Source: a virus (taxonomy: Duplodnaviria > Heunggongvirae > Uroviricota > Caudoviricetes). Taken from it: a stretch of DNA of 64,000 nucleotides. This document shows positions 1 to 64,000 of this stretch, one piece after another. Position numbers and translations under genes: made by a program. The DNA is taken from positions 1 through 64,000 of the IMG/VR virus record IMGVR_UViG_3300018080_004888; one strand, 5' to 3'. The notes under the pieces were generated by a model. It had not been told where the DNA came from. It did not search any database and saw only the letters and a program-made list of their open reading frames with translations. Positions within the stretch are counted from its first letter, which is position 1. Each line of letters begins with the position of its first letter.

Positions 1-18
1 CTGGGAGCAAATGGTTCA

Positions 19-210
19 CTAATTCTCGGAATTTTCCTCATCAGGCCAAGGAGGCTGATGCTCATCATCAGACTCATACCGCCACCAACCACATACCGTA
101 CAGGCTAGCTTGTCGTAGGTGTCATCCCTTTCGTGTTCCCAGGTTAAACAATTGTGTTCGGTATAATCGTCACAATTCGTGCAAAATCGTATGTCTTTGT
201 ATTCTTTCAT
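19..210 (-). CDS. Small Cys-rich hypothetical protein (two CxxC pairs, zinc-ribbon-like).
   Basis: ORF of 63 aa with CTNC...CTVCG motifs. No homology checked. Confidence 0.3.
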   Translation of the reverse strand: MKEYKDIRFCTNCDDYTEHNCLTWEHERDDTYDKLACTVCGWWRYESDDEHQPPWPDEENSEN

Positions 211-220
211 GGCTTTTATA

Positions 221-261
221 GGCCGCTCCCCTCACCCTTTTGAGGGGAGCGGCTTTTTGTG
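221..261 (+). terminator. GC-rich hairpin followed by a T-run; intrinsic-terminator-like.
   Basis: GGCCGCTCCCCTC...GAGGGGAGCGGC stem followed by TTTTTGTG on the plus strand. No plus-strand gene lies upstream inside the window. Confidence 0.3.
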
Positions 262-466
262 CCCCTCTACGAGAGGAGCTACCGGAACAATAGTGAAATA
301 GCCCCCTCCACAAGAGGGGGCTGGCCGGAATTTCCGGCGAGGGCATTCAGACGCTATTATAGCCCATTATCGAAGCTTGTAAAGGCCGCTGAACGCGATT
401 CTAGGCGGTTTGAGATCTAGATATATTCCGAATGCCTTTTGTGTCAAAAGGCTCCCACAGACGCTC

Positions 467-754
467 TCAGGGACTCTCAGAGGGTATTGGGAGCCTTAGT
501 TCGCAGTCCTCATATTTCCGCTCGGAACAGGTATCGTATTCTGCATGGAGATCGCATTCTGCGTTACCGCAACCGTTAGCATCTACGTGGGGATGGCCCA
601 TCATCCTGTGGTAGACGACTGGTGGGATTTTCTCCCCGCAATCCTGGCAAATATAGTTCCCAACAAGGGAATACATGCCTATAAATTGGACGTTTTTGTG
701 GGGGCAATCACTCATCCGAATATTCCTTCTGAATAGCCTTCCAGGCCTCTTCAA
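467..754 (-). CDS. Hypothetical Cys/His-rich protein.
   Basis: ORF of 95 aa containing CPHK...CQDCG...CGNAEC motifs. Confidence 0.3.
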   Translation of the reverse strand: MKRPGRLFRRNIRMSDCPHKNVQFIGMYSLVGNYICQDCGEKIPPVVYHRMMGHPHVDANGCGNAECDLHAEYDTCSERKYEDCELRLPIPSESP

Positions 755-1902
755 TAGAACAAAGAACTTCCTCGGCCTCGTCGGGAGTACATTCTGTCGG
801 ATCTAGCTTGCTCAAATTGGTCAAGCGTTTCTTCATCACGTCGATCATCTCTTTAACTACTAAGTTCATCGGTTTCTCCTAATAAGTATGAGAGCCATAT
901 CTGCATCTTCCAAAATAAACCGCATTGACCCACTCACCACGAATACTAAGGTTGGGGACACCCAATTGGGCACCACGGGTCAGTCTCCTGCCAGAGAGAA
1001 GGGGTTCAGATCCCTTGAATCGGCCAAACCAAACCCAACCATTCTCGACTATCCCGCCCCAAATGTAAACATGCACCGGAATCGCAATCAAGAATGACAA
1101 AACCCAAAACCACCAAATCTTCATTCTTCTCCCATCATAATTCGAGTTATTGCTTCTTGGTCTAACGGCCAATCCTCGCAGTAAACATCCCCGAGTTCTT
1201 CCTCCAATCTCTTAGCCAGCAATCTCGACCGACCTTTCAAATAATGTTTCACTTCATACACCGCCGAATCGAAATCATTCTGCATGAGCATTTGCTCACA
1301 TCCTGCTACGAGGGTTTCAATCGGTGTTTGTTTCATTACTGAAATCCTCCCAACAAGAACACTGTCATTAGAACAATAGCGGTGAGGCCAATCAAAACCA
1401 AGCCGCCAATTGTAACGTAACGGGCCATTATGTCGCGGCGAGTGAGGCCCAAAAGCCGTCAGACACCCATCCCTTTTGGGGATTGAAGTACCGATATATT
1501 TTGGAACGCGGACCCTTTTCATCAAAATTACGACTTTCAATGATGGCGGCCCGAATAGGGTTGGTGGTTCTAGCGTCTATCATGGCGGCAAAGGCCGCTT
1601 CGAAGGTGGGGTGTGCAACTTCATCACTGAATGCAGTATTTTGAGAAGCTGTACAGTGAGGGTAAGGTGGACAATCATTATGTCCATCCCAAACAACCCA
1701 GGAGAATGGAGTCTCTGGAGATATTCCGCAGACTTCTTGTGGGACCATTATGGCTCATCCTTTTCGATAAAAACTTGCCCTGGGTCGTAGTCGGATTCAT
1801 AAACCCATTCGTGGCATTCGTCCTCGGTGTCCTTGACCGTCAGTATGTGGCCTGTGGCCTTGCTGATGACTACCCACTGACGTTCTGCGTCGTGTTCCCA
1901 CA

Positions 1903-2469
1903 TCATTTCAATTCTTGCCTTTCTTTTACCGCCTGCATTAGTTCTTTGGTCCAAACGGTCCATGTTGGTTCACACCAAGGCGGTTCTTCATCAATCCAAT
2001 CAGGCGACACTCGAAAAACGCAATAGTTGCCATCAGATACTTCGTGCCACATAACAACTTTTACGTTGGCAATGTATTCGTCGGCGGCCTGTTCATCCAC
2101 CAGGAGGCCGTAAATATCGTCTAGCGTAGTGGGGTGCCCCTCTTCTCCTTCATTATCTCCTACATGAACAAAAGTTTGCTTCTCTTGATCCCATACACTT
2201 ACTGAGAGAGGCAACTTCGTTCCTGGCAATATGATAGAACGCCAACAATCTCCAGGCTCCCAAACAAGATACTGTCCATCGGAGTACTTGCACTTGATTC
2301 CGTTTTGAACATTTGTATCAAAATTTGAACATCCGACCAGAAACAGGGCAACAAGAATCAACAAATTATACTTCGTTAGTTTCATCATCGTCTTGTTCCT
2401 CTTTGAGCGAACCAACATACCCAACAAACCACATCTCTTCATCTGAATGTTGGGATCGTTCTTCTCCAT
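1903..2469 (-). CDS. Putative lipoprotein.
   Basis: ORF of 188 aa. The N-terminal hydrophobic segment ends in LVGCS, a lipobox-like motif. Confidence 0.35.
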   Translation of the reverse strand: MEKNDPNIQMKRCGLLGMLVRSKRNKTMMKLTKYNLLILVALFLVGCSNFDTNVQNGIKCKYSDGQYLVWEPGDCWRSIILPGTKLPLSVSVWDQEKQTFVHVGDNEGEEGHPTTLDDIYGLLVDEQAADEYIANVKVVMWHEVSDGNYCVFRVSPDWIDEEPPWCEPTWTVWTKELMQAVKERQELK

Positions 2470-2718
2470 TGATTAAAAGAACACATGGGTCACCATCTAC
2501 CTCACACAAAAATGCGGGTTGTTTTCCTGTTCTTGTGGAAGTGTAAAAATCTCCGGTGCCGCTTTTGTCTTGCCAAATTCCCCAAAACTTATAGTCGATT
2601 ATCTCTCCTAAAGCGTTGCGAAATTCATATCCACTTGCCACCTCATAGACCCCGTAAACAACTTCATCCACTGTGACTACGTTGCCACGGGACTTACTCA
2701 TCTTCTCGCGTTTTGCCA

Positions 2719-3171
2719 TCAATCTTCCTTGGGAGAGTAGTAAGAACAATAGAAGGGAGCCATCTTGTAATCGGGATCTTCCTCTAGCTTCTTTTTATAC
2801 CACGCCTTAATCCTATCACGATCCGACCACCTTCTCGATTTGGCAGTTGCATAGCCTTCAAACCAATACTCCCTCTTAGCCCCTTCATGAGGATTGTGCT
2901 GACATTCGTTAGTTAAAAGTTCGACCATCCAGGCATTGTGTCCTTCTTGAAACGCGTCAAATGTCGAAGGAGATACCATGAGTCTGCCAATTAAATCATC
3001 CAGTTGTTGTTCTGTTTCGGGCGGCGGCAGACATTCTGTGCAAAGATAAACCGGGCCGAAACCTACATTGTATCCCATAGAGATTTCTTCTTGAGTGATC
3101 TTTCTACCGCATCGTTCGCATACTAGATCACAGCCCCAGTTCACTTCTGGTGGGTCTATTGGTATTACCAT
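2719..3171 (-). CDS. Hypothetical protein with CxxC pairs.
   Basis: ORF of 150 aa with CERCG...CTEC motifs. Confidence 0.3.
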   Translation of the reverse strand: MVIPIDPPEVNWGCDLVCERCGRKITQEEISMGYNVGFGPVYLCTECLPPPETEQQLDDLIGRLMVSPSTFDAFQEGHNAWMVELLTNECQHNPHEGAKREYWFEGYATAKSRRWSDRDRIKAWYKKKLEEDPDYKMAPFYCSYYSPKED

Positions 3172-3359
3172 TAGAAGTCGCTCCCGCCCTTATTGATAAA
3201 TGGCTCTTCAACGTCGGTAAATTTTGCCTCGCATTTGGGACAATGCGATGGCAGCTTCTTGGTCGGATCGCCGCCGTCAAGATCCTCATGGCAATTGCTA
3301 CAAAAAGCCCCGCCGTTTCCCATGTCCGTTATGATGATTTGTATTGTCGCGTTCATCAT

Positions 3360-4094
3360 CTAATGTTCCTCAAAACACATATCACAAGATTCCTGCCAGC
3401 AGTGATGCCCGCAAATATCACAATCATTCGGACACAAAAACATTCCTCTCGCGATTGGGAGATGGCTCAAAGCCGCAACAGGAAGTCCCATAGTGGGTTT
3501 TGGAAACTCAGCGTCCAAAGATTCCCGAACAATCATATTCGAAAGCTTGGCTAATTTCAAGATCGATTTGCTTAGGTCCCGTCTTCTGGTGGTTGTGCGA
3601 AACAATGTCCCAGGAGTATTTTTTACGATCTCACCCACCTTTTCTACATACTCATCGCTGTAAAAATCGCCACCAGAATGCCAACGAAAAAATTGTGGTT
3701 TAATCCTTTGTAGTTCATCGAGCATCTTTTCAACAAAATCTTTTCTCTTAGAAGCTCGATAACGTTTCATTGTCGCGTCTTTGACCGATGGTAGCTTGAA
3801 ATTATTCCTCCTAGCGTAACAGGCCGGTTTTCCATTACGACCTTTAAGACACCATTGGGTCGGCTTGCATGTAAGGTGAGGCGGCAAATTGAAAATGTAG
3901 ACTTTTGTCCCCATCTTACTATTGCCTTTGATGAGGAGATTCATTTGATCCCCAAAGCTTTCTTCTCGGCAGCACTCAACTTCTTGAGGGCTTGTTCTTT
4001 CACTTTTTCTTTGTCGGCTTTTTTCCGCTCCGACGACAAGCTTGGGCAACGGTTCCCCGTTGGCCCGCATGTCGGCTACAGCCTCATCACTCAC
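3360..4094 (-). CDS. Hypothetical protein of 244 aa.
   Basis: Long minus-strand ORF in a compact minus-strand block. No recognised motif. Confidence 0.35.
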   Translation of the reverse strand: MSDEAVADMRANGEPLPKLVVGAEKSRQRKSERTSPQEVECCREESFGDQMNLLIKGNSKMGTKVYIFNLPPHLTCKPTQWCLKGRNGKPACYARRNNFKLPSVKDATMKRYRASKRKDFVEKMLDELQRIKPQFFRWHSGGDFYSDEYVEKVGEIVKNTPGTLFRTTTRRRDLSKSILKLAKLSNMIVRESLDAEFPKPTMGLPVAALSHLPIARGMFLCPNDCDICGHHCWQESCDMCFEEH

Positions 4095-4575
4095 CTTCCT
4101 TTCTCGCTTGTAAAGCTACCCACCCCTTGACAATCATCCACCACACCAATCGGCAGGACCCCCACGCGATCTGCCACGCAATGGCAATGACGACGGCCAC
4201 CGCAAACGCAACCACCAGACCCAGCGCTGTCATCCATATCCAGAGAATTGGAGGCGTCCTGAAAATGTTGCAAGGCCCCCAAAAGACCTCATAACATGCA
4301 CAATTAAAACTGTTAGAGGCATCCCATATCCAGCAGAAATAAGCCGCGTAAGGCAGGACAATAAACACGAACACAAGCACCACGAACGCACAACAGTCGC
4401 ACGCTTGCTCTTCTTCGGCATTGAGCTTTTTCTCGTCATTTTTCATAAAGAGAAACTTCCGTGATATGTTTCCATTATTGGATAAGGATCTAGGACTATC
4501 GTAATCTGCTTGTTCTGTGTATTTCATTCTAATTTCAGCCTCGCATAATATTTCGACCCACCTTCTCCCATCCAC
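4087..4575 (-). CDS. Hypothetical membrane protein.
   Basis: ORF of 162 aa with several hydrophobic segments. Confidence 0.3.
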   Translation of the reverse strand: MDGRRWVEILCEAEIRMKYTEQADYDSPRSLSNNGNISRKFLFMKNDEKKLNAEEEQACDCCAFVVLVFVFIVLPYAAYFCWIWDASNSFNCACYEVFWGPCNIFRTPPILWIWMTALGLVVAFAVAVVIAIAWQIAWGSCRLVWWMIVKGWVALQARKEGE

Positions 4576-5630
4576 TTTGCTCGTCTTGTAAGACCGACTC
4601 TCATAGGCATGTATGAGTCAGGGTTAAGAACCACATACTCAGTAAATGGGATGTAAGGACAGTACAGATAACCCGCTTTATAGTACCAATCCTTCTTTTC
4701 CACATTTGGTCGTCCTCGGGAACCTATCAACAACTCATTTTTGGGATATAGCGGATCGACATAAACCTCCCACGCACTATTGAGCATACCGACCTGATGG
4801 ACCCCGAACGAACGAATATTCCAATCCAGATATCTCGCCCCATCCTTGATAAAATGAGCAATCTTGGGAGAGGTAACAATCCATAATCGAGCAAATAGTG
4901 TCCGGTCGTGGGGACTTACGAGAGTCTTCCTGTGAATGACGCTACTTACCTCGCATAGCTTGACATACAGCCCCTCATAATCTTTGGGAAATTTACAAGT
5001 TGTTATCGTTCCCGCATTGCACCTCAAATCCGTCATGATCTCGCGGGTGAAGTCGTCGGCAATATTGTATGGATTAGGATAATCGAAGAATTCCTTCATT
5101 CGAGTGGTATGGGCACATAACTCTTTTTCCTTACGGACAAATTCCAAAACAGGCATTTCCGTCTTCTTGCCCTCGGCCCATTCATAGGTGGTAGTGCCAA
5201 CAGGTTCTATTCGTTCATAAAGCATATGCTCCGCAGGTCTAGCCATCGTTTGCATACAAACCAAACGACTGCCGACAAAATTGGAGTAGACATCGAAGAG
5301 TAGTTCAAGCTGCTCTTTTATCGGTCGAGGTTTAGGATATGGATCTTTAACGCAATATTGCATAAGGCGTTGGTTGTCCATAAGCAACGCTACCTCAAGA
5401 GCATATTCTCTCTGCATTCTCGAAAAATCAAAATATTGACTGTATTTTTTGAGGGCTTCCTCCCGAAGTTCTATCCTCAGTCGGGCTCTGATTTCGTCAC
5501 TTAAATCCCTCTCGCCGTAAATCGCTGGAGGGTGTTTGAACTTCGGTTTCTCTTCCGAGAACATCCCTATCGGAAGCACCGCTGCGGCTCCCGCCGCAGC
5601 GGTGCCTTTTAGAAAATCTCTTCTATTCAT
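4524..5630 (-). CDS. Tat-signal secreted hypothetical protein (family member 1).
   Basis: MNRRDFLKGTAAAGAAAVLP N-terminus: twin-arginine motif followed by an Ala-rich hydrophobic region. The ORF-track start at 5666 is probably 12 codons too early. Confidence 0.6.
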   Translation of the reverse strand: MNRRDFLKGTAAAGAAAVLPIGMFSEEKPKFKHPPAIYGERDLSDEIRARLRIELREEALKKYSQYFDFSRMQREYALEVALLMDNQRLMQYCVKDPYPKPRPIKEQLELLFDVYSNFVGSRLVCMQTMARPAEHMLYERIEPVGTTTYEWAEGKKTEMPVLEFVRKEKELCAHTTRMKEFFDYPNPYNIADDFTREIMTDLRCNAGTITTCKFPKDYEGLYVKLCEVSSVIHRKTLVSPHDRTLFARLWIVTSPKIAHFIKDGARYLDWNIRSFGVHQVGMLNSAWEVYVDPLYPKNELLIGSRGRPNVEKKDWYYKAGYLYCPYIPFTEYVVLNPDSYMPMRVGLTRRAKWMGEGGSKYYARLKLE

Positions 5631-5631
5631 T

Positions 5632-6657
5632 TTAAGTCTCCCACTGTTCCACAATACACTTTTCAACCATATAATTACTGTAAATACCCTTGCTGGGATG
5701 TTTCATCATTCCCCAAAAAGATTGAACTAAGACGCAATAATCGCTTCTAGAGATCCATACACGGCCCCAACAACGGCCTTGTTCTATCCATCCCAATCCA
5801 CCACACGTTTCAATACGATTATGGGGAAAAGCATTTTCCCTGGTAATCCATGCCTCTGTTTCTTCAATCCCGGCCCCTCGATGAATTTTGTTCCCCAAGT
5901 CTTGGGCGGAAGCAAAAACTTCATCGGCATTCAAAACTTTGGGATGGTGAGTCGCTTCGCAAGCTGACCGGGGCCATCTCCAAGAGCAAGAGTTCGCTTG
6001 ACCAGTATCGAGATCGACAATGGGAAGACGTTCTTTACAAAGATGTTCGGCATCAATAGGAATGCGGGCATGTCTGTCGGAACAACCATGACACGAAAGA
6101 TCTAAAATTTGAGCAGTCTCTTCGACAACATCAACGAAGCAATCCGGTTTCGGTTTGTAATCCAAACAAAAACAAACGGTTCCTTTTCTACAAATAAAGT
6201 GGATGGCATCCACCAAACTAGGATCACCAGTACGAGCCGTAAGCAAATTTTGAGAGGCCCGTAGCTTGGCCCAATCATTGCCGAATTTCCTTTTTGCCAC
6301 TACTCCATCAGCATCAGCAGGAAAAGATTGGGGACCTTCGTAGACCCCATCAGCATACCAACCGGGAATTATGAAGAAATCATCAAGGGCAAGAGGATGA
6401 GCCCAAACTTCAACAATGCCGCCCAATTTCTTCGTTTGAGGAAGGAAGTAGTGATAAAATCTTTCCTTCTTTTCGCTCCATAAATGCTCACAGATTGTTC
6501 CGTCACGATAGTTCATGTACACCCAGAAGTTTCTTTTGGGATAAAACTCCTTCGGTGGCTTCGGCTTTCCCTGTTTGAATTCGGGAAGAATACTTAGGGG
6601 AAGCACCGCTGCGGCTCCCGCCGCAGCGGTGCCTTTCAAAAATTCTCTTCTATTCAT
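5632..6657 (-). CDS. Tat-signal secreted hypothetical protein (family member 2).
   Basis: MNRREFLKGTAAAGAAAVLPLSILPE N-terminus. ORF of 341 aa. Confidence 0.6.
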   Translation of the reverse strand: MNRREFLKGTAAAGAAAVLPLSILPEFKQGKPKPPKEFYPKRNFWVYMNYRDGTICEHLWSEKKERFYHYFLPQTKKLGGIVEVWAHPLALDDFFIIPGWYADGVYEGPQSFPADADGVVAKRKFGNDWAKLRASQNLLTARTGDPSLVDAIHFICRKGTVCFCLDYKPKPDCFVDVVEETAQILDLSCHGCSDRHARIPIDAEHLCKERLPIVDLDTGQANSCSWRWPRSACEATHHPKVLNADEVFASAQDLGNKIHRGAGIEETEAWITRENAFPHNRIETCGGLGWIEQGRCWGRVWISRSDYCVLVQSFWGMMKHPSKGIYSNYMVEKCIVEQWET

Positions 6658-6855
6658 ACTTCACCTCATCCAGCTTTTCGGGTAGATCGCCTCGTTCAGC
6701 CGCCCAGTCGGCATCAGCGAACTTCTTCTCAAAATCGAGCCCGGCTGCTTCTGCTAGGTCCTCAACTTCGACACGATGACCTTGTGTAACAAGCATACCG
6801 TCTTTGTATAGCCCTTCCCAGCAATCGTCGTTTACCAGCACGAATTTACTCATAA

Positions 6856-7620
6856 TTACACCCATTCGTAAAAAAGGACCATTTGGGGACGTACAGCCCC
6901 ATCACAATAGCCATTGGAGGACAACCCGCCGACAACCGGAATCATACCGAAGCAATAGAAGTAAAACGTATCGGGCTCGCCAATTCGTCCGAGGTTGTGC
7001 GACTCAAAGATCCAGTTTACGTCGTCCATGATATGGTCGGCAAGCTCGCCAACTTCTTCGGCTTCCTTATCAAGATTGTGACATTCTCCACGTCCCCAGG
7101 CTTGATATTGCATGAACAGTTCCCAAGAAGTTTTATTCCAGACTCCGTTGAACCTGTGTTTGGAACGCGGGACATAGAGCATCATCGGTGCTTTGGCATA
7201 AAAGCTGGAGCGGGTGGGCATTTGTTCCATCAGGCGAGGAACGAGCCTACGAATCAACGGGATGCTAATTCGCTTGAATTGGGCGATATTGCTTATACGA
7301 TATTCCGAACCTTGGTTCCAAACACGCTGATTCTCCAAAGCAAGAACAACCGTAGGTTTTTGTTCTTCGGGCAACTCTTTAAGAAGACCAGTTCTCTCCC
7401 ATTGCCTAATCAAATATGCTGCCCACTCTTCGTCTGTAGCCTGAGTGTTGGGGCGAACGTCTATCTGCTTTTTGACTTCCTCAAAGTTTTCCTTAGTCAA
7501 AAACCCTGGAAGTGAACTAGAAGCTTTTTCTATAGCTTCTTTTCCAGGTGAACTTGAAGCCAAAAGGGGCAGACTAGCTGCGGCGACGGTACTGCTTTTT
7601 AGAAATTCTCTTCTATCCAT
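6856..7620 (-). CDS. Tat-signal secreted hypothetical protein (family member 3).
   Basis: MDRREFLKSSTVAAASLPLLASS N-terminus. Confidence 0.55.
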   Translation of the reverse strand: MDRREFLKSSTVAAASLPLLASSSPGKEAIEKASSSLPGFLTKENFEEVKKQIDVRPNTQATDEEWAAYLIRQWERTGLLKELPEEQKPTVVLALENQRVWNQGSEYRISNIAQFKRISIPLIRRLVPRLMEQMPTRSSFYAKAPMMLYVPRSKHRFNGVWNKTSWELFMQYQAWGRGECHNLDKEAEEVGELADHIMDDVNWIFESHNLGRIGEPDTFYFYCFGMIPVVGGLSSNGYCDGAVRPQMVLFYEWV

Positions 7621-7894
7621 TAGAAACCCTCCTTATTGATAGATGGAGTGTACTTGTAGTTCCATATGTAAAGCTGTGTCCCATCCGTGAAAACGAAGAC
7701 GGTTCTATATCCCTCTCCTGTAGGTTCAATATAAATCTCTTCTATTGTTTTGCCTTTATACTCTGTGAGGACTGTGTTGTGAGTTTCTTTGTGTCCTTCA
7801 TGTCTTTGAGGCGAACAAACCAACAGCGTAATACCGATAATTGCGTTCATGATTAAAACAGCAAGGAAGAATGATGAAATTTCTATGAAGCGTT

Positions 7895-8362
7895 TCATTT
7901 TTTCACCTTATAGCTCATGGACCACCAATCATACCAAGTTCTGGTCCTGTAGAAGCCGCATTTTTCGTAAAACTCTTTCGCATTATACTCGAAAGCCGTG
8001 GCTACTGAAACCCGCGTTTTTCTCTGTCTCTTGGCTGCTCTGATAACTTCTCTGACCAGCTTTGTGCCGATTCCTTGTTGTCGGTTTGTGCGTCTGACGA
8101 CGAGGGCTTCGATATGAACGCTATCTTTTCTCGGGGTAAAGACAATGGCTCCGAGGACCTTCTTGCGTTCTACGACGACCTTGACTTTTTTGTTATTGAA
8201 TGCCGCGTAGATCGGGTCCATCGACCATAGATGCAGGCTGCGAAGAAGGCTTACAACCTTCTTGCGATGTTCTGGTCTTGCAGTAATGAGCTTCATCACT
8301 GTTAAGGTGGCTCCCAAGCAGGAAGTTTCTTGTATGATTCGGGAAGCACATCTACCAAACAT
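7895..8362 (-). CDS. GNAT-family N-acetyltransferase.
   Basis: GNAT core motif RRTNRQQGIGTKLV (Q/RxxGxG/A) and an ...EFYEKCGF C-terminus. Confidence 0.6.
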   Translation of the reverse strand: MFGRCASRIIQETSCLGATLTVMKLITARPEHRKKVVSLLRSLHLWSMDPIYAAFNNKKVKVVVERKKVLGAIVFTPRKDSVHIEALVVRRTNRQQGIGTKLVREVIRAAKRQRKTRVSVATAFEYNAKEFYEKCGFYRTRTWYDWWSMSYKVKK

Positions 8363-8409
8363 GAACTGATGGGCGAGCGACCACCGCTTAACGCGAAACC
8401 TTGAGTATT

Positions 8410-9006
8410 TTAATACTCCGAACTAGCGAAATAACCTTCGCCAAATTCTTCAACGAATTGTCGAACAGTGGCTTCAAAAGTCACCCCACCATCTTCATCA
8501 TACAGAGGAAATGTAGTATCCATGCTCATTTCTACCCAACCATCGCCCTCGATTTCGTCTTTGTAGATGGGGAAATAACCATGTCCAATTGCCGCTCGTC
8601 GTGCTGGAGGACATTCTACCCAGCCCCAAATTTCATCGTATTCTGATATCCATTTTCGATTGCGATGATGATACAAAAACGAAGCTTTCCGATAAACCTT
8701 GTCCCCATACATCATCTCAACCAAAATATTTTCGGCATCTTCCACCGATCTGGCAATGACGTAATCATATTGGTTGGTGAACATTTTGAGGGGCGGCTTA
8801 TGACGATCACAATAGATCATCTCGCCAGTTGATGAGTCTGGTTCACAACAGCACGGGGCACATTCAGGATGTTCGGCCCAATAGTCATCAATCATCACCC
8901 ACACATCTTTCGTCTTGCCGCGAATAGGATCGGCGGCAAGAGATATGGGAAGCATCGCTGCGGCTCCCGCCGCAGCGATGCCTTCTAAAAATTCACGTCT
9001 GTTCAT
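8410..9006 (-). CDS. Tat-signal secreted hypothetical protein (family member 4).
   Basis: MNRREFLEGIAAAGAAAMLPISLAA N-terminus. Confidence 0.55.
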   Translation of the reverse strand: MNRREFLEGIAAAGAAAMLPISLAADPIRGKTKDVWVMIDDYWAEHPECAPCCCEPDSSTGEMIYCDRHKPPLKMFTNQYDYVIARSVEDAENILVEMMYGDKVYRKASFLYHHRNRKWISEYDEIWGWVECPPARRAAIGHGYFPIYKDEIEGDGWVEMSMDTTFPLYDEDGGVTFEATVRQFVEEFGEGYFASSEY

Positions 9007-9595
9007 TTAAAAACTCCTCGCATTTTTCCATAAGATGTTGTCGTACCTCTGCCATCGCATCGCGGGGCAGGGCCTTCCCTGGATCGGGTAATTTCCTAAG
9101 TGCCCTGACTGCTTCGGGGAACCACCACTCGGTAGCCTTAAAAACTAGCTCTCCCTCCGGTGTTACGCCTACGTCTCTGAGTACCAGCATGTAACAACCA
9201 TCGTCTTGAATGATATGGGCAATGCCACCATACTCATCTTTCAACGTGGCGAGTGGACGGTGTTTGCTGGGCCTGCCCTGGGTAAAATAATAATCGTCGC
9301 TTATAAGCACATTGATCTCGTAATCGGGATAGGGCTGTAGAACGTAGCCCTTTTTATTCTCAGGCTCTTCGGTTGCCAAAGACATTAGGTGCCGATGTTT
9401 TTTGCAGTCTGGGCAAATGTAGCTTGGCAAGACCCACCTTCCGCCTCCAGGCCTCGGAAGTCGCTCATAGACTCCCGCATTTCCTGATCCGCAACTACAA
9501 TACTCGATACCGTCTTTTGCTTGGACAGTAGAGATAGGCACCGCTGCCGCTGCTCCAGCGGCAGCGGTGGTTTTGAAAAAGTCTCGTCTGTTCAT
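8993..9595 (-). CDS. Tat-signal secreted hypothetical protein (family member 5).
   Basis: MNRRDFFKTTAAAGAAAAVPISTVQA N-terminus. Confidence 0.55.
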   Translation of the reverse strand: MNRRDFFKTTAAAGAAAAVPISTVQAKDGIEYCSCGSGNAGVYERLPRPGGGRWVLPSYICPDCKKHRHLMSLATEEPENKKGYVLQPYPDYEINVLISDDYYFTQGRPSKHRPLATLKDEYGGIAHIIQDDGCYMLVLRDVGVTPEGELVFKATEWWFPEAVRALRKLPDPGKALPRDAMAEVRQHLMEKCEEFLNEQT

Positions 9596-10243
9596 TATTC
9601 ATACTCCCATTCTATTCCTAACAAGATGTTGGGTTTTTCTCTTTTCAATAGCTTTTTCGCTGTTTCCGGTCTGCCGCATTTTGGGCACCACCAAAATTCC
9701 TTGCCCGTGGTTTCGGCCACATGTTCCATTGTTGTGCGACAAGTTCTGCATTTTCTCATTCTCACTCCTCAATGAAATAGCAAACCTCGTTTCCGCAGGG
9801 ACTCTTTTCGCTGTTCCTCTTGATATTCCTCTAAAGTTACACCTTGATCCAGTAATACCTCGGGAACAGTTTTGAGTTCCTCTGATCTTCTTTTGAGGAT
9901 CTCATACATTTCTTCCCGACTAGGAACTCCTGGTTTGCGTTTCATCAACTTGTCCTCGGAACTTGGTTTCAAATTCATGCTCTGTCTCTGGAAACCCGGA
10001 AAAGAAATTGGGGTATCTTCGTTTAAGTTTGTTCATCCCATTTTAATCTCTTATGAAAAAACCGACAATACAAATACCACAAAGGGAGAAAAAGTACGGC
10101 AGCTATTCCACCAGTACAAAATCCTTGTGTGAGCGATGTATCCGTACAAATCAATGAGAATGCCCAATGACCGACCCAAATGCCCAAGGCAAAGAATATG
10201 CCATTGTACCACATGAATTTCGAGAATTTATAGGGGGGCTTCA

Positions 10244-11341
10244 TCAAAATTCATCCAACGGGTATAGATCCCAGGGCACGGATTTATCAATATTGTACAG
10301 CAAATGCTGATATTCATCAAAGCCAACATCGGAATAATTCAGGACGGGTTTTCCATCCATTTTGCCTTGGGCCATGAGGGAGGCTACCGCTGCTGCGGGG
10401 TAGGCGGTTCCAATTTGCATAGCGGTCCAGTTTTTGTCCGCTTTGATTTCGGTGCCGAGCAAATTGAAGAAATTCCAAGGGGACGAAACTTTGTATCTAA
10501 CGCATATCTTTATCAAATCATCTTTGATTGGAGGACAAGTATGACGAAGAATATCGCGAATTTCATTTTGTGGTAAATGCGTGTCTTCCAAAAGGAATTG
10601 GATGCAATCTCGGTGTCCTTTGTACCGTATGGTTCGATAGGCACAATTCTTGACTCCCTTGGCCTTGATAGCGTCTAACGTCAATCCACCTTTGGTGTAA
10701 AATGCCTCATAGTCTCCAAAATCCTCTAACCCCGTAAGGGTGTTAGCTTCCACAATCTTCCCATTTTCCAAAATTTCGCAATGGCCGCTGTATTCGTTAA
10801 TCAGTCCCTCTAGGCTGAAAACCAAGTTGTATTTCAGCTTACCTGTTGCGATATGCCTTTGGGGCAACCCGCCGACATAAAGGAAAAGGGATTCGATTTT
10901 CAAATCTCTTTCGAGAATATCTTCTGCGACGAAATTGATATGTCCAGGAGCCATACCCAAATCTGTAAACACTGGCTGATGGGTCTGCTTTTTGTCGGCA
11001 TAGAACTGTATCTCTTTAGAGATTTTGGGATTGCCGCCGAGATCGCAATATCTCACCCCATGATCTACACACATTGGACCAATGGTTAAATTGGCGACAT
11101 AAGGGGCTGCTGAAACGACAAGATCAACATCTTCTTCGAAAAGTTTTTCATCTACTTCTGTTGCGAACCAATCAGGAATCTCTTTTGACATCTCCAGGCC
11201 AACAGACTTCCATTGACTCCTGGCTCCCATCGCGGCCTTGCCATCCCTTTCGATTAAAATTAGATCGTGACCCAATTTATGTAAGGCATAGACAATAGCC
11301 CGCCCCATCCAACCGCATCCAACAACTGCTATTTTACCCAT
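10244..11341 (-). CDS. Saccharopine-dehydrogenase-like NAD(P)-binding oxidoreductase (possibly carboxynorspermidine dehydrogenase-like).
   Basis: N-terminal Rossmann motif KIAVVGCGWMGRAIV. Length of 365 aa is typical of the Sacchrp_dh family. Confidence 0.5.
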   Translation of the reverse strand: MGKIAVVGCGWMGRAIVYALHKLGHDLILIERDGKAAMGARSQWKSVGLEMSKEIPDWFATEVDEKLFEEDVDLVVSAAPYVANLTIGPMCVDHGVRYCDLGGNPKISKEIQFYADKKQTHQPVFTDLGMAPGHINFVAEDILERDLKIESLFLYVGGLPQRHIATGKLKYNLVFSLEGLINEYSGHCEILENGKIVEANTLTGLEDFGDYEAFYTKGGLTLDAIKAKGVKNCAYRTIRYKGHRDCIQFLLEDTHLPQNEIRDILRHTCPPIKDDLIKICVRYKVSSPWNFFNLLGTEIKADKNWTAMQIGTAYPAAAVASLMAQGKMDGKPVLNYSDVGFDEYQHLLYNIDKSVPWDLYPLDEF

Positions 11342-11689
11342 TATTCTCCTTTTATTCGCCTGCTATTTCCAAACCTGTCGGCGGAAGAACAATTCCGCTA
11401 CCGAATTGTTGATTGTAGCCATTCCTGATCTCATCATCGGGCTCGCCAATGTAAACAACATGTTCTTTTCGAACGGTGATCTTGTCGTCTTTCATGAGAG
11501 GATTCAACGGCCCCAATCCAATTCCTTCTCTGGTGGCGATGATTCGAGTCGGATTCTTGAGAACATATTCTCCATCCTTCTCTTCTACTTCACTCAAAAC
11601 GTCTTCGCCGCTGACCAGCTTGATAAATTTGATGTTCATAGTTTTACCTTTTTACTCTATTAGATCGACTACATTTATTAGAGTGACCT

Positions 11690-12532
11690 ATGGAAGAAAC
11701 GATTTACGACTATTTTAAGGATAAATACGAAAATTGCAATACCTATATTCGCCTCGGAGATATAGCATATTCTAAAGATGATTGGGAACAAGCTATTTGG
11801 TGGTATCAAATAGCTAATTTCAACTGCCAGCGTACACTAGATGCCTGGGATAAGCTCTCGATGGCCTTCCATCATTTTGGTGATAAACCTGCGGCTGCTC
11901 ACGCTGTCAGAATGGCATTAAAATACGATATGTCAGAAAACAGGCGTAAAAGGCTCAAGAAAAACCTCTACATTTTCGATCCCAAGACCATCAACGACGA
12001 TCCCGAATACTACGACCAATTCTGGACCGACCATCCAGATCCCAAAAGCCTGGAAAAACTCAGAATTGAGGAAATGGCTGAGATGATCTCCAAGGATCGA
12101 ACCGTTTTGGATGTCGGATGCGGCCCAGGGTGGCTGATTGACCATCTAGAACCTCACGTTCGGTATATGGGAATTGATTTTTCGCCTGTTGCCCGAGACA
12201 TGGTTGCCAAACGCGGGGGAGAAGCCGCTAAAAGCCTCGATGATGTCGATGATAACTGGCAAGTTGTCGTTCTCGGAGAAATCTTAGAGCATATTGATGA
12301 CGATGTTGGATTTCTCAAAAAAGCAGCGAAAAAATTGGTGGAAAATGGACATCTCTTAGTAAGTGTGCCGCGACATGGAGCGATGAAAGATTCTGCCCAT
12401 GTTAGGGACTATACCGCCGAGGAATTGAATGAAAAGCTGGGGAAAGTGGGCATTATTGTAGATTCTAAGACCTTCAAACAATGGGAAATAAGAAAGGTTC
12501 AATGGCTGGGATATCCTATGGAATACCCATAG
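11690..12532 (+). CDS. Class I SAM-dependent methyltransferase with an N-terminal helical (TPR-like) region.
   Basis: Motif I VLDVGCGPGW and an acidic post-I region. First gene of the plus-strand cluster. Confidence 0.55.
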   Translation: MEETIYDYFKDKYENCNTYIRLGDIAYSKDDWEQAIWWYQIANFNCQRTLDAWDKLSMAFHHFGDKPAAAHAVRMALKYDMSENRRKRLKKNLYIFDPKTINDDPEYYDQFWTDHPDPKSLEKLRIEEMAEMISKDRTVLDVGCGPGWLIDHLEPHVRYMGIDFSPVARDMVAKRGGEAAKSLDDVDDNWQVVVLGEILEHIDDDVGFLKKAAKKLVENGHLLVSVPRHGAMKDSAHVRDYTAEELNEKLGKVGIIVDSKTFKQWEIRKVQWLGYPMEYP

Positions 12533-12548
12533 ATATCTGAGAGGTTCT

Positions 12549-13118
12549 ATGACCATCAAAATCAAGAAACTGTTCGAAGAAAACCCAAATGTCGGCCTGG
12601 AAGAGGCGTATCAATTTGTGGCAAAAGAGGCGGTTGATATCTATGAGCATTGTCCAACTCTCGTTTCCTATGCTCAACAGTGTAATCATGTCACGGAAAT
12701 GGGTACTAGATGGGGGGCTTCGACAATTGCTTTTCTATATGCCCAGCCAAAATACTTGGTAGCTTATGATTGGAAGAAGCAATCAACTGTCAATTACATA
12801 GCTGCCTTGGCGGGTAAAACGGAGTTTTCGTTTCTCCCGTGTTCTACGCTAGAGGTGGAGATTGATGAGACGGACTTACTCTTCATAGATACTCTGCACA
12901 CTTACGAGCAACTTAAAGCAGAATTGTCTCTACATTGTGGGAAGGCTAAGAAGTACATCATAATGCACGACACAGTAAAGTTCGGCAAAAAAGGACAGAG
13001 AGACGACGAAATAGGTCTTGGCCCTGCGTTGAAGGAATTCTTGGATGTTAATGATGATTGGCGATTGCACGAACACTTCACAAACAACAACGGTTTGACG
13101 GTACTAAGGAGAAAATAA
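12549..13118 (+). CDS. Putative methyltransferase (TylF/MycF-like class I fold).
   Basis: EMGTRWGASTIAF and FIDTLHTYEQ motifs resemble macrocin-O-MT-type methyltransferases. Confidence 0.45.
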   Translation: MTIKIKKLFEENPNVGLEEAYQFVAKEAVDIYEHCPTLVSYAQQCNHVTEMGTRWGASTIAFLYAQPKYLVAYDWKKQSTVNYIAALAGKTEFSFLPCSTLEVEIDETDLLFIDTLHTYEQLKAELSLHCGKAKKYIIMHDTVKFGKKGQRDDEIGLGPALKEFLDVNDDWRLHEHFTNNNGLTVLRRK

Positions 13119-13696
13119 TGATAGAAGGTCACTACAAAGATTGGCAGATAAAGATTCTAGAGGAAACGGTGGACCATATTCGTGATGTGAAGGACGGAAT
13201 CATCATGGAAATTGGTTGCTGGAAAGGTAAAAGTACGGCGGCAATTGCTAATAAAGTCGCACCAGAAATCCTTCATGCGGTTGATACATGGCAAGGGAAT
13301 ATTGACGAACAGACCGTTACCGGAAAACTGCACCCCACGGTAAGAGAAGCCAGCAAAACAAATATCTTTGAGATATTCCAGAAGAATATGGCCGACCACA
13401 CAAAGGGCAATGTTCTCCCTCACAAAATGGATTGCTTCGATTATCTCGGTGAACTAGATCAAAAAGTTAAATTCTGTCATATCGATGGCTCTCATGACTA
13501 TCCCTCTGTCAAAAAGACCATCGAGATGTTGTTGCCTAAAATGGCAGAGAATGGAATTCTCTGTGGTGACGATTTTAAGTCGGCCCACGCCGGAAGAGAG
13601 GATCTTCAAGGCGGGGTCGAAAGAGCCGTGCGGGAATGTTTGCCCGATTTCAAATTCATACGCAATTTTTGGTGGTGGGTTAATGAGAGTATTTAG
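13118..13696 (+). CDS. Class I SAM-dependent methyltransferase (TylF/MycF-like).
   Basis: MEIGCWKGKSTAAIA and DGSHDY motifs. Start chosen at MIEGHYKDW. Confidence 0.5.
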   Translation: MIEGHYKDWQIKILEETVDHIRDVKDGIIMEIGCWKGKSTAAIANKVAPEILHAVDTWQGNIDEQTVTGKLHPTVREASKTNIFEIFQKNMADHTKGNVLPHKMDCFDYLGELDQKVKFCHIDGSHDYPSVKKTIEMLLPKMAENGILCGDDFKSAHAGREDLQGGVERAVRECLPDFKFIRNFWWWVNESI

Positions 13697-14462
13697 CTGC
13701 TCCCCTTTTATGAACGAATTCGACCTACTCGATCTCAAGATCGCGGAGGAGTCGGATGTCGTAGATGAAATTTACATCATCGAGTCGAACCAGACACTAC
13801 ACTGTAATCCTAAACCCATGAATCTCCGCAATAGAAGCGAAGATTACGAGGGTAAAGTGCATATCTGTGGGATTGAAAGCGAGTTTAATCCGAACGATCA
13901 TTACAACAATGATACTATTCAAAAGGACTCCATTCTAAAATTTTTCGAATATGGCGATGCCGATGTGTTGCTTTGTGCAGACATCGACGAGGTTTTCAAA
14001 AAAGAAGAGATCCCCCGCATCGTAGAAGAAGCCCAAAAACACGGATTTGTGAAACTAAGACAACATCTCTTTTACTACAAAATCAATCTGAGACGTAGCC
14101 CCAAAAAAGGATGGAAATCAGCCTTTGCGATCACAGGTAAAAAGATGAAGGAGTTTAAGGGGCAAATACACAAACTTCGTAGAACAGATGGCCCGTCCAT
14201 CGAAACAGACGGGAAGCACTTTAGCTATCTGATGACACCTGAATTGATCGCCTACAAGATCAACAACGCAGGGCATCCAGAATACATGAAAGACAAATTC
14301 ACCAACATCAAGACAATAGAGGATAAGATAGCCAATCAAATAGACCCCTTCAATCGAAAAGCAAATGGGGAACTTATTCGACTTGAAAAGGTCGCAGTCG
14401 ATGAAACATATCCCCAGACAATCCTCAACAACCTGGATTATTGGAAAAAACACATCGCATGA
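13683..14462 (+). CDS. Glycosyltransferase family 17-like (beta-1,4-N-acetylglucosaminyltransferase fold).
   Basis: N-terminus MRVFSCSPFMNEFDLLDLKIAE..VDEIYIIESNQT...KPMNL matches the GT17 (PF04724) N-terminal signature FFNELDLLELR..VD.FVLVES...KPL. Confidence 0.55.
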   Translation: MRVFSCSPFMNEFDLLDLKIAEESDVVDEIYIIESNQTLHCNPKPMNLRNRSEDYEGKVHICGIESEFNPNDHYNNDTIQKDSILKFFEYGDADVLLCADIDEVFKKEEIPRIVEEAQKHGFVKLRQHLFYYKINLRRSPKKGWKSAFAITGKKMKEFKGQIHKLRRTDGPSIETDGKHFSYLMTPELIAYKINNAGHPEYMKDKFTNIKTIEDKIANQIDPFNRKANGELIRLEKVAVDETYPQTILNNLDYWKKHIA

Positions 14463-15094
14463 AAGTAAAAGAAGCAGAAATCAAAGAAATACGAAGAATC
14501 GTTGATCGGATTAACGACGAAGGAGACTACTTCTACGAAAGGCTCCATAAGGGGCAAAAGCATACGATGTTTTTCAACTTCTGGGAGAAACATTACGAGT
14601 GGACTGAGCTAAAAAATTTTCCCGAAATCGGCGGGCACATCATGGATTTCGGGTGCGGTTCAGGACATTCGGATGTTTTGTTAGCGGCAAATGGATACAA
14701 AGTTCATGGAATCGACAACAGTAGGACAGGTATCGCCATAGCGGAGTATCTACGCAAAATTCAACCAGAAGGAATTCGAAAGAATGTAAGTTTCGAATGC
14801 CTCAATATCGACAAAGACACAACAGAAAGAGATGTCAAATACGACAGCGTATGGTCAGCCCACGTCTTCGAACACATAGAAGATCCTACGGAGGTTTTCT
14901 TGGGACTAAAAAAACTGGTAAAACCGAAGGCGAAAATGTTGATCTCAGTACCTTACCGCGATTGCTACAAGCATCCAACCCATGTCCATTACTGGTATAG
15001 CGATAAAGAACTAAGGGTTTTTCTTGGACAATTCATTGAAGTGATCGATGTAAAAGTCAGGACACCAGTTCTACGAGCTTTATGTGTTTTTTAG
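14441..15094 (+). CDS. Class I SAM-dependent methyltransferase.
   Basis: Motif I DFGCGSGHSDVLLA followed by an acidic loop GIDNS. Confidence 0.6.
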   Translation: MEKTHRMKVKEAEIKEIRRIVDRINDEGDYFYERLHKGQKHTMFFNFWEKHYEWTELKNFPEIGGHIMDFGCGSGHSDVLLAANGYKVHGIDNSRTGIAIAEYLRKIQPEGIRKNVSFECLNIDKDTTERDVKYDSVWSAHVFEHIEDPTEVFLGLKKLVKPKAKMLISVPYRDCYKHPTHVHYWYSDKELRVFLGQFIEVIDVKVRTPVLRALCVF

Positions 15095-15742
15095 GCTGTA
15101 GTCGGCCACTTCCAAAACCTTTGGATCTAATCGGGTATTGATATACTTCCTTTGCTTTTTGGTTATCTGCATCTCGACCTTCTTGAATTTCTCGTTTGTG
15201 ATCTTTGCTCCTGGGGCTATTCGCTTCTTGACTACTTGTAGATCGGAATGCCGTCTTGTTAGATCGAATTGCTTCTCTATGTTTTCTAGCAAAGGAATTT
15301 GATTGTTTTTCATGTCCTCTGCTTTGAATTGTTGTACGGCGGTAGGATCATCGAACATTGTGAGCCAATGATATGTCAGCTTGTTAAATTTGGTTATAGG
15401 ATCATTATCGCCCTCTTCATTACGATAATGCCATGACGGCTTTCTTAGAAAATCATCGAAGGTTTTTCTCTGTCGCTTGCTTGATGTTTCAAATCGATAG
15501 AGAGAAATCAGCCAGTCATACGGATCTTTCGTGCAAATAACGAACTTCATATCATCCGTATCAACTGCGGGGTGATGGTATGTTTTCTTCCTCTTAATAA
15601 CTCGCCCTTTGAAGGTATTTTCCCCATGCTTCCAGCACGGGAAGTTTGTCCAAAGGACGATGCCCTTGAAGTTTGTTTTCAGGACGACCTCTACAACATT
15701 CGTACATGTTCTGGGCAGTCCAAATAGCTTGATAACAACCAT
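15080..15742 (-). CDS. Putative sulfotransferase.
   Basis: 5-PSB-like motif GLPRTCTN near the N-terminus and a 3-PB-like motif ICTKDPYDWLISLY. Confidence 0.45.
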   Translation of the reverse strand: MVVIKLFGLPRTCTNVVEVVLKTNFKGIVLWTNFPCWKHGENTFKGRVIKRKKTYHHPAVDTDDMKFVICTKDPYDWLISLYRFETSSKRQRKTFDDFLRKPSWHYRNEEGDNDPITKFNKLTYHWLTMFDDPTAVQQFKAEDMKNNQIPLLENIEKQFDLTRRHSDLQVVKKRIAPGAKITNEKFKKVEMQITKKQRKYINTRLDPKVLEVADYSLKNT

Positions 15743-15791
15743 TTTCCTGTCTTATAGTAGTTAGTTTCGCTCACAAAATGATAACTATAGT

Positions 15792-16496
15792 ATGGCCCTA
15801 ATCCTTCCAAATAGTGCGATGATCCACATCCCCAAAACGGGCGGCACGTTTTGTCGGCAAGCAGTCAAGGCGATGAACATGTATCATTTCGAGAGTGGCC
15901 CTGGTCATCTGAATAACGACACAAGAAAGCATTTGGGAATCGATTCGGTTTATAATGATGTAATGCTAGACGATTGGAGAAAAGAAAAACCCAAGCCGAA
16001 AAAGAGATTGGTTTTCAGTTTCGTCAGAAATCCCGTCACATGGCTACAAAGCAAGTGGGCCTATGCTATGTCTCAAGGGGCGATAGATAGATGGATTGAA
16101 GAGAAAAAGAAGGGAAGCCAGAGATTCGAAGCACAATGCTTTTGTCGCGATTTTCAAGAATTCATAGAACGCTATCTGACTTATAGACCGAAACTTGTAT
16201 TTAACGCAATGCTTGGTCGTCTCGGCTACCATGTGGTTGAGGGCGAATGGGTTGAGGGCGACAAGAAGGTGGATTTCATTGGCAAAACAGAGAACCTTCG
16301 AGAAGATCTAGTCAAAGTTCTAGAATTAGCCAATGAGGATTTCGATAAATCGATCATTCTCAATTTGCCGGATTTTAGGGTGACATCGAAATCGGATGAA
16401 TGGAAAGAGAAATGTCAATACACGCCTGATTTGCGAAAACGCGTAATTGAGGCCAACCTGCCCTTATTGGAGATGTTTGACTACCCAATCGACTAG
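15792..16496 (+). CDS. Sulfotransferase, Sulfotransfer_2-like.
   Basis: IHIPKTGGT PAPS-binding motif, characteristic of carbohydrate sulfotransferases. Confidence 0.55.
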   Translation: MALILPNSAMIHIPKTGGTFCRQAVKAMNMYHFESGPGHLNNDTRKHLGIDSVYNDVMLDDWRKEKPKPKKRLVFSFVRNPVTWLQSKWAYAMSQGAIDRWIEEKKKGSQRFEAQCFCRDFQEFIERYLTYRPKLVFNAMLGRLGYHVVEGEWVEGDKKVDFIGKTENLREDLVKVLELANEDFDKSIILNLPDFRVTSKSDEWKEKCQYTPDLRKRVIEANLPLLEMFDYPID

Positions 16497-17086
16497 AACT
16501 TATAGCCGAACAGTTCGATGTCTCTTGCGTATGCTTTGCGTATAAGTTTTCTGGTGGGCCTATCGTAATAATGAGCGTATCTTTTGTGCTTGGTTTTGTT
16601 TACGTGCGGCAGTTCTTTTTTGATTCCGATGACCCGCTTGATGTTAGAAAAGTCTTTTCGCAAATTCTCAAACTTGCCAACAAAGCTAACAGCCATTTCT
16701 CCTTTTTCGTTAGTCAGCCAATCGACTTGCTCGCTATTGACCACATGCATATGGACAGAGACTTTGTGTGGTTGGGCTAACCACCACTTAACGTATCCTC
16801 GGAAATCATTGGCTAGAAAGAACTCGGCCATTGGCCGCTTGAGCAAACGTGGTTCCCTTTTAGTTCTTTGGAACCAAAACTTCCTGGTGAAAAAGTAGAG
16901 AGAAACCATTCGACACCAGGGATTGCGTACAAACGCAAAAGAGAATCGGTCTAGGAAGAAATCTTCTCCATAGTCCCTAATAACTCTGCTTGCAGGAGCA
17001 TGTTTATGCACCAAACAATTTTTGGGAAGCGTCTGTTGGATGCTGCTTCCAGCATTCTTCGGGATGTGGATGAATATACCTTTCAC
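16493..17086 (-). CDS. Sulfotransferase, Sulfotransfer_2-like.
   Basis: IFIHIPKNAGSSI N-terminal motif. Paralogous to 15792..16496. Confidence 0.5.
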   Translation of the reverse strand: MKGIFIHIPKNAGSSIQQTLPKNCLVHKHAPASRVIRDYGEDFFLDRFSFAFVRNPWCRMVSLYFFTRKFWFQRTKREPRLLKRPMAEFFLANDFRGYVKWWLAQPHKVSVHMHVVNSEQVDWLTNEKGEMAVSFVGKFENLRKDFSNIKRVIGIKKELPHVNKTKHKRYAHYYDRPTRKLIRKAYARDIELFGYKF

Positions 17087-17755
17087 ATAGGTATTTATGG
17101 TTAATGGGAGGTCTTTACCACCTTAATCCTACGCTCCCATTGTTTCTTCCTAATTCTCATCCGTTCCGCGAGAAAAACATTGGCGGGACTGTGTTCTTTA
17201 TCCCAAATCTCACCGTCGATATCGACTTGAACCATGAAGAGGTTTTCGATTTTACGAAAACGACCGGTGAATCTTTTAAGGTCTTCAAATGACGCCATTA
17301 TATGAAAACCAGACGTATAAGGGGTGGCGGTCTTTCTGCTGCCGTCATGGACGGTTTTGACTTCCGCATCGATCCACTCATCGAGAGGCAAAATGCGACT
17401 ACCGCCCACACCATGAAATAAGGTAGTGGGTACACCGTCTTTATCTCTCAACAGTCTCCAGTATTTCTTTACCAATACTCGTCGTCCATCAAGTGCTTAT
17501 TTCTGCTCGCCTTATAACCCGTCCTCTTAACCGTGCCCTCGGATTTTTTTGAGTTGTATGGTGTGGCACAAGTATGGCAGAGAAATTTCGAATCAATAAT
17601 ACGAGCGGCGGGCTTTCCGCATTTATAACATCTTCTGCCCGCAAAAACGTTTTCTACCAAATCCTGCGTACTCTGTTCCAAATCCAAAGAGTACGTTTTC
17701 TCCATTTTGTCACTCCTTCAACAAAAATTAAGATTTAGAAAACACGCTGGTCTCC

Positions 17756-18211
17756 TTAGTTATTCTCATGCCTAAACCAAGAAAATTGCGATTTACGACC
17801 AAGCTCAAGCCGATTCGATTTGGTCATGGGTTGTATTTGCCCAATGTAGGAAACAGGACGGAATTCTGGCCCTTGTGCGACTTCGACATATGCGACTTCA
17901 ACATAACACAATCCCCAAAACGCTCCCCTATATGCATAGGGAAAGAACCCTATCACGTAGTCCTCTCGATTCAGCCAAGCCTCGTAGACTTTAGGCATAA
18001 TGTCATCATCAAAAATGAGGTCATTCTGCACGATCTCTTCAATATTTTCTAGCTGTCCATTCTCGTCAAATCGAATGACAGGAACTCCATCGGGCGGTTC
18101 TGTTAGAACGGGCTCTCCTATATCGCTTAATTCCGACTCAGGACGAGGAAATGACGCACCGGCAAGCAAGGGAGCAGCGGCCATACCCCCAAGGAATTCG
18201 CGTCGATCCAT
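17756..18211 (-). CDS. Tat-signal secreted hypothetical protein (family member 6).
   Basis: MDRREFLGGMAAAPLLAGA N-terminus. Confidence 0.5.
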   Translation of the reverse strand: MDRREFLGGMAAAPLLAGASFPRPESELSDIGEPVLTEPPDGVPVIRFDENGQLENIEEIVQNDLIFDDDIMPKVYEAWLNREDYVIGFFPYAYRGAFWGLCYVEVAYVEVAQGPEFRPVSYIGQIQPMTKSNRLELGRKSQFSWFRHENN

Positions 18212-18681
18212 TTCAATCTCCTTTAGTCGATGTCATACTCAGTCACCGTTTCTTTGGCCTCGGGCATCACGACCTCGCCCTTGATTATCATCACCTTATG
18301 GACTCCATCCTTAACATATTCGGGATCAAGCTCTTCCATGCTCTTGCAGTAAACAATTTCTATCCGCTCCCAATCCTCTGATGTCTCCATGTTGCGTAGC
18401 GATTTAAGAACTGCCGCTTTAGTCATAGGGTTGGAGATTCCCCAACCATCTACCGACGCTTCGACCATGAAGTAGCTCATTTTCGACACCTCAACAATCA
18501 GGACTTGTATAACGCGTATCCATCGCCATTTTCATCTCTAGTTCGTTTGCTTGAGCCTTCTCGAAGCCCTTCAAGTATCCGAGATCTTTTCCCTTTCTTT
18601 CTCCCCAAGCATATCCAAAAAGAAGGCCCAAAGCCAATCCGCTAAAAAACACTATAGAGCAGCCAAGAGTAAAACCCAAAC

Positions 18682-19281
18682 TCATTTTCGACACCTCACA
18701 TAACAATCTTGCATTTCGATCTCAGAGAAAATGTATTTCAAAGCCTCCCCCCAAGAAGGATAACAAGTTGCTGCATATATTCCATCCCTTTTCAAAAGAC
18801 GGCGGGCCTCCAAGCCTGCCAACAAAAACAGATCCTTCTGCCATGTAGGGTTAGACCTCATCCGTGGCGAATCAGGGGTCAATATACAGTCGAAGGATTC
18901 ATCCGACAAGGGCACCTCTCTGGCATCAGCGGCTAGGAAATTGGGCATCCTTTTACTACGTACCCCTTCTAGCCTAGCTTGCCTCCGATAGTTTTCCTCA
19001 TACACATACCGCCAACCTGCATCGAGAGAATAATGGATATCCAAAGCCGTCAAACGATCAGGATAAGCGAGCCTTTTCGCAAAAATTGCAGTTGCCATAT
19101 TGGAACCAGCAAACATCTCCAAAACCGTTTGCCCCTTGCGGAGATTGGCATAATTCATCAATTGGCGGATCTTGTCGCGGCTGATCCTGTTCAAAGCGTT
19201 CGGTAAATTCTCTCCTTCTACTACTGTCGATATAATTGCTTTGGCACCCAGATGTGAGTTGGGCAAAATCTCTTTTCGCAT
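18682..19281 (-). CDS. Possible methyltransferase-fold protein.
   Basis: VLEMFAGSNMATAIF resembles the motif I (DLFAGSG) of several methyltransferases. Weak. Confidence 0.3.
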   Translation of the reverse strand: MRKEILPNSHLGAKAIISTVVEGENLPNALNRISRDKIRQLMNYANLRKGQTVLEMFAGSNMATAIFAKRLAYPDRLTALDIHYSLDAGWRYVYEENYRRQARLEGVRSKRMPNFLAADAREVPLSDESFDCILTPDSPRMRSNPTWQKDLFLLAGLEARRLLKRDGIYAATCYPSWGEALKYIFSEIEMQDCYVRCRK

Positions 19282-19911
19282 TTTATTCCTGCCAAAATAG
19301 CCAAAATATTACGTCTATTCCTTAAACAAATTTATTAAGAATTCTCTGCGATCCTTTGTTCCTCCAACCATCTTAAAGTTTCTTCGAATCTTTGCCAATC
19401 ATCGCCTCGCCAATGTCGGCTGCTTCCGTCTGGAAGTTTATTGCGGAGGCAGTGACGGCAGGTTACTTCGTGCCAGTAAAACCGTTGGCTAGTGTCGGCT
19501 GTCTGAATCGAGCCGTCTGCCCACGGGCATCCGTGGTAGAAATGTCGTGTTCTCATTTTCCTCGATCAATGTCACTACGGTGGCAAATGTTTGCATGGGA
19601 ATCTTAATGGTATGAATATAGGACAACGTATTCTTTGACGATAGGGGAATGTCTCCTGGCTTTACGTCTTTCCACCATATAACGACCTCTTTATCGTCGG
19701 CCCAGAATTCCAATGTATCGCTGGTATTATTGGACAATACATCACCAATCAAATGTTTTTTCTCAGACATCTTCTTTTCTTTTGATTTTGTATTCTAGTT
19801 CACCGCACCAATTTTTGGGTTTGGGGGCTCCTCCCTCGCAAATCTTCCGTCCTATCCATTCCATTATGAGGATGGGGCCAAATACGACGTAGAAAATGGC
19901 TTTCCAAAACA

Positions 19912-20220
19912 TTACTTTAGAGCAAGTCTGAAAACGTTGCCCTTCCCATCATTAAACTCAAACTCGCCACCAGCTTGCAACATAAAGGTAACCCGTTCCC
20001 TCACATTTCCAATCGAGAACTTTTCTCCGTCACCAAACTGAAAATAAAGCTCAGGATCTTCACTGGACTCGCGTACAGGCTCGGCCTTTAGGGTCGTGCC
20101 GGTATTGTGGATAATTGCCTTGCTGGTTGTCCAGTACGGATTACCTGTCGCTTTTGTTGGCAGAAGAGCCGCTGCGGCGGGAACCGCCGCAGCGGCTCCT
20201 ATAAATTCTCTTCGGTTCAT
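19912..20220 (-). CDS. Tat-signal secreted hypothetical protein (family member 7).
   Basis: MNRREFIGAAAAVPAAAALLP N-terminus. Confidence 0.5.
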   Translation of the reverse strand: MNRREFIGAAAAVPAAAALLPTKATGNPYWTTSKAIIHNTGTTLKAEPVRESSEDPELYFQFGDGEKFSIGNVRERVTFMLQAGGEFEFNDGKGNVFRLALK

Positions 20221-20645
20221 TAGACTAACTCCCTATACTCAGATAACATCTCCTCGCCATAATCGTGGAGATAGTGATGAATAAGTTCAACGCTTCTTTG
20301 GCGACCTGGAAATGGGATGCTCATCCGCACTTTCCTCTTTGACATAACCATCGCTGTGTGGGCGGTCACGCATCCCGAAAAGACCTGGGGCGGGTTGGGG
20401 AAACGACCGATCTTCGTTTCGTTCTCTATCAATTCCTCAAAGGCTATTTGCCAACCCTCTTCCAAGTAATCTTCGAAGTCTTCCCAATGATCTGGGTCGA
20501 GATGCCCTCGACTATAGTCAAAGCATTCATCCCTAAATTCTTCGAACTCATCCATAATTTCTTGAGGCTTCCTGTCCTTCAAAAACGCGTCGGGGAAAAA
20601 GAGGGCGGCAATAGCGGCACCAAGAAACTCTCTTCGTTTGGTCAT
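20220..20645 (-). CDS. Tat-signal hypothetical protein (family member 8).
   Basis: MTKRREFLGAAIAALFFP N-terminus. Confidence 0.45.
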   Translation of the reverse strand: MTKRREFLGAAIAALFFPDAFLKDRKPQEIMDEFEEFRDECFDYSRGHLDPDHWEDFEDYLEEGWQIAFEELIENETKIGRFPNPPQVFSGCVTAHTAMVMSKRKVRMSIPFPGRQRSVELIHHYLHDYGEEMLSEYRELV

Positions 20646-21424
20646 CCTTCAACTCCATCTAGTAAAAGTTCCCAATTATCACCTTTGAGTAATGTGATAG
20701 AATCATACCAGTTGTATTCCCACCTAGCGTCGGCATCGGGACTAAGCAAAGCGTAAGTTTTCTTGCCCATTGCCCCAGCAAGATGGAGAATCGCCGTATC
20801 AACACTAACGACGTAATCGACCGCGTTGATTCCTTTGGCGGTATCGAAGAAGTCATTGATGGTCAATCCAAACAAATAGTCCCAATCATCACATCCTTCA
20901 AGGAGATCTATTCGGCGGATTTCCTTTTGGAGCCCAATCAGATTGCCATCCAGTTTGCCGAAATACTTAAGAGGGCAATCGCGATTGGGATTAGAAGGGC
21001 CACTCTCCCAACAAATGCCAATATTCTTTCCAGGAGGAAGGTCTTCTTTCAAGGCGATATGCAGATACGGATCGCCACTTGGCTTCATTTGATCGAGCAG
21101 GAAAGGCAGGCTCATTGAAAGAACGTGGACATCATGTTCTGGAAGGTTGGAGTCTAATTTGTCGTAAAGATCGACTCCCCAACCTTGAGAGGCAACGAGT
21201 CTTCGGATGGGCTCGGGGCAATGCAGAATTACCTCGCAGCCCCTTTTCTGGAGAAGGGGGATGTACCTCAAGAACTGAATTATATCTCCGTATCCTTGTT
21301 CACAATAAACAAGGACCGTCTTGCCCTCGATACTACCCACACCGTCCCAACGCACACTATTTTGATAAGCGTGCCTGTAATACTCCATTTTCGGATGAGC
21401 AATCCGTTCTTTGATCGGGTCCAT
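20642..21424 (-). CDS. Possible GT9-like (heptosyltransferase-fold) glycosyltransferase.
   Basis: KTVLVYCEQGYGDIIQF and VSVDTAILHLAGAMGKKTYALL resemble the GT9 N- and C-terminal motifs. The protein is short (260 aa). Confidence 0.35.
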   Translation of the reverse strand: MDPIKERIAHPKMEYYRHAYQNSVRWDGVGSIEGKTVLVYCEQGYGDIIQFLRYIPLLQKRGCEVILHCPEPIRRLVASQGWGVDLYDKLDSNLPEHDVHVLSMSLPFLLDQMKPSGDPYLHIALKEDLPPGKNIGICWESGPSNPNRDCPLKYFGKLDGNLIGLQKEIRRIDLLEGCDDWDYLFGLTINDFFDTAKGINAVDYVVSVDTAILHLAGAMGKKTYALLSPDADARWEYNWYDSITLLKGDNWELLLDGVEG

Positions 21425-21665
21425 CGTTTCGGCTTAATGGGATAACAGAAATAGGGGAAGAAGTGGATCGGCCCACCAATACCATATATTCTTGCTCCGT
21501 TTCCTTGTCGGTAACCACATAAATGATAAACCGACCCGCCTTTCCCTCCTCTAATACCGTGAATCTTATCTCGGCAGACTGAATAAGTTCAGGCGTAGAT
21601 TTAGCGGGAGGTGGGCATCCGACAAAGCAAACCAAAAGAGCCAAGCACAATACAATCCTGAGCAT
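21357..21665 (-). CDS. Putative lipoprotein.
   Basis: N-terminus MLRIVLCLALLVCFVGC, a lipobox-like motif. Confidence 0.35.
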   Translation of the reverse strand: MLRIVLCLALLVCFVGCPPPAKSTPELIQSAEIRFTVLEEGKAGRFIIYVVTDKETEQEYMVLVGRSTSSPISVIPLSRNDGPDQRTDCSSENGVLQARLSK

Positions 21666-22165
21666 TAGAGCATTCCTTTCGTGATACCGTCAAAGAGCAT
21701 CGAGAAAAAATCAGCATTAGAAGGCATAGGAACCACGGGCTTGTGCCCGAGAAGTTCCTCGACTTGTTCTTGATGTTTCTTCCACTCTTCGACGGTCTTT
21801 CTTCTCTCATCGAAACATTCATCCAACTCGATGTTTGTGTGGTCATAGAAAGCACACTCGAAAGGCTTCACGGGATGAATAGCACACAATTCATTTTCAT
21901 CAAAGAAGACGCATGTCCCGCGAGGCTCAAACGGATACATTTCTCCTGGTTCCATTCCTTTTCTGGCTGGGGCGAGAAGAAACGTAAATATCTCTAGAGC
22001 TTCTTCGGGAGACCAATAATCGACCGCGAGGAATTTATCGAAAAAATCTTGAAGCGGAAGACCCAGGTATTCAGCGGCTCTTTCAGGCTCACCTGGGCGG
22101 AACCATCCCGGTCGGTGGCGACATGCAGAGCGGCAGATTTCGCATTTGCACTCCATTGGCTTCAA
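21665..22165 (-). CDS. Cys-rich hypothetical protein.
   Basis: ORF of 166 aa with a CKCEICRSACRH N-terminus. Confidence 0.3.
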   Translation of the reverse strand: MKPMECKCEICRSACRHRPGWFRPGEPERAAEYLGLPLQDFFDKFLAVDYWSPEEALEIFTFLLAPARKGMEPGEMYPFEPRGTCVFFDENELCAIHPVKPFECAFYDHTNIELDECFDERRKTVEEWKKHQEQVEELLGHKPVVPMPSNADFFSMLFDGITKGML

Positions 22166-22620
22166 GTATCCCTTTCTTTATCGGTATAATTTCGACCTTG
22201 GGACCATCTTGTGTACCATAGATCATATAGAATTCCCCGTCAAGCTCAAAGATGCAACCCTCCCCCTCCTCTAGTGGGGGAAAATGATAGGTGATGTTTA
22301 AACTAGGAGAGGAAAACCCCTCAAAGGTAGACATCTTGATAATAACTGGCTTTGGGGATGACAGAGAATAGACCAAACTTCCGAAAAATACAAGGGCTAT
22401 CAGGGTGCTGAAAATGATGAATTTTTTTACCATAGGCCAATTGTTCTCCATATACCGTCGATCTTTTTCTGCCCGAGAAAGCAGAAACGACATTCCCGAC
22501 AAGTCATTGTCTCAAATTCGTAAACCTTCCATTTGTGGAAACCGAACTTGCAGCGAACCATCCGAATTAGGCTCTTGATTGTCCCAACATATTGCACCTC
22601 CTCGCGGCGGTGTGCCACAA

Positions 22621-22692
22621 AGCATCCAACGGGATTCGAACCCGTGCTTACAGCTTGGGAAGCTGTCGTGCTGCCGCTGACACTACGGACGC
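22621..22692 (-). tRNA. tRNA-Gly(CCC).
   Basis: Manual fold of 72 nt. Acceptor GCGUCCG/UGGAUGC, D-stem GUGU/GCAC, anticodon stem ACAGC/GCUGU, anticodon loop UUCCCAA, T-arm ACGGG-UUCGAAU-CCCGU. Confidence 0.6.
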
Positions 22693-23303
22693 TAATTTTC
22701 CCTTAAATAGGTAGTCAATTTTTCCATGAATTCTTCTTCGGACATCTCTCTTTTTTCTGTGTTGCAACCAGTACAGCAAAGAACCAAATTGGTTCTAATA
22801 TCACCTCCTCCGTTGGCTCTAGGCACAACATGATCTACGGTTGTGTTACATAGGGGCATCTTTTGTTGGCAATAATAACAATAGGGGTTTTCTTTCCACT
22901 TTTGATATCTAAAAATTGCCAAGGCACTCTTTCCAGGAGGGCATGATTTACAGGCTTTGCGTTTACACCTTCTGTTATCAACGCAATCTTCGCAAACAAG
23001 AGCCTCTATACCGAACTTTCTATTTCCGCTTGCCCTGACCTTGATTAAACGCGAGTTTTCTAGGTCAAGTTTTGCGTGACAGCAAAAGCAGAATTCTTGG
23101 TGTAAAAGTCTAACGATTTTCTCTCGAAGTTCATTGTCGATATCGCGAGGAACAGGAAACCAAGCACAATTTGTATCAAATTTCGGGCGGCCTCGGGCGG
23201 CCTTTTGTATCTTAGTCAATTTTTTCTTCATTTTGTATGCAATCAGAACATAGGGTATAGCACCGATGCCCCTTGGTGAAACTCTTGGCATCATCAGCAC
23301 CAC
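22692..23303 (-). CDS. HNH endonuclease.
   Basis: C-terminal CYYCQQKM...VDHVVPRANGG...CCTGCN motif set, typical of the HNH fold. Confidence 0.65.
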   Translation of the reverse strand: MVLMMPRVSPRGIGAIPYVLIAYKMKKKLTKIQKAARGRPKFDTNCAWFPVPRDIDNELREKIVRLLHQEFCFCCHAKLDLENSRLIKVRASGNRKFGIEALVCEDCVDNRRCKRKACKSCPPGKSALAIFRYQKWKENPYCYYCQQKMPLCNTTVDHVVPRANGGGDIRTNLVLCCTGCNTEKREMSEEEFMEKLTTYLREN

Positions 23304-23608
23304 ACTTTTGACAGATCGTTAGGGACCTTTCTTCTGTCGCTTTGATTTTTCCCTTCATGGAATCAGTCCCTTCGTGGAAGAGAATTCTTAACTGTCCATA
23401 CTTCTCTTTGATCTGTACAAGCTGCACGTAATTGGGCGGGCAAATTTCCTCTTGTAAATCTTTGACGAGTTGGACAACAATTTCGTCCCAGCCGCTCGGC
23501 CAATCATAGAATTTGTTGGCTGATGGTAGAAGCCATCTATATTGCTGAATTAGGGCTTTGAATTCTTCTTTTTCCATACCGAATGTATAACACAAAACAC
23601 GGCAGAAA

Positions 23609-24859
23609 TCAAGTCGCCCAAAAAGACCGTTGCGGACTTTCTAGAGATTTGTGTATTTCTTCGGGAGACATTTTAGGCCATCGATGCATCTGATAGCGTC
23701 CATATTTTTCTGGAATGTCGGTTTTTGTAATCATTTCTTCTGGGTCCATTCCGGCCAACCGGTGAATCCAGCTTACATGACCGCCACCAATGTCTCCAGC
23801 AGCCATAGGAGCCCTAATTTCCGCCTCTCTGCTGCCGCCGCCTTTTCCACGCATGGAAACTTTGGTAATTGGCTCTAGGCCCTTGAATTGAGCATAGGGC
23901 TCTTTTTCTGGATCGAAAGCAGGCCCCCACTCCTCTTCTTCTCGCTCTCGTTCTGTCTTGGGGAGAGATGAGGCATATTGGTATATGGTCGCCATATAGT
24001 CTACCCAGATATTCCAAAGAGCAGCAACATCAATTCCATGATCTCTAAGCTTTTCAAGTAGTTCCAAATAAGTCTTAATGTTTCGCTCGGTTTTCTTTGC
24101 GTTGCCTTTTTCCCAAGCAGCAGGATTGAACTCTTCGGGACTTGGGCTTCTCCACCCCAACTCTTGGGCGGTTTGCTTATAGATACGTGCATTATGCACA
24201 TCAATACATCCTAATTTACCAAAAATCAACTGGATAATGAAGCCCGCCTTAACAGGAGCAACTCCGGTAATGGACGAAAATAAATCGACCAATCCTGCGA
24301 GATCGTCTTTGGCATTCAGCGACATTGCTCTTTGATAGATTTGTTTTCGCCGGTTCCAAATTTCCGCAACAGTAGACAGCTTAAAGCCAAAAACGACGCC
24401 TTTCGCTTTCGCTCCTTTGTAGGCAAACTTTTGTTTTAGTAATTGGTCCAATTCTTCTTTGGAGGTACGACGATCTCCTTTGGCTAGCAAATACCGCATA
24501 ATATAAACAACAGCGGGATAATGTCGTCGCATATCCCCAAATAGAGTTCTGGCTGAAAGCGGAGAAAACATCGCAACCTGGGCCATATTCTCGGGACTTC
24601 TCTGTGCGTATTTGCCGATGATGGGTTGATCCCTGCCGTAGGCATCTATATCTAATTCCTTAATAGCCTTTCGGTCAATAGTAGGCTCACGGCGGGTTAT
24701 TTCTTTTCCACCTGGGATAAAGAAGGTCTGTCGCTCGGCCTCTGTCAAAAATCCTTTTTCGATAGCTGCTTCAACGACCCATTCGACAAAAAGATTGTCT
24801 AGGATGCGTGTTTCGGCCATAAATTTCCTGAATTCCATACAATTATTTAGCCGAAACAT
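23609..24859 (-). CDS. Hypothetical protein of 416 aa.
   Basis: Long ORF with no recognised motif. Confidence 0.35.
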   Translation of the reverse strand: MFRLNNCMEFRKFMAETRILDNLFVEWVVEAAIEKGFLTEAERQTFFIPGGKEITRREPTIDRKAIKELDIDAYGRDQPIIGKYAQRSPENMAQVAMFSPLSARTLFGDMRRHYPAVVYIMRYLLAKGDRRTSKEELDQLLKQKFAYKGAKAKGVVFGFKLSTVAEIWNRRKQIYQRAMSLNAKDDLAGLVDLFSSITGVAPVKAGFIIQLIFGKLGCIDVHNARIYKQTAQELGWRSPSPEEFNPAAWEKGNAKKTERNIKTYLELLEKLRDHGIDVAALWNIWVDYMATIYQYASSLPKTEREREEEEWGPAFDPEKEPYAQFKGLEPITKVSMRGKGGGSREAEIRAPMAAGDIGGGHVSWIHRLAGMDPEEMITKTDIPEKYGRYQMHRWPKMSPEEIHKSLESPQRSFWAT

Positions 24860-24870
24860 AAATATATCGT

Positions 24871-26136
24871 ATGATAAATTTCAGGATTTGGCTTGAGCAA
24901 CGAGGAGCCTTAGAAGATTTCTTCGTAAGGGTAAAAAGACGTGTCTTAGCTACAATGGTCGTCCAACCTACCAGAGTAACTTTCACGTTTCCGCTGAATT
25001 ACCGCGAAATGTGGGTTACCGCTCCTGCTGCCCCCACCATTGAAAAGCCTGCTGCCGAGGAACCGATGGAAAGAATGCCAATGGGCCTCGCGGCAGGACA
25101 ATATCCCGAGCCTACGGTTGAGCAGCGAGGTTTCCAGCAGAAAAAAGGGTTAGGGGCTGAAAAAGCCCTCCGTTCGTTGGCCGATCCCGAATGGATGGAT
25201 TGGGGGAAATACCGAAAAGTTATGGGTAAAGGGCTAGGCAAAATATCCTCGATTATAGGATTTCTTTTCGAGATCGATGTCTTCTTATATTTCGTAAAAA
25301 GCAAAGGATTAAATACGCCTTCGTTCGTCACACAATTTGAGACAGAAAAGAAAGAATATATCGAACAAATGTCCCTCAAAGTTCCCGATGATGAATCCAA
25401 GCAAATGATTCTTTTCTCTATAAAAACACATGCACAAGATTTAGCAGAGAAGATGCTCCAAAAAACCGCAAGTGTTTTGAACTGCAACGTCGATAATGTG
25501 ATGTTTACAGGCGGCCCTACTCTTGCGGAAAAACAGCGAAGAAATCCCGCAGATCTCGCCCTTGTTTGTAGCGAAGAAGAAAAGCGATTGGGATGGAGTT
25601 TGAAACTTACGGGAGAAACAAGAGTATTCGTTGCCAACCTTAGTCCAAAATCCACCTACAAATTACTAGGCGGCGGTCGAGAAAAAAGCTTTGAAACCGC
25701 CATGAAAGCAGGAATGGATAGGTGGAAGAAATATGGCAGACAAGGATATGACTTCTTCCTCGAAGAAATAATGCCCTACTTCAACCAAGCAGCGGAAAAG
25801 AAGTTTGAGAATCCTGCGTCCGCTCCCAGAATCTTCGCGAATATGCTAACCAAACTTCTGACCGGGGATAAGGAAACGAGGTTGGCAATTCGCCATTACG
25901 CAACCGGAGCAAAAGGAGGCGGGGCCGATTGGTCTGGGGCTATCAAGAGAGATTTCTATACAAATGGACGACTTAAAGCCAAACCTAACGCGGTCATCAT
26001 AGTTGAGCCGTCGAAAACCCAATTGAAGATCACCTATAAGCTCAAGGGCGGCTCACAACACGGAACCAAGATATTTTTCTCTCCGAAAGGTGAAGACATA
26101 ACCATCAAGGTAACCAATTTGACCTCAGACAGATAG
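24871..26136 (+). CDS. Hypothetical protein of 421 aa.
   Basis: Long plus-strand ORF divergent from 23609..24859, with only an 11-bp gap. Confidence 0.35.
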   Translation: MINFRIWLEQRGALEDFFVRVKRRVLATMVVQPTRVTFTFPLNYREMWVTAPAAPTIEKPAAEEPMERMPMGLAAGQYPEPTVEQRGFQQKKGLGAEKALRSLADPEWMDWGKYRKVMGKGLGKISSIIGFLFEIDVFLYFVKSKGLNTPSFVTQFETEKKEYIEQMSLKVPDDESKQMILFSIKTHAQDLAEKMLQKTASVLNCNVDNVMFTGGPTLAEKQRRNPADLALVCSEEEKRLGWSLKLTGETRVFVANLSPKSTYKLLGGGREKSFETAMKAGMDRWKKYGRQGYDFFLEEIMPYFNQAAEKKFENPASAPRIFANMLTKLLTGDKETRLAIRHYATGAKGGGADWSGAIKRDFYTNGRLKAKPNAVIIVEPSKTQLKITYKLKGGSQHGTKIFFSPKGEDITIKVTNLTSDR

Positions 26137-27555
26137 CACCTCACACACCCATCGTGTGGGACAAAGCTTTAAGATTTCGTCATCTGTTAATCCTTCGCAT
26201 TCGTCACCATAGACATCTTTCATCCACTCTACGAATACTTCGTCTTCATCGGCTCCATCTGGCAGGTCTATCACAATTGGCTGGATTGGGTCTGCATTCC
26301 TTAAAACAACAATAACATACATAATTTCCTCCGACCTAGAAGAGTATCATTTCTGACTTTTCTTCTCGGCCTTATCCAGCTTCTTTTGGAGCTTTGTGTT
26401 CTCACTCTCTAGTTCTTTTACTCTCTCCAGAAGCTCATGGATCTTTACTCCCTGCCTAGTCTGTTGTTTAACTAGATCCCTTATGACTCCTTGAGGATCT
26501 TCCTGGCATCTTGTTTCGAAGATGTTCTTATCCATCCTTCTCGTCCCAATCTTTGGAAAGCTTAAATCCCTTTTCCTTTGCATAGATCTGGAAAACCTTG
26601 TAGAATTCCTTTTTGTATTCTTCTCTCGATCCATATTCGGGCCAATGCCAACGCGTTCCGCCCCACTTGTCAGCAACAGCAGGAGGCTGATCTTCTGGCA
26701 TGATTTCTTGGATCAATGCAGCGGAGATTCTCTCATGGTCATCAAAGCCCCCGTCACATTCCCATAATTCCGAGGCAATGTCTCGGTAATCTTCAATCAA
26801 TCTTTTTGCCTGCTCGTCTGTAAGAAGAACGCCGTAGAATGTGGCTTCTTCTTTGACGGTCTCTACGTCTTGGGCCTCTATGGTAAATTTCATTTCTTCT
26901 TCCTTTTCTTGGGCTTTGCTTGATCGTTATACCGTCTTTATATTCAACCTTCATCAATTACGGCCCCTCCGATCTTTTTGACCGCCTCGACCAATAAAGA
27001 CTCCAAAAAGCCATCGGACAACTCAATGGGGACCGGACTTTGAATCTGCATCCCGTATCCTATGTCGTCTTCGCTCATACCCTCGGGTTTATGCTCTAGG
27101 TCGATTGTGATTTGATATCCCTTTTCTCGAACGACCTCTTGCATCGCTGTTACAAGTTGGTCCCCTAGTGATATGGTTTGGATATCAGGCATCGTCATCT
27201 CCATATCGATCATATTTGAGTTCATTCAAGATAAACTGGGCGGCATGGAGCGTGGCGAAACTTCCATCTTCATGCCGAATTTCAAAGGGATTTTCGCACT
27301 CAATTTCCCAGCCAGCATGAGCGAGAATCTCTTCATCGCTCATCTTCTTCTCTTGGTGCTTCTCTATCCAAGCATCAGCTTTATCCAAGGCTTCGTCTAA
27401 TTCTTCCTTGAGCCTTCTAGCTTCATTGATTCGATAGGCACAATGTTCACCGGAAGACATGCCAAAATCATCCGAAACTATAATTGCCTTATGATCTTCT
27501 ATGCAAGACTTTATAGGCCCACCTGGATCTCGAAACTTAAATCCCATCATCCGAC

Positions 27556-28542
27556 CTATTTTGCTGGAGTGGCTAGATCGTTCAGGATAACCGGAAGGCC
27601 ATCATCACCGCCTCCGATGATAACGACTTTGGTATTTCTACTTTCCGCCAAAGCTTTCGTAGCATCAATGGCCCGAAGCCTAAGCAGATCGGTAGTCAGG
27701 TTTTTGCTGGCGGCGACATTGTAATTGTCGATAGCTTCGCCTTCCTTCTGCATCTTCTCTTTTTCCTTCTCGGCCCTCATGATTTCGAATTCCATTTGTT
27801 GGGCTCGTTGGTCCGCAGCCAATTTTTCTTCGATGGCTGTCCAAACCCTCTCGGGAATTCCCACATGCCGCAACAAGCAGTTGGAGACTACGATAGCCAC
27901 CTCGGGCGGGCTTTCGTAGGTAGCGAGGATCTTCTTGATCTCCTTATCAGTTTCTTCTCGCATTTTTTCGGCGGCTTCCTCCCGCTTATCTCCACGAAGT
28001 TGCTCGGCAGTATAGTCCTTCGCGGCACTTCGCACTGCCGTGCGAACTGCCGCTCTTACCAAATCGGTTCCGTAATTTGGCCCAAGATTTTGAAAAACCC
28101 AAGGACCGGCAGCGGAATTCAAACGATAGGTGATACTCAGATCGAGCGGGCATTTAAGATCATCGCTACTAATGGCGATAATCGAATCGTCACCAGCTAC
28201 CTGCCCCTCATCTGCTATTGACGACATCGTGTAAACCTCTGTCCGAATCGACATGGGCTCAACACTTAAAAATGGGTTTACGAAATGCAATCCTTCGGAC
28301 ATAGGCTGATCCAAATACACTTGCCCGAAGAGTCTCTTAACGCCTACTTGCCCCGAATCAACTATTCGAAGGCAGGAAAAGACGACAATGAGCAATCCAA
28401 CCACACCGACGACACCGGCAATCGTTTTGAAAATTCCGGGAAATCGGTATGTCTCTTTGGTATAGTTGTCTGGAAATCCGACATTCCTAATCGCAAACAA
28501 AACAGCAGCGATCACAAAAAAGATGATTGCTAAGTAAATCAT
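27556..28542 (-). CDS. SPFH/Band-7 (prohibitin/HflK-like) membrane protein.
   Basis: N-terminal transmembrane helix, then VKRLFGQV...SIRTEVY...ITYRL and a coiled-coil C-terminus, typical of SPFH-domain proteins. Confidence 0.65.
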   Translation of the reverse strand: MIYLAIIFFVIAAVLFAIRNVGFPDNYTKETYRFPGIFKTIAGVVGVVGLLIVVFSCLRIVDSGQVGVKRLFGQVYLDQPMSEGLHFVNPFLSVEPMSIRTEVYTMSSIADEGQVAGDDSIIAISSDDLKCPLDLSITYRLNSAAGPWVFQNLGPNYGTDLVRAAVRTAVRSAAKDYTAEQLRGDKREEAAEKMREETDKEIKKILATYESPPEVAIVVSNCLLRHVGIPERVWTAIEEKLAADQRAQQMEFEIMRAEKEKEKMQKEGEAIDNYNVAASKNLTTDLLRLRAIDATKALAESRNTKVVIIGGGDDGLPVILNDLATPAK

Positions 28543-29119
28543 TTTTCAACCTTTCAGAACCAATGGTCCCATTCGAGGCCTAACGCGGCGGCACAGAATC
28601 CAAATCCTGTGGCTCCGAGAATAAACATAAAGAAACCTTCTATTTCTAAGCACTTCCATCCGTAGACAGAAAAGGCTATCATTCCTGCTCCAAAAAGAAA
28701 TTGGGAAGCTTTCAAGAAGGCACTTCCTTTCTTTTTATCTTTTTCTTCGCTCATTTGTCTAGTCTCCTATATGCTGTGCGGACCAACTTCTCTACCGCTC
28801 CAGGAACTTGCGGACCATTGGGACAAAGTTCTCCGCATATACAACACTCTGCGAGCATACATTCCATATTCACCATCCCTGTTGATAATTCCTCTATTTC
28901 AAACCGACAACCGGCTTTAACTAAAATCTCAGCCAAGCTCTCTACTTCATCAGACACATCAATTTCTACAGGAACTCGCCTGCCATCAGGACGTAGAAAT
29001 TGTGTAAAAGGTATGCTCATCTTTCTGCCTCCAGGATTTCGTGTATTTTACTAATCTGATAGGTTTTGTCAATCTGGAAATTAGTGAAATGTTTTCTAAA
29101 TAAGGTAGAGAGGTAAAGC

Positions 29120-30376
29120 ATGGCAATGCTGGAGGATGCCAAAAAGCAGCTTGAGGCAGCTTATCAGTATGCGGATATAGACCCTGAAAGCTGGGAAAGG
29201 CTTCAATTTCCACAAAAAACGCTCCAAGTTTCCATCCCAATGCGTCATGATGATGGAACTCTGAAAATCTACAAAGCATACCGCTGTCAATATGACTCTA
29301 CTCTCGGCCCCACCAAAGGCGGCATCCGATATCATCCCAACGTGGGTCGCGACGAAATCGAGGCACTTGCGTTTTGGATGACTTTCAAGAATGCAGCAAT
29401 CAAGGTTCCTTTTGGGGGAGCTAAGGGAGGAGTGTGTGTCAATGCAAGGGATCTATCCCACAGAGAACTAGAGCGTCTAGCTAAAGCCTACACAGCCGCC
29501 TTCGTAGACTTCATCGGCCCTGACGAAGATATCCCCGCTCCCGATGTCGGAACGGGGGAAAGGGTAATGGGATGGATGTTCTCAGAATACCGAAAAATCA
29601 AAGGTGGGCATCCGCGAGATATAGTGACCGGAAAGCCGGTTGCATTGGGCGGCATCCCAGGCAGAAAATCGGCCACCGGATATGGCGGCTACTATGTCTT
29701 AGACTACCTTTTAAGAAACCATGCTTGGCAATTTAAGATCCCAGGCAAACAAGAAATAACAGTAGCCATTCAAGGATTCGGGCAGGTTGGATACTGGTTT
29801 GCTGAGGCTCTTTATCGTCATGGATTTACGGTAGTTGGCTTGACCAATGAATACGGGGGAACCTATGATCCAAAGGGACTTAATATTCCTGCTTGCCGCC
29901 ACGCTTTAGATCAAAGCGATAGTAAAGAATGGGGACACGGAAGTGAAATTACGAACGATGAACTTCTGGCACTCGATGTGGATATTCTGGTCCCAGCAGC
30001 TATTGAAAATGTCATCACCGAAAAGAACGCTGACGATATTAAAGCCAAAATGATATTTGAGCTAGCCAATGGGCCTCTTACAAATGCCGCCGATGCAATT
30101 CTCCAAGAAAAAGCCGTAATCGTTCCAGATATTCTCGCCAATGCCGGTGGTGTCGTAGTCTCGTATTTCGAATGGCTCCAGAATAGAACCGCCCAATACC
30201 GATCCGAGGAAGAAGTTGAAAAACAACTGCGAGAAAAGATGGAATACGCAACCAGTCGCGTCATGGTGCGACATCTGGAGCATAGTATCTCTTTGAGAAC
30301 CGCTGCGTATGTGTTGGCCCTCAAACGGATTAGCGAAGCAAACGAGAGTCTAGGGAATAAGAGTTATTTCGCATAA
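29120..30376 (+). CDS. gdhA: NAD(P)-dependent glutamate dehydrogenase.
   Basis: GGIRYHPNV and KVPFGGAKGG catalytic and Gly-rich motifs, plus a GFGQVGYW Rossmann motif. 418 aa. Confidence 0.9.
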   Translation: MAMLEDAKKQLEAAYQYADIDPESWERLQFPQKTLQVSIPMRHDDGTLKIYKAYRCQYDSTLGPTKGGIRYHPNVGRDEIEALAFWMTFKNAAIKVPFGGAKGGVCVNARDLSHRELERLAKAYTAAFVDFIGPDEDIPAPDVGTGERVMGWMFSEYRKIKGGHPRDIVTGKPVALGGIPGRKSATGYGGYYVLDYLLRNHAWQFKIPGKQEITVAIQGFGQVGYWFAEALYRHGFTVVGLTNEYGGTYDPKGLNIPACRHALDQSDSKEWGHGSEITNDELLALDVDILVPAAIENVITEKNADDIKAKMIFELANGPLTNAADAILQEKAVIVPDILANAGGVVVSYFEWLQNRTAQYRSEEEVEKQLREKMEYATSRVMVRHLEHSISLRTAAYVLALKRISEANESLGNKSYFA

Positions 30377-31025
30377 TGTACAACGTTTCTTCGGCCCATG
30401 CATGGCAAGCACGATGGCACCAACTTGGAGGGTGTATTTCCGTAATTATAGCATCTGTCGCGAATGCCTCTCGGTATTGAAATGATCCTTTGTAATGCGG
30501 GTAATAAAAAGTGTTGTCCGGTGTTGTCATTGAGAACGACCCCGGCAAGATTTTTACACGATGAAACCAATTCGTATTGCAACGAGGCCCAGTCTCCTCT
30601 TTGTAGCCATAACTCACCCAAGTGTTATAGAAAATCAGGTCATGTTCTTCTCGATTGTACCACCAATCGAGCAAGCAATTTGCTGTTGCGGCCCTCTTCA
30701 TTCCCTGATGTTCGGGCAGCTTCCATTCTATATTCATGATCTTATTGGAACTAGGGAAAGGGCCTCCATAGCCACAAGCGATCCAACCATATCCAAGAAC
30801 ATAAAATCCACTATAAAATCCTTTAGGATCATGTGGGTAAAGCCACTCGGGCGGCCTTGGAATATAAATTTTGGGCCTATATCCTGGCGGATTGTCATGC
30901 CACGGCCCCGGCCACGGTTTTTTCTCTGGAATTTGAGGTTCCTCGGGCAAAATCGATAGAGGAAGCACCGCTGCGGCTCCCGCCGCAGCGGTGCTTTTTA
31001 AGAATTCACGTCTATTCATTTTCAT
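30330..31025 (-). CDS. Tat-signal secreted hypothetical protein (family member 9).
   Basis: MKMNRREFLKSTAAAGAAAVLPLSILPE N-terminus. Confidence 0.55.
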   Translation of the reverse strand: MKMNRREFLKSTAAAGAAAVLPLSILPEEPQIPEKKPWPGPWHDNPPGYRPKIYIPRPPEWLYPHDPKGFYSGFYVLGYGWIACGYGGPFPSSNKIMNIEWKLPEHQGMKRAATANCLLDWWYNREEHDLIFYNTWVSYGYKEETGPRCNTNWFHRVKILPGSFSMTTPDNTFYYPHYKGSFQYREAFATDAIITEIHPPSWCHRACHAWAEETLYIMRNNSYSLDSRLLR

Positions 31026-31524
31026 AGCTCCTCATATCATCCACCATGACTTTAGGAACAGCCCAGTTATCTGGGACATAAAGTTGGGATTGATAGTTCT
31101 TTCTAGGCTTCGGCCAATGAGAGGGCCTGAATCCTCGGGCCGCAAACAAGAGAATCGCTGCGTGTCGTATGGTGCAAATTTCCGCATAGAGAGGGCCATA
31201 TTTGAAAGGCTCTTTTTTAATGACCTCATCCTCTGGCTGTACGGATGTGAGTATATTTTGTTCTTTGCCCTCCCAACAACGGTATCGGTGGCCGTTTGCG
31301 AATTGTCCCACTACGCACACATCAAACATATCGGGACTTGTGGAATTATTCTCAAACCAAACAAGGAGATCGTTGCACCCATCCCAGCATCCTGGGGCTG
31401 TTTCTTTGCCATATAGGAAGATCCAAACCTTGGGAGCAGATTTAGTTTCCGGCAAAATCGAGATGGGAAGCATTGCAGCCGCTCCAACGGCAGCACTAGT
31501 CTTCAAAAATTCTCTTCGGTCCAT
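31012..31524 (-). CDS. Tat-signal secreted hypothetical protein (family member 10).
   Basis: MDRREFLKTSAAVGAAAMLPISILPE N-terminus. Confidence 0.55.
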   Translation of the reverse strand: MDRREFLKTSAAVGAAAMLPISILPETKSAPKVWIFLYGKETAPGCWDGCNDLLVWFENNSTSPDMFDVCVVGQFANGHRYRCWEGKEQNILTSVQPEDEVIKKEPFKYGPLYAEICTIRHAAILLFAARGFRPSHWPKPRKNYQSQLYVPDNWAVPKVMVDDMRSYENE

Positions 31525-32263
31525 GATCTTCTCCTTCTGGAGGCTTGAGTTTGACCCGAATTCTTTGGGCGGCTTTGGCTTCTTGTATCCTCTTCTTTTT
31601 CACTAGTGCGATATGTCTTTTCTGGAGAACTTGCCACGTTCTAGGGGATATTTTCATTTGAGCCACCACAGAACTCCTAAAATGATTGCTGTAAGAATCG
31701 CAGCCCCAACATAGAGCTTTATTTGCTCCCACCTAGATGCTTTTTCAAGTCCAGGCGGCTTGACCATAAAACGAACCCACTTGCATAGCAATAAATGCTC
31801 TTTGAGGTATTCCAGGTCTTCTTTTAAGTCAAATTTCACCTTACGGCCATGTGTCTTTGCGTTTTTTCGGTCTTCGGCAAAGTACTCGTTCGCCTTCGTC
31901 AGTTTCTAAAAGATTCTCAATATCCTTGCGTTCTTCTTCCCGTCGTGCTTTCTCCCATTTCTTTCTTCGTTCCTCGCAACCAGAGCAAGGGCGATCTTTT
32001 GCGAACGCGTCGTTTTTTCCGCAGCTATTGCACCTTCCTTTGGCATAGAGTTCTAGAAATTCCGCGAACTTCCCGACGAGGTACTCTTCCATGTCTTTGA
32101 TTTTGTCGTCTGCTTCTTTCTGCGTAGCCAAGAATACTTTTTTCTGATCTTCCAATATTCGGGCCGTTCTTTCGTCCTTGACCTCTAGGGCCTCGATGTC
32201 CAATGAAACGTAGAAATTTTCTAGACCAAAGTTCGAATCCGTCTTTTGGACTTCTGATTTTCT

Positions 32264-32953
32264 TCATTCGGGATACACGCTCTTTCCGATCAGAATTTCG
32301 TCGGGACCGCAAGCCTCAAAGCACTTGAACATCGCATCTTCGCGAGCTATAGGGTATTTCTCCATACCATCAAGCCACAAAGGATTTCTTCCATCGAAAG
32401 TACACTCCCTCAGATCTTTAATGTGTTGATCGTAGTGCCCTTGCGACCGATTGCCCCTCGCCCTGAAATAGCCAAGAGCCAAGAACTCAGCGATCCAGAA
32501 ATGATCCTCCGCTTCTTCCATAGTAATGTGAGGATCTTCACACCAAGACACATACGGCTCCCCAGGCAGAAAATAGCGACGACCAGAAGTGCTAATACCA
32601 GGGGTAGTAGGATCTTCCCAAATTTGGTATTTGTAGTGACCCAACGGTTGTCCAGGAAAACCCATGAACGACACAATGATCGAAGCAGTATAATAGTCTG
32701 CGTGGGGAGTATAGTTTTTAGCAGGGTAACCAGTTCCATAACCCTGCCTAGTACGCTCAAATCGAACTTCGTAAATGTTGTGGGCTATGGTGAATTTCTG
32801 CCTTTGGAGCCATCGCGAATTAGCGGCCCCATCGAATCGTTCGCCCCGAGCCATCTTATCGTACCTGATCGGTTCGGACTTTAGAATCGATAGGGGAAGC
32901 ACCGCTGCGGCTCCCGCCGCAGCGGTGCCTTTTAGAAAATCTCTTCTATTCAT
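32264..32953 (-). CDS. Tat-signal secreted hypothetical protein (family member 11).
   Basis: MNRRDFLKGTAAAGAAAVLPLSIL N-terminus. Shares an ARGNRSxxHY motif with 33785..34330. Confidence 0.55.
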   Translation of the reverse strand: MNRRDFLKGTAAAGAAAVLPLSILKSEPIRYDKMARGERFDGAANSRWLQRQKFTIAHNIYEVRFERTRQGYGTGYPAKNYTPHADYYTASIIVSFMGFPGQPLGHYKYQIWEDPTTPGISTSGRRYFLPGEPYVSWCEDPHITMEEAEDHFWIAEFLALGYFRARGNRSQGHYDQHIKDLRECTFDGRNPLWLDGMEKYPIAREDAMFKCFEACGPDEILIGKSVYPE

Positions 32954-33777
32954 GTCTTCGCTAGCTCCTTGTTAATGGTAAATCCGCCGAAATAGTTGAT
33001 CTTAACACTTTGTTCTGAGGGAGAGATGTAAATAGAGCCATCAACATAAAGTGTGATCCTCATCTCTCCCCAAACATGGCAGCCATCGCGAATGATTGCA
33101 TCTTGAGATTTGAGAATTGCGCGAGATCTTTTGGCGACACCCCAACCACAGTGAGCCTCCTCCCATTCAACCCCATCGAAAATCTCTTTGGCATTCTTGA
33201 TGGTGAAAAAATCTGGTTTGTCTTCGCACGGCACCAACTTGATTATTGGAAGTCCAGAACCATTCCACTGTCGGGTGAAAGATGATTGATCGTAGAAAGT
33301 CAGGCGAATGTTATTGCCATTTGGGTCAGGATAATATCCACAACCTAGTGGATCAGGATAATATCCACAAGCTCTTTTCACCTCTTTGACTTTTGCTTCC
33401 TCGATCCTCTGTCCCGTAGATTCCACCGGATCGAAATAGATCATTCCACTATAACATAGACTCAAGCGAAGCTCTCCCCAAATGACCCTTACCGGATAGA
33501 AACCACCAGGACCACCATTGAAAACAGCATCACATTCATTGACCCAAGCATGAGCAAACTTAAACCCTCCCTCCCAATCAGCGTTAGCGAAAATCTCCTT
33601 GGCATTAAGGACAGGGGGCATTTGTCGAAAAGCACCCGCCATCTTAATATTCTTAGGCTCCCCGAACTGAACGACGGGGAAATTGTTGGGATTCTCGACT
33701 TTGTTCGGTAAGATGGCAACCGCCGCAAGCGGAGCGGCGGCGGTTGCTCCTAAAAATTCACGTCGTTTCATTTTCAA
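32950..33777 (-). CDS. Tat-signal secreted hypothetical protein (family member 12) with an internal duplicated domain.
   Basis: MKMKRREFLGATAAAPLAAVAILPN N-terminus. Two NAKEIF...W...GE(L/M)R(L/I)(S/T)LY repeats. Confidence 0.5.
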   Translation of the reverse strand: MKMKRREFLGATAAAPLAAVAILPNKVENPNNFPVVQFGEPKNIKMAGAFRQMPPVLNAKEIFANADWEGGFKFAHAWVNECDAVFNGGPGGFYPVRVIWGELRLSLCYSGMIYFDPVESTGQRIEEAKVKEVKRACGYYPDPLGCGYYPDPNGNNIRLTFYDQSSFTRQWNGSGLPIIKLVPCEDKPDFFTIKNAKEIFDGVEWEEAHCGWGVAKRSRAILKSQDAIIRDGCHVWGEMRITLYVDGSIYISPSEQSVKINYFGGFTINKELAKT

Positions 33778-33784
33778 ATTCCTT

Positions 33785-34330
33785 TCACGACAAGCTCCAA
33801 AATCTCCTCAAATGACCTCTAGACCAATTTTTGGGAGCGTGAAGCTGCGATTTTCTTGGTTTGTTGTCTTTTCTCATTATCAACTCATAGTGTTCGTTAG
33901 ACCTGTTGCCTCTCGCCCAGAATAAATAGTAAGCCAATTCCCAAGCAGTGTCTTGCTCCATCGATATGTCACGTTCCGCTGAGATTTGATAGTAGTGCGG
34001 AGTTCTCATGCCGCCAACCGCGTAATCGTCTTCGTGCCCCTCCCAGATTTCATAAACGTGCCCACTCTCAAACTTCACCACGACGGACGGCCCGCAATAG
34101 TATTTGTCGGGCTTTCCGACCCACGCTTCCAACATTTTAACTTCCTTGTGCCGACTAAAATGTTTGGGACCATAGCCGAAGCCCCAGATCACCCTCCTGG
34201 GCCATCGCTGGATCTGTTCGGGAGCGAAAGGCGACGACCGAACTTGTTTTTGCGGCATTTGAGGAATGCCGCCAACCGCAACAACAGGCAACGCGGCGGC
34301 AGTTGCTTTTAGAAAATCTCTTCTATTCAT
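33785..34330 (-). CDS. Tat-signal secreted hypothetical protein (family member 13).
   Basis: MNRRDFLKATAAALPVVAVGG N-terminus. Confidence 0.5.
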   Translation of the reverse strand: MNRRDFLKATAAALPVVAVGGIPQMPQKQVRSSPFAPEQIQRWPRRVIWGFGYGPKHFSRHKEVKMLEAWVGKPDKYYCGPSVVVKFESGHVYEIWEGHEDDYAVGGMRTPHYYQISAERDISMEQDTAWELAYYLFWARGNRSNEHYELIMRKDNKPRKSQLHAPKNWSRGHLRRFWSLS

Positions 34331-34852
34331 TTTCTAGTTCCCCGTAGCAAGTCGAATACGGCCATTTCCGTTGATTTCGTCTCCATTCTTCTTATAGAAT
34401 TCCGCCGTTTCGTCATTGAATTCGCAGATCAAGGTGCCGTAGTAGATTTCCCCCTTAACCTCCTTAATGGAACCAAAGGTCATTGTCGCACCCCTCTCTT
34501 CGCCTTGGTGCCAAACGACGGCCATGCCAACTGAAAACGGCTCTGTGGTTAAATCGGGCATCAACTTCCCTCCTGAATACGCATGTGTAGTATTGCTGCG
34601 TAACCGATAGCACTTTCGATCTTACGCAATGCGGCATCTAGTTCGCCAACATCTGCAAGATCTTCCGCCTCACGAAGTCTGACATCGACATGGCACTCAC
34701 GAACATGACGAATGTCCGCATCAGGCGGGCGATTACGACAATGTTCAGAATGGCTGTGTTGGATGCCGTGGTATTTCTGATCTCCTCTTTGAAATGCTTT
34801 TTCGAGCATTGGGAGTATGTTTTCGCGAACATACTGCATTTTGTCGGTGTAA

Positions 34853-35731
34853 TTATGTTTCATCGTATTTCAACTCCGGGTTATAGGCCATCCAAGAACC
34901 GAGTCCTTCAAAATAATAGCTTTCTGGTGTCGGGTGAAGATAAATTTTCCCGATATTTGAGAGAATTAGCCGTATTTTGCCCCAACAAAGTCTATTGCCT
35001 ATAGGAATAGCATCTTGTTTTCTAACATACGCATATGTCTTTTTCTCGCCAGAAAAACCGACTCCCATTCCTTCGTACAAGTATTTTCTGAAAGGAGATA
35101 TATGCCACGGACATCCTTCAAAAATTTCCTTGCCATTTTCAATTCTTGGGTGCTTCTTTCCACGTCGCTCAAACCTCACAACAGGAAGATTCTCAGGATT
35201 TAGCCCACAGCGATATTGGGGCCAGTCATCTTCTTCGTCGGGAGCAGCGGCTCCAGCGGTCATGGCTTTCATGCTTCGCCAAATAACCTCCTTGGCATAA
35301 GTTTTGAACCCAATGCCATCAAAGGGCCGCAGTTCTCCAATAAGCTTATCGCTATTCCTTTTCCAAAACTCGGCGGCATAGAGCAGCCGATTCTCCAGGT
35401 TTTCCCGCACCTTTTTTTGCAACTCTTGAGTCCCCTCGAAGTTATAAATAGTCCACTCACCCATTTTGCCCCACAGGGGCTTCTCAGGATCGATGAGTGC
35501 CCCTTTGACGTAATATTTCCCGGTCATATCGTAGACGCGCATGATTTTCCACGTCGCATAATGTATGAGCTTTTCGTATTCGGTCAGCAACCACCCAACC
35601 TCTTTAGGGGTGAGCGAGTCAAGGGCCTTGGCCCCTATCACAGGATCAACCTCTTTCGCCAATCCTTGCCCTAAAGGAATTCCCGCTAGCGGCAATGCGG
35701 CACCGGCTTTCAAAAAGTCACGACGATCCAT
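34853..35731 (-). CDS. Tat-signal secreted hypothetical protein (family member 14).
   Basis: MDRRDFLKAGAALPLAGIPLG N-terminus. The C-terminal NGKEIFEGCPWH...RLCWGKIRLIL domain is paralogous to repeats in 32950..33777. Confidence 0.5.
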   Translation of the reverse strand: MDRRDFLKAGAALPLAGIPLGQGLAKEVDPVIGAKALDSLTPKEVGWLLTEYEKLIHYATWKIMRVYDMTGKYYVKGALIDPEKPLWGKMGEWTIYNFEGTQELQKKVRENLENRLLYAAEFWKRNSDKLIGELRPFDGIGFKTYAKEVIWRSMKAMTAGAAAPDEEDDWPQYRCGLNPENLPVVRFERRGKKHPRIENGKEIFEGCPWHISPFRKYLYEGMGVGFSGEKKTYAYVRKQDAIPIGNRLCWGKIRLILSNIGKIYLHPTPESYYFEGLGSWMAYNPELKYDET

Positions 35732-36450
35732 GATTTCCTCCTAGAAACAGAGATAAAGACAGGTACGGCCTTTTCTCGCGATAAGGCCTTGAGTGGAAAA
35801 GTCGGCAAAACGACCAAAAACTTTCTCCATGCCTTCGTATATGGATTCAAGCTCTTTCGTTTCCATAACGCTATCCTTCGGCAACTTCAAGGGAATATAA
35901 ACCGAAGAACAATCATCGTCTTTCTCGGGGACCACCTCAACGTTCTTCCAGTCAATCCCTCCATAGCTTCCTGGCGGAAACATACAAAGGGCTTTTTTAA
36001 TGTTCGTCTTGTTCAGTTTCATCTTCTTCCTCCGGGGCGGCATTCAAATTTTCGATATCATCATCGGGCCAATCCCTACGGATTTCGTGCATGAAAACCT
36101 CGAAATGCTTTTCGAGAATATCGGGCTGTTGTTTGATTGTCTTCAACAACTCTTTTGCCGCCAAGTGCGGGGCAGAGAAATCCCCAATCCCTTCGTAAAA
36201 ATCGACATCCAAAAAACACTGATTGACATAGTTCCGATTCGGTATAAGCCTAATCGTTATGTGACTCGCTGTTTCTTTAACCACAATTTGTGATCCCCAC
36301 CCAATGTAGGCACGATATTCATAACCGCGATCTGTATTCTTGCAATTCCAGTCTACGTCGAGATTCTTAGTCTTCTTCGTAAGCTCCTCACAAACCTCCC
36401 CCACCATTTCTTTTTGGCGGTTCTTGAGATTGTTCAGCCGTTTTTCTATG

Positions 36451-36912
36451 TCAGGTCGAGGACGCGGCGGGGCCTCCGGTCGAGGCTTCGGATAATCCGG
36501 CTCCTTCGCCTCCTTTTTCCTTCGGAACATAAACTTCCTCCTCTGGTAACTTGGACCAGTTCCATGCAATGGATACGAACGCAGCAAATAGAAGAGTGGA
36601 ACCTATAAACATTAGAATAATAGTCAATACGCCCAACAAACCAGTTCCACACTCCACTTCTGGTGGTAGCTTGTTATATTTATCGAAATTCGGTTCGTGT
36701 CCGAAAAGCCAAAAAGGAGCCCTAATCATCTCCCAATAAAGGCCTGGGTTAAACCAACCGAATGAAAAAATGGGAGTCAATATTCTACGGAATATCCCTA
36801 AAAGAATAGCCACAATAGTGGTTATCACAAACATTCTTCTTAGGCTAAATCGCGGATACGATTTTTCCTTGGGCAGGGGTCCGATATCGAATAGAAATAG
36901 CTGTTCAGCCAT
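36451..36912 (-). CDS. Hypothetical membrane protein.
   Basis: ORF of 153 aa with several hydrophobic helices. Confidence 0.3.
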   Translation of the reverse strand: MAEQLFLFDIGPLPKEKSYPRFSLRRMFVITTIVAILLGIFRRILTPIFSFGWFNPGLYWEMIRAPFWLFGHEPNFDKYNKLPPEVECGTGLLGVLTIILMFIGSTLLFAAFVSIAWNWSKLPEEEVYVPKEKGGEGAGLSEASTGGPAASST

Positions 36913-37855
36913 TCTTAGTATTTTCTACCACAATGGGGACAAGAATTTTCGATTTCGTCACCATACTGACGGACCAGGGCACGCTTGATGCGTTGCTTTG
37001 ACTTCGCATAGCCTAAAGCTCGCATCTTCCGAACTTCGGCCTTGCACTCTTTGGGCCAACAAGCATTCTCGAAATCTTTGAATGTAGCGATTCTGCATTC
37101 TATAAAGTCGAACAAGGCATCCCTTGTATGAGTTTTCAAAGAACGGCTTGAAATTAAGCATAAACCCGCTCTCCTTCCAGTTTAAGAAGCCCGCATCTTT
37201 GCATGTCCTCAAGTACCATTTCTAAAGTTGTACCAGATGGATAGCAAAAACTTCCTGTTGCTTCGATAATATCCCCCGCTTCGTCAATCGTCAGTCCGTT
37301 TGGTCCCTGTGCTTCCCTGAGTGCGTCTTGTAATTTGTGAAGACCAAATTTCTTTCTCATGGATGGCTTGACTCCAAGGTTATTGAGACTGGTTGCAGAT
37401 GAGGAATTTTATCAAAATAGCCGTATAGGGTCAATGTGGAAAAACCTTCAATTAAAGCCCATTTCTTCCCACCAAGGCTCGTCTGGGGGAGCTTGGCCCT
37501 TCCGGCGAACAATGCCGCCCAATCGCTCCAAAAGAATGGGTACTGTGGGACGCCTAGTGGCTTTGCCGCGATGGAATTTGGCTCGTATCTCGATATACCT
37601 TTTCAGGCTGTTCATTGGGATCATGCAATCCCACTCCTGGAGCATTACCAGATCTCCGATGATTTCTTTGTAATGAAAATCAGGATCAGTAATCTTCTCC
37701 TTTGTGATGTCTCGTACCAAACCGCGAAAACTGGCTACGTCATAATTCGTAATCATCCCTTTCTTGATTATGCGATTCAAGAAATTCGTAAATCGTTGCT
37801 CGGCAGAAATCTTCTGAGTCATATCGGCAATATACGAATTTTCGGAAATTCATCA

Positions 37856-37894
37856 ATAGAAAAAGCCCCTTTTCGCCTGCGGCGAAAAGGGGCT
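37856..37894 (-). terminator. Intrinsic terminator for the minus-strand gene ending at 37920.
   Basis: AGCCCCTTTTCGCC-TGC-GGCGAAAAGGGGCT hairpin followed by a U-run on the minus strand (TTTTCTAT). Confidence 0.5.
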
Positions 37895-37919
37895 AAATAA
37901 AACAAACGGCGGTGTGTTG

Positions 37920-38138
37920 CTACACCAAAGGTGTTATTCGTTTATTCCATGATTTTTTGGCTTGTTCTAGTTCGTCAAAATAGCAATTGATCGATATGAT
38001 GGGACCATAGTCGGTACAAGCATGTTCCCAATTATAACCATAGGCAAGCTCCTCCAAAACTGGTTTTTCACCACAAAAGGGGCACGGCAAAAAATCATCC
38101 ATGTGCTGTGATTTGCTCATGACCAAAATTCCTTTCAA
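37920..38138 (-). CDS. Lar-family restriction-alleviation-like small protein.
   Basis: LPCPFCGEKP N-terminal zinc-ribbon motif characteristic of Lar-family proteins. 72 aa. Confidence 0.4.
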   Translation of the reverse strand: MKGILVMSKSQHMDDFLPCPFCGEKPVLEELAYGYNWEHACTDYGPIISINCYFDELEQAKKSWNKRITPLV

Positions 38139-38329
38139 AGAAGAATCATCCCGTAGGCAGGATTCTGTTTTATGCCGCCATTTATCTATTGGCCCCTACC
38201 ATGCCTTACGGGCCGCTCACCCCCTCGGCAAATTTGGGTTGCATCCTCGGTGGTGCAGGCGAGCAATGCTCTCCCACCTTAAGCGGAAATGTCCTGACCT
38301 TCCTCACCTTAGTGCGGCGGCTCAGACGA

Positions 38330-39682
38330 TTACTTCTTCAACAGAACTTTCACAAGTTCATGCTTTTTCATCTCATACCATGCAGCGACACCTTTCTTCT
38401 TGGCCATCGCTTGCAACTCTTTGACCGTGCGGGCTTCGAGCCGACGAATTCTCAATAACTCCCGCTTCTTTTGGGCGATACTAGGACGACTTTTCGCCGT
38501 TCTCTTTTTGGCCTTTTTCTTGGTTTTGCTCTTGGCGGCTTTGAGAATCTTCTTCTCTGCACTTTTAGTCCTCATTTCATCCCTTCGCTTTTGGTTAGGA
38601 TGGAGCCCTTCTTGGTCGAGGAAGTCACTCAACATTCGATAGCCATCGAAATGATACGCATCAAGCTGACTTAAATCTCGCTCGTTGTTGTCGCGTTCTT
38701 CGCGGTCTTCCTTTTTGTTCTTCTTGAATTCCGCAGCAAGTCGTTTGACTTCCTTTTTGACCTTCTGCAATAGCTTATGCCCCTCAAGCATTTTGAACAG
38801 CTTTTCTTGGACATGCTCATATTCATGCAGGTTCCTTGAAATCTTAAGCATCAGGAGCAGCCGAGTCTCGAAAAATTCAGGATCGTCGTAGGCCAAAGAG
38901 TGTCGCTTTTCCTGGTCTTTGGCTTTTCGCTTTGCCTTCACATGAGCTTTCACCAAAGCAATGTGATCTTCCGCCAACTCTTTCAAGGGCTTCTTCATAA
39001 GTCGTGGAAAATAATGGTGCGTACAATCACTTTGCATGAATTTTGTTACGACATCCCACTCTTCTTCGCGATAAGGATAAACATTTCCATAAAGGATCTG
39101 CATCATTTCTCGAATCACGTAAGCCTTGGCGATATCGCTGCGATTGCTGAAAATTCGGAAACATTCTCCCATGATCTTGCTGGTAATCTTGGAAACCTCT
39201 ACGTGCTGCTCCAAGAAATCATCGGGATACCTTCGGAGGTAATAGATCAACTGCTCGACCCATTGATAGACCTCGACCACATAACCCAACGCGGGGCCTT
39301 CAAAACCCTCCTTCACCAAGGAAGCAAGCGACGTATGTTTCAAGGCATCAAACGGCCTGTCCGAATCATCACCGAGATCGATCACTTCATCCTTATTTCT
39401 GATCGCCTCCTCCAGATGATGGCAAATAGCCATCTCCCAAGGAGTATGGGGCTCATGTGTAATCGTGTTCGATGAACTAGATCCCATAAACCAGTGCAAG
39501 GCATTCGTATGGTGACCGAAAAAACCATGCCAAAGCTGATCGACGAGATCAAAGACCTCCTTGTACTCGTTTCGGGTATAGGAGTCGATTTGGTAGTCTT
39601 TCTCGAAACTCTGGCGGATACCCGCCAACCCTTTGAGGGCAAAATACACACCTCCCAATCGTTCGTTGTCGCTAAGACCCAT
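38330..39682 (-). CDS. Hypothetical protein with a Lys-rich linker and a C-terminal Rho_N/SAP-like domain.
   Basis: C-terminus RTVKELQAMAKKKGVAAWYEMKKHELVKVL fits the Rho termination factor N-terminal/SAP-like helix-extended-helix pattern. The N-terminal 300 aa are not recognised. Confidence 0.4.
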   Translation of the reverse strand: MGLSDNERLGGVYFALKGLAGIRQSFEKDYQIDSYTRNEYKEVFDLVDQLWHGFFGHHTNALHWFMGSSSSNTITHEPHTPWEMAICHHLEEAIRNKDEVIDLGDDSDRPFDALKHTSLASLVKEGFEGPALGYVVEVYQWVEQLIYYLRRYPDDFLEQHVEVSKITSKIMGECFRIFSNRSDIAKAYVIREMMQILYGNVYPYREEEWDVVTKFMQSDCTHHYFPRLMKKPLKELAEDHIALVKAHVKAKRKAKDQEKRHSLAYDDPEFFETRLLLMLKISRNLHEYEHVQEKLFKMLEGHKLLQKVKKEVKRLAAEFKKNKKEDREERDNNERDLSQLDAYHFDGYRMLSDFLDQEGLHPNQKRRDEMRTKSAEKKILKAAKSKTKKKAKKRTAKSRPSIAQKKRELLRIRRLEARTVKELQAMAKKKGVAAWYEMKKHELVKVLLKK

Positions 39683-39683
39683 T

Positions 39684-40325
39684 TTAGTAAGCTCCTATCT
39701 TTAAATCTTTCAAAGTGATGCACCAGTTCTGTCTACGTGGCTTCTTCTCCAGACAGAAATCAACAATCTCTTCTGCCGCTATCGAGATGGTTAGTAGAAT
39801 CAAATTTCTAGCCAGCGGATAATCGCACACGTCATCGTCGTTGTCTTGAGGCACTTTGTAAACCTCATCCCAGGCAACTTCGCCATAGTCGGCGTGAAGG
39901 CCCGCATGAAGGCAAGGAATCTTCCTTGCCTGACATTCGTCCTGCACCAACTGTCGGGACTTACTGTTATCGAATCCGTCGATAACCAAATCGCTGCCCT
40001 TGAGCAACTTTTTGGCATTGCCGCCCTTCAATTCCTTCGAAACCGCCTCGACTTCAACAGACACCGCTCGGAAAACGCGGTTCTGTACCGCGTTTACTTT
40101 CAATGCACCCACGTCACCCTCTTCGAAAATCTGGGTATTGAGGTTGTGTTGCTCAACTCGGTCCATATCGATAGCTCGGATCTGAGAGAAGCCCTGTCGA
40201 GCGAGACTCTCGATCAAATTGCTACCGATAGCTCCGCAACCGCATACCGTTAGCTGAAAAGTACCTAGCTTCTTCACTAGGTCTTTTCCTCTATAGATTT
40301 CTTCGTGGTGAAACTTGGTTCGCAT
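39684..40325 (-). CDS. ThiF/MoeB-family E1-like adenylyltransferase.
   Basis: VCGCGAIGSNLIESLARQG...IRAIDMDRVEQHNLNTQ is the canonical ThiF-family nucleotide-binding signature. The start overlaps the stop of the upstream JAB gene (ATGA). Confidence 0.7.
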   Translation of the reverse strand: MRTKFHHEEIYRGKDLVKKLGTFQLTVCGCGAIGSNLIESLARQGFSQIRAIDMDRVEQHNLNTQIFEEGDVGALKVNAVQNRVFRAVSVEVEAVSKELKGGNAKKLLKGSDLVIDGFDNSKSRQLVQDECQARKIPCLHAGLHADYGEVAWDEVYKVPQDNDDDVCDYPLARNLILLTISIAAEEIVDFCLEKKPRRQNWCITLKDLKIGAY

Positions 40326-40735
40326 TATTTTTTCATTTCCTTTCGGATTTTGCCTGGAATTCTTCCAATGAAAATATTACCGAATCTCCTGATCCAGCCA
40401 GTAACGTGTTTCGTTTCATCGTCAATGAACCAATGGGCTTTCAGCCCATTGGTTCCCTTTATACAGCACAATAACGGCTTACCGAAGCATACGGTCCAGG
40501 CCCCCATTGTAGCATAATCAGTTCCCGAAGGACTGGCGGGCATTTGAGGATGCGTATGGTAGAAACCGATGATATCGCCATGCTCATCTTCTCGATCCAT
40601 GACCTTTTGAAAATCGAACGCAACATTGGCAGGAGAACCTTCCGTATGCCATTGTCCGATTCCGTACCAGTATCTTCCTACACAACCTCCTGTTAATGCC
40701 AAATATGTTTCGTTCATTATCCCCACCAACTGCAT
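40325..40735 (-). CDS. JAB/MPN (JAMM) metalloprotease.
   Basis: Complete JAMM motif HTHPQMPASPSGTD (HxHx7Sx2D) with an upstream Glu. Confidence 0.7.
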   Translation of the reverse strand: MQLVGIMNETYLALTGGCVGRYWYGIGQWHTEGSPANVAFDFQKVMDREDEHGDIIGFYHTHPQMPASPSGTDYATMGAWTVCFGKPLLCCIKGTNGLKAHWFIDDETKHVTGWIRRFGNIFIGRIPGKIRKEMKK

Positions 40736-40905
40736 GAGTCGTATTCTTCTAAATCAATGATATCCAATCTACAACCTCGGGATCGGCCACAACATCTATG
40801 CATTGCATGAATAAGCTCATCCTCGGTCGTTTCTTCATCTACCAAAAGCTGCACCGCCTCTAGTGGAAGTAATTCCCCCACCACTTTTTCGTCCTCCTGT
40901 TCCAC
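40717..40905 (-). CDS. Small hypothetical protein (62 aa) in the E1/JAB operon.
   Basis: Overlaps the JAB start by 19 nt. Acidic and Cys-containing. Ends WWG, not the GG expected of a ubiquitin-like tail. Confidence 0.3.
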   Translation of the reverse strand: MEQEDEKVVGELLPLEAVQLLVDEETTEDELIHAMHRCCGRSRGCRLDIIDLEEYDSCSWWG

Positions 40906-40923
40906 ACTCTCCAGCCGATACCC

Positions 40924-41307
40924 TTAATCGCCTTCGCGACGTACTTCTTCTTCATCATCCAACTCCACCGCTTGAATTACGATTTTTTGGGTTGCTTCTT
41001 CAAGCTGTTCCAGTCGTTTGATCCCCTTTCTGAGCTTTAACGCATCTTCCCTTGTCAATTCGTGATGAGAGAAAAAGATCGGGAAACCGTTGATAGAGCG
41101 ACCTGTTCTAATTTGGTCATAATATTCATAAAGCTCAACGATGTCCTTATCTTTCATCTCCTGGATTTGTTCATCATCCAGAAAGGCCGCAGCCATGAAA
41201 ATCATACGCATTAAATTCTTGACTTGATTTTCAGGAATCATCCACGATCCGAAGACTTTCCCCTCATATACGTCTTTAGCCAATTGGGCTATTTGTTCGT
41301 TAGTCAT
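40924..41307 (-). CDS. Hypothetical protein (127 aa) in the E1/JAB operon.
   Basis: Contains no Cys, so it is not a canonical E2. Confidence 0.3.
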   Translation of the reverse strand: MTNEQIAQLAKDVYEGKVFGSWMIPENQVKNLMRMIFMAAAFLDDEQIQEMKDKDIVELYEYYDQIRTGRSINGFPIFFSHHELTREDALKLRKGIKRLEQLEEATQKIVIQAVELDDEEEVRREGD

Positions 41308-41698
41308 TCGACATTATCCTGCAAAATTTCTTCGCCAGTTCCCAGCCTTGTTTGGTTGGTTTGAAACGAGCAATGGGAGATTTCCACCCAATCTTGTCCG
41401 AAAAATGGGGATCAATCAATTTTTGCTCTTTAAGTTGCTTGAGTGTCACGTCGCGGTAGACCAGAATTTTAATCCCTTCAAAATTCGTACAACCTGGATA
41501 CTTGACTTTCAAAACCAACCAATAGACGCCGTTTGTGGCAAAATCACTAGGTTCGCCCGGTATTCCTTCCGAATTGCTGCACCACCAAGCTTCGAGGATC
41601 TCATAATTACTAGGATCGGGATTGCCGGGCAAAGGTTCGGGAACTTTCCCCGAACCTTTGTCGGGATACGAATCACTACTAAAAAGACTGATCCCCAT
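41300..41698 (-). CDS. Hypothetical protein (132 aa) in the E1/JAB operon.
   Basis: Overlaps its neighbours by 8 nt. Contains three Cys. No HPN motif. Confidence 0.3.
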   Translation of the reverse strand: MGISLFSSDSYPDKGSGKVPEPLPGNPDPSNYEILEAWWCSNSEGIPGEPSDFATNGVYWLVLKVKYPGCTNFEGIKILVYRDVTLKQLKEQKLIDPHFSDKIGWKSPIARFKPTKQGWELAKKFCRIMSND

Positions 41699-41699
41699 A

Positions 41700-42557
41700 T
41701 CACCACCTATTCCTACCTTGAGATTCCCTCATAACACCGACCAAACTCTGCAAGTCGAATCGGCGGTCCTGTCCCGAAAGACAAATGCCAGCCGAAGATA
41801 CCTCTAGGGTATCCCGATCAACGGTACTACTGTGCCGTCGTCCATCGACTTCGTATTCAATCGTGTATGTATTGCCTCGATCCACATAACTGCGGAACAC
41901 GGCACCGCCACGCTCCAATGAATCCCGAATTCTTTCTTCCTCTCGGTCCTTCTTGGATTCGATCTCGCGGTAATGTGCAATCTGATAGGCCAATCGCTCT
42001 TCGCGAGTTGTTCCGGCCACGCTAATTTTGTCGGGATCATGCTCTTCCGACAACAAATCCCGAAGCTGTCTCGCTACCCGAGGGCTTCGGAACGAAGACG
42101 AACCATCGAACCAGAAATGCTCGCCGTCAAAACGAACATCAATAGTGTCGAATACCTGAACTTCTTCCGTCAATGAAATTGGAACCTGTCCCTCGATTTT
42201 GATTCGAGAATCAGCGTTCGCCATGATTCCAAGAACCCGATCCCCTCGCTGACAAACGATCATTGCAAAACGAGGGCACAAGTCCAAATACTGTCGTCGT
42301 TCGGCCATCGTCGGCTCACGTAAAAACCTTGCCGACCGTTGATCTACGGCTTGAAAAATACCCCAGCCCTCAAAATCACGCGGCTCGACCCGAAGGTTTA
42401 CAACAATGTTCGCAATGCGCACCCGTACCGGCTGTCCTCTCAAGACCGGAGCGAAAAATTCCGTCTTGAAGAACTTGTCTTCTTCCGCAGCCAACTTGTC
42501 AAAAAGGTTACGATCCATTTTCTCCCTCATCAATTCCCGCCGTCTCCAATGCTTCAA
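41700..42557 (-). CDS. Hypothetical protein (285 aa) in the E1/JAB operon.
   Basis: Tightly spaced upstream gene (2-nt gap). Confidence 0.3.
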   Translation of the reverse strand: MKHWRRRELMREKMDRNLFDKLAAEEDKFFKTEFFAPVLRGQPVRVRIANIVVNLRVEPRDFEGWGIFQAVDQRSARFLREPTMAERRQYLDLCPRFAMIVCQRGDRVLGIMANADSRIKIEGQVPISLTEEVQVFDTIDVRFDGEHFWFDGSSSFRSPRVARQLRDLLSEEHDPDKISVAGTTREERLAYQIAHYREIESKKDREEERIRDSLERGGAVFRSYVDRGNTYTIEYEVDGRRHSSTVDRDTLEVSSAGICLSGQDRRFDLQSLVGVMRESQGRNRW

Positions 42558-52209: not shown

Positions 52210-52437
52210 TTAATCCTCCAACTCTTTCTTAATCTCTTCCGGCATTGCTGGACAACCTGTATGCCAGCACGTTACCGTAACTCTGTAACCTTCGTCCTTG
52301 GGGAACTTTTCCTTAAACAACCTCACCAACTTGGCGACATGGGATGAACTATAGCTGCGGATACTGCTATCCGTGGCAAACAGCCCGTGTCCCTTGTACG
52401 ATACGTTGATCTCGAAAAATGTTCCCGTTTTCATGTT
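52210..52437 (-). CDS. Small hypothetical protein (about 75 aa; the ORF track extends it upstream to 52671).
   Basis: Region starting MKTGTFFEINVSYKGHG. The upstream part of the ORF overlaps structured non-coding sequence, so the real start is probably internal. Confidence 0.3.
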   Translation of the reverse strand, partial: NMKTGTFFEINVSYKGHGLFATDSSIRSYSSSHVAKLVRLFKEKFPKDEGYRVTVTCWHTGCPAMPEEIKKELED

Positions 52438-52667
52438 TTTGGAGCCCCCATTGGGTCCATCGGGTCGCGAAATGTTTGGGCTAATGACCCTCAATCCACA
52501 ACTCAATTGCTGTCGCAGACCTCCGCCAACCCGACACAGATCTTTTCCCGTAGGGGGCATAGCTGGGCATGGCTTCCGTCGCTTCGGCTTTCGGTTACCA
52601 CAAAGGAACGACCCGCTTAATGGCGGCGTCCAGCCCAGATTATCGTTTCTCCTTATTTTAGTCCAGT

Positions 52668-52708
52668 CCAATAAAAAAACCCTTTTCGCCCTGCGGGCGA
52701 AAAGGGTT
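52668..52708 (-). terminator. Intrinsic terminator (minus strand) downstream of the intron-containing tRNA.
   Basis: AACCCTTTTCGCCC-TGC-GGGCGAAAAGGGTT hairpin followed by TTTTTTATT on the minus strand. The same hairpin family occurs at 37864 and 45435. Confidence 0.5.
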
Positions 52709-52811
52709 TCTTACCACAGGGCATACAACGACATTAACCACATCCTGTTTGAATGTGCTTATGCCAGTTCGTATTACCCTGTTTGGTCATCATTTTCAAG
52801 TTCTCCTAAAG

Positions 52812-53084
52812 TGGCAGGGGCAGGATTCGAACCTACGGCCTCAAGGTTATGCTTACCAACTACGGTTTTCACCGCCCTTACGGTTTGTGGTCTGGACTTT
52901 CTCTTCACCCTCGGCTTTAACCGTTAGGGTGCCTGCCGTCAAGTCTCTACACCTTCCCTTTTACGAGCTTGGCTCGGGATTACCATTTCACAGGCTTCCC
53001 CGAATTTGACAGGTAACCAACTTGGGTTTCCCCAAGTTGTGCCCAAATCGAGCCTTGCGAGCTACCAGACTGCTCCACCCTGCG
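52812..53084 (-). tRNA. tRNA-Met/Ile2-type (CAU anticodon loop CUCAUAA) interrupted after U33 by a roughly 199-nt group-I-intron-like insertion.
   Basis: Exon 1 (53051-53084) is CGCAGGG-UG-GAGC-AGUCUGGUA-GCUC-G-CAAGG-CU. Exon 2 (52812-52851) is CAUAA-CCUUG-AGGCC-GUAGG-UUCGAAU-CCUGC-CCCUGCC-A. The anticodon stem CAAGG/CCUUG forms across the insert. The 1:72 pair is a C-C mismatch. Confidence 0.45.
52852..53050 (-). mobile_element. Candidate group I intron (copy B), paralogous to copy A.
   Basis: Shares the R-like and S-like elements and a covarying hairpin CAACUUGGG-GAAA-CCCAAGUUG with copy A. Ends in ...GUAGUUGGUAAG (a candidate omega G). Confidence 0.35.
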
Positions 53085-53097
53085 TCAATTCTTAGTA

Positions 53098-53607
53098 TTA
53101 TAGACGGTCGGCATCGAAAAATGGTTCACGATTTTCCAGAAAATTTTTGAGGACATTCAATCCCTTCTCTATTTTCTGCCTTACTTCCCAACTTCCCTTT
53201 CCACTCAACTTAACGCGGGCTATACCGTTGGGAAGGATATTCTTCCTATTGCTCCCTCTTCTGAGATAGTTGCTCTTTTCGAAATCATCGATTCCCAAGA
53301 ACGATGCCCAAAAAGTTCTGATTGTAAGATCATCCTGGGGATTGTGGTGTTGAACACGAATCTTGAAGCTATGAAAATCAAAAAACTGCTTTATCCAAGC
53401 AACGAAGGTCTTTAAAATGACGGGATCGGAGTTTGTCATAGAAACTTCACTGTGACTGTACTTTGTTCCTTCCCCCCAGTATAAAGCCAGCCCCAATAAA
53501 TAACCAGGATCACCCAACGGGGGATGATAACTATTTTGTACTTGTTCCCGTCGCTCGATCCAAATTATTTTAAGGGCTTCTCCCCCACTTATTCCACGCC
53601 TTTTCAT
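53098..53607 (-). CDS. Possible single-motif LAGLIDADG-family homing endonuclease.
   Basis: 169 aa, I-CreI-sized. The GYLLGLALYWGEGTK motif resembles LAGLIDADG. It lies immediately upstream of the intron-containing tRNA. Confidence 0.4.
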   Translation of the reverse strand: MKRRGISGGEALKIIWIERREQVQNSYHPPLGDPGYLLGLALYWGEGTKYSHSEVSMTNSDPVILKTFVAWIKQFFDFHSFKIRVQHHNPQDDLTIRTFWASFLGIDDFEKSNYLRRGSNRKNILPNGIARVKLSGKGSWEVRQKIEKGLNVLKNFLENREPFFDADRL

Positions 53608-55768
53608 TCAACCTCCAGTTACACCAAAATTCTAGCATAACCGGAGATAAAAAGCTAGATCAATTTCTATCTACGGGGTATCTGCAATCCTGTTGATTTC
53701 ATCTTCTAGTCGTTTGACCTTCTTTTCCAGGCTTTTCACTTTCTTGATTTTCTTCTTCAAGGCAGCGACGTACTCGGCAATCTCATTCCGCTGCTCACGG
53801 CAATGGGAACACAGGTTACACCCTGGACATAGGTCGGGACCGTAGCGGATATCGTCTTCGGTAAATTCTCTCATTTTTGATTCCAAAACGCGAGAGGCAA
53901 AGACTCCCCTATCATAACGGGATCATGGGGAGGGAGCGTTACCTGATTTTCATCACACCATTTTCTAAACCATTCGTATGAAACCTTCACGGATTTTTGT
54001 CGTTCACGGATTTTTCGGTTTTTTGTCCGATCCCCTCTTTCGGGTTAGCTCCCGCTCATTTCAAGAGTCATTTGCAACGCTTTCTTCCAAGTCAGATCGG
54101 AACCCATATCCCCGTTCTTGTGTTGAAGTCGGGTGGGAAAACCATGAAGTATCAAAAATTCCGCATCGGCTTCGGCCAATCCTTCAACGAAATCAACCAC
54201 CTCGTTGCATTCAGCGACAGTAAGCTGGCCGTTGGGATGAGAATATCCCTTAGAGGCAATCTCACGCATTTTACTCATGGTTTTTGCTCCCTAACGGGAT
54301 CATGGGGAGGGATATGGTTTTAGGGTTGGCAAAGCAGACTTGAGCAACAGGAAGACGTTCTCTATCAGCAGCATCATCAGCAACCATCTCAAGATCATTT
54401 GGAATCATGTGTAACAAGCCCACCCTTCGTCGGGAGCATAGTGTTTAGCCGAAAACTCATCCTCTTTTTCCCAATCAACGGCATCTTCCTGGAACCATCC
54501 CAATTCAATGAGGCGATTCAAATCATCGGGTTCAACAGGGCGATCCGTTGAATGTACATATAGGATATCGTGTTCGGCACCACAATTAAAGCCATCTGGC
54601 TTATTGCGATATTTTTCCAGGATTATCAGTCCCTCGATAATTGCAGAAGTTCGCATCATTTATTCCTTTGGCTTTTTTATCCTACTATAGTAACAAGCAA
54701 TATCAACCGCGAGCCCAATCCCAATCAGGGCCATCTGTAGTTCCTCGATATTGCCGCCACTCTGCGAATACGCGACCATGCCGGTCAATGTTGTGCAAGG
54801 CAACAGGAGGCAACAGGCCAACGCGATGCCGCAATTTAGGGGTGTAGCATACGACCACAAATTCCATGCCCATACCGCAATCGCGATCAAACGGGGGATA
54901 ATCAAGATCAGGATAATAAGGCACACTAGATTACCATTATGTTATAACACGGGACCGTCTGAGTCCTGACGCGGTTAATCTTCGGTTTCCCAGCAAACTG
55001 GCACCGGAGGAACAAGTTGGTGCAGATCGAAACCACAAAAAGTCTGCCTGTCATCCTCGCCATTACCAGACCGGCCAACCTATTTAGTCTCTTCATTAGC
55101 CGGATAAATCCATCTTTTAATATCTTTCCTCAATCGCTTGGGCTAGAGTATCCAATGCTTGGTTCGCTTCGGGATGGTCCTTCAAGTGGCCTCTAATTCG
55201 CTTGATCCGCCGTCTAAGGCTCCATTTTGTGAAAAGGCTTTGAATGTGATCCCTAGCCCACTTGAAAGTCGTTATCGGAAGTATGATTGGAGAAATCAGC
55301 ACGGCAATCGTGCAAGTTATTCCCAGAACCACCCCTGGGCAGGGACAAGGCGGCATGTCCTTCGCTAGCTCATCCTGGCTACTGTAAACCACGATGAACC
55401 CTATGAGCCAAGCAGATGCTAGATATCCAGCTAGAATTAGCAACCAAGTTTCCATCAGACTAAAATGAACCTTTTGTTTGTGACTGGCATTACGCTAAGG
55501 GTTACACCGTGGGCGGCTTCCGCTCGTTTGGCGAAGGCTTTTGCTTCGCCTTCGTCGTCAAACCAGCCATCATATGGTGGAGGTGGAGGAATCTCGCTAT
55601 AAAATTGCGTCAAACGCAATCCTTGCATTAGGGACATTCCCGTAGAAGAGACAGCGATATCATTGATTTCTCTAATGTTATCGACTATCTCATCCGGGGT
55701 TGTTTCGTATCCATCCTCAGCTAACTGTTGCTGGATTTTCTGGAGGGCTTGTTTTGCTTGGTCGTCCA

Positions 55769-56428
55769 TCAGTTTGGTGATGAAAAGTATTTATGATAAT
55801 TCGGTTCTTCGCTGCCAAAGAATTTTGCCTTTTCCTTATGGCAATCGGCCATATTTTCAGAATCGAAGAGTTCGCTTAACCAGTATCTCTGCCTGAGCAT
55901 CTGGTATTTTTGGTCTTCGAAGCTCTTTCGGAAATATGCAATTGCTTTATCAGCAGCTTTGGTTCCTCTTTCCTCGCCAGCGGCAACAACCGCCAACGTC
56001 AATGCCGTGCAAGAAAGAAGAATCGCTTCTTGCAGTCGTTCTTTCTGATCTTCATTTGCCCATCCGCTAACGAGGATAATAAGGGCCACAACGTAATGCA
56101 GACACATATCCGCGACTTCTCCGACATCATTGATCTCACCTCCGATCTCCTTAAAGTCACCCAAGACTTGTCGAAAAACTTGACCTCTATCCTCATCGGC
56201 TTCGACTAATTCATCAACCACTTGGTCTATATCAATGCCCGAGTACCTCGCAAGAGCCATCATAAGTAAAGATGCTCGGGTTACTGTGGAGGTGGAAGCA
56301 TCGCGAAGCTCCATTTCTTCCTTTTCGGATATATCGCAGGCATATGACGCGAGCATCTCATAGAAATGTAAGGTCACATCGAGTGCGACTCGTAAGGTGT
56401 TGTCGATGTTTTTCATTTCTTGAACCAT
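55769..56428 (-). CDS. Hypothetical protein of 219 aa.
   Basis: ORF with no recognised motif. Confidence 0.3.
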   Translation of the reverse strand: MVQEMKNIDNTLRVALDVTLHFYEMLASYACDISEKEEMELRDASTSTVTRASLLMMALARYSGIDIDQVVDELVEADEDRGQVFRQVLGDFKEIGGEINDVGEVADMCLHYVVALIILVSGWANEDQKERLQEAILLSCTALTLAVVAAGEERGTKAADKAIAYFRKSFEDQKYQMLRQRYWLSELFDSENMADCHKEKAKFFGSEEPNYHKYFSSPN

Positions 56429-56991
56429 TTGGCATTTGCCGCGATAAAATATTGGATATCCACTTCGCGAAACAACTCTTCATCCCATTGGTATTTCAGT
56501 GCCTTCTCGGGATCGTTTTTTGTCATCGTCGCCCAATTGTCGTACCATACAAGTTCGGTTTTCAAGAGAGAAGCAACACCACTCCAAACTTCGTCTATTT
56601 TGAACGTGGAAGACCAAAATACGTGTATTGCATCTTCTAGTGAAACCGCTCTGGGTTGGCAGAGTTGTCCGTTATCGTAGATGTTCGGCAATGGCGGAAT
56701 AAGCGATGTATCTCCGTAACTCCTGGCGGGCTTATTCCTCATACTAACAGCGAGGGTTTTTTCACAAAACACAAACTGCATATAAGGAAAGGCCAAGGTA
56801 TAGACGAATTTCCCGCATCCGGGGATACCTAATTTGCTATCTACTTCATCATCACAGGGAATATCGAGCTTAATCGTTCTGATTTGTGGTTCGAATTCAA
56901 CAATAATGATCTCACTTGAACTATCAGGGCAATTCACATGAAGGCCAGGACTCACCAATTTATCGGCGGTACATTGTTCTAGAATTCTCAT
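56413..56991 (-). CDS. Hypothetical protein, paralog family member.
   Basis: Shares EPQIRTIKL...FPYMQF...PLPNIY...FWSSTF motifs with 57204..57950 and 62071..62883. Confidence 0.4.
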   Translation of the reverse strand: MRILEQCTADKLVSPGLHVNCPDSSSEIIIVEFEPQIRTIKLDIPCDDEVDSKLGIPGCGKFVYTLAFPYMQFVFCEKTLAVSMRNKPARSYGDTSLIPPLPNIYDNGQLCQPRAVSLEDAIHVFWSSTFKIDEVWSGVASLLKTELVWYDNWATMTKNDPEKALKYQWDEELFREVDIQYFIAANAKWFKK

Positions 56992-57203
56992 ACCACATTA
57001 TAGCCCGTTTGGGCGGATTGGTAAAGATCTACCTCTTTAGAGGGAGGCGATGATGACCGCAATGATTACGGTAAAGGTAAGCCCCATCATGACAATGAGC
57101 ATAATAGCATAGCCCCAGATACAAATAGCGATGTCCCGATTGAAGCGTTTTAACTTCTTCTCCTTCTCGGGGCCATCAGGCATTTCATCAATACGTCTCT
57201 TGA

Positions 57204-57950
57204 TTATGTGGATGGGCAGCATCTATCTAATTCCTTCAAATATCCTTTGAGGGCGGGAGTCGAACCCGTGGTTCCGATAATGTTTTTCTTCCTGGGCAAA
57301 CGGCATACTGATTTAATGAGCTTTGTTTTGGAAAAATACATAACGTCGGCCATGATTGAGTAATCTCGATCAAACTCTGTCTGTGCATAGCTCCCAGGAA
57401 CATTTCCATGAATATAAACTGTTTTTATATGAGTGGTGACATCCACAGGCCATGATTCAGCAGCCCAATCGATGTGATTCAACATGTAATCTGGGCTACA
57501 ACTTTGCCACGTTTCGAAGGTTTCTACAGTATCGCGTCCAGGAAAGATATGGTCACATATTACGCTGCCGACCCAGGACTCGGATATGCCGAATGTTGAA
57601 AACCAAAAAGTGCTTATTGCATTCTCTATGGTCTTTCTGGGATTCTGGCACACCCTTCCACTAAAAGCATATAGGTTGGGCAGAGGAAGATGATAGGACG
57701 GATCTTTATGGCTTTTGGCGGGATGGCTTCTTACTGATACAGACAACGTACCATCGAACAATACGAATTGTAGGTAAGGAAAAGGCAAAGAAAAAGTACG
57801 AACCTTTCGATACCAGGAAGGGCGATGGTTTAGCTTTACCGTTCTGACTTGCGGTTCGCATTCAACAACGGTAATTTTGTCGGTTTTTGCCAATACTCGC
57901 ATCAATTTAACTCTGCAATAAGGTCGCCCTTTGCTTCTTCGGCAAAACAA
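57204..57950 (-). CDS. Hypothetical protein, paralog family member.
   Basis: EPQVRTVKL...FPYLQF...PLPNLY...FWFSTF motifs. Confidence 0.4.
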   Translation of the reverse strand: MFCRRSKGRPYCRVKLMRVLAKTDKITVVECEPQVRTVKLNHRPSWYRKVRTFSLPFPYLQFVLFDGTLSVSVRSHPAKSHKDPSYHLPLPNLYAFSGRVCQNPRKTIENAISTFWFSTFGISESWVGSVICDHIFPGRDTVETFETWQSCSPDYMLNHIDWAAESWPVDVTTHIKTVYIHGNVPGSYAQTEFDRDYSIMADVMYFSKTKLIKSVCRLPRKKNIIGTTGSTPALKGYLKELDRCCPST

Positions 57951-58231
57951 ACAGATAGAACACCGTTGTGTATTTCACCCTCGCTCTCCACATCTTGCCG
58001 CCACGCAGCGAACTCGAAATGATCTTGGTCATTCAGCGTCATTGGATAAATCGTCGCCATTATCAAATCTCCCATTTTGGGAGGATTGTATGGCACTTCG
58101 CGATTAAGATGTATCAAAAGCCCGTTAAGCGAGTCATTGCAAAACGTGTCGGCTATCTCTTCGCTGATGATAGCCCTCATGATGTTTCCAGGGCTACCAA
58201 ATAGAGCCCCAATGCCGTTTTCTAACATAGA

Positions 58232-58825
58232 TTAACCGCAACCTTTCTGCATTATGTCTCTGACAGGGCCATCAATTTCATTCATTCCCAAAAGACTCAA
58301 CCTAATTTGCTCGACAATCTTTTCAAGCTTTTCCGTTTGCTCTTCCGTTTGCTCTTTCTCTGACACCCCGTTGTCGCGGATGATATTTAAAGCGTAATTG
58401 AGAATCCTATGCAGATACCCAAGTTGTCGATTGAAACTAGTGTGATCTTCAAAAACCAGCTTATCTTCAATGATATCGCAAGTGGGCTCTATTCCCCGAT
58501 ATTCTTTCGGCCTTCTTTTCCTCCGTCTTTGTTGAGAGAGCCTTACTTTTTCTTCCGGTGTAAGTGCCGCCTGCTCTTTTATCGAACGTTTCTGGTTGCA
58601 TTGATAGCAGGACAGAACTGTTTTCGCCTCTCTTGTTTTTTTCAATCTTTCGGGATCAAGTCGGCTACAGAGATGGTCGATTGTAGCCATCTGAGATGTT
58701 TGTTTTTTGAGGCTGAAATGTCCCGGTGGTGTGATGACTAAAAAGGTCTTTCGTCCACACCAATGGCAATGAGGATTTTCTCGCCAAAGACGATGAAGCC
58801 TTCGTCGGAGTCGTTTTGCTGTCAT
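58232..58825 (-). CDS. HNH endonuclease.
   Basis: HCHWCGRK...IDHLCSRL...CYQCNQKR motif set. Confidence 0.6.
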   Translation of the reverse strand: MTAKRLRRRLHRLWRENPHCHWCGRKTFLVITPPGHFSLKKQTSQMATIDHLCSRLDPERLKKTREAKTVLSCYQCNQKRSIKEQAALTPEEKVRLSQQRRRKRRPKEYRGIEPTCDIIEDKLVFEDHTSFNRQLGYLHRILNYALNIIRDNGVSEKEQTEEQTEKLEKIVEQIRLSLLGMNEIDGPVRDIMQKGCG

Positions 58826-59173
58826 TTGTCCCTGATGCTTTCTAACCGTCTTTCGTCATCATCGGTTATTTCGTCTCGATTGTTATCCAGAACCACCAAA
58901 GTTATTGGTATATGATGGCATACGGGTACTCTGAAAGTCCTAAAAAATCTGATACTAGTGACTTCCTGTAAAGGGGCACAACTAGATTCTTGACAGATGG
59001 CTGTGACTATTGTTTGCGTGTGTCTGTTGTCAGTATAGCAAGAAAGAGCTACATACAACCTACCACGGAATACAAACACATCGCCACAGCGTAGATCCTC
59101 GGCATTTTTGCGAGGAATATTCTTGCATTCTTCCAAGAAATTTCCCGTAACAGTGGCGGGAATATCGAAAGGA

Positions 59174-59812
59174 CTAGGCATTTTTCACTTTCAGTTTCAA
59201 ATAAGCGATTACTTCATCAGCGAGCGTGTCGGGCGACTTCTCGCCATCTAATTGGACCTCGGGATTCTCAGGTGGCTCATAAGGATCGTCAATTCCCGTA
59301 AATCCTGTGATTTCCCTTTTTCGGGCTCTCTTGTAAAGTCCCTTCGGATCGCGGGATTCGCAAATAGAAAGAGGGGTATCAACGAAAACTTCAACAAAAT
59401 CATCTCCAACCATCGATCTTGCGTTATCCCGATCAGCACGATAAGGGCTAATAAAGGCGGTAAGGGTGACGATGCCAACGTCACAGAGTAGCTTTGCTAC
59501 GCACCCTATCCGCCTTATGTTCTCTTCCCTGTCCTGGGCTGAGAAACCTAACCCAAACCTCTTCGCAAACTCTTCCCCATGATGTTCCGACAACTTTCCC
59601 GGCCCCGCATTCAAAGTATGTCGTACATTGTCGCCGTCAAGAACAGCAGAATGAACCCCTATTTCATGAAGTTTGCGATCAACAACATTGGCTATCGTAC
59701 TTTTCCCTGATGCACTAAGCCCAGTGAACCACACAACACAGCCTTTGTGCCCATTCAGCTTTTCTCGCTCTTCGCGAGTGATTGTTTGATTATGCCAAAA
59801 TACCTCGGCCAT
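59174..59812 (-). CDS. cysC: Adenylylsulfate (APS) kinase.
   Basis: P-loop GLSASGKST and the downstream DGDNVRHTLN motif are diagnostic of APS kinase. 212 aa. Confidence 0.85.
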   Translation of the reverse strand: MAEVFWHNQTITREEREKLNGHKGCVVWFTGLSASGKSTIANVVDRKLHEIGVHSAVLDGDNVRHTLNAGPGKLSEHHGEEFAKRFGLGFSAQDREENIRRIGCVAKLLCDVGIVTLTAFISPYRADRDNARSMVGDDFVEVFVDTPLSICESRDPKGLYKRARKREITGFTGIDDPYEPPENPEVQLDGEKSPDTLADEVIAYLKLKVKNA

Positions 59813-59833
59813 TTTTCTCCTTAGCTAAGGTAT

Positions 59834-60136
59834 TTATTCTTTTGATTCCTCTATTTCCTTGGTGACACATGGGATACATCGGATTGGGGATTCGGCGGGA
59901 TGAGAGGCTTTCGTGGCAGGAGAAATCCAGACCTCATCCTTGCACTTCCCGCAAACTGCCTTTGTAGAGCCAGGAACCCCAGATGGTCCCCATTTGCAAG
60001 GCACACAGACGAAAGTTATCTCCTCCGCATTCTTGTCGATTTCCTCTTGGGGTACGACCGTGATCGGAATGCCGCCGATGTTGATCTTGTCGCCTACTTT
60101 TTTTGGTTTTTCCATCGTGAATCTTCCAATTGACAA
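59834..60136 (-). CDS. Small zinc-ribbon-like hypothetical protein.
   Basis: CVPCKWG...CGKCKD...CIPC motifs. Confidence 0.3.
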   Translation of the reverse strand: MSIGRFTMEKPKKVGDKINIGGIPITVVPQEEIDKNAEEITFVCVPCKWGPSGVPGSTKAVCGKCKDEVWISPATKASHPAESPIRCIPCVTKEIEESKE

Positions 60137-60541
60137 AATAATTCACACCGAAGAGCAGTATAAATGCTTCCTCTTGGTATTCTTAAATCTCGCCAAATAT
60201 CTGAGCAATGGGATGGCCCGTGCTTTTCCAAATAGGCCCTTATTCTTTCCCGTCGCTCTATTGTGATTGGTTTAATAGTCATGTCACCCTAAGCATTAAA
60301 TGCGTGTTTTTCCCACCATTCGAGCGTTTTCTTCTCTCTCCACTTCTCCCATCCTGGGTCGGTTTCCTTTCTTATCCGAAGTTTTCTGACTTTTTCCGCA
60401 CAAATTTCGCACCAATGCAGATGCCCTTGAAGTGCGATTTTTAAGTCATACGAACAATCATCCTCAACGTACCTAATCGCTTCTGGCAGGTTGAGGCATT
60501 TCATTTCACCCCTCATAGTCTTTTCTCCTTCGTCTATCCTT

Positions 60542-60581
60542 AGAAAAAACAAACCCCGCTTCGCTCCGCGAAACGGGGTTT
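60542..60581 (-). terminator. Intrinsic terminator downstream of the tRNA-like repeat cluster.
   Basis: AAACCCCG...CGGGGTTT 8-bp stem followed by TTTGTTTTTTCT on the minus strand. Confidence 0.45.
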
Positions 60582-60595
60582 GTAAACAGTCACCA

Positions 60596-60680
60596 GCGGC
60601 GAGGGTGCTTGCGAGGACACCATCTCTGAATCCGAATCCGAAGACTCCGACCCAACGCTCTGCACTTGAGCTACTCGCCA
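60596..60680 (-). ncRNA. tRNA-like ncRNA unit 4.
   Basis: Acceptor UGGCGAG/CUCGCCG, canonical D-arm UA-GCUC-AAGUGCA-GAGC, then an internal GAGUC-UUCG-GAUUC hairpin and a GGUG-N10-CACC pseudo-T-arm. No anticodon arm. Confidence 0.4.
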
Positions 60681-60777
60681 GATGAGACTGCACGGGTTCA
60701 AATGCAGTCTCAAGGGGTGGCTCTCAGCCATACAGAACTTTTGGGTTCCCTATGGACCTTGCATCGAGAGCCACAAG

Positions 60778-60848
60778 TGGGAGTGGGTGTTCGTTAAGCA
60801 CCGACCTTCGGGCCTGTTGCCCGACGCTCTACTCTGAGCTACACTCCC
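60778..60848 (-). ncRNA. tRNA-like ncRNA unit 3 (71 nt).
   Basis: Acceptor GGGAGUG/CACUCCC is perfect. D-arm GCUC-AGAGUA-GAGC. Hairpin UCGGGC-AACAG-GCCCGA replaces a proper anticodon loop. Pseudo-T-arm GGUG-CUUAACGAA-CACC. Confidence 0.4.
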
Positions 60849-60861
60849 AAACGGACTGGAG

Positions 60862-60936
60862 TGCGAGTGGGTGTTCGTGAGGCACCGTCTCCTGCCGCAT
60901 TGCTGCGACAGACGCTTTACTCTAAGCTACACTCGC
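60862..60936 (-). ncRNA. tRNA-like ncRNA unit 2 (75 nt).
   Basis: Acceptor GCGAGUG/CACUCGC is perfect. D-arm GCUU-AGAGUA-AAGC. Aberrant anticodon-arm hairpin. Pseudo-T-arm GGUG-CCUCACGAA-CACC. Confidence 0.4.
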
Positions 60937-60939
60937 ATG

Positions 60940-61048
60940 GTGACGAGGGTAGTTGCTAATTACCATCTCCGAACCCGGATTGATCGTAAACGCCGAAGCG
61001 TAGCAGACACGATCCAAGTCCGACGCTCTGCACTTGAGCTACTCGCCA
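60940..61048 (-). ncRNA. tRNA-like ncRNA unit 1 (about 109 nt).
   Basis: Acceptor UGGCGAG/CUCGUCA (G-U), D-arm GCUC-AAGUGCA-GAGC, long internal hairpins (GAUCGU...ACGAUC), GGUA-N9-UACC arm, 3' ...A-CCA. Confidence 0.35.
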
Positions 61049-62070
61049 AAAATGTCAGGTATTAGCACAAGATCTATTCCTGACGGTGGTGATCCCCAGA
61101 TCAACATCAATAGACTCCTTGGGTCTGTACACGGGGGTTTAAAGCCCTTCACACACCTTCACCCCTGTTCTTGGTTCTACCCACGGAACAGCACGTAGTA
61201 GTGGATGCAGCATTCTAAGCTAGCTCTAAGATAACCGTCGCTATCTTTTTGCGAACTCGCTGACCTTTGTACCCCTGGGAGGTACTCTAGCCAGCCCCTT
61301 GCGGGCAGCGTCACACCTTGCGGTAATGACCGTAGGCACTTCTACTATCACCCACGCATCTTTTATCCAGCCCTCCGAAGAGGACTTAGGATTTCCCAGG
61401 AAACTTATTCAGTTTCACAACCTTATCAATGACAAATCGATATTGTGTAACAAACCGTTATACGATAAAGATACAAATCCGCATTCTTTTGGATAGCATT
61501 CTATTGGTCGGACAATAGCTCACACCCTAAGTTACTAGCGAGTTCTGGGCTCCGACACCCTTATCCCACGCCACCCTCGTACAGTTAGATGCGGAGAGGC
61601 CGCATCAGCCCCAAAGGGTTGTCCTGTCTCTGGCTTTCGCCTATGTCCGAAGACTTGACCGCCCGGTTCGTTCATGGCAAGTCAGTTTTGAGTCCCGGCG
61701 ACAAAGGGACTTGTATGCTTTAGCGACTGTCGTCGCCGTATTAGCGATTATTGTGTGGTCCAAATTGTCAAAGAGCAAATGCTTGTTCATCAAGCATACT
61801 TGGGATTCTACAGATTCCTAAAACTTCGTCAAGGGGACTTCGAAATTTTTTCAAAATACTTCCTCGGGCAACGAGCCCGAGGAAGTCGGTTGGGTAGACC
61901 AGCCAAAGACTAAAGACTGGTCGAAGAACCGAAAGGAGTATTCCAAAGGGCACCTTCTCGGGGGCGAAGCCCGAGAAGGTGCTTCCCGAAAGGAAGGAAC
62001 ATGGTCCCAAGTAAGTTGTCAAAGATCAATAATTGGGATTTTACGGATTCCCAAATCTTCGTCAAGCCCT

Positions 62071-62883
62071 CTAATCAAATTTTTTCGGAGAGCTTTTTTG
62101 GTATTTCACTACGGCAAAACCGCGAAGCGGGCCATCTTTGCGGTTTATCGGATCTCTTCCGTATTTCGGGTTTCCGCTCATCCCATCTGACCTCGGCCCA
62201 CCAATGTCAAATTGGGGAATCTCGGCAATACGGCAGGGATGTGTCCAAGCCACCTTAGTAATAAAATTCGGATTTTCCTTTGTCATTCTTTCCCAGCGAA
62301 CATACGTCTTCATCGGCGTTTCGTATTCCAAAACTGGAAACGAATACCAGTCCTCACAGTCCAAATAACGCGTGTTCCAAAAGTTCGTGATGACTACTTC
62401 AAATTTGTTATTTGGAGCGTGCATCAGGCAAACTTGGAGGCTTGGATACCAAATGTTCGGCAACGGCGGAAAGAATACTTCCTGATCGATATATCGGATT
62501 GGCTCGTTGCTAAACGAAACATGGAGACTTGTACCCATTTTCCCCAAGTATCTTGTAAACTGCATATACGGCATTGCCAATTCGTGGTTGAAATACTGTT
62601 CACAAAGGCAAAATTTGCACACCCTTATTTGGGGTGGATATTCAACAACGTGTAGTTGTTTGTCCTTATAGACTTCGCGACAGGATTTCATTTGTTCTAC
62701 ATATTCCCTGGCAGCGTTGGCCTCCTGTTGTCTTTTCGCCTCATTTATCTGTTCTTCGTATTCTGCCATTGCCACTTCGTAGAATTTCAATCCATCTCCA
62801 CAGGGTTTCCCCGCATCCTCCCAAAGGTAGTATGCTCGGACGCGGACACATTCTATGAGTTCGGCGGGGGATAATTGGGGCAT
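62071..62883 (-). CDS. Hypothetical protein, paralog family member.
   Basis: YPPQIRVCKF...MPYMQF...PLPNIW...FWNTRY motifs shared with 56413..56991 and 57204..57950. Confidence 0.4.
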   Translation of the reverse strand: MPQLSPAELIECVRVRAYYLWEDAGKPCGDGLKFYEVAMAEYEEQINEAKRQQEANAAREYVEQMKSCREVYKDKQLHVVEYPPQIRVCKFCLCEQYFNHELAMPYMQFTRYLGKMGTSLHVSFSNEPIRYIDQEVFFPPLPNIWYPSLQVCLMHAPNNKFEVVITNFWNTRYLDCEDWYSFPVLEYETPMKTYVRWERMTKENPNFITKVAWTHPCRIAEIPQFDIGGPRSDGMSGNPKYGRDPINRKDGPLRGFAVVKYQKSSPKKFD

Positions 62884-62953
62884 TTTGTTTCCTTACTTGC
62901 TCCTCGAATTATAGTCCGAAGCAGGATCTCTGTAAAGTAACTCTTATAAAGTA

Positions 62954-63283
62954 ATGAAAAAATGGTCGATCCTATTCGTGTTCCTTCTTGCCTTCTGTGT
63001 GTTTGTGGAATGCTACGATCTCTATTGGTCGATCAAGCTACAGGATGTTCTCTATAAAAGCGAACTTAATCCCTTTGGTCGTTTCCTAATGGACCTAGAT
63101 GGGGGAAGTGTAGCCCTCTTCATGGCCGTGAAAGTTGCTAGTATCTGTTTGATTACTGCTGCTCTTCCTCTTCTTTTTGTCTTCCGGCCAAGATTGGCTT
63201 GGATCTTATTGACAATCTCGGTGATTTGGCGGTTAGCGTTGCTGTTGTTTCTTGAATTTGGGCACTTACTCTTTGCCCATTAA
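62954..63283 (+). CDS. Small membrane protein.
   Basis: 109 aa with three or four hydrophobic helices. Confidence 0.3.
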   Translation: MKKWSILFVFLLAFCVFVECYDLYWSIKLQDVLYKSELNPFGRFLMDLDGGSVALFMAVKVASICLITAALPLLFVFRPRLAWILLTISVIWRLALLLFLEFGHLLFAH

Positions 63284-64000
63284 GACCTTCCAGGCTTTAG
63301 TGAGTCTTTGAGCAAAGCTTGTTTTGGGTTCTGGTTCTGGATCGGGGTCTTTTAGAACAAACGGCTGAATAGGATATTGCAGCTTCTCTTTGCCTTCATC
63401 GTAGTAGGGTTGTGTTCCAACCCATTTGCCGCTGGCGGTGTTGGGATCGTACATGTCCCCGTCCATTCCCGAATCACACATTTTTCTTTCCTTTCGGTTG
63501 TCGCATAAAATCGTAGCCATGTTCCAATCCAGCCACGACGGCTCCCATAGTTACTCCAAAGAGCCACCCGATCCAGTAGAGAGGATTGTATCTCATTCTT
63601 TCTTTCCTTTTTCACCAAGCGGTAAGAAAATCGACTTTGATGATTTTGGGCTCATCCATATAAAAAGACGTGCCCGGTAACCGACCCACCGTTACAACGG
63701 TGGATGACGAGTTAATTTTAAGAGACAGACCAGAAGTTAAAGCCAAATTCTAGCACCTCGGCCTGCGGTCACCTCGTCTAGACACTTTTTGGGATGGGTG
63801 TTGGTTTACCGGACACGCTATGTTTTGAATTCCTTAATCAATTCCTCAGTTTGTTCCCAGGGGAATTCGGGACGGCCAAAATGCCCTCCCGCAGCAGTAT
63901 TTAGATACCCTCCGAAGCCAAAAGGTTCGCGTAAATCCAACCTTTTGATGATTGCAGAAGGACTTAAGCCGACTTTTTCAGCCATTTTTGTGAGTTTTTG

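What the first reader, a model, noticed from the sequence alone, without database searches (positions are those of the whole stretch)
4524..35731. At least 14 tandem Tat-signal paralogs whose signal-peptide coding region carries a maintained DNA/RNA palindrome
Fourteen minus-strand genes begin with near-identical twin-arginine signals (MNRREFLKGTAAAGAAAVLP...). In most copies the Ala-rich h-region is encoded by a 12-15-bp perfect palindrome, for example CACCGCTGCGGC-TCCC-GCCGCAGCGGTG at 5577..5604. Divergent copies keep the palindrome through compensatory changes that also alter the flanking amino acids: CATCGCTGCGG...CCGCAGCGATG encodes I...M in place of T...V. Other copies use different palindromes: CACCGCTGCCGCT...AGCGGCAGCGGTG, GAGCCGCTGCGGCGG-GAA-CCGCCGCAGCGGCTC and CAACCGCCGC...GCGGCGGTTG. 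This points to selection on nucleic-acid structure inside the signal sequence. Possible reasons are translational pausing for Tat targeting, an RNA regulatory hairpin, or a recombination site that lets 5' ends be swapped among diversifying secreted-protein genes.
Basis: seen in the sequence. Interest (0 to 1): 0.7.

Follow-up and report, generated by a model that had tools for sequence, protein, structure and literature searches.

The report
Conserved hairpin inside phage Tat-like leaders
A large phage puts the same Tat-type leader on 14 mostly unrelated proteins, and in eight of them the leader's alanine codons are chosen to form a perfect 11-15 bp stem-loop that evolution has held fixed, so a nucleic-acid signal is hidden inside a signal peptide.

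Summary
Fourteen minus-strand genes start with a Tat-type leader. Eight carry a perfect 11-15 bp inverted repeat in codons 8-19, 21-26 nt after the ATG.

They are not tandem paralogs. The window is an accessory region of a large phage with 17 tRNAs. The mature domains are mostly unrelated: lineage-restricted proteins plus two derived from the gp23 capsid protein. Only the leader is shared.

The palindrome is not an alanine-codon artefact. In 211 bacterial Tat signals with the same RRxF...AAAGAAA motif, the longest stems average 5.7 bp, the same as a wobble-permuted null.

It is not recent gene conversion either. Among eight gp23-like orthologues (39-67% amino-acid identity to the window copy), codon identity at invariant residues is 97.5% in the stem and 47% in the mature domain. 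Leader codons on both sides of the stem vary synonymously.

Seven stem pairs show changes on both sides. Two of the three variant loops differ from the main one by only one or two bases.

I conclude that a stem-loop is under selection. It probably acts in the mRNA, but its function is unproven. The leader is also a recombination joint, with two clear junctions and one ambiguous one. Six leaders lack the hairpin.

The parts
4524..5630 (-). Leader gene g7: Tat-type leader on a gp23-like major-capsid-protein homologue (368 aa).
   Evidence: Pfam Gp23 E=5.8e-15 and TAT_signal 34.3 bits. PHROG major head protein. PDB profile hits to T4 gp23.
5576..5605 (-). Main-type stem-loop: 13 bp perfect arms GCACCGCUGCGGC, loop GGGA. 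It extends to 15 pairs through a G.U pair and an A-U pair.
   Evidence: MFE -34.6 kcal/mol, z = -5.97.
5632..6657 (-). Leader gene g8 (341 aa, no known family), with the main-type stem-loop at 6603-6632.
6856..7620 (-). Leader gene g10 (254 aa). Its mature part resembles the N-terminal piece of gp23-type capsid proteins. No hairpin.
   Evidence: blastp against P0017 gives E=3e-12. Fold z = +0.64.
8410..9006 (-). Leader gene g13, with the I...M compensatory stem-loop at 8952-8981 (GCAUCGCUGCGGC / GCCGCAGCGAUGC).
   Evidence: z = -6.78. The pair C:G became U:A.
8993..9595 (-). Leader gene g14, with a 14 bp stem-loop at 9539-9569 (loop GAG).
   Evidence: z = -6.33.
17756..18211 (-). Leader gene g29, no significant hairpin.
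   Evidence: p = 0.76 against synonymous resampling.
19912..20220 (-). Leader gene g34 (AAAAVPAAAA type), with a 15 bp perfect stem at 20166-20198. The stem reaches 17 pairs with a G.U and an A-U pair; loop UUC.
   Evidence: MFE -36.7 kcal/mol, z = -7.40.
20220..20645 (-). Leader gene g35, no hairpin.
   Evidence: p = 0.88.
30330..31019 (-). Leader gene g47, with a 15 bp perfect stem-loop at 30963-30996. From the hairpin to near the stop codon the gene is about 100% identical to one in a distantly related phage.
31012..31524 (-). Leader gene g48, with a decayed hairpin at about 31468-31500. Two pairs are compensated (G:C to C:G, C:G to U:A), and there are two mismatches.
   Evidence: z = -1.18. 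p = 0.34.
32264..32953 (-). Leader gene g51, with the main-type stem-loop at 32899-32928. The mature domain belongs to a family restricted to this phage group.
   Evidence: Only 6 homologues among 5.8 billion proteins.
32950..33771 (-). Leader gene g52, with a different 11 bp stem at 33716-33747 (GCAACCGCCGC / GCGGCGGUUGC, 10-nt loop).
   Evidence: z = -4.78. Only p = 0.04 against synonymous resampling.
33785..34330 (-). Leader gene g53, no significant hairpin.
   Evidence: p = 0.58.
34853..35731 (-). Leader gene g56, no significant hairpin.
   Evidence: p = 0.79.

Best explanation
What it is. The window is an accessory region of a large phage. Fourteen genes share a portable leader of about 26 codons with the sequence of a twin-arginine (Tat) signal peptide: MNRR[DE]FLK-GTAAAGAAAVL-P.... 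The leader is fused to mostly unrelated mature domains. In the common form, codons 8-19 are encoded so that every base that can pair does pair. The result is a stem of 13-17 bp with a 3-4 nt loop, starting 21-26 nt after the ATG.

Shown.
- The stem is far longer than alanine codons produce on their own.
- Its synonymous sites are frozen across paralogs and across phages whose other synonymous sites are largely randomised.
- The flanking leader codons do vary, and the loop varies a little.
- Most changes in the stem occur on both sides and keep the pair.
- The amino-acid swap T...V to I...M shows the peptide tolerates change as long as pairing is kept.

Inferred.
- The element works in the sense-strand mRNA. 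The base of the stem alternates between G.U and A-U. The main loop GGGA fits the GNRA class on the sense strand only. The position is fixed relative to the start codon.
- It sits downstream of the stretch I take, from general knowledge, to be covered by an initiating ribosome (roughly +13 to +19). It should therefore not block initiation.
- It would lock the GC-rich alanine codons into a local fold, keeping them away from the AU-rich initiation region. It could also slow the first rounds of elongation or act as a barrier to mRNA decay, setting the output of genes that carry this leader.

Side consequence, shown. The leader DNA is where mature domains are exchanged or deleted by homologous recombination, and the frozen hairpin is its longest invariant stretch.

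Confidence. About 0.85 that a nucleic-acid stem-loop is under selection; about 0.5 that it acts at the mRNA level. The score given is for the full statement.
For: Not an alanine-codon artefact.
- In 211 distinct non-phage Tat signals matching RR[DE]F...AAAGAAA, the longest perfect inverted repeat averages 5.67 bp. The wobble-permuted null gives 5.64 bp. The maximum is 12 bp.
- The four phage peptide types tested each reach the longest perfect stem seen in 100,000 resamplings; that length occurs in only 0.06-0.24% of them.

Site-specific constraint.
- Among 23 distinct leaders, codons 9-19 are nearly invariant: GGC 20/20, ACC 21/21, GCT 22/23, CTT 19/20.
- In the same leaders, codons 2-8 and 20-28 use 2-5 synonymous codons each.
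- In eight gp23-like orthologues, pairwise codon identity at invariant residues is 97.5% in the hairpin (10 columns), 47% in the mature domain (47 columns), 69% in the n-region and 37.5% in the c-region.
- Nine of 10 hairpin columns use a single codon, against 2 of 47 mature columns (Fisher p = 6e-8).

Covariation.
- Three pairs in alignment A5 and four in A6 change on both sides. They include the transversions G:C to U:A and G:C to C:G. Overall 92-96% of cells are paired.
- Loops are GGGA, UGGG, GGUA, GAG and UUC.

RNA signature.
- Pair 25-56 is G.U in 16 sequences and A-U in 2.
- Pair 24-57 is A-U in 14, G.U in 3 and A.C in 1.

Stability. MFE is -26 to -37 kcal/mol, with z from -4.8 to -7.4.

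Precedent. A stem-loop in the fdnG Tat signal-coding region modulates translation (Punginelli et al. 2004, as summarised in PMC7137448).

Recombination.
- Window g47 and L005:5568 share no similarity upstream, 79% in the n-region, and about 100% from the hairpin onward.
- L006:309 is a chimera of two L005 leaders with 1.85 kb deleted between them.
Against: - No expression data exist, so the RNA-level role is inference.
- Six of 14 leader genes lack a significant hairpin. The element is therefore not required for every leader gene.
- Distinct variants are few: 13 hairpin sequences in the two covariation alignments, all descended from one ancestor. Covariation rests on about 7 pairs, and shuffle controls are only moderately exceeded for some measures.
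- Synonymous-resampling MFE p-values per type are only 0.001-0.01, because the null already folds at -16 to -21 kcal/mol.
- If any stable hairpin were enough, single mismatches in a 15 bp GC stem should be nearly neutral. Yet stems are almost always perfect. That fits a sequence-specific partner or a DNA-level process better than a simple thermodynamic role.
- All internal pairs are Watson-Crick, so the G.U evidence comes only from the two outermost pairs.
Confidence: 0.5

Rival explanations
1. DNA-level hairpin that promotes or targets recombination. The palindrome folds in single-stranded or supercoiled DNA. It stalls replication or is cut, so that leaders become in-frame crossover points where mature domains are swapped, duplicated or deleted. 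This would resemble integron attC sites or the PeSL cassettes of T4-type phages.
For: - Three strain or phage comparisons place recombination junctions in the leader.
- One junction interval (from codon 9 to about +85) contains the hairpin.
- The mature domains are fast-evolving and restricted to this phage group.
- Gene order of leader genes differs between related phages.
- Stems are perfect Watson-Crick, as expected for a DNA palindrome.
- PeSL cassettes with stem-loops mediate the same kind of shuffling in T4-type phages (PMC2839356).
Against: - One mapped junction lies 10-17 nt 3' of the stem rather than in it. A third comparison is ambiguous, between about -38 and +72.
- Any 60-90 nt repeat would recombine without being a palindrome.
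- No recombinase or integrase was recognised among the window proteins that were scanned (about 50 of 105 ORFs).
- Selection for evolvability is normally too weak to freeze 11 codons.
- The G.U pair and the conserved outer A-U pair are not explained by a DNA hairpin.
Confidence: 0.2
2. No function. One ancestral AAAGAAA leader happened to be palindromic. It spread by duplication and recombination. It is kept perfect by templated (quasi-palindrome) mutation or very short gene conversion.
For: - Alanine codons are inherently self-complementary. The null MFE is -16 to -21 kcal/mol, and sliding the pairing register by 3 columns still leaves 53-72% of cells paired.
- All hairpin types share the core CGCUGC...GCAGCG and so have a common origin.
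- Transversion double changes have no wobble intermediate and are easily produced by template switching. This last point rests on my own knowledge of T4 quasi-palindrome mutagenesis.
Against: - Templated correction keeps the arms complementary but does not stop the palindrome from drifting. Observed codon identity is 97.5% in the stem against 47% in the mature domain of the same orthologues.
- The frozen block ends exactly at the stem boundaries. Codons 8 and 20 already vary. Conversion tracts would need to be about 34 nt long and always in register.
- Bacterial leaders with the same peptide show no such trend.
Confidence: 0.12
3. Transcription signal. The hairpin is an intrinsic terminator or pause site, acting either on antisense (plus-strand) transcripts entering these genes or as a sense-strand attenuator relieved by a closely following ribosome.
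For: - The phage's own terminators have the same long perfect stem with a 3-6 nt loop (222-253, 37864-37894, 45435-45464, 47047-47079, 52677-52709).
- On the plus strand the leader hairpins are followed by CTTTTAG, GTTTTG or TTTTTAAG.
- Codons L7 and K8 are enriched for a third-position A (NTA 16/20, AAA 19/21) beyond the general 5' codon bias.
Against: - No leader hairpin meets the T-tract criterion on either strand. True terminators here have 5-8 T.
- There are no plus-strand genes upstream of the 4.5-9.6 kb cluster that would need terminating.
- The sense-strand tail CUUCCUCUA is a poor U-tract.
Confidence: 0.08
4. The shared N-terminus is not an export signal. It is a capsid-targeting or propeptide sequence, like the T4 CTS, that brings cargo proteins into the prohead. 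This concerns the peptide, not the hairpin.
For: - The leader sits on a complete gp23-like protein, on a gp23 N-terminal fragment and on a gp23 C-terminal fragment.
- Mature domains are diverse and fast-evolving, like T4 internal proteins (PMC3012670).
- Many leaders end in L-P-E, L-S-E or F-S-E. These resemble prohead-protease sites, which I recall as L/I-x-E from my own knowledge.
- The main type lacks an AxA signal-peptidase site.
Against: - The match to the Tat motif is canonical. Pfam TAT_signal reaches or exceeds its cut-off in 7 of the 14 leaders.
- Some leaders do end in typical peptidase sites (VQA|K, TKA|T, SLA|A).
- Apart from the gp23-like genes, none of the window ORFs scanned, and no called gene in the relatives, was recognised as a head or tail gene; the neighbours with matches are glycosyl-, methyl- and sulfotransferases and metabolic genes.
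Confidence: 0.15

Closest known systems
mRNA stem-loop in the Tat signal-coding region of E. coli fdnG (Punginelli et al. 2004, J Bacteriol 186:6311; summarised in PMC7137448)
   Same: Both are stable RNA secondary structures formed by codons of a twin-arginine signal peptide. For fdnG the structure is reported to modulate translation by up to 60-fold.
   Different: - By my recollection of the paper, which was not held in the library, the fdnG stem-loop spans the first ~17 codons, including the RR codons and the initiation region.
- The phage stem starts at +21 to +26, outside the initiation region.
- The phage stem is a perfect 13-17 bp helix, is repeated on many unrelated genes, and is conserved with covariation across phages.
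PeSL (promoter-early stem-loop) cassettes of T4-type phages (Arbiol et al. 2010, PMC2839356)
   Same: Both are short conserved repeats containing a stem-loop. Both are scattered among lineage-restricted genes in variable regions of a T4-related phage. Recombination between copies deletes, inserts or replaces genes; the L006 versus L005 deletion is the same kind of event.
   Different: PeSLs are intergenic and carry a promoter and a working terminator. The phage leader is translated and in frame, has no promoter or T-tract, and joins protein domains rather than whole genes.
Capsid targeting sequence (CTS) of T4 internal proteins (Rao and Black 2010, PMC3012670)
   Same: Both are conserved N-terminal peptides on an otherwise highly diverse, fast-evolving set of phage proteins.
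   Different: The T4 CTS has no Tat motif, and no embedded hairpin has been described for it. Packaging of the present proteins is untested, and the genes are not in a head module.
Integron attC sites
   Same: Both are repeated palindromes in which structure, as well as sequence, is conserved, located at boundaries of exchangeable gene cassettes.
   Different: attC sites are non-coding, imperfect palindromes with extrahelical bases, and are used by an integron integrase. Here the stems are perfect, coding and at the 5' end of the gene, and no integrase was found.

Membership tests
Twin-arginine (Tat) signal peptide | n-region motif S/T-R-R-x-F-L-K | tested here: met
   Pfam PF10518 reaches or exceeds its 22.7-bit cut-off in g7, g8, g14, g47, g48, g51 and g34. 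g13, g53 and g56 fall just below, g10 is weaker (16.5 bits), and g29, g35 and g52 have no hit. All 14 have RR[DE]F[LI].
Twin-arginine (Tat) signal peptide | Weakly hydrophobic h-region of about 12-20 residues | tested here: met
   GTAAAGAAAVLPLSIL and its variants can be read directly from the translations.
Twin-arginine (Tat) signal peptide | c-region ending in an AxA-type signal-peptidase site | tested here: inconclusive
   The main type ends ...LSILPE, with no small residues at -3/-1. Some copies end VQA|K, TKA|T or SLA|A.
Twin-arginine (Tat) signal peptide | Export that depends on the Tat translocase | not testable with these tools
   The host is unknown and no experiment is possible. A TatA-looking small ORF (18491-18706) had no Pfam match.
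Regulatory mRNA stem-loop in a signal-peptide coding region (fdnG type) | Stable stem-loop within the first ~20 codons | tested here: met
   MFE -26 to -37 kcal/mol, z from -4.8 to -7.4. RNAalifold consensus of 15 pairs.
Regulatory mRNA stem-loop in a signal-peptide coding region (fdnG type) | The structure overlaps the start codon or initiation region | tested here: not met
   The stem occupies +24 to +57. No conserved pairing with codons 1-7 was found.
Regulatory mRNA stem-loop in a signal-peptide coding region (fdnG type) | A measured effect on translation | not testable with these tools
   Requires reporter assays.
Intrinsic (Rho-independent) terminator | GC-rich hairpin directly followed by a T-tract | tested here: not met
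   No leader hairpin was reported on either strand in 4000-10000. The tails have only 2-5 T.
PeSL-type shuffling cassette | Conserved repeat next to variable lineage-restricted genes, with recombination between copies seen in related genomes | tested here: met
   Chimeric leader and 1.85 kb deletion in L006 versus L005. Transfer of g47 with its 5' junction in the leader.
PeSL-type shuffling cassette | Intergenic unit carrying a sigma-70 promoter and a terminator | tested here: not met
   The element lies inside the reading frame, and no promoter or terminator match falls on it.
T4-type capsid targeting sequence | Shared N-terminal peptide on diverse proteins | tested here: met
   Similarity between the 14 proteins is mostly limited to residues 1-35.
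T4-type capsid targeting sequence | Ends at a prohead-protease site, and the protein is packaged in the head | tested here: inconclusive
   LPE, LSE or FSE follow many leaders but not all. No prohead protease or head module was recognised among the window ORFs scanned. Packaging cannot be tested here.
Described RNA families (Rfam 15) | Match at the family gathering score | tested here: not met
   Only tRNAs and two group I introns were found in the window.

The most novel reading that the evidence does not exclude
The leader and its hairpin form an in-frame, structure-defined cassette junction. A phage-borne system would use a folded palindrome inside a signal-peptide coding region as the crossover site. 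Exported or packaged effector domains could then be swapped between genes and between co-infecting phages without losing the reading frame. That would be a coding-sequence analogue of integron attC sites. Attaching the same leader to capsid-protein derivatives would mean the phage sends capsid-fold proteins to a new destination.
Probability: 0.12. Interest if true: 0.85.

Novelty: new variant of a known kind. Interest (0 to 1): 0.62.

Why it matters
- **Overlapping codes.** Signal peptides are normally read as protein signals with fast-drifting sequences. Here the most conserved part of the leader is conserved because of its nucleotides. The invariant peptide TAAAGAAAV is partly a shadow of an RNA or DNA helix. 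This is a clean natural example of overlapping codes, and it warns against inferring peptide constraint from conservation alone.
- **Phage genome evolution.** A translated, portable 5' module is shown to be the joint at which a phage group exchanges and deletes accessory protein domains.
- **An open question.** Why do capsid-protein derivatives carry a canonical Tat motif? This can be tested directly by proteomics or export assays.

Tried and rejected
- **Leader-only protein search.** A profile of 15 leaders returned only 3 weak hits. I could not list all proteins that carry the leader.
- **Structure prediction of g51.** A 7-sequence alignment gave pLDDT 55, too poor for a fold search, so none was run.
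- **PHROG scans.** Of the 10 leader proteins scanned (g29, g34, g35 and g48 were not), only g7 matched. Of 20 other window proteins, only a few transferases and one family of unknown function matched.
- **TatA idea.** The small ORF 18491-18706 has no Pfam match.
- **Extended structure.** RNAalifold on 18 leaders found only the 15-pair hairpin. There is no conserved pairing between the n- and c-regions or with the start codon.
- **Terminator reading.** It fails the T-tract test.
- **Known RNA family.** No Rfam match.
- **General Tat-signal property.** Rejected with 211 control signals.
- **Whole-leader gene conversion.** Rejected by the codon table.
- **Hairpins in non-alanine leaders.** 33771 and L135:3107 reach only p = 0.04, and nine others are not significant. 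I do not claim independently evolved hairpins.
- **Isolated phages.** None carries the leader-bearing gp23-like gene. IMG/VR holds only three contigs of this phage group.

Full report
**What is in the window**

The 64 kb window has 46% G+C. It carries 17 tRNA genes, 16 of them in one array at 47.1-52.2 kb, and two group I introns. It is packed with small ORFs, mostly on the minus strand.

Recognisable genes are auxiliary ones:
- glutamate dehydrogenase
- a saccharopine-dehydrogenase-like protein
- ThiF
- APS kinase
- an SPFH protein
- a GNAT acetyltransferase
- methyltransferases and sulfotransferases

The only structural homologues are gp23-type capsid proteins. Their nearest relatives lie on metagenomic phage contigs of 200-670 kb. 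I read the window as an accessory region of a large T4-related phage. This is an inference from gene content.

**The observation**

Fourteen minus-strand genes begin with MNRR[DE]FLK followed by an alanine-rich stretch. Pfam's TAT_signal model reaches or exceeds its cut-off in 7 of them and falls just below it in three more.

Eight of the 14 genes carry a perfect inverted repeat of 11-15 bp. Gene 31524 has a decayed version. Five have nothing significant.

Of the 17 short-range inverted repeats found in 33 kb, eight are these.

**They are not tandem paralogs**

All-against-all BLAST shows that similarity is mostly confined to the first 25-35 residues. The mature parts fall into several groups:
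- **Two gp23 derivatives.** g7 has the whole fold (Pfam Gp23 E=5.8e-15; PHROG major head protein; T4 gp23 in the PDB). g10 has the N-terminal 'LENQ...FKRISIPL' piece (E=3e-12 against a 476-aa capsid protein).
- **A small family** made of g13, g48, g51 and g53. The member searched, g51, has only six relatives among 5.8 billion proteins.
- **A g52/g56 pair.**
- **Several singletons.**

The genes sit in three clusters. In related phages the gp23-like gene is flanked by glycosyltransferase, RNA ligase, RlaP and GH57 genes, not by a head module.

**Is the palindrome only an alanine-codon effect?**

(GCN)n is complementary to itself one base out of frame, so some pairing comes for free. I scanned metagenomes and 185,579 species genomes for a fully degenerate pattern encoding RR[DE]F-x4-AAAGAAA.
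- The 211 distinct non-phage hits have a mean longest perfect inverted repeat of 5.67 bp.
- After permuting their wobble bases the mean is 5.64 bp.
- The maximum is 12 bp, and none reaches 13 bp.

With this phage's codon usage, a perfect stem as long as the observed one arises in 0.24% of random synonymous encodings for the main type, 0.08% for the 9595 type, 0.06% for the 20220 type and 0.20% for the I...M type. In each of these four cases the observed stem is the longest seen in the 100,000 resamplings of that peptide.

By free energy the signal is weaker (z about -3 to -4). The null already folds at -16 to -21 kcal/mol.

**Is it only recent gene conversion?**

No. I collected related loci through the gp23-like protein and through the degenerate DNA pattern. 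They include at least six phage lineages whose gp23-like proteins are 39-67% identical to the window copy over the alignment.

- **Across 23 distinct AAAGAAA-type leaders.** Codons 9-19 are almost invariant at the nucleotide level: GGC 20/20, ACC 21/21, GCT 22/23, GCG 22/23, GGA 22/23, GCC 22/23, GCA 22/23, GTG 18/18, CTT 19/20. In the same sequences, codons 2-8 and 20-28 use two to five synonymous codons each.
- **Across the eight gp23-like orthologues.** Pairwise codon identity at invariant amino acids is shown below.

| Region | Codon identity | Columns |
|---|---|---|
| Hairpin | 97.5% | 10 |
| Mature domain | 47% | 47 |
| n-region | 69% | 3 |
| c-region | 37.5% | 2 |

Nine of 10 hairpin columns use a single codon, against 2 of 47 mature columns (Fisher p = 6e-8). 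The frozen block ends at the stem boundaries. Whole-leader conversion or recent common origin cannot produce that pattern.

**Covariation**

Variants are few, but they behave as a helix should.
- The T...V to I...M change is C:G to U:A. It occurs on two different mature domains (window 9006 and L135:3649).
- Window 20220 and L135:2226 differ by a synonymous double change, GCG...GCC to GCU...GCA.
- Window 9595 and L008:194 differ by U:A against G:C.
- The decayed 31524 copy still shows G:C to C:G and C:G to U:A.

On two gap-free alignments, 95.8% and 91.8% of cells are paired. Three and four pairs respectively change on both sides.

Loops differ: GGGA, UGGG, GGUA (a Gly to Val change), GAG and UUC.

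Broken copies exist. L012 has one mismatch. L261:599 has a 3-nt deletion. L101:2814 has lost its left arm. The constraint is therefore strong but not absolute.

**RNA or DNA?**

This step is inferred. Several points favour the sense-strand RNA:
- The helix continues beyond the 13 Watson-Crick pairs through a G.U pair (16 sequences, A-U in 2) to an A-U pair (14 sequences, G.U in 3, A.C in 1).
- The wobble base of Leu19, which forms that outer pair, is T in 17 of 18 sequences. The next codon varies freely.
- The main loop GGGA, closed by C-G, fits the GNRA class on the sense strand only (my own knowledge of RNA tetraloops).
- The element keeps a fixed distance from the ATG (+21 to +26). From general knowledge, that is downstream of the stretch covered by an initiating ribosome.

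The near-perfection of the stems argues the other way. It suggests a sequence-specific partner or a DNA-level process rather than simple thermodynamic stability.

Negative results:
- RNAalifold finds no conserved pairing with the initiation region.
- The hairpins are not terminators on either strand. The phage's real terminators share the long-perfect-stem style.
- Rfam has no match.

**Recombination**

- **Transfer of g47.** Window g47 and L005:5568 are about 100% identical from the hairpin to about 25 nt before the stop. The n-region is 79% identical and the upstream DNA is unrelated. The two phages' gp23-like proteins share only 40% identity.
- **Deletion in L006.** L006 is a strain 99.8% identical to L005. 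It has a chimeric leader that joins the 5' part of L005:4378 to the 3' part of L005:6232, with 1.85 kb deleted. The crossover lies 10-17 nt 3' of the stem.
- **Window against L089.** These are 98% identical through the leader and diverge abruptly after codon 24. The position of this junction is ambiguous.

The leader is therefore a working recombination joint. The junctions are not pinned to the palindrome, and any repeat of this length would recombine.

**Best reading**

A stem-loop embedded in a portable Tat-type leader is under purifying selection; I put about 0.85 on this. It probably acts in the mRNA to set translation or transcript fate for the genes that carry it; about 0.5.

The nearest precedent is the fdnG stem-loop in a Tat signal-coding region. 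That one covers the initiation region, and this one does not.

Rivals are:
- a DNA-level recombination site (0.2)
- a self-perpetuating, functionless palindrome (0.12)
- a transcription signal (0.08)

A separate open question is whether the leader exports proteins or targets them to the capsid. The Tat motif is canonical, but the main type lacks a peptidase site and sits on capsid-protein derivatives.

**Limits**

- All hairpin types descend from one ancestor.
- Only 13 distinct hairpin sequences entered the covariation counts.
- There are no expression data.
- The host is unknown.

Noticed in passing
window 47129-52167 (-) and 22620-22693 (-): Sixteen tRNA genes form one array, with a further tRNA-Gly elsewhere. 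Two of them are unusually long (Asn 90 nt, His 87 nt).
   Followed up: no
window 51879-52066 and 52871-53069 (-): Rfam reports two group I introns at 67 and 65 bits, inside or next to the tRNA array. The adjacent ORF 53098-53607 has a LAGLIDADG-looking motif but no PHROG match.
   Followed up: partly
window 222-253, 37864-37894, 45435-45464, 47047-47079, 52677-52709: These intergenic hairpins have perfect 13-15 bp stems, 3-6 nt loops and real T-tracts, so they are probably the phage's intrinsic terminators. They share the style of the leader hairpins but have a different sequence.
   Followed up: partly
window 30330-31019 vs L005:5568-6230: One leader gene is about 100% identical in nucleotides between two phages whose gp23-like proteins share only 40% identity. 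This points to recent lateral transfer of a single gene.
   Followed up: yes
window 4524-5630, 6856-7620; L135:3649-4017: The leader is fused to a whole gp23-like capsid fold, to a gp23 N-terminal fragment, and in a relative to a gp23 C-terminal 58-residue fragment. Why capsid-protein pieces carry a Tat motif is unexplained.
   Followed up: partly
window 29120-30376 (+), 10244-11341 (-), 59174-59812 (-), 39684-40325 (-), 11690-16496: The window is rich in auxiliary metabolic and modification genes: glutamate dehydrogenase, a saccharopine-dehydrogenase-like protein, APS kinase, ThiF, and several methyl- and sulfotransferases.
   Followed up: no
L261:268-606 and L262:565-903: In a related phage, a small ORF with a SEC-C motif (PF02810) lies directly upstream of two leader genes.
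   Followed up: no
L005:4378-4626: An 82-aa ORF consists of an intact leader and hairpin fused to what looks like out-of-context sequence. It may be a remnant of a leader-mediated rearrangement.
   Followed up: no

Follow-up and report, generated by a model that had tools for sequence, protein, structure and literature searches.

A conserved family of anticodon-less tRNA mimics at the tail of a predicted noncoding RNA operon in a huge phage

Analysis of 64,000 nt of a Caudoviricetes genome (IMG/VR record IMGVR_UViG_3300018080_004888, positions 1 to 64,000; this whole stretch is the window) revealed four tandem minus-strand units, A to D, that fold as tRNA-like cloverleaves without an anticodon arm, recur in related phages with their helices preserved by covariation, and are the tail of a predicted ~1.25-kb noncoding RNA operon whose main product is a large structured RNA. 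The explanation that we favor, with somewhat better than even confidence, is that the units mimic tRNAs, from which they derive, and that their maturation by RNase P, RNase Z and the CCA-adding enzyme punctuates a polycistronic noncoding transcript. The features of the region are given below in the order of the minus strand, with bit scores from the covariance model of the unit family (R1).

62065-62038, minus strand: P1, a promoter-like site from a consensus scan.
61832-61805, minus strand: P2, a putative σ70-like promoter by consensus match (TTGACG, 16-nt spacer, TAGAAT).
61721-61050, minus strand: large structured RNA, ~670 nt, ending in a hairpin and U-run that abut unit A.
61048-60938, minus strand: unit A (type A), 108 nt (cloverleaf 61048-60941) plus an encoded CCA at 60940-60938; 63.4 bits. 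Acceptor 5′ strand 61048-61042; D arm 61039-61025; UUCG hairpin 61023-60969; variable region AGAU 60968-60965; T arm GGUA-AUUAGCAAC-UACC 60964-60948; acceptor 3′ strand 60947-60941.
60936-60862, minus strand: unit B (type B), 74 nt plus discriminator A; 75.6 bits. Acceptor GCGAGUG/CACUCGC; D loop AGAGUA; variable region AGAC; T arm GGUG-CCUCACGAA-CACC; trailer CUCCA.
60848-60778, minus strand: unit C (type B), 70 nt plus discriminator A; 75.3 bits. Acceptor GGGAGUG/CACUCCC; D loop AGAGUA; variable region AGGUC; T arm GGUG-CUUAACGAA-CACC; trailer CUUG.
60777-60681, minus strand: C-D spacer, two very stable hairpins (fold energy -46.3 kcal/mol, z = -6.8).
60680-60596, minus strand: unit D (type A), 84 nt; 59.3 bits. 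Acceptor (U)GGCGAG/CUCGCC(G); D loop AAGUGCA; variable region AGAU; T arm GGUGU-CCUCGCAA-GCACC.
60583-60543, minus strand: intrinsic-terminator-like hairpin (16 pairs, 9 of them G-C) and U-run, closing the operon after unit D.

Unconstrained minimum free energy (MFE) folding returned a cloverleaf for each unit, and the refolded lengths, including the discriminator (109, 75, 71 and 85 nt for A to D), match the placement and sizes given in a preliminary description of this DNA. All four acceptor stems are 7 bp; the earlier view that they are perfect holds for their length but not for the outermost pair of unit D, where 1:72 is a U.G wobble that MFE folding leaves open. The acceptor of unit A includes U1-A72 and G3.U70. 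The acceptor 5′ strand is followed by U8 A9 and by a D arm with a 4-bp stem (GCUY/RAGC) and a loop of 6-7 nt without GG; the GCUC/GAGC stem described previously captures the general form, but unit B has GCUU/AAGC. One nucleotide beyond the D arm, a hairpin of 17-55 nt occupies the place of the anticodon arm: 55 nt with a UUCG cap in A, 22 nt with a 9-bp stem and GCAA tetraloop in B, 17 nt with a 6-bp stem and AACAG loop in C, and 30 nt with a UUCG cap in D. A variable region of 4-5 nt and a T arm with a 4-5-bp stem (GGUR/YACC) and a loop of 8-9 nt complete the fold. The encoded CCA directly 3′ of unit A was not noted in the preliminary description. Units A and B are separated by 3 nt and units B and C by 13 nt. 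A cloverleaf descriptor accepting any middle hairpin of 13-74 nt gave ~5 matches per 128 kb in the dinucleotide-shuffled window; within the cluster interval, on one strand, ~0.01 matches were expected versus four observed.

Comparison with tRNA criteria revealed a mixture of retained and lost features. ARAGORN called 17 tRNAs in the window, none of them at units A to D, and the Rfam tRNA model (RF00005; gathering score 29 bits) did not match the units even at E≤10. Nevertheless, a relative of the units in one related phage (L011, 14104-14173) passes the Rfam tRNA threshold with 45.5 bits, which points to derivation of the family from tRNAs. Across the family, U8, A14 and A21 are invariant and the Levitt pair 15:48 covaries (G:C in 10 units, A:U in 6, other in 1). 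The features required for decoding are absent, in that no middle hairpin combines a 5-bp stem, a 7-nt loop, U33 and R37; among 19 units the stems of these hairpins are instead 5-22 bp long and closed by tetraloops or by odd loops of 3-7 nt, with UUCG or GNRA caps in about half. The canonical elbow is also missing. D loops are AGAGUA or AAGUGCA, without G18 G19, and the T arm has a 4-bp stem with a 9-nt loop (N-Y-U-N-R-C-R-A-M) in which C occupies the position expected to be A58 and the G53-C61 pair is lacking. A candidate D-loop/T-loop pair that might replace the elbow (alignment columns 21:96; U:A in 8 units, C:G in 2, U:G in 1) was rejected, since its pattern reflects the split between loop types alone and its register is ambiguous. 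Alanine identity (G3:U70) was rejected because unit A alone carries G3.U70, and the tRNA-like domain of tmRNA because, in addition to this restriction of G3.U70, no tmRNA was called by ARAGORN or Rfam and there is no tag reading frame.

Together, the window and six related huge-phage loci yielded 18 copies with covariance model R1, at 44-81 bits, and one weaker copy (26.9 bits) in L019, one of the six. Six of the strong copies lay outside the training set, and no real tRNA exceeded 35 bits in the phage loci or 40 bits in the bacterial ones. Clusters contain 1-5 copies per related locus. The acceptor, D and T helices are 99.7-100% paired across copies, with double changes at 10 of the 16 pairs, and the covariation score of the alignment was 0.51 versus 0.15 for shuffles and at most 0.11 for slid partners. 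The D and T loops fall into three matched types: AGAGUA with xxUxACGAM, AAGUGYA with xxUxGCAAC, and AGAGCG.. with ACUCGCGUC. Within each type the loops are nearly invariant while the stems drift, and acceptor sequence is conserved just at G5-C68 and mostly at G2 and G3. The counterpart of unit C in L021 (11966-12038) has an identical acceptor stem and a different hairpin. At least one B-type unit is present in seven of the eight phage genomes compared (L013 lacks one), in differing contexts, and structured spacers, conserved between phages, also separate units in L016/L021 and L011/L014. The structural alignment and search of related genomes proposed in the preliminary description thus showed helices kept through compensatory changes and added 14-15 copies from seven related huge-phage loci, and its judgment that the units are too regular for decay and too aberrant to decode was borne out.

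Sequence searches of wider scope returned little beyond this clade. No match to the region was found by blastn against 50,697 phage records, no relatives of a neighboring protein were found in IMG/VR, and the exact B-type pattern was not found in GTDB species genomes or IMG/VR; in the one metagenome scanned, the B-type pattern recovered the window's own phage only. D-arm pattern scans of IMG/VR yielded two unrelated phages only, L001, with an odd tRNA-Gln-like gene, and L002, with two GNRA-capped tRNA-like genes. Contigs carrying the exact neighboring proteins were identical to the window and hence offered no variation. A literature search found no description of this unit family.

The large RNA upstream of unit A is itself conserved, and the first base of unit A is the last U of the RNA's 3′ U-run. 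This operon context was missed by the preliminary description. Homologues were detected by nhmmer in eight related phage loci, and RNAalifold of the resulting alignment (A6) gave 163 pairs, 98 with compensatory changes. No Rfam family matched the units of the window, or the large RNA in the window or its relatives, either at the gathering threshold or at E≤10. Motifs resembling those of RNase P RNA by eye (GGGGUGAAGG, ACAGACC and GACGAAAG) led us to consider that identity, which was rejected for want of a model match or a P4-like pairing. Six of the eight phage loci have a tRNA-like element 0-6 nt 3′ of the large RNA; several kinds of element occur, each with an acceptor stem and T arm, and no unit abuts the large RNA in L014 and L015.

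Full-length homologues of the large RNA were present in most of 29 genomes, almost all of them Planctomycetota, where they lie inside the main tRNA operon in the genomes checked. In three Planctomycete genomes with near-identical junctions the homologue ends one base before tRNA-Pro, in others the next tRNA is 7 to 230 nt away, and on an IMG/VR contig (L052) the RNA sits between tRNA-Thr and tRNA-Gln with gaps of 1-2 nt. The neighbors of the bacterial copies are ordinary chromosomal genes (sulfatase, NAPRTase, PPK2, SdhB-like), and a role of the RNA as a prophage marker was rejected. Because the large RNA is common to Planctomycetota tRNA operons and these phages, Planctomycetes are probably the hosts.

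The flanks of the units resemble those of precursor tRNAs. CU follows N73 in 11 of 19 units (CT background, 4.9%), and N73-CU(U/G) is shared with Planctomycete tRNAs and with 14 of the 17 tRNAs of the window. At N-1, 12 of 19 units have U, versus 26% expected; bacterial RNase P prefers U(-1). The stretch 60300-62300 has no promoter-like sites other than P1 and P2; these are on the minus strand and outside the cluster, P2 lying between P1 and the units. The minus-strand terminator placed at the end of the cluster by the preliminary description was found as the hairpin and U-run 3′ of unit D.

We propose that the units retain what the maturation enzymes read, namely a 7-bp acceptor stacked on a T stem, the U8/A14/15:48 core that would set the L shape, the discriminator and pre-tRNA-like flanks, whereas the anticodon arm would have been turned into an inert, stably capped hairpin of arbitrary length and the G18G19/T-loop elbow exchanged for other conserved loops. 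Transcription from P2 would probably produce a single precursor consisting of the large RNA, units A, B and C, the hairpin spacer, unit D and the terminator. The anatomy of the units suggests that host RNase P would cut 5′ of every unit, the cut at unit A forming the 3′ end of the ~670-nt RNA; that RNase Z or an equivalent would then cut behind the discriminator; and that CCA would be added wherever it is not encoded. Punctuation of this kind would release the large RNA, the spacer hairpins and presumably stable mimics, L-shaped RNAs unable to decode. The C-D spacer may be a small-RNA cargo, freed once the flanking units are processed. A role in processing is our first choice because the large RNA of bacteria lies among real tRNAs, often abutting them.

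Several observations argue against punctuation as the full account. The A|B and B|C gaps are so short that no cargo is released there, and the large RNA needs one handle only. Moreover, its own hairpin and U-run could end transcription, no unit follows it directly in L014 and L015, and in L011 the B-type units lie apart from the large RNA and behind a promoter-like site of their own. The loops are more constrained than the known requirements of a bare RNase P handle would explain, and the rewritten elbow might weaken RNase P recognition. The near-invariant loops, together with the retention of B-type units in seven of eight genomes, suggest that the mimics are products in themselves.

The same observations are the basis of the leading alternative, which we regard as possible and hold tentatively: freed units, as abundant tRNA "top-half" mimics, may serve in trans as ligands of, or decoys for, a protein that recognizes a tRNA by its acceptor end or elbow, their processing being their biogenesis only. 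The partner could be a phage enzyme, a tRNA-binding sensor or a host toxin that modifies or cleaves tRNAs at the 3′ end or in the acceptor stem; decoys for tRNA-targeting nucleases were among the roles listed in the preliminary description. Such a role is consistent with loops that stay near-invariant inside three types as stems and hairpins vary, with B-type units kept in differing contexts, and with tandem copies that have no cargo between them. The frequent UUCG and GNRA caps suggest selection for a robust, long-lived fold, and the odd elbow would let a partner discriminate mimics from tRNAs or let mimics evade tRNA-binding factors. However, no partner was found among the genes examined, and no defense or anti-defense gene is consistently adjacent. 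Toxins that cut anticodon loops could not be decoyed, since the units have no such loop; the acceptor sequence is largely unconserved and hence provides no evident identity set; and the exact pattern search finds the family in this phage clade only.

A more speculative proposal, which we consider doubtful, joins the units and the ~670-nt RNA in one undescribed tRNA-operon RNA system. Here the large RNA would bind or act on tRNA bodies, and the phages would have evolved the anticodon-less mimics, with their redesigned elbow, as its partners or, alternatively, as decoys that could protect the tRNA pool or the large RNA. If true, the mimics would be the first dedicated non-decoding tRNA-shaped cofactors or decoys to occur as a multi-copy viral family. 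The narrower version, in which the large RNA binds or acts on the tRNA body and the phage supplies non-decoding ligands or substrates, appears unlikely. It would fit the position of the large RNA among tRNAs in cells, abutting one in several genomes, the tRNA-like unit that usually follows it directly in phages, and the retention by phage units of the tRNA core and not the anticodon. Yet the unit loops showed no conserved complementarity to the large RNA beyond chance, co-transcription and processing explain the adjacency more simply, and the B-type units of L011 appear to be a separate transcription unit.

The preliminary description had suggested that the units are Y-RNA-like partners of a nearby Ro60 homologue, and two features of the window bear on this idea.

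45480-47042, minus strand: open reading frame of 520 aa, Ro60-like, on the strand of the units.
47206-47291: tRNA-like fragment with a canonical T arm, adjoining the Ro60 gene.

The homologue itself was substantiated. Although its sequence signals are weak, with single-sequence and profile searches of the PDB negative or marginal, the AlphaFold model (pLDDT 82.5) had full-length Ro60/Rsr structures as its top 13 PDB matches (E down to 2.6e-11), indicating a real Ro60 homologue as judged by the modeled fold. That the units tether or gate this protein, as YrlA RNAs do in bacteria, we nevertheless consider quite improbable, despite the shared strand and the fact that bacterial YrlA RNAs are themselves tRNA mimics (PMC4201824). 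In YrlA the T arm precedes the D arm, the acceptor-like stem is closed by a loop and the 5′ and 3′ ends pair in the Ro-binding stem; the D and T loops keep their canonical nucleotides, a GNCGAAN0-1G motif lies near the 5′ end, and the gene shares its strand with rsr and is at most ~4 kb away from it (PMC4201824). None of this order, closed loop, canonical loops, motif or proximity holds for the units, which run from acceptor 5′ strand through D arm, hairpin and T arm to acceptor 3′ strand with free ends, lie 13.5 kb from the Ro60 gene, lack the GNCGAAN0-1G motif and match no Y-RNA family in Rfam at E≤10. In addition, the Ro60-like protein has >2900 homologues on huge-phage contigs, whereas the unit family was found in one clade only, and the fragment at 47206-47291 is better placed to be a Y RNA. 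Roles as primers or att sites, also raised previously, found nothing in their support.

Aminoacylation, with the units serving as amino-acid carriers outside decoding or as odd-loop decoders, is very improbable. Such a role would draw on the intact acceptor stem and discriminator (mostly A73), the expected CCA end, the indifference of some synthetases to the anticodon, and the G3.U70 and encoded CCA of unit A; against it, neither paralogue D nor the type-A relatives from other phages have G3.U70, there is no conserved acceptor identity set, the middle hairpins lack the anticodon-arm features listed above, and no transferase or synthetase gene is consistently nearby. Finally, decaying tRNA pseudogenes, which would account for the clear tRNA derivation and for the failure of tRNA finders, are barely credible, because related copies keep all helices through compensatory changes (18 copies in seven phages), and the tertiary pair 15:48 covaries, the loops are conserved and a well-formed capped hairpin, rather than degraded sequence, stands in for the anticodon arm.

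If the favored reading of punctuation is correct, the virus keeps purpose-built, non-decoding tRNA shapes with which to borrow host tRNA maturation for its own noncoding RNAs, a natural precedent for engineered "tRNA scaffold" and tRNA-gRNA arrays. The unit family also amounts to a natural experiment on what a tRNA must keep in order to fold and be processed, with the lesson that the core and 15:48 are kept, the anticodon arm is free to change and the elbow has been rewritten in three conserved ways. The large covarying RNA is a new candidate large ornate RNA, either taken up by or common to huge phages and Planctomycetota.

Comparison with known systems suggested partial parallels for both components of the operon. 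GOLLD and ROOL are highly structured phage and bacterial noncoding RNAs of ~600-800 nt that often lie beside tRNA genes. The large RNA is like them in size, structure and tRNA neighborhood; however, it was unmatched by the Rfam GOLLD and ROOL models even at E≤10 and occurs in Planctomycetota tRNA operons as well as huge phages. The stable RNAs C and D of phage T4 ("species 1 and 2") are non-decoding, have tRNA-like ends and are co-transcribed and co-processed with tRNAs. Like the units, they are small, phage-encoded and non-decoding, but they are not known to form a multi-copy cloverleaf family with a replaced anticodon arm. YrlA RNAs are likewise non-decoding tRNA mimics of bacteria and phages, with a Ro60 homologue in the same genome, and some are cut by RNase P and receive CCA (PMC4201824; bioRxiv 10.1101/312249). 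In contrast to the units, which keep tRNA order, free acceptor ends and non-canonical loops, YrlA is circularly permuted with respect to tRNA.

Punctuation by the units would be the bacterial or phage counterpart of the MALAT1/mascRNA arrangement. The vertebrate lncRNAs MALAT1 and MEN-beta carry the tRNA-like elements mascRNA and menRNA at their 3′ ends; RNase P cleaves 5′ of the element, which generates the mature 3′ end of the lncRNA, and the small RNA is completed by RNase Z and the CCA-adding enzyme (PMC8457004, PMC11693755). The likeness lies in a non-decoding tRNA-like fold directly 3′ of a long structured noncoding RNA, with cleavage here suggested by the anatomy of the units. Unlike mascRNA, which is eukaryotic, single copy and much reduced in body, the units are of phage or bacterial type, occur in 2-5 tandem copies and have a complete D arm and core, a variable, often long middle hairpin and three conserved D/T loop types. 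No homology to mascRNA was found, the one match being a sub-threshold 18 bits on a different tRNA-like element of a relative. Punctuation by tRNAs is also known from mitochondrial genomes, plant mitochondrial "t-elements" and bacterial rRNA/tRNA operons, where tRNA or tRNA-like folds are the RNase P and RNase Z cut sites that free neighboring RNAs. The Planctomycete loci recall this arrangement most directly, as real tRNAs flank the same large RNA there, only a few bases away in several genomes. Whereas those systems usually use working tRNAs or poorly conserved stubs, the units form a conserved, dedicated non-decoding family with loops of its own.

Units A to D are probable tRNA-like processing elements or tRNA mimics, and their cluster comprises the following features:

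61048-60941, minus strand: unit A, with an encoded CCA next to it (60940-60938); middle hairpin of 55 nt with a UUCG loop
60936-60862, minus strand: unit B; middle hairpin with a 9-bp stem and a GCAA loop
60848-60778, minus strand: unit C; middle hairpin with a 6-bp stem and an AACAG loop
60680-60596, minus strand: unit D; middle hairpin of 30 nt with a UUCG loop
60583-60549, minus strand: terminator-like hairpin and U-run after unit D

Folded one by one without constraints, all four units gave the same cloverleaf: a 7-bp acceptor stem followed by U8 and A9; a 4-bp D stem (GCUC/GAGC, but GCUU/AAGC in B) with a D loop of 6-7 nt that lacks the universal GG; a single G before a hairpin that takes the position of the anticodon arm; a variable region of 4-5 nt (AGAU, AGAC or AGGUC); and a 4-5-bp T stem (GGUR/YACC), stacked on the acceptor stem, whose loop has 8-9 nt. 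The middle hairpins varied in length and sequence and carried caps like those of structural hairpins. These coordinates and folds agree with the preliminary description of four tRNA-like units ending at a terminator, which was correct in all essentials. All 17 tRNAs that ARAGORN predicted in the window lie outside units A-D, on which the Rfam tRNA model did not reach E = 10. A descriptor of the cloverleaf only, allowing any middle hairpin of 13-74 nt, matched units A-D, 10 real tRNAs and three stray sites in the window; since 12 dinucleotide shuffles of the window gave about five matches per 128 kb, four on one strand within 453 nt are far beyond chance.

The preliminary description had proposed searching related genomes for the family, and a descriptor scan of related loci, followed by a covariance model (R1) built from 12 units, revealed covarying copies in six further phage loci. 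Across the window and these six loci, R1 found 18 copies at 44-81 bits, six of them absent from the training set; a further copy in L019 scored lower, at 26.9 bits. No real tRNA exceeded 35 bits in phage loci or 40 bits in bacterial loci. Clusters contained four units in the window and L016, five in L021, two in L011 and L019, and one in L014 and L015; L013 had no R1-family unit, only a different tRNA-like element. Among the 18 strong copies, whose alignment was fitted to R1 and the first 12 of which were chosen by a perfect-stem rule, standard pairs filled 99.7% of cells, six of the seven acceptor pairs had changes on both sides, and the covariation score was 0.51, compared to 0.15 in column shuffles and at most 0.11 once partners were slid by 1-3 columns. 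Circularity is made unlikely by the six copies new to the model and by the control with slid partners.

The tRNA core is kept in the family, with U8, A14 and A21 invariant and the tertiary Levitt pair 15:48 covarying (G15-C48 in 10 units, A15-U48 in six, other in one); neither the anticodon arm nor the elbow has been preserved. One relative, L011 14104-14173, scored 45.5 bits, above the Rfam tRNA threshold, which points to descent of the family from tRNA. The D and T loops co-occur as three conserved types:

type A: D loop AAGUGYA, T loop xxUxGCAAC (ACAAA in one unit)
type B: D loop AGAGUA, T loop xxUxACGAM
type C: D loop AGAGCG..., with an inserted hairpin in some, T loop ACUCGCGUC

UUCG or GNRA tetraloops cap about half of the 19 middle hairpins. 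Pseudogene decay is strongly disfavoured by the paired, covarying stems, the conserved loops and the capped hairpins. The exact B-type pattern had no match in IMG/VR or GTDB species genomes and, among JGI metagenome contigs, matched only the window's own phage; we found no account of the family in the literature.

The flanks of the units carried features of tRNA precursors. CU followed the discriminator in 11 of the 19 units, compared to 4.9% of dinucleotides on the same strand, and several units with a non-G first base match this trailer pattern if shifted one base in register. The same N73-CU(U/G) trailer followed 14 of the 17 real tRNAs of the window as well as tRNAs of Planctomycete genomes. 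Bacterial RNase P prefers U at −1, and U preceded +1 in 12 of the 19 units (26% expected). An encoded CCA directly followed two units (window unit A and L011 14104-14173) and lay one to two bases further on in two others (CUCCA in window unit B, UCCA in L015). Together, the trailer, U(−1) and CCA features suggest that the units would look like pre-tRNAs to the cell.

Directly upstream of unit A lies a large structured RNA, ending in a hairpin and U-run, which is probably a more important discovery in the region than the units. It was kept in all eight phage loci compared, with a length of about 650-680 nt (about 670 nt in the window):

61721-61050, minus strand: large RNA of the window
L011 12982-13628: phage homologue
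L013 11587-12239: phage homologue
L014 14929-15570: phage homologue
L015 13030-13644: phage homologue
L016 12533-13208: phage homologue
L019 10985-11631: phage homologue
L021 11305-11965: phage homologue
L023-L051: bacterial homologues
L052 3114-3699: homologue on a viral contig

The alignment contained 163 predicted base pairs, with compensatory changes in 98, and invariant motifs including AUAGACGAAAG, GAAGUGCCUAC, GCCCGMAAGGGG, GCGACGG, CACUACU, ACAGGGGUGAA, GUGUACAGACC and GGAAUAGANCUUGUGCUAA, then the U-run; no Rfam family matched. A two-motif pattern searched over GTDB genomes and IMG/VR matched 29 GTDB genomes, almost all Planctomycetota (Pirellulales, Planctomycetaceae; for example Roseiconus nitratireducens and Aeoliella straminimaris), with two Gemmatimonad-labelled contigs and one unclassified MAG besides; it also matched one IMG/VR contig. 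In a profile search, homologues were full-length in most pattern-matched genomes (E down to 3e-117). This shared RNA points to Planctomycetota as hosts of the window's phage clade.

A tRNA-like element begins 0-6 nt after the U-run of the large RNA in six of the eight phages. In the window, L016, L021 and L019 this element belongs to the R1 family; in L011 and L013 it is of a different kind, with an acceptor stem and canonical T arm. Other sequence follows the U-run in L014 and L015. Where bacterial tRNAs were annotated (L027, L035, L036, L042), the large RNA lay within the main tRNA operon, in the order tRNA-Phe, large RNA, tRNA-Glu or tRNA-Pro, Ile, Lys, Ile(UAU) onward, and its protein-coding neighbours in bacteria were ordinary chromosomal genes. 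Counting from the large RNA's 3' end, the next tRNA was tRNA-Pro at 1 base in L027, L046 and L024 (near-identical junctions), tRNA-Glu at about 7 nt in L035, about 20 nt in L038 and L042 and about 160 nt in L036, and tRNA-Ile at about 230 nt in L031; on viral contig L052, tRNA-Thr upstream and tRNA-Gln downstream were each 1-2 nt away. This position indicates that the large RNA is flanked by working tRNAs in cells, and in this phage clade non-decoding tRNA look-alikes replace those flanking tRNAs. Much of the interest in the units comes from this link to an unnamed large RNA that Planctomycetota tRNA operons and huge phages have in common.

The Planctomycete tRNA-Phe(GAA) before the large RNA (L035 1147-1219, L044 3154-3225) has an unusual T arm, GAGG-AUUCGAGCG-CCUC, which contains an A53.G61 mismatch and resembles the units' 4-bp stem and 9-nt loop. 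Under the unit model this tRNA-Phe reached 36-40 bits, one of the highest scores for real tRNAs. The family may have arisen from it, or alternatively from tRNA-Ile(UAU).

Two sigma-70-like promoter-like sites, found by consensus match, face the region, suggesting that the units form the last part of a roughly 1.5-kb non-coding block:

62065-62038, minus strand: P1
61832-61805, minus strand: P2

P1, a near-repeat of P2, precedes a hairpin-rich stretch of about 190 nt within 61845-62065 (minus strand), which ends in a terminator-like hairpin (61886-61858) and AUUUUGAAAAAA; 61845-62065 is likely a small-RNA gene of its own, upstream of the large RNA. The conserved leader motif YUCUUUGAMAA stands just ahead of the large RNA and, in the window, some 20-35 nt downstream of both promoter-like sites (about 61766-61776 and 62012-62025, minus strand); L011, L013 and L015 also have it upstream of the large RNA. 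It may mark a site of processing or act as a phage-specific promoter element. Structured RNAs were also present in the spacers between units, and some are kept between phages: L016 13526-13630 resembles L021 12433-12532, and L011 13982-14103 resembles L014 16044-16227. One conserved pair has a long hairpin of about 100 nt closed by CCUGUAC...GUACAGG, the other a terminator-like end (...GCACUYRAAGUARGUCUG...UCGCCYUUUUUU). The window's C-D spacer (60681-60777) folded into two very stable hairpins (z = −6.8). Such spacer RNAs may be small RNAs set free on unit processing.

The simplest account using all the evidence, for which we judge the chances slightly better than even, is tRNA-type punctuation of the non-coding block. 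The block would be transcribed as a whole from P2; RNase P would cut 5' of every unit, at unit A generating the large RNA's 3' end; a second cut, by RNase Z or an equivalent, would come after the discriminator; and CCA would be added to units without an encoded CCA. The mimics would be freed together with the large RNA and the spacer RNAs. An anticodon arm would be useless for punctuation, and potentially harmful if decoding; inert, stable hairpins take its position. Punctuation leaves unexplained the A-B (3 nt) and B-C (13 nt) junctions, which free nothing. These junctions, the redundancy of handles (a single one would be enough for the large RNA, whose own U-run could end transcription), the B-type units of L011 sitting behind a promoter-like site of their own, and unit loops far more constrained than the stems, in three types shared among the phages, speak for a role of the freed mimics.

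Freed mimics could act as a decoy or ligand for something reading the acceptor end or elbow, a rather unlikely but serious candidate that would account for the cargo-less junctions, the L011 promoter-like site and the constrained loop types, although no protein gene was consistently adjacent to the units. Partnership with the large RNA would address the same junctions and loops, but no conserved loop-loop complementarity between the two was found, and we consider it improbable.

Improbable, too, is the earlier suggestion that the units are Y-RNA-like partners of a nearby Ro60 homologue, since they lack the features that define YrlA and a fragment elsewhere is better placed. The homologue itself is real:

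45480-47042, minus strand: Ro60-like ORF, 520 aa, full-length Ro60/Rsr fold (TROVE ring and vWA)

Its sequence signals were faint (VWA_2 at E 0.002, TROVE chains at E 0.066, vWA_Ro60 sub-threshold in homologues), and a profile search of PDB sequences was negative. Its AlphaFold model (pLDDT 82.5) matched Ro60/Rsr structures over nearly the full length, and the top 13 PDB fold matches were all Ro60 or Rsr (E down to 2.6e-11), one a Thermus phage Ro60. Homologues number more than 2900, at 58-75% identity, and many of them are on contigs of huge phages (up to 693 kb), so the gene seems to be widespread among huge phages. YrlA is defined by domain order, a closed acceptor-like loop, canonical loop nucleotides, a GNCGAAN0-1G motif and position within 4 kb of rsr (PMC4201824), none of which was found for units A-D. 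The fragment at 47206-47291 (minus strand), sub-threshold and tRNA-like with a canonical T arm (GCGGGUUCGAAUCCCGC) and the end ...CCCCCACCA, shares its strand with the Ro60-like gene, starts some 165 nt upstream of that gene and is the better-placed candidate for a Y-RNA (YrlA-like) or tRNA-like element. Like it, further sub-threshold tRNA-like fragments lie in the window tRNA array, at 47891-47949 and 48156-48203 (minus strand).

With its 17 tRNAs and two group I introns, the window resembles a section of a huge-phage genome. Most of its ORFs had no family assignment, and its sequence was identical in several metagenome assemblies, with gene callers leaving 60517-62070 empty. Homologues of a flanking 270-aa protein (51-71% identity) were found on contigs of 131, 168 and 634 kb, where gene order is kept. 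The tRNA array contains or adjoins the two group I introns (51879-52066 and 52871-53069, minus strand), which score 67 and 65 bits in Rfam. Upstream of the non-coding island, a conserved gene block (56413-56991, minus strand, and L003, L011, L013-L016, L019 and L021) encodes ThiF/E1-like, JAB and Prok-E2-like proteins, SAM synthetase and APS kinase, and is a ubiquitin-like conjugation set of the phage clade.

An unrelated AT-rich phage with an amber-suppressor tRNA (L002, IMGVR_UViG_3300047678_000541) has two tRNA-like genes at 9150-9420. Their anticodon arms are 7-bp stems with a GNRA cap, GUAA or GAAA, and ARAGORN reads one of the two genes as having a 4-base anticodon. L002 also has a pair of mini tRNA-like elements in which CCA is encoded. 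tRNA look-alikes without an anticodon may be more widespread, occurring in other phage lineages.

Among known systems, RNAs C and D of phage T4 may be a parallel to the units. YrlA is the closest family by name, and the units conform neither to it nor to tmRNA. In function they come nearest to mascRNA/menRNA, with which MALAT1 and MEN-beta end at their 3' side (PMC8457004, PMC11693755), and, more generally, to the tRNA punctuation of polycistronic transcripts.
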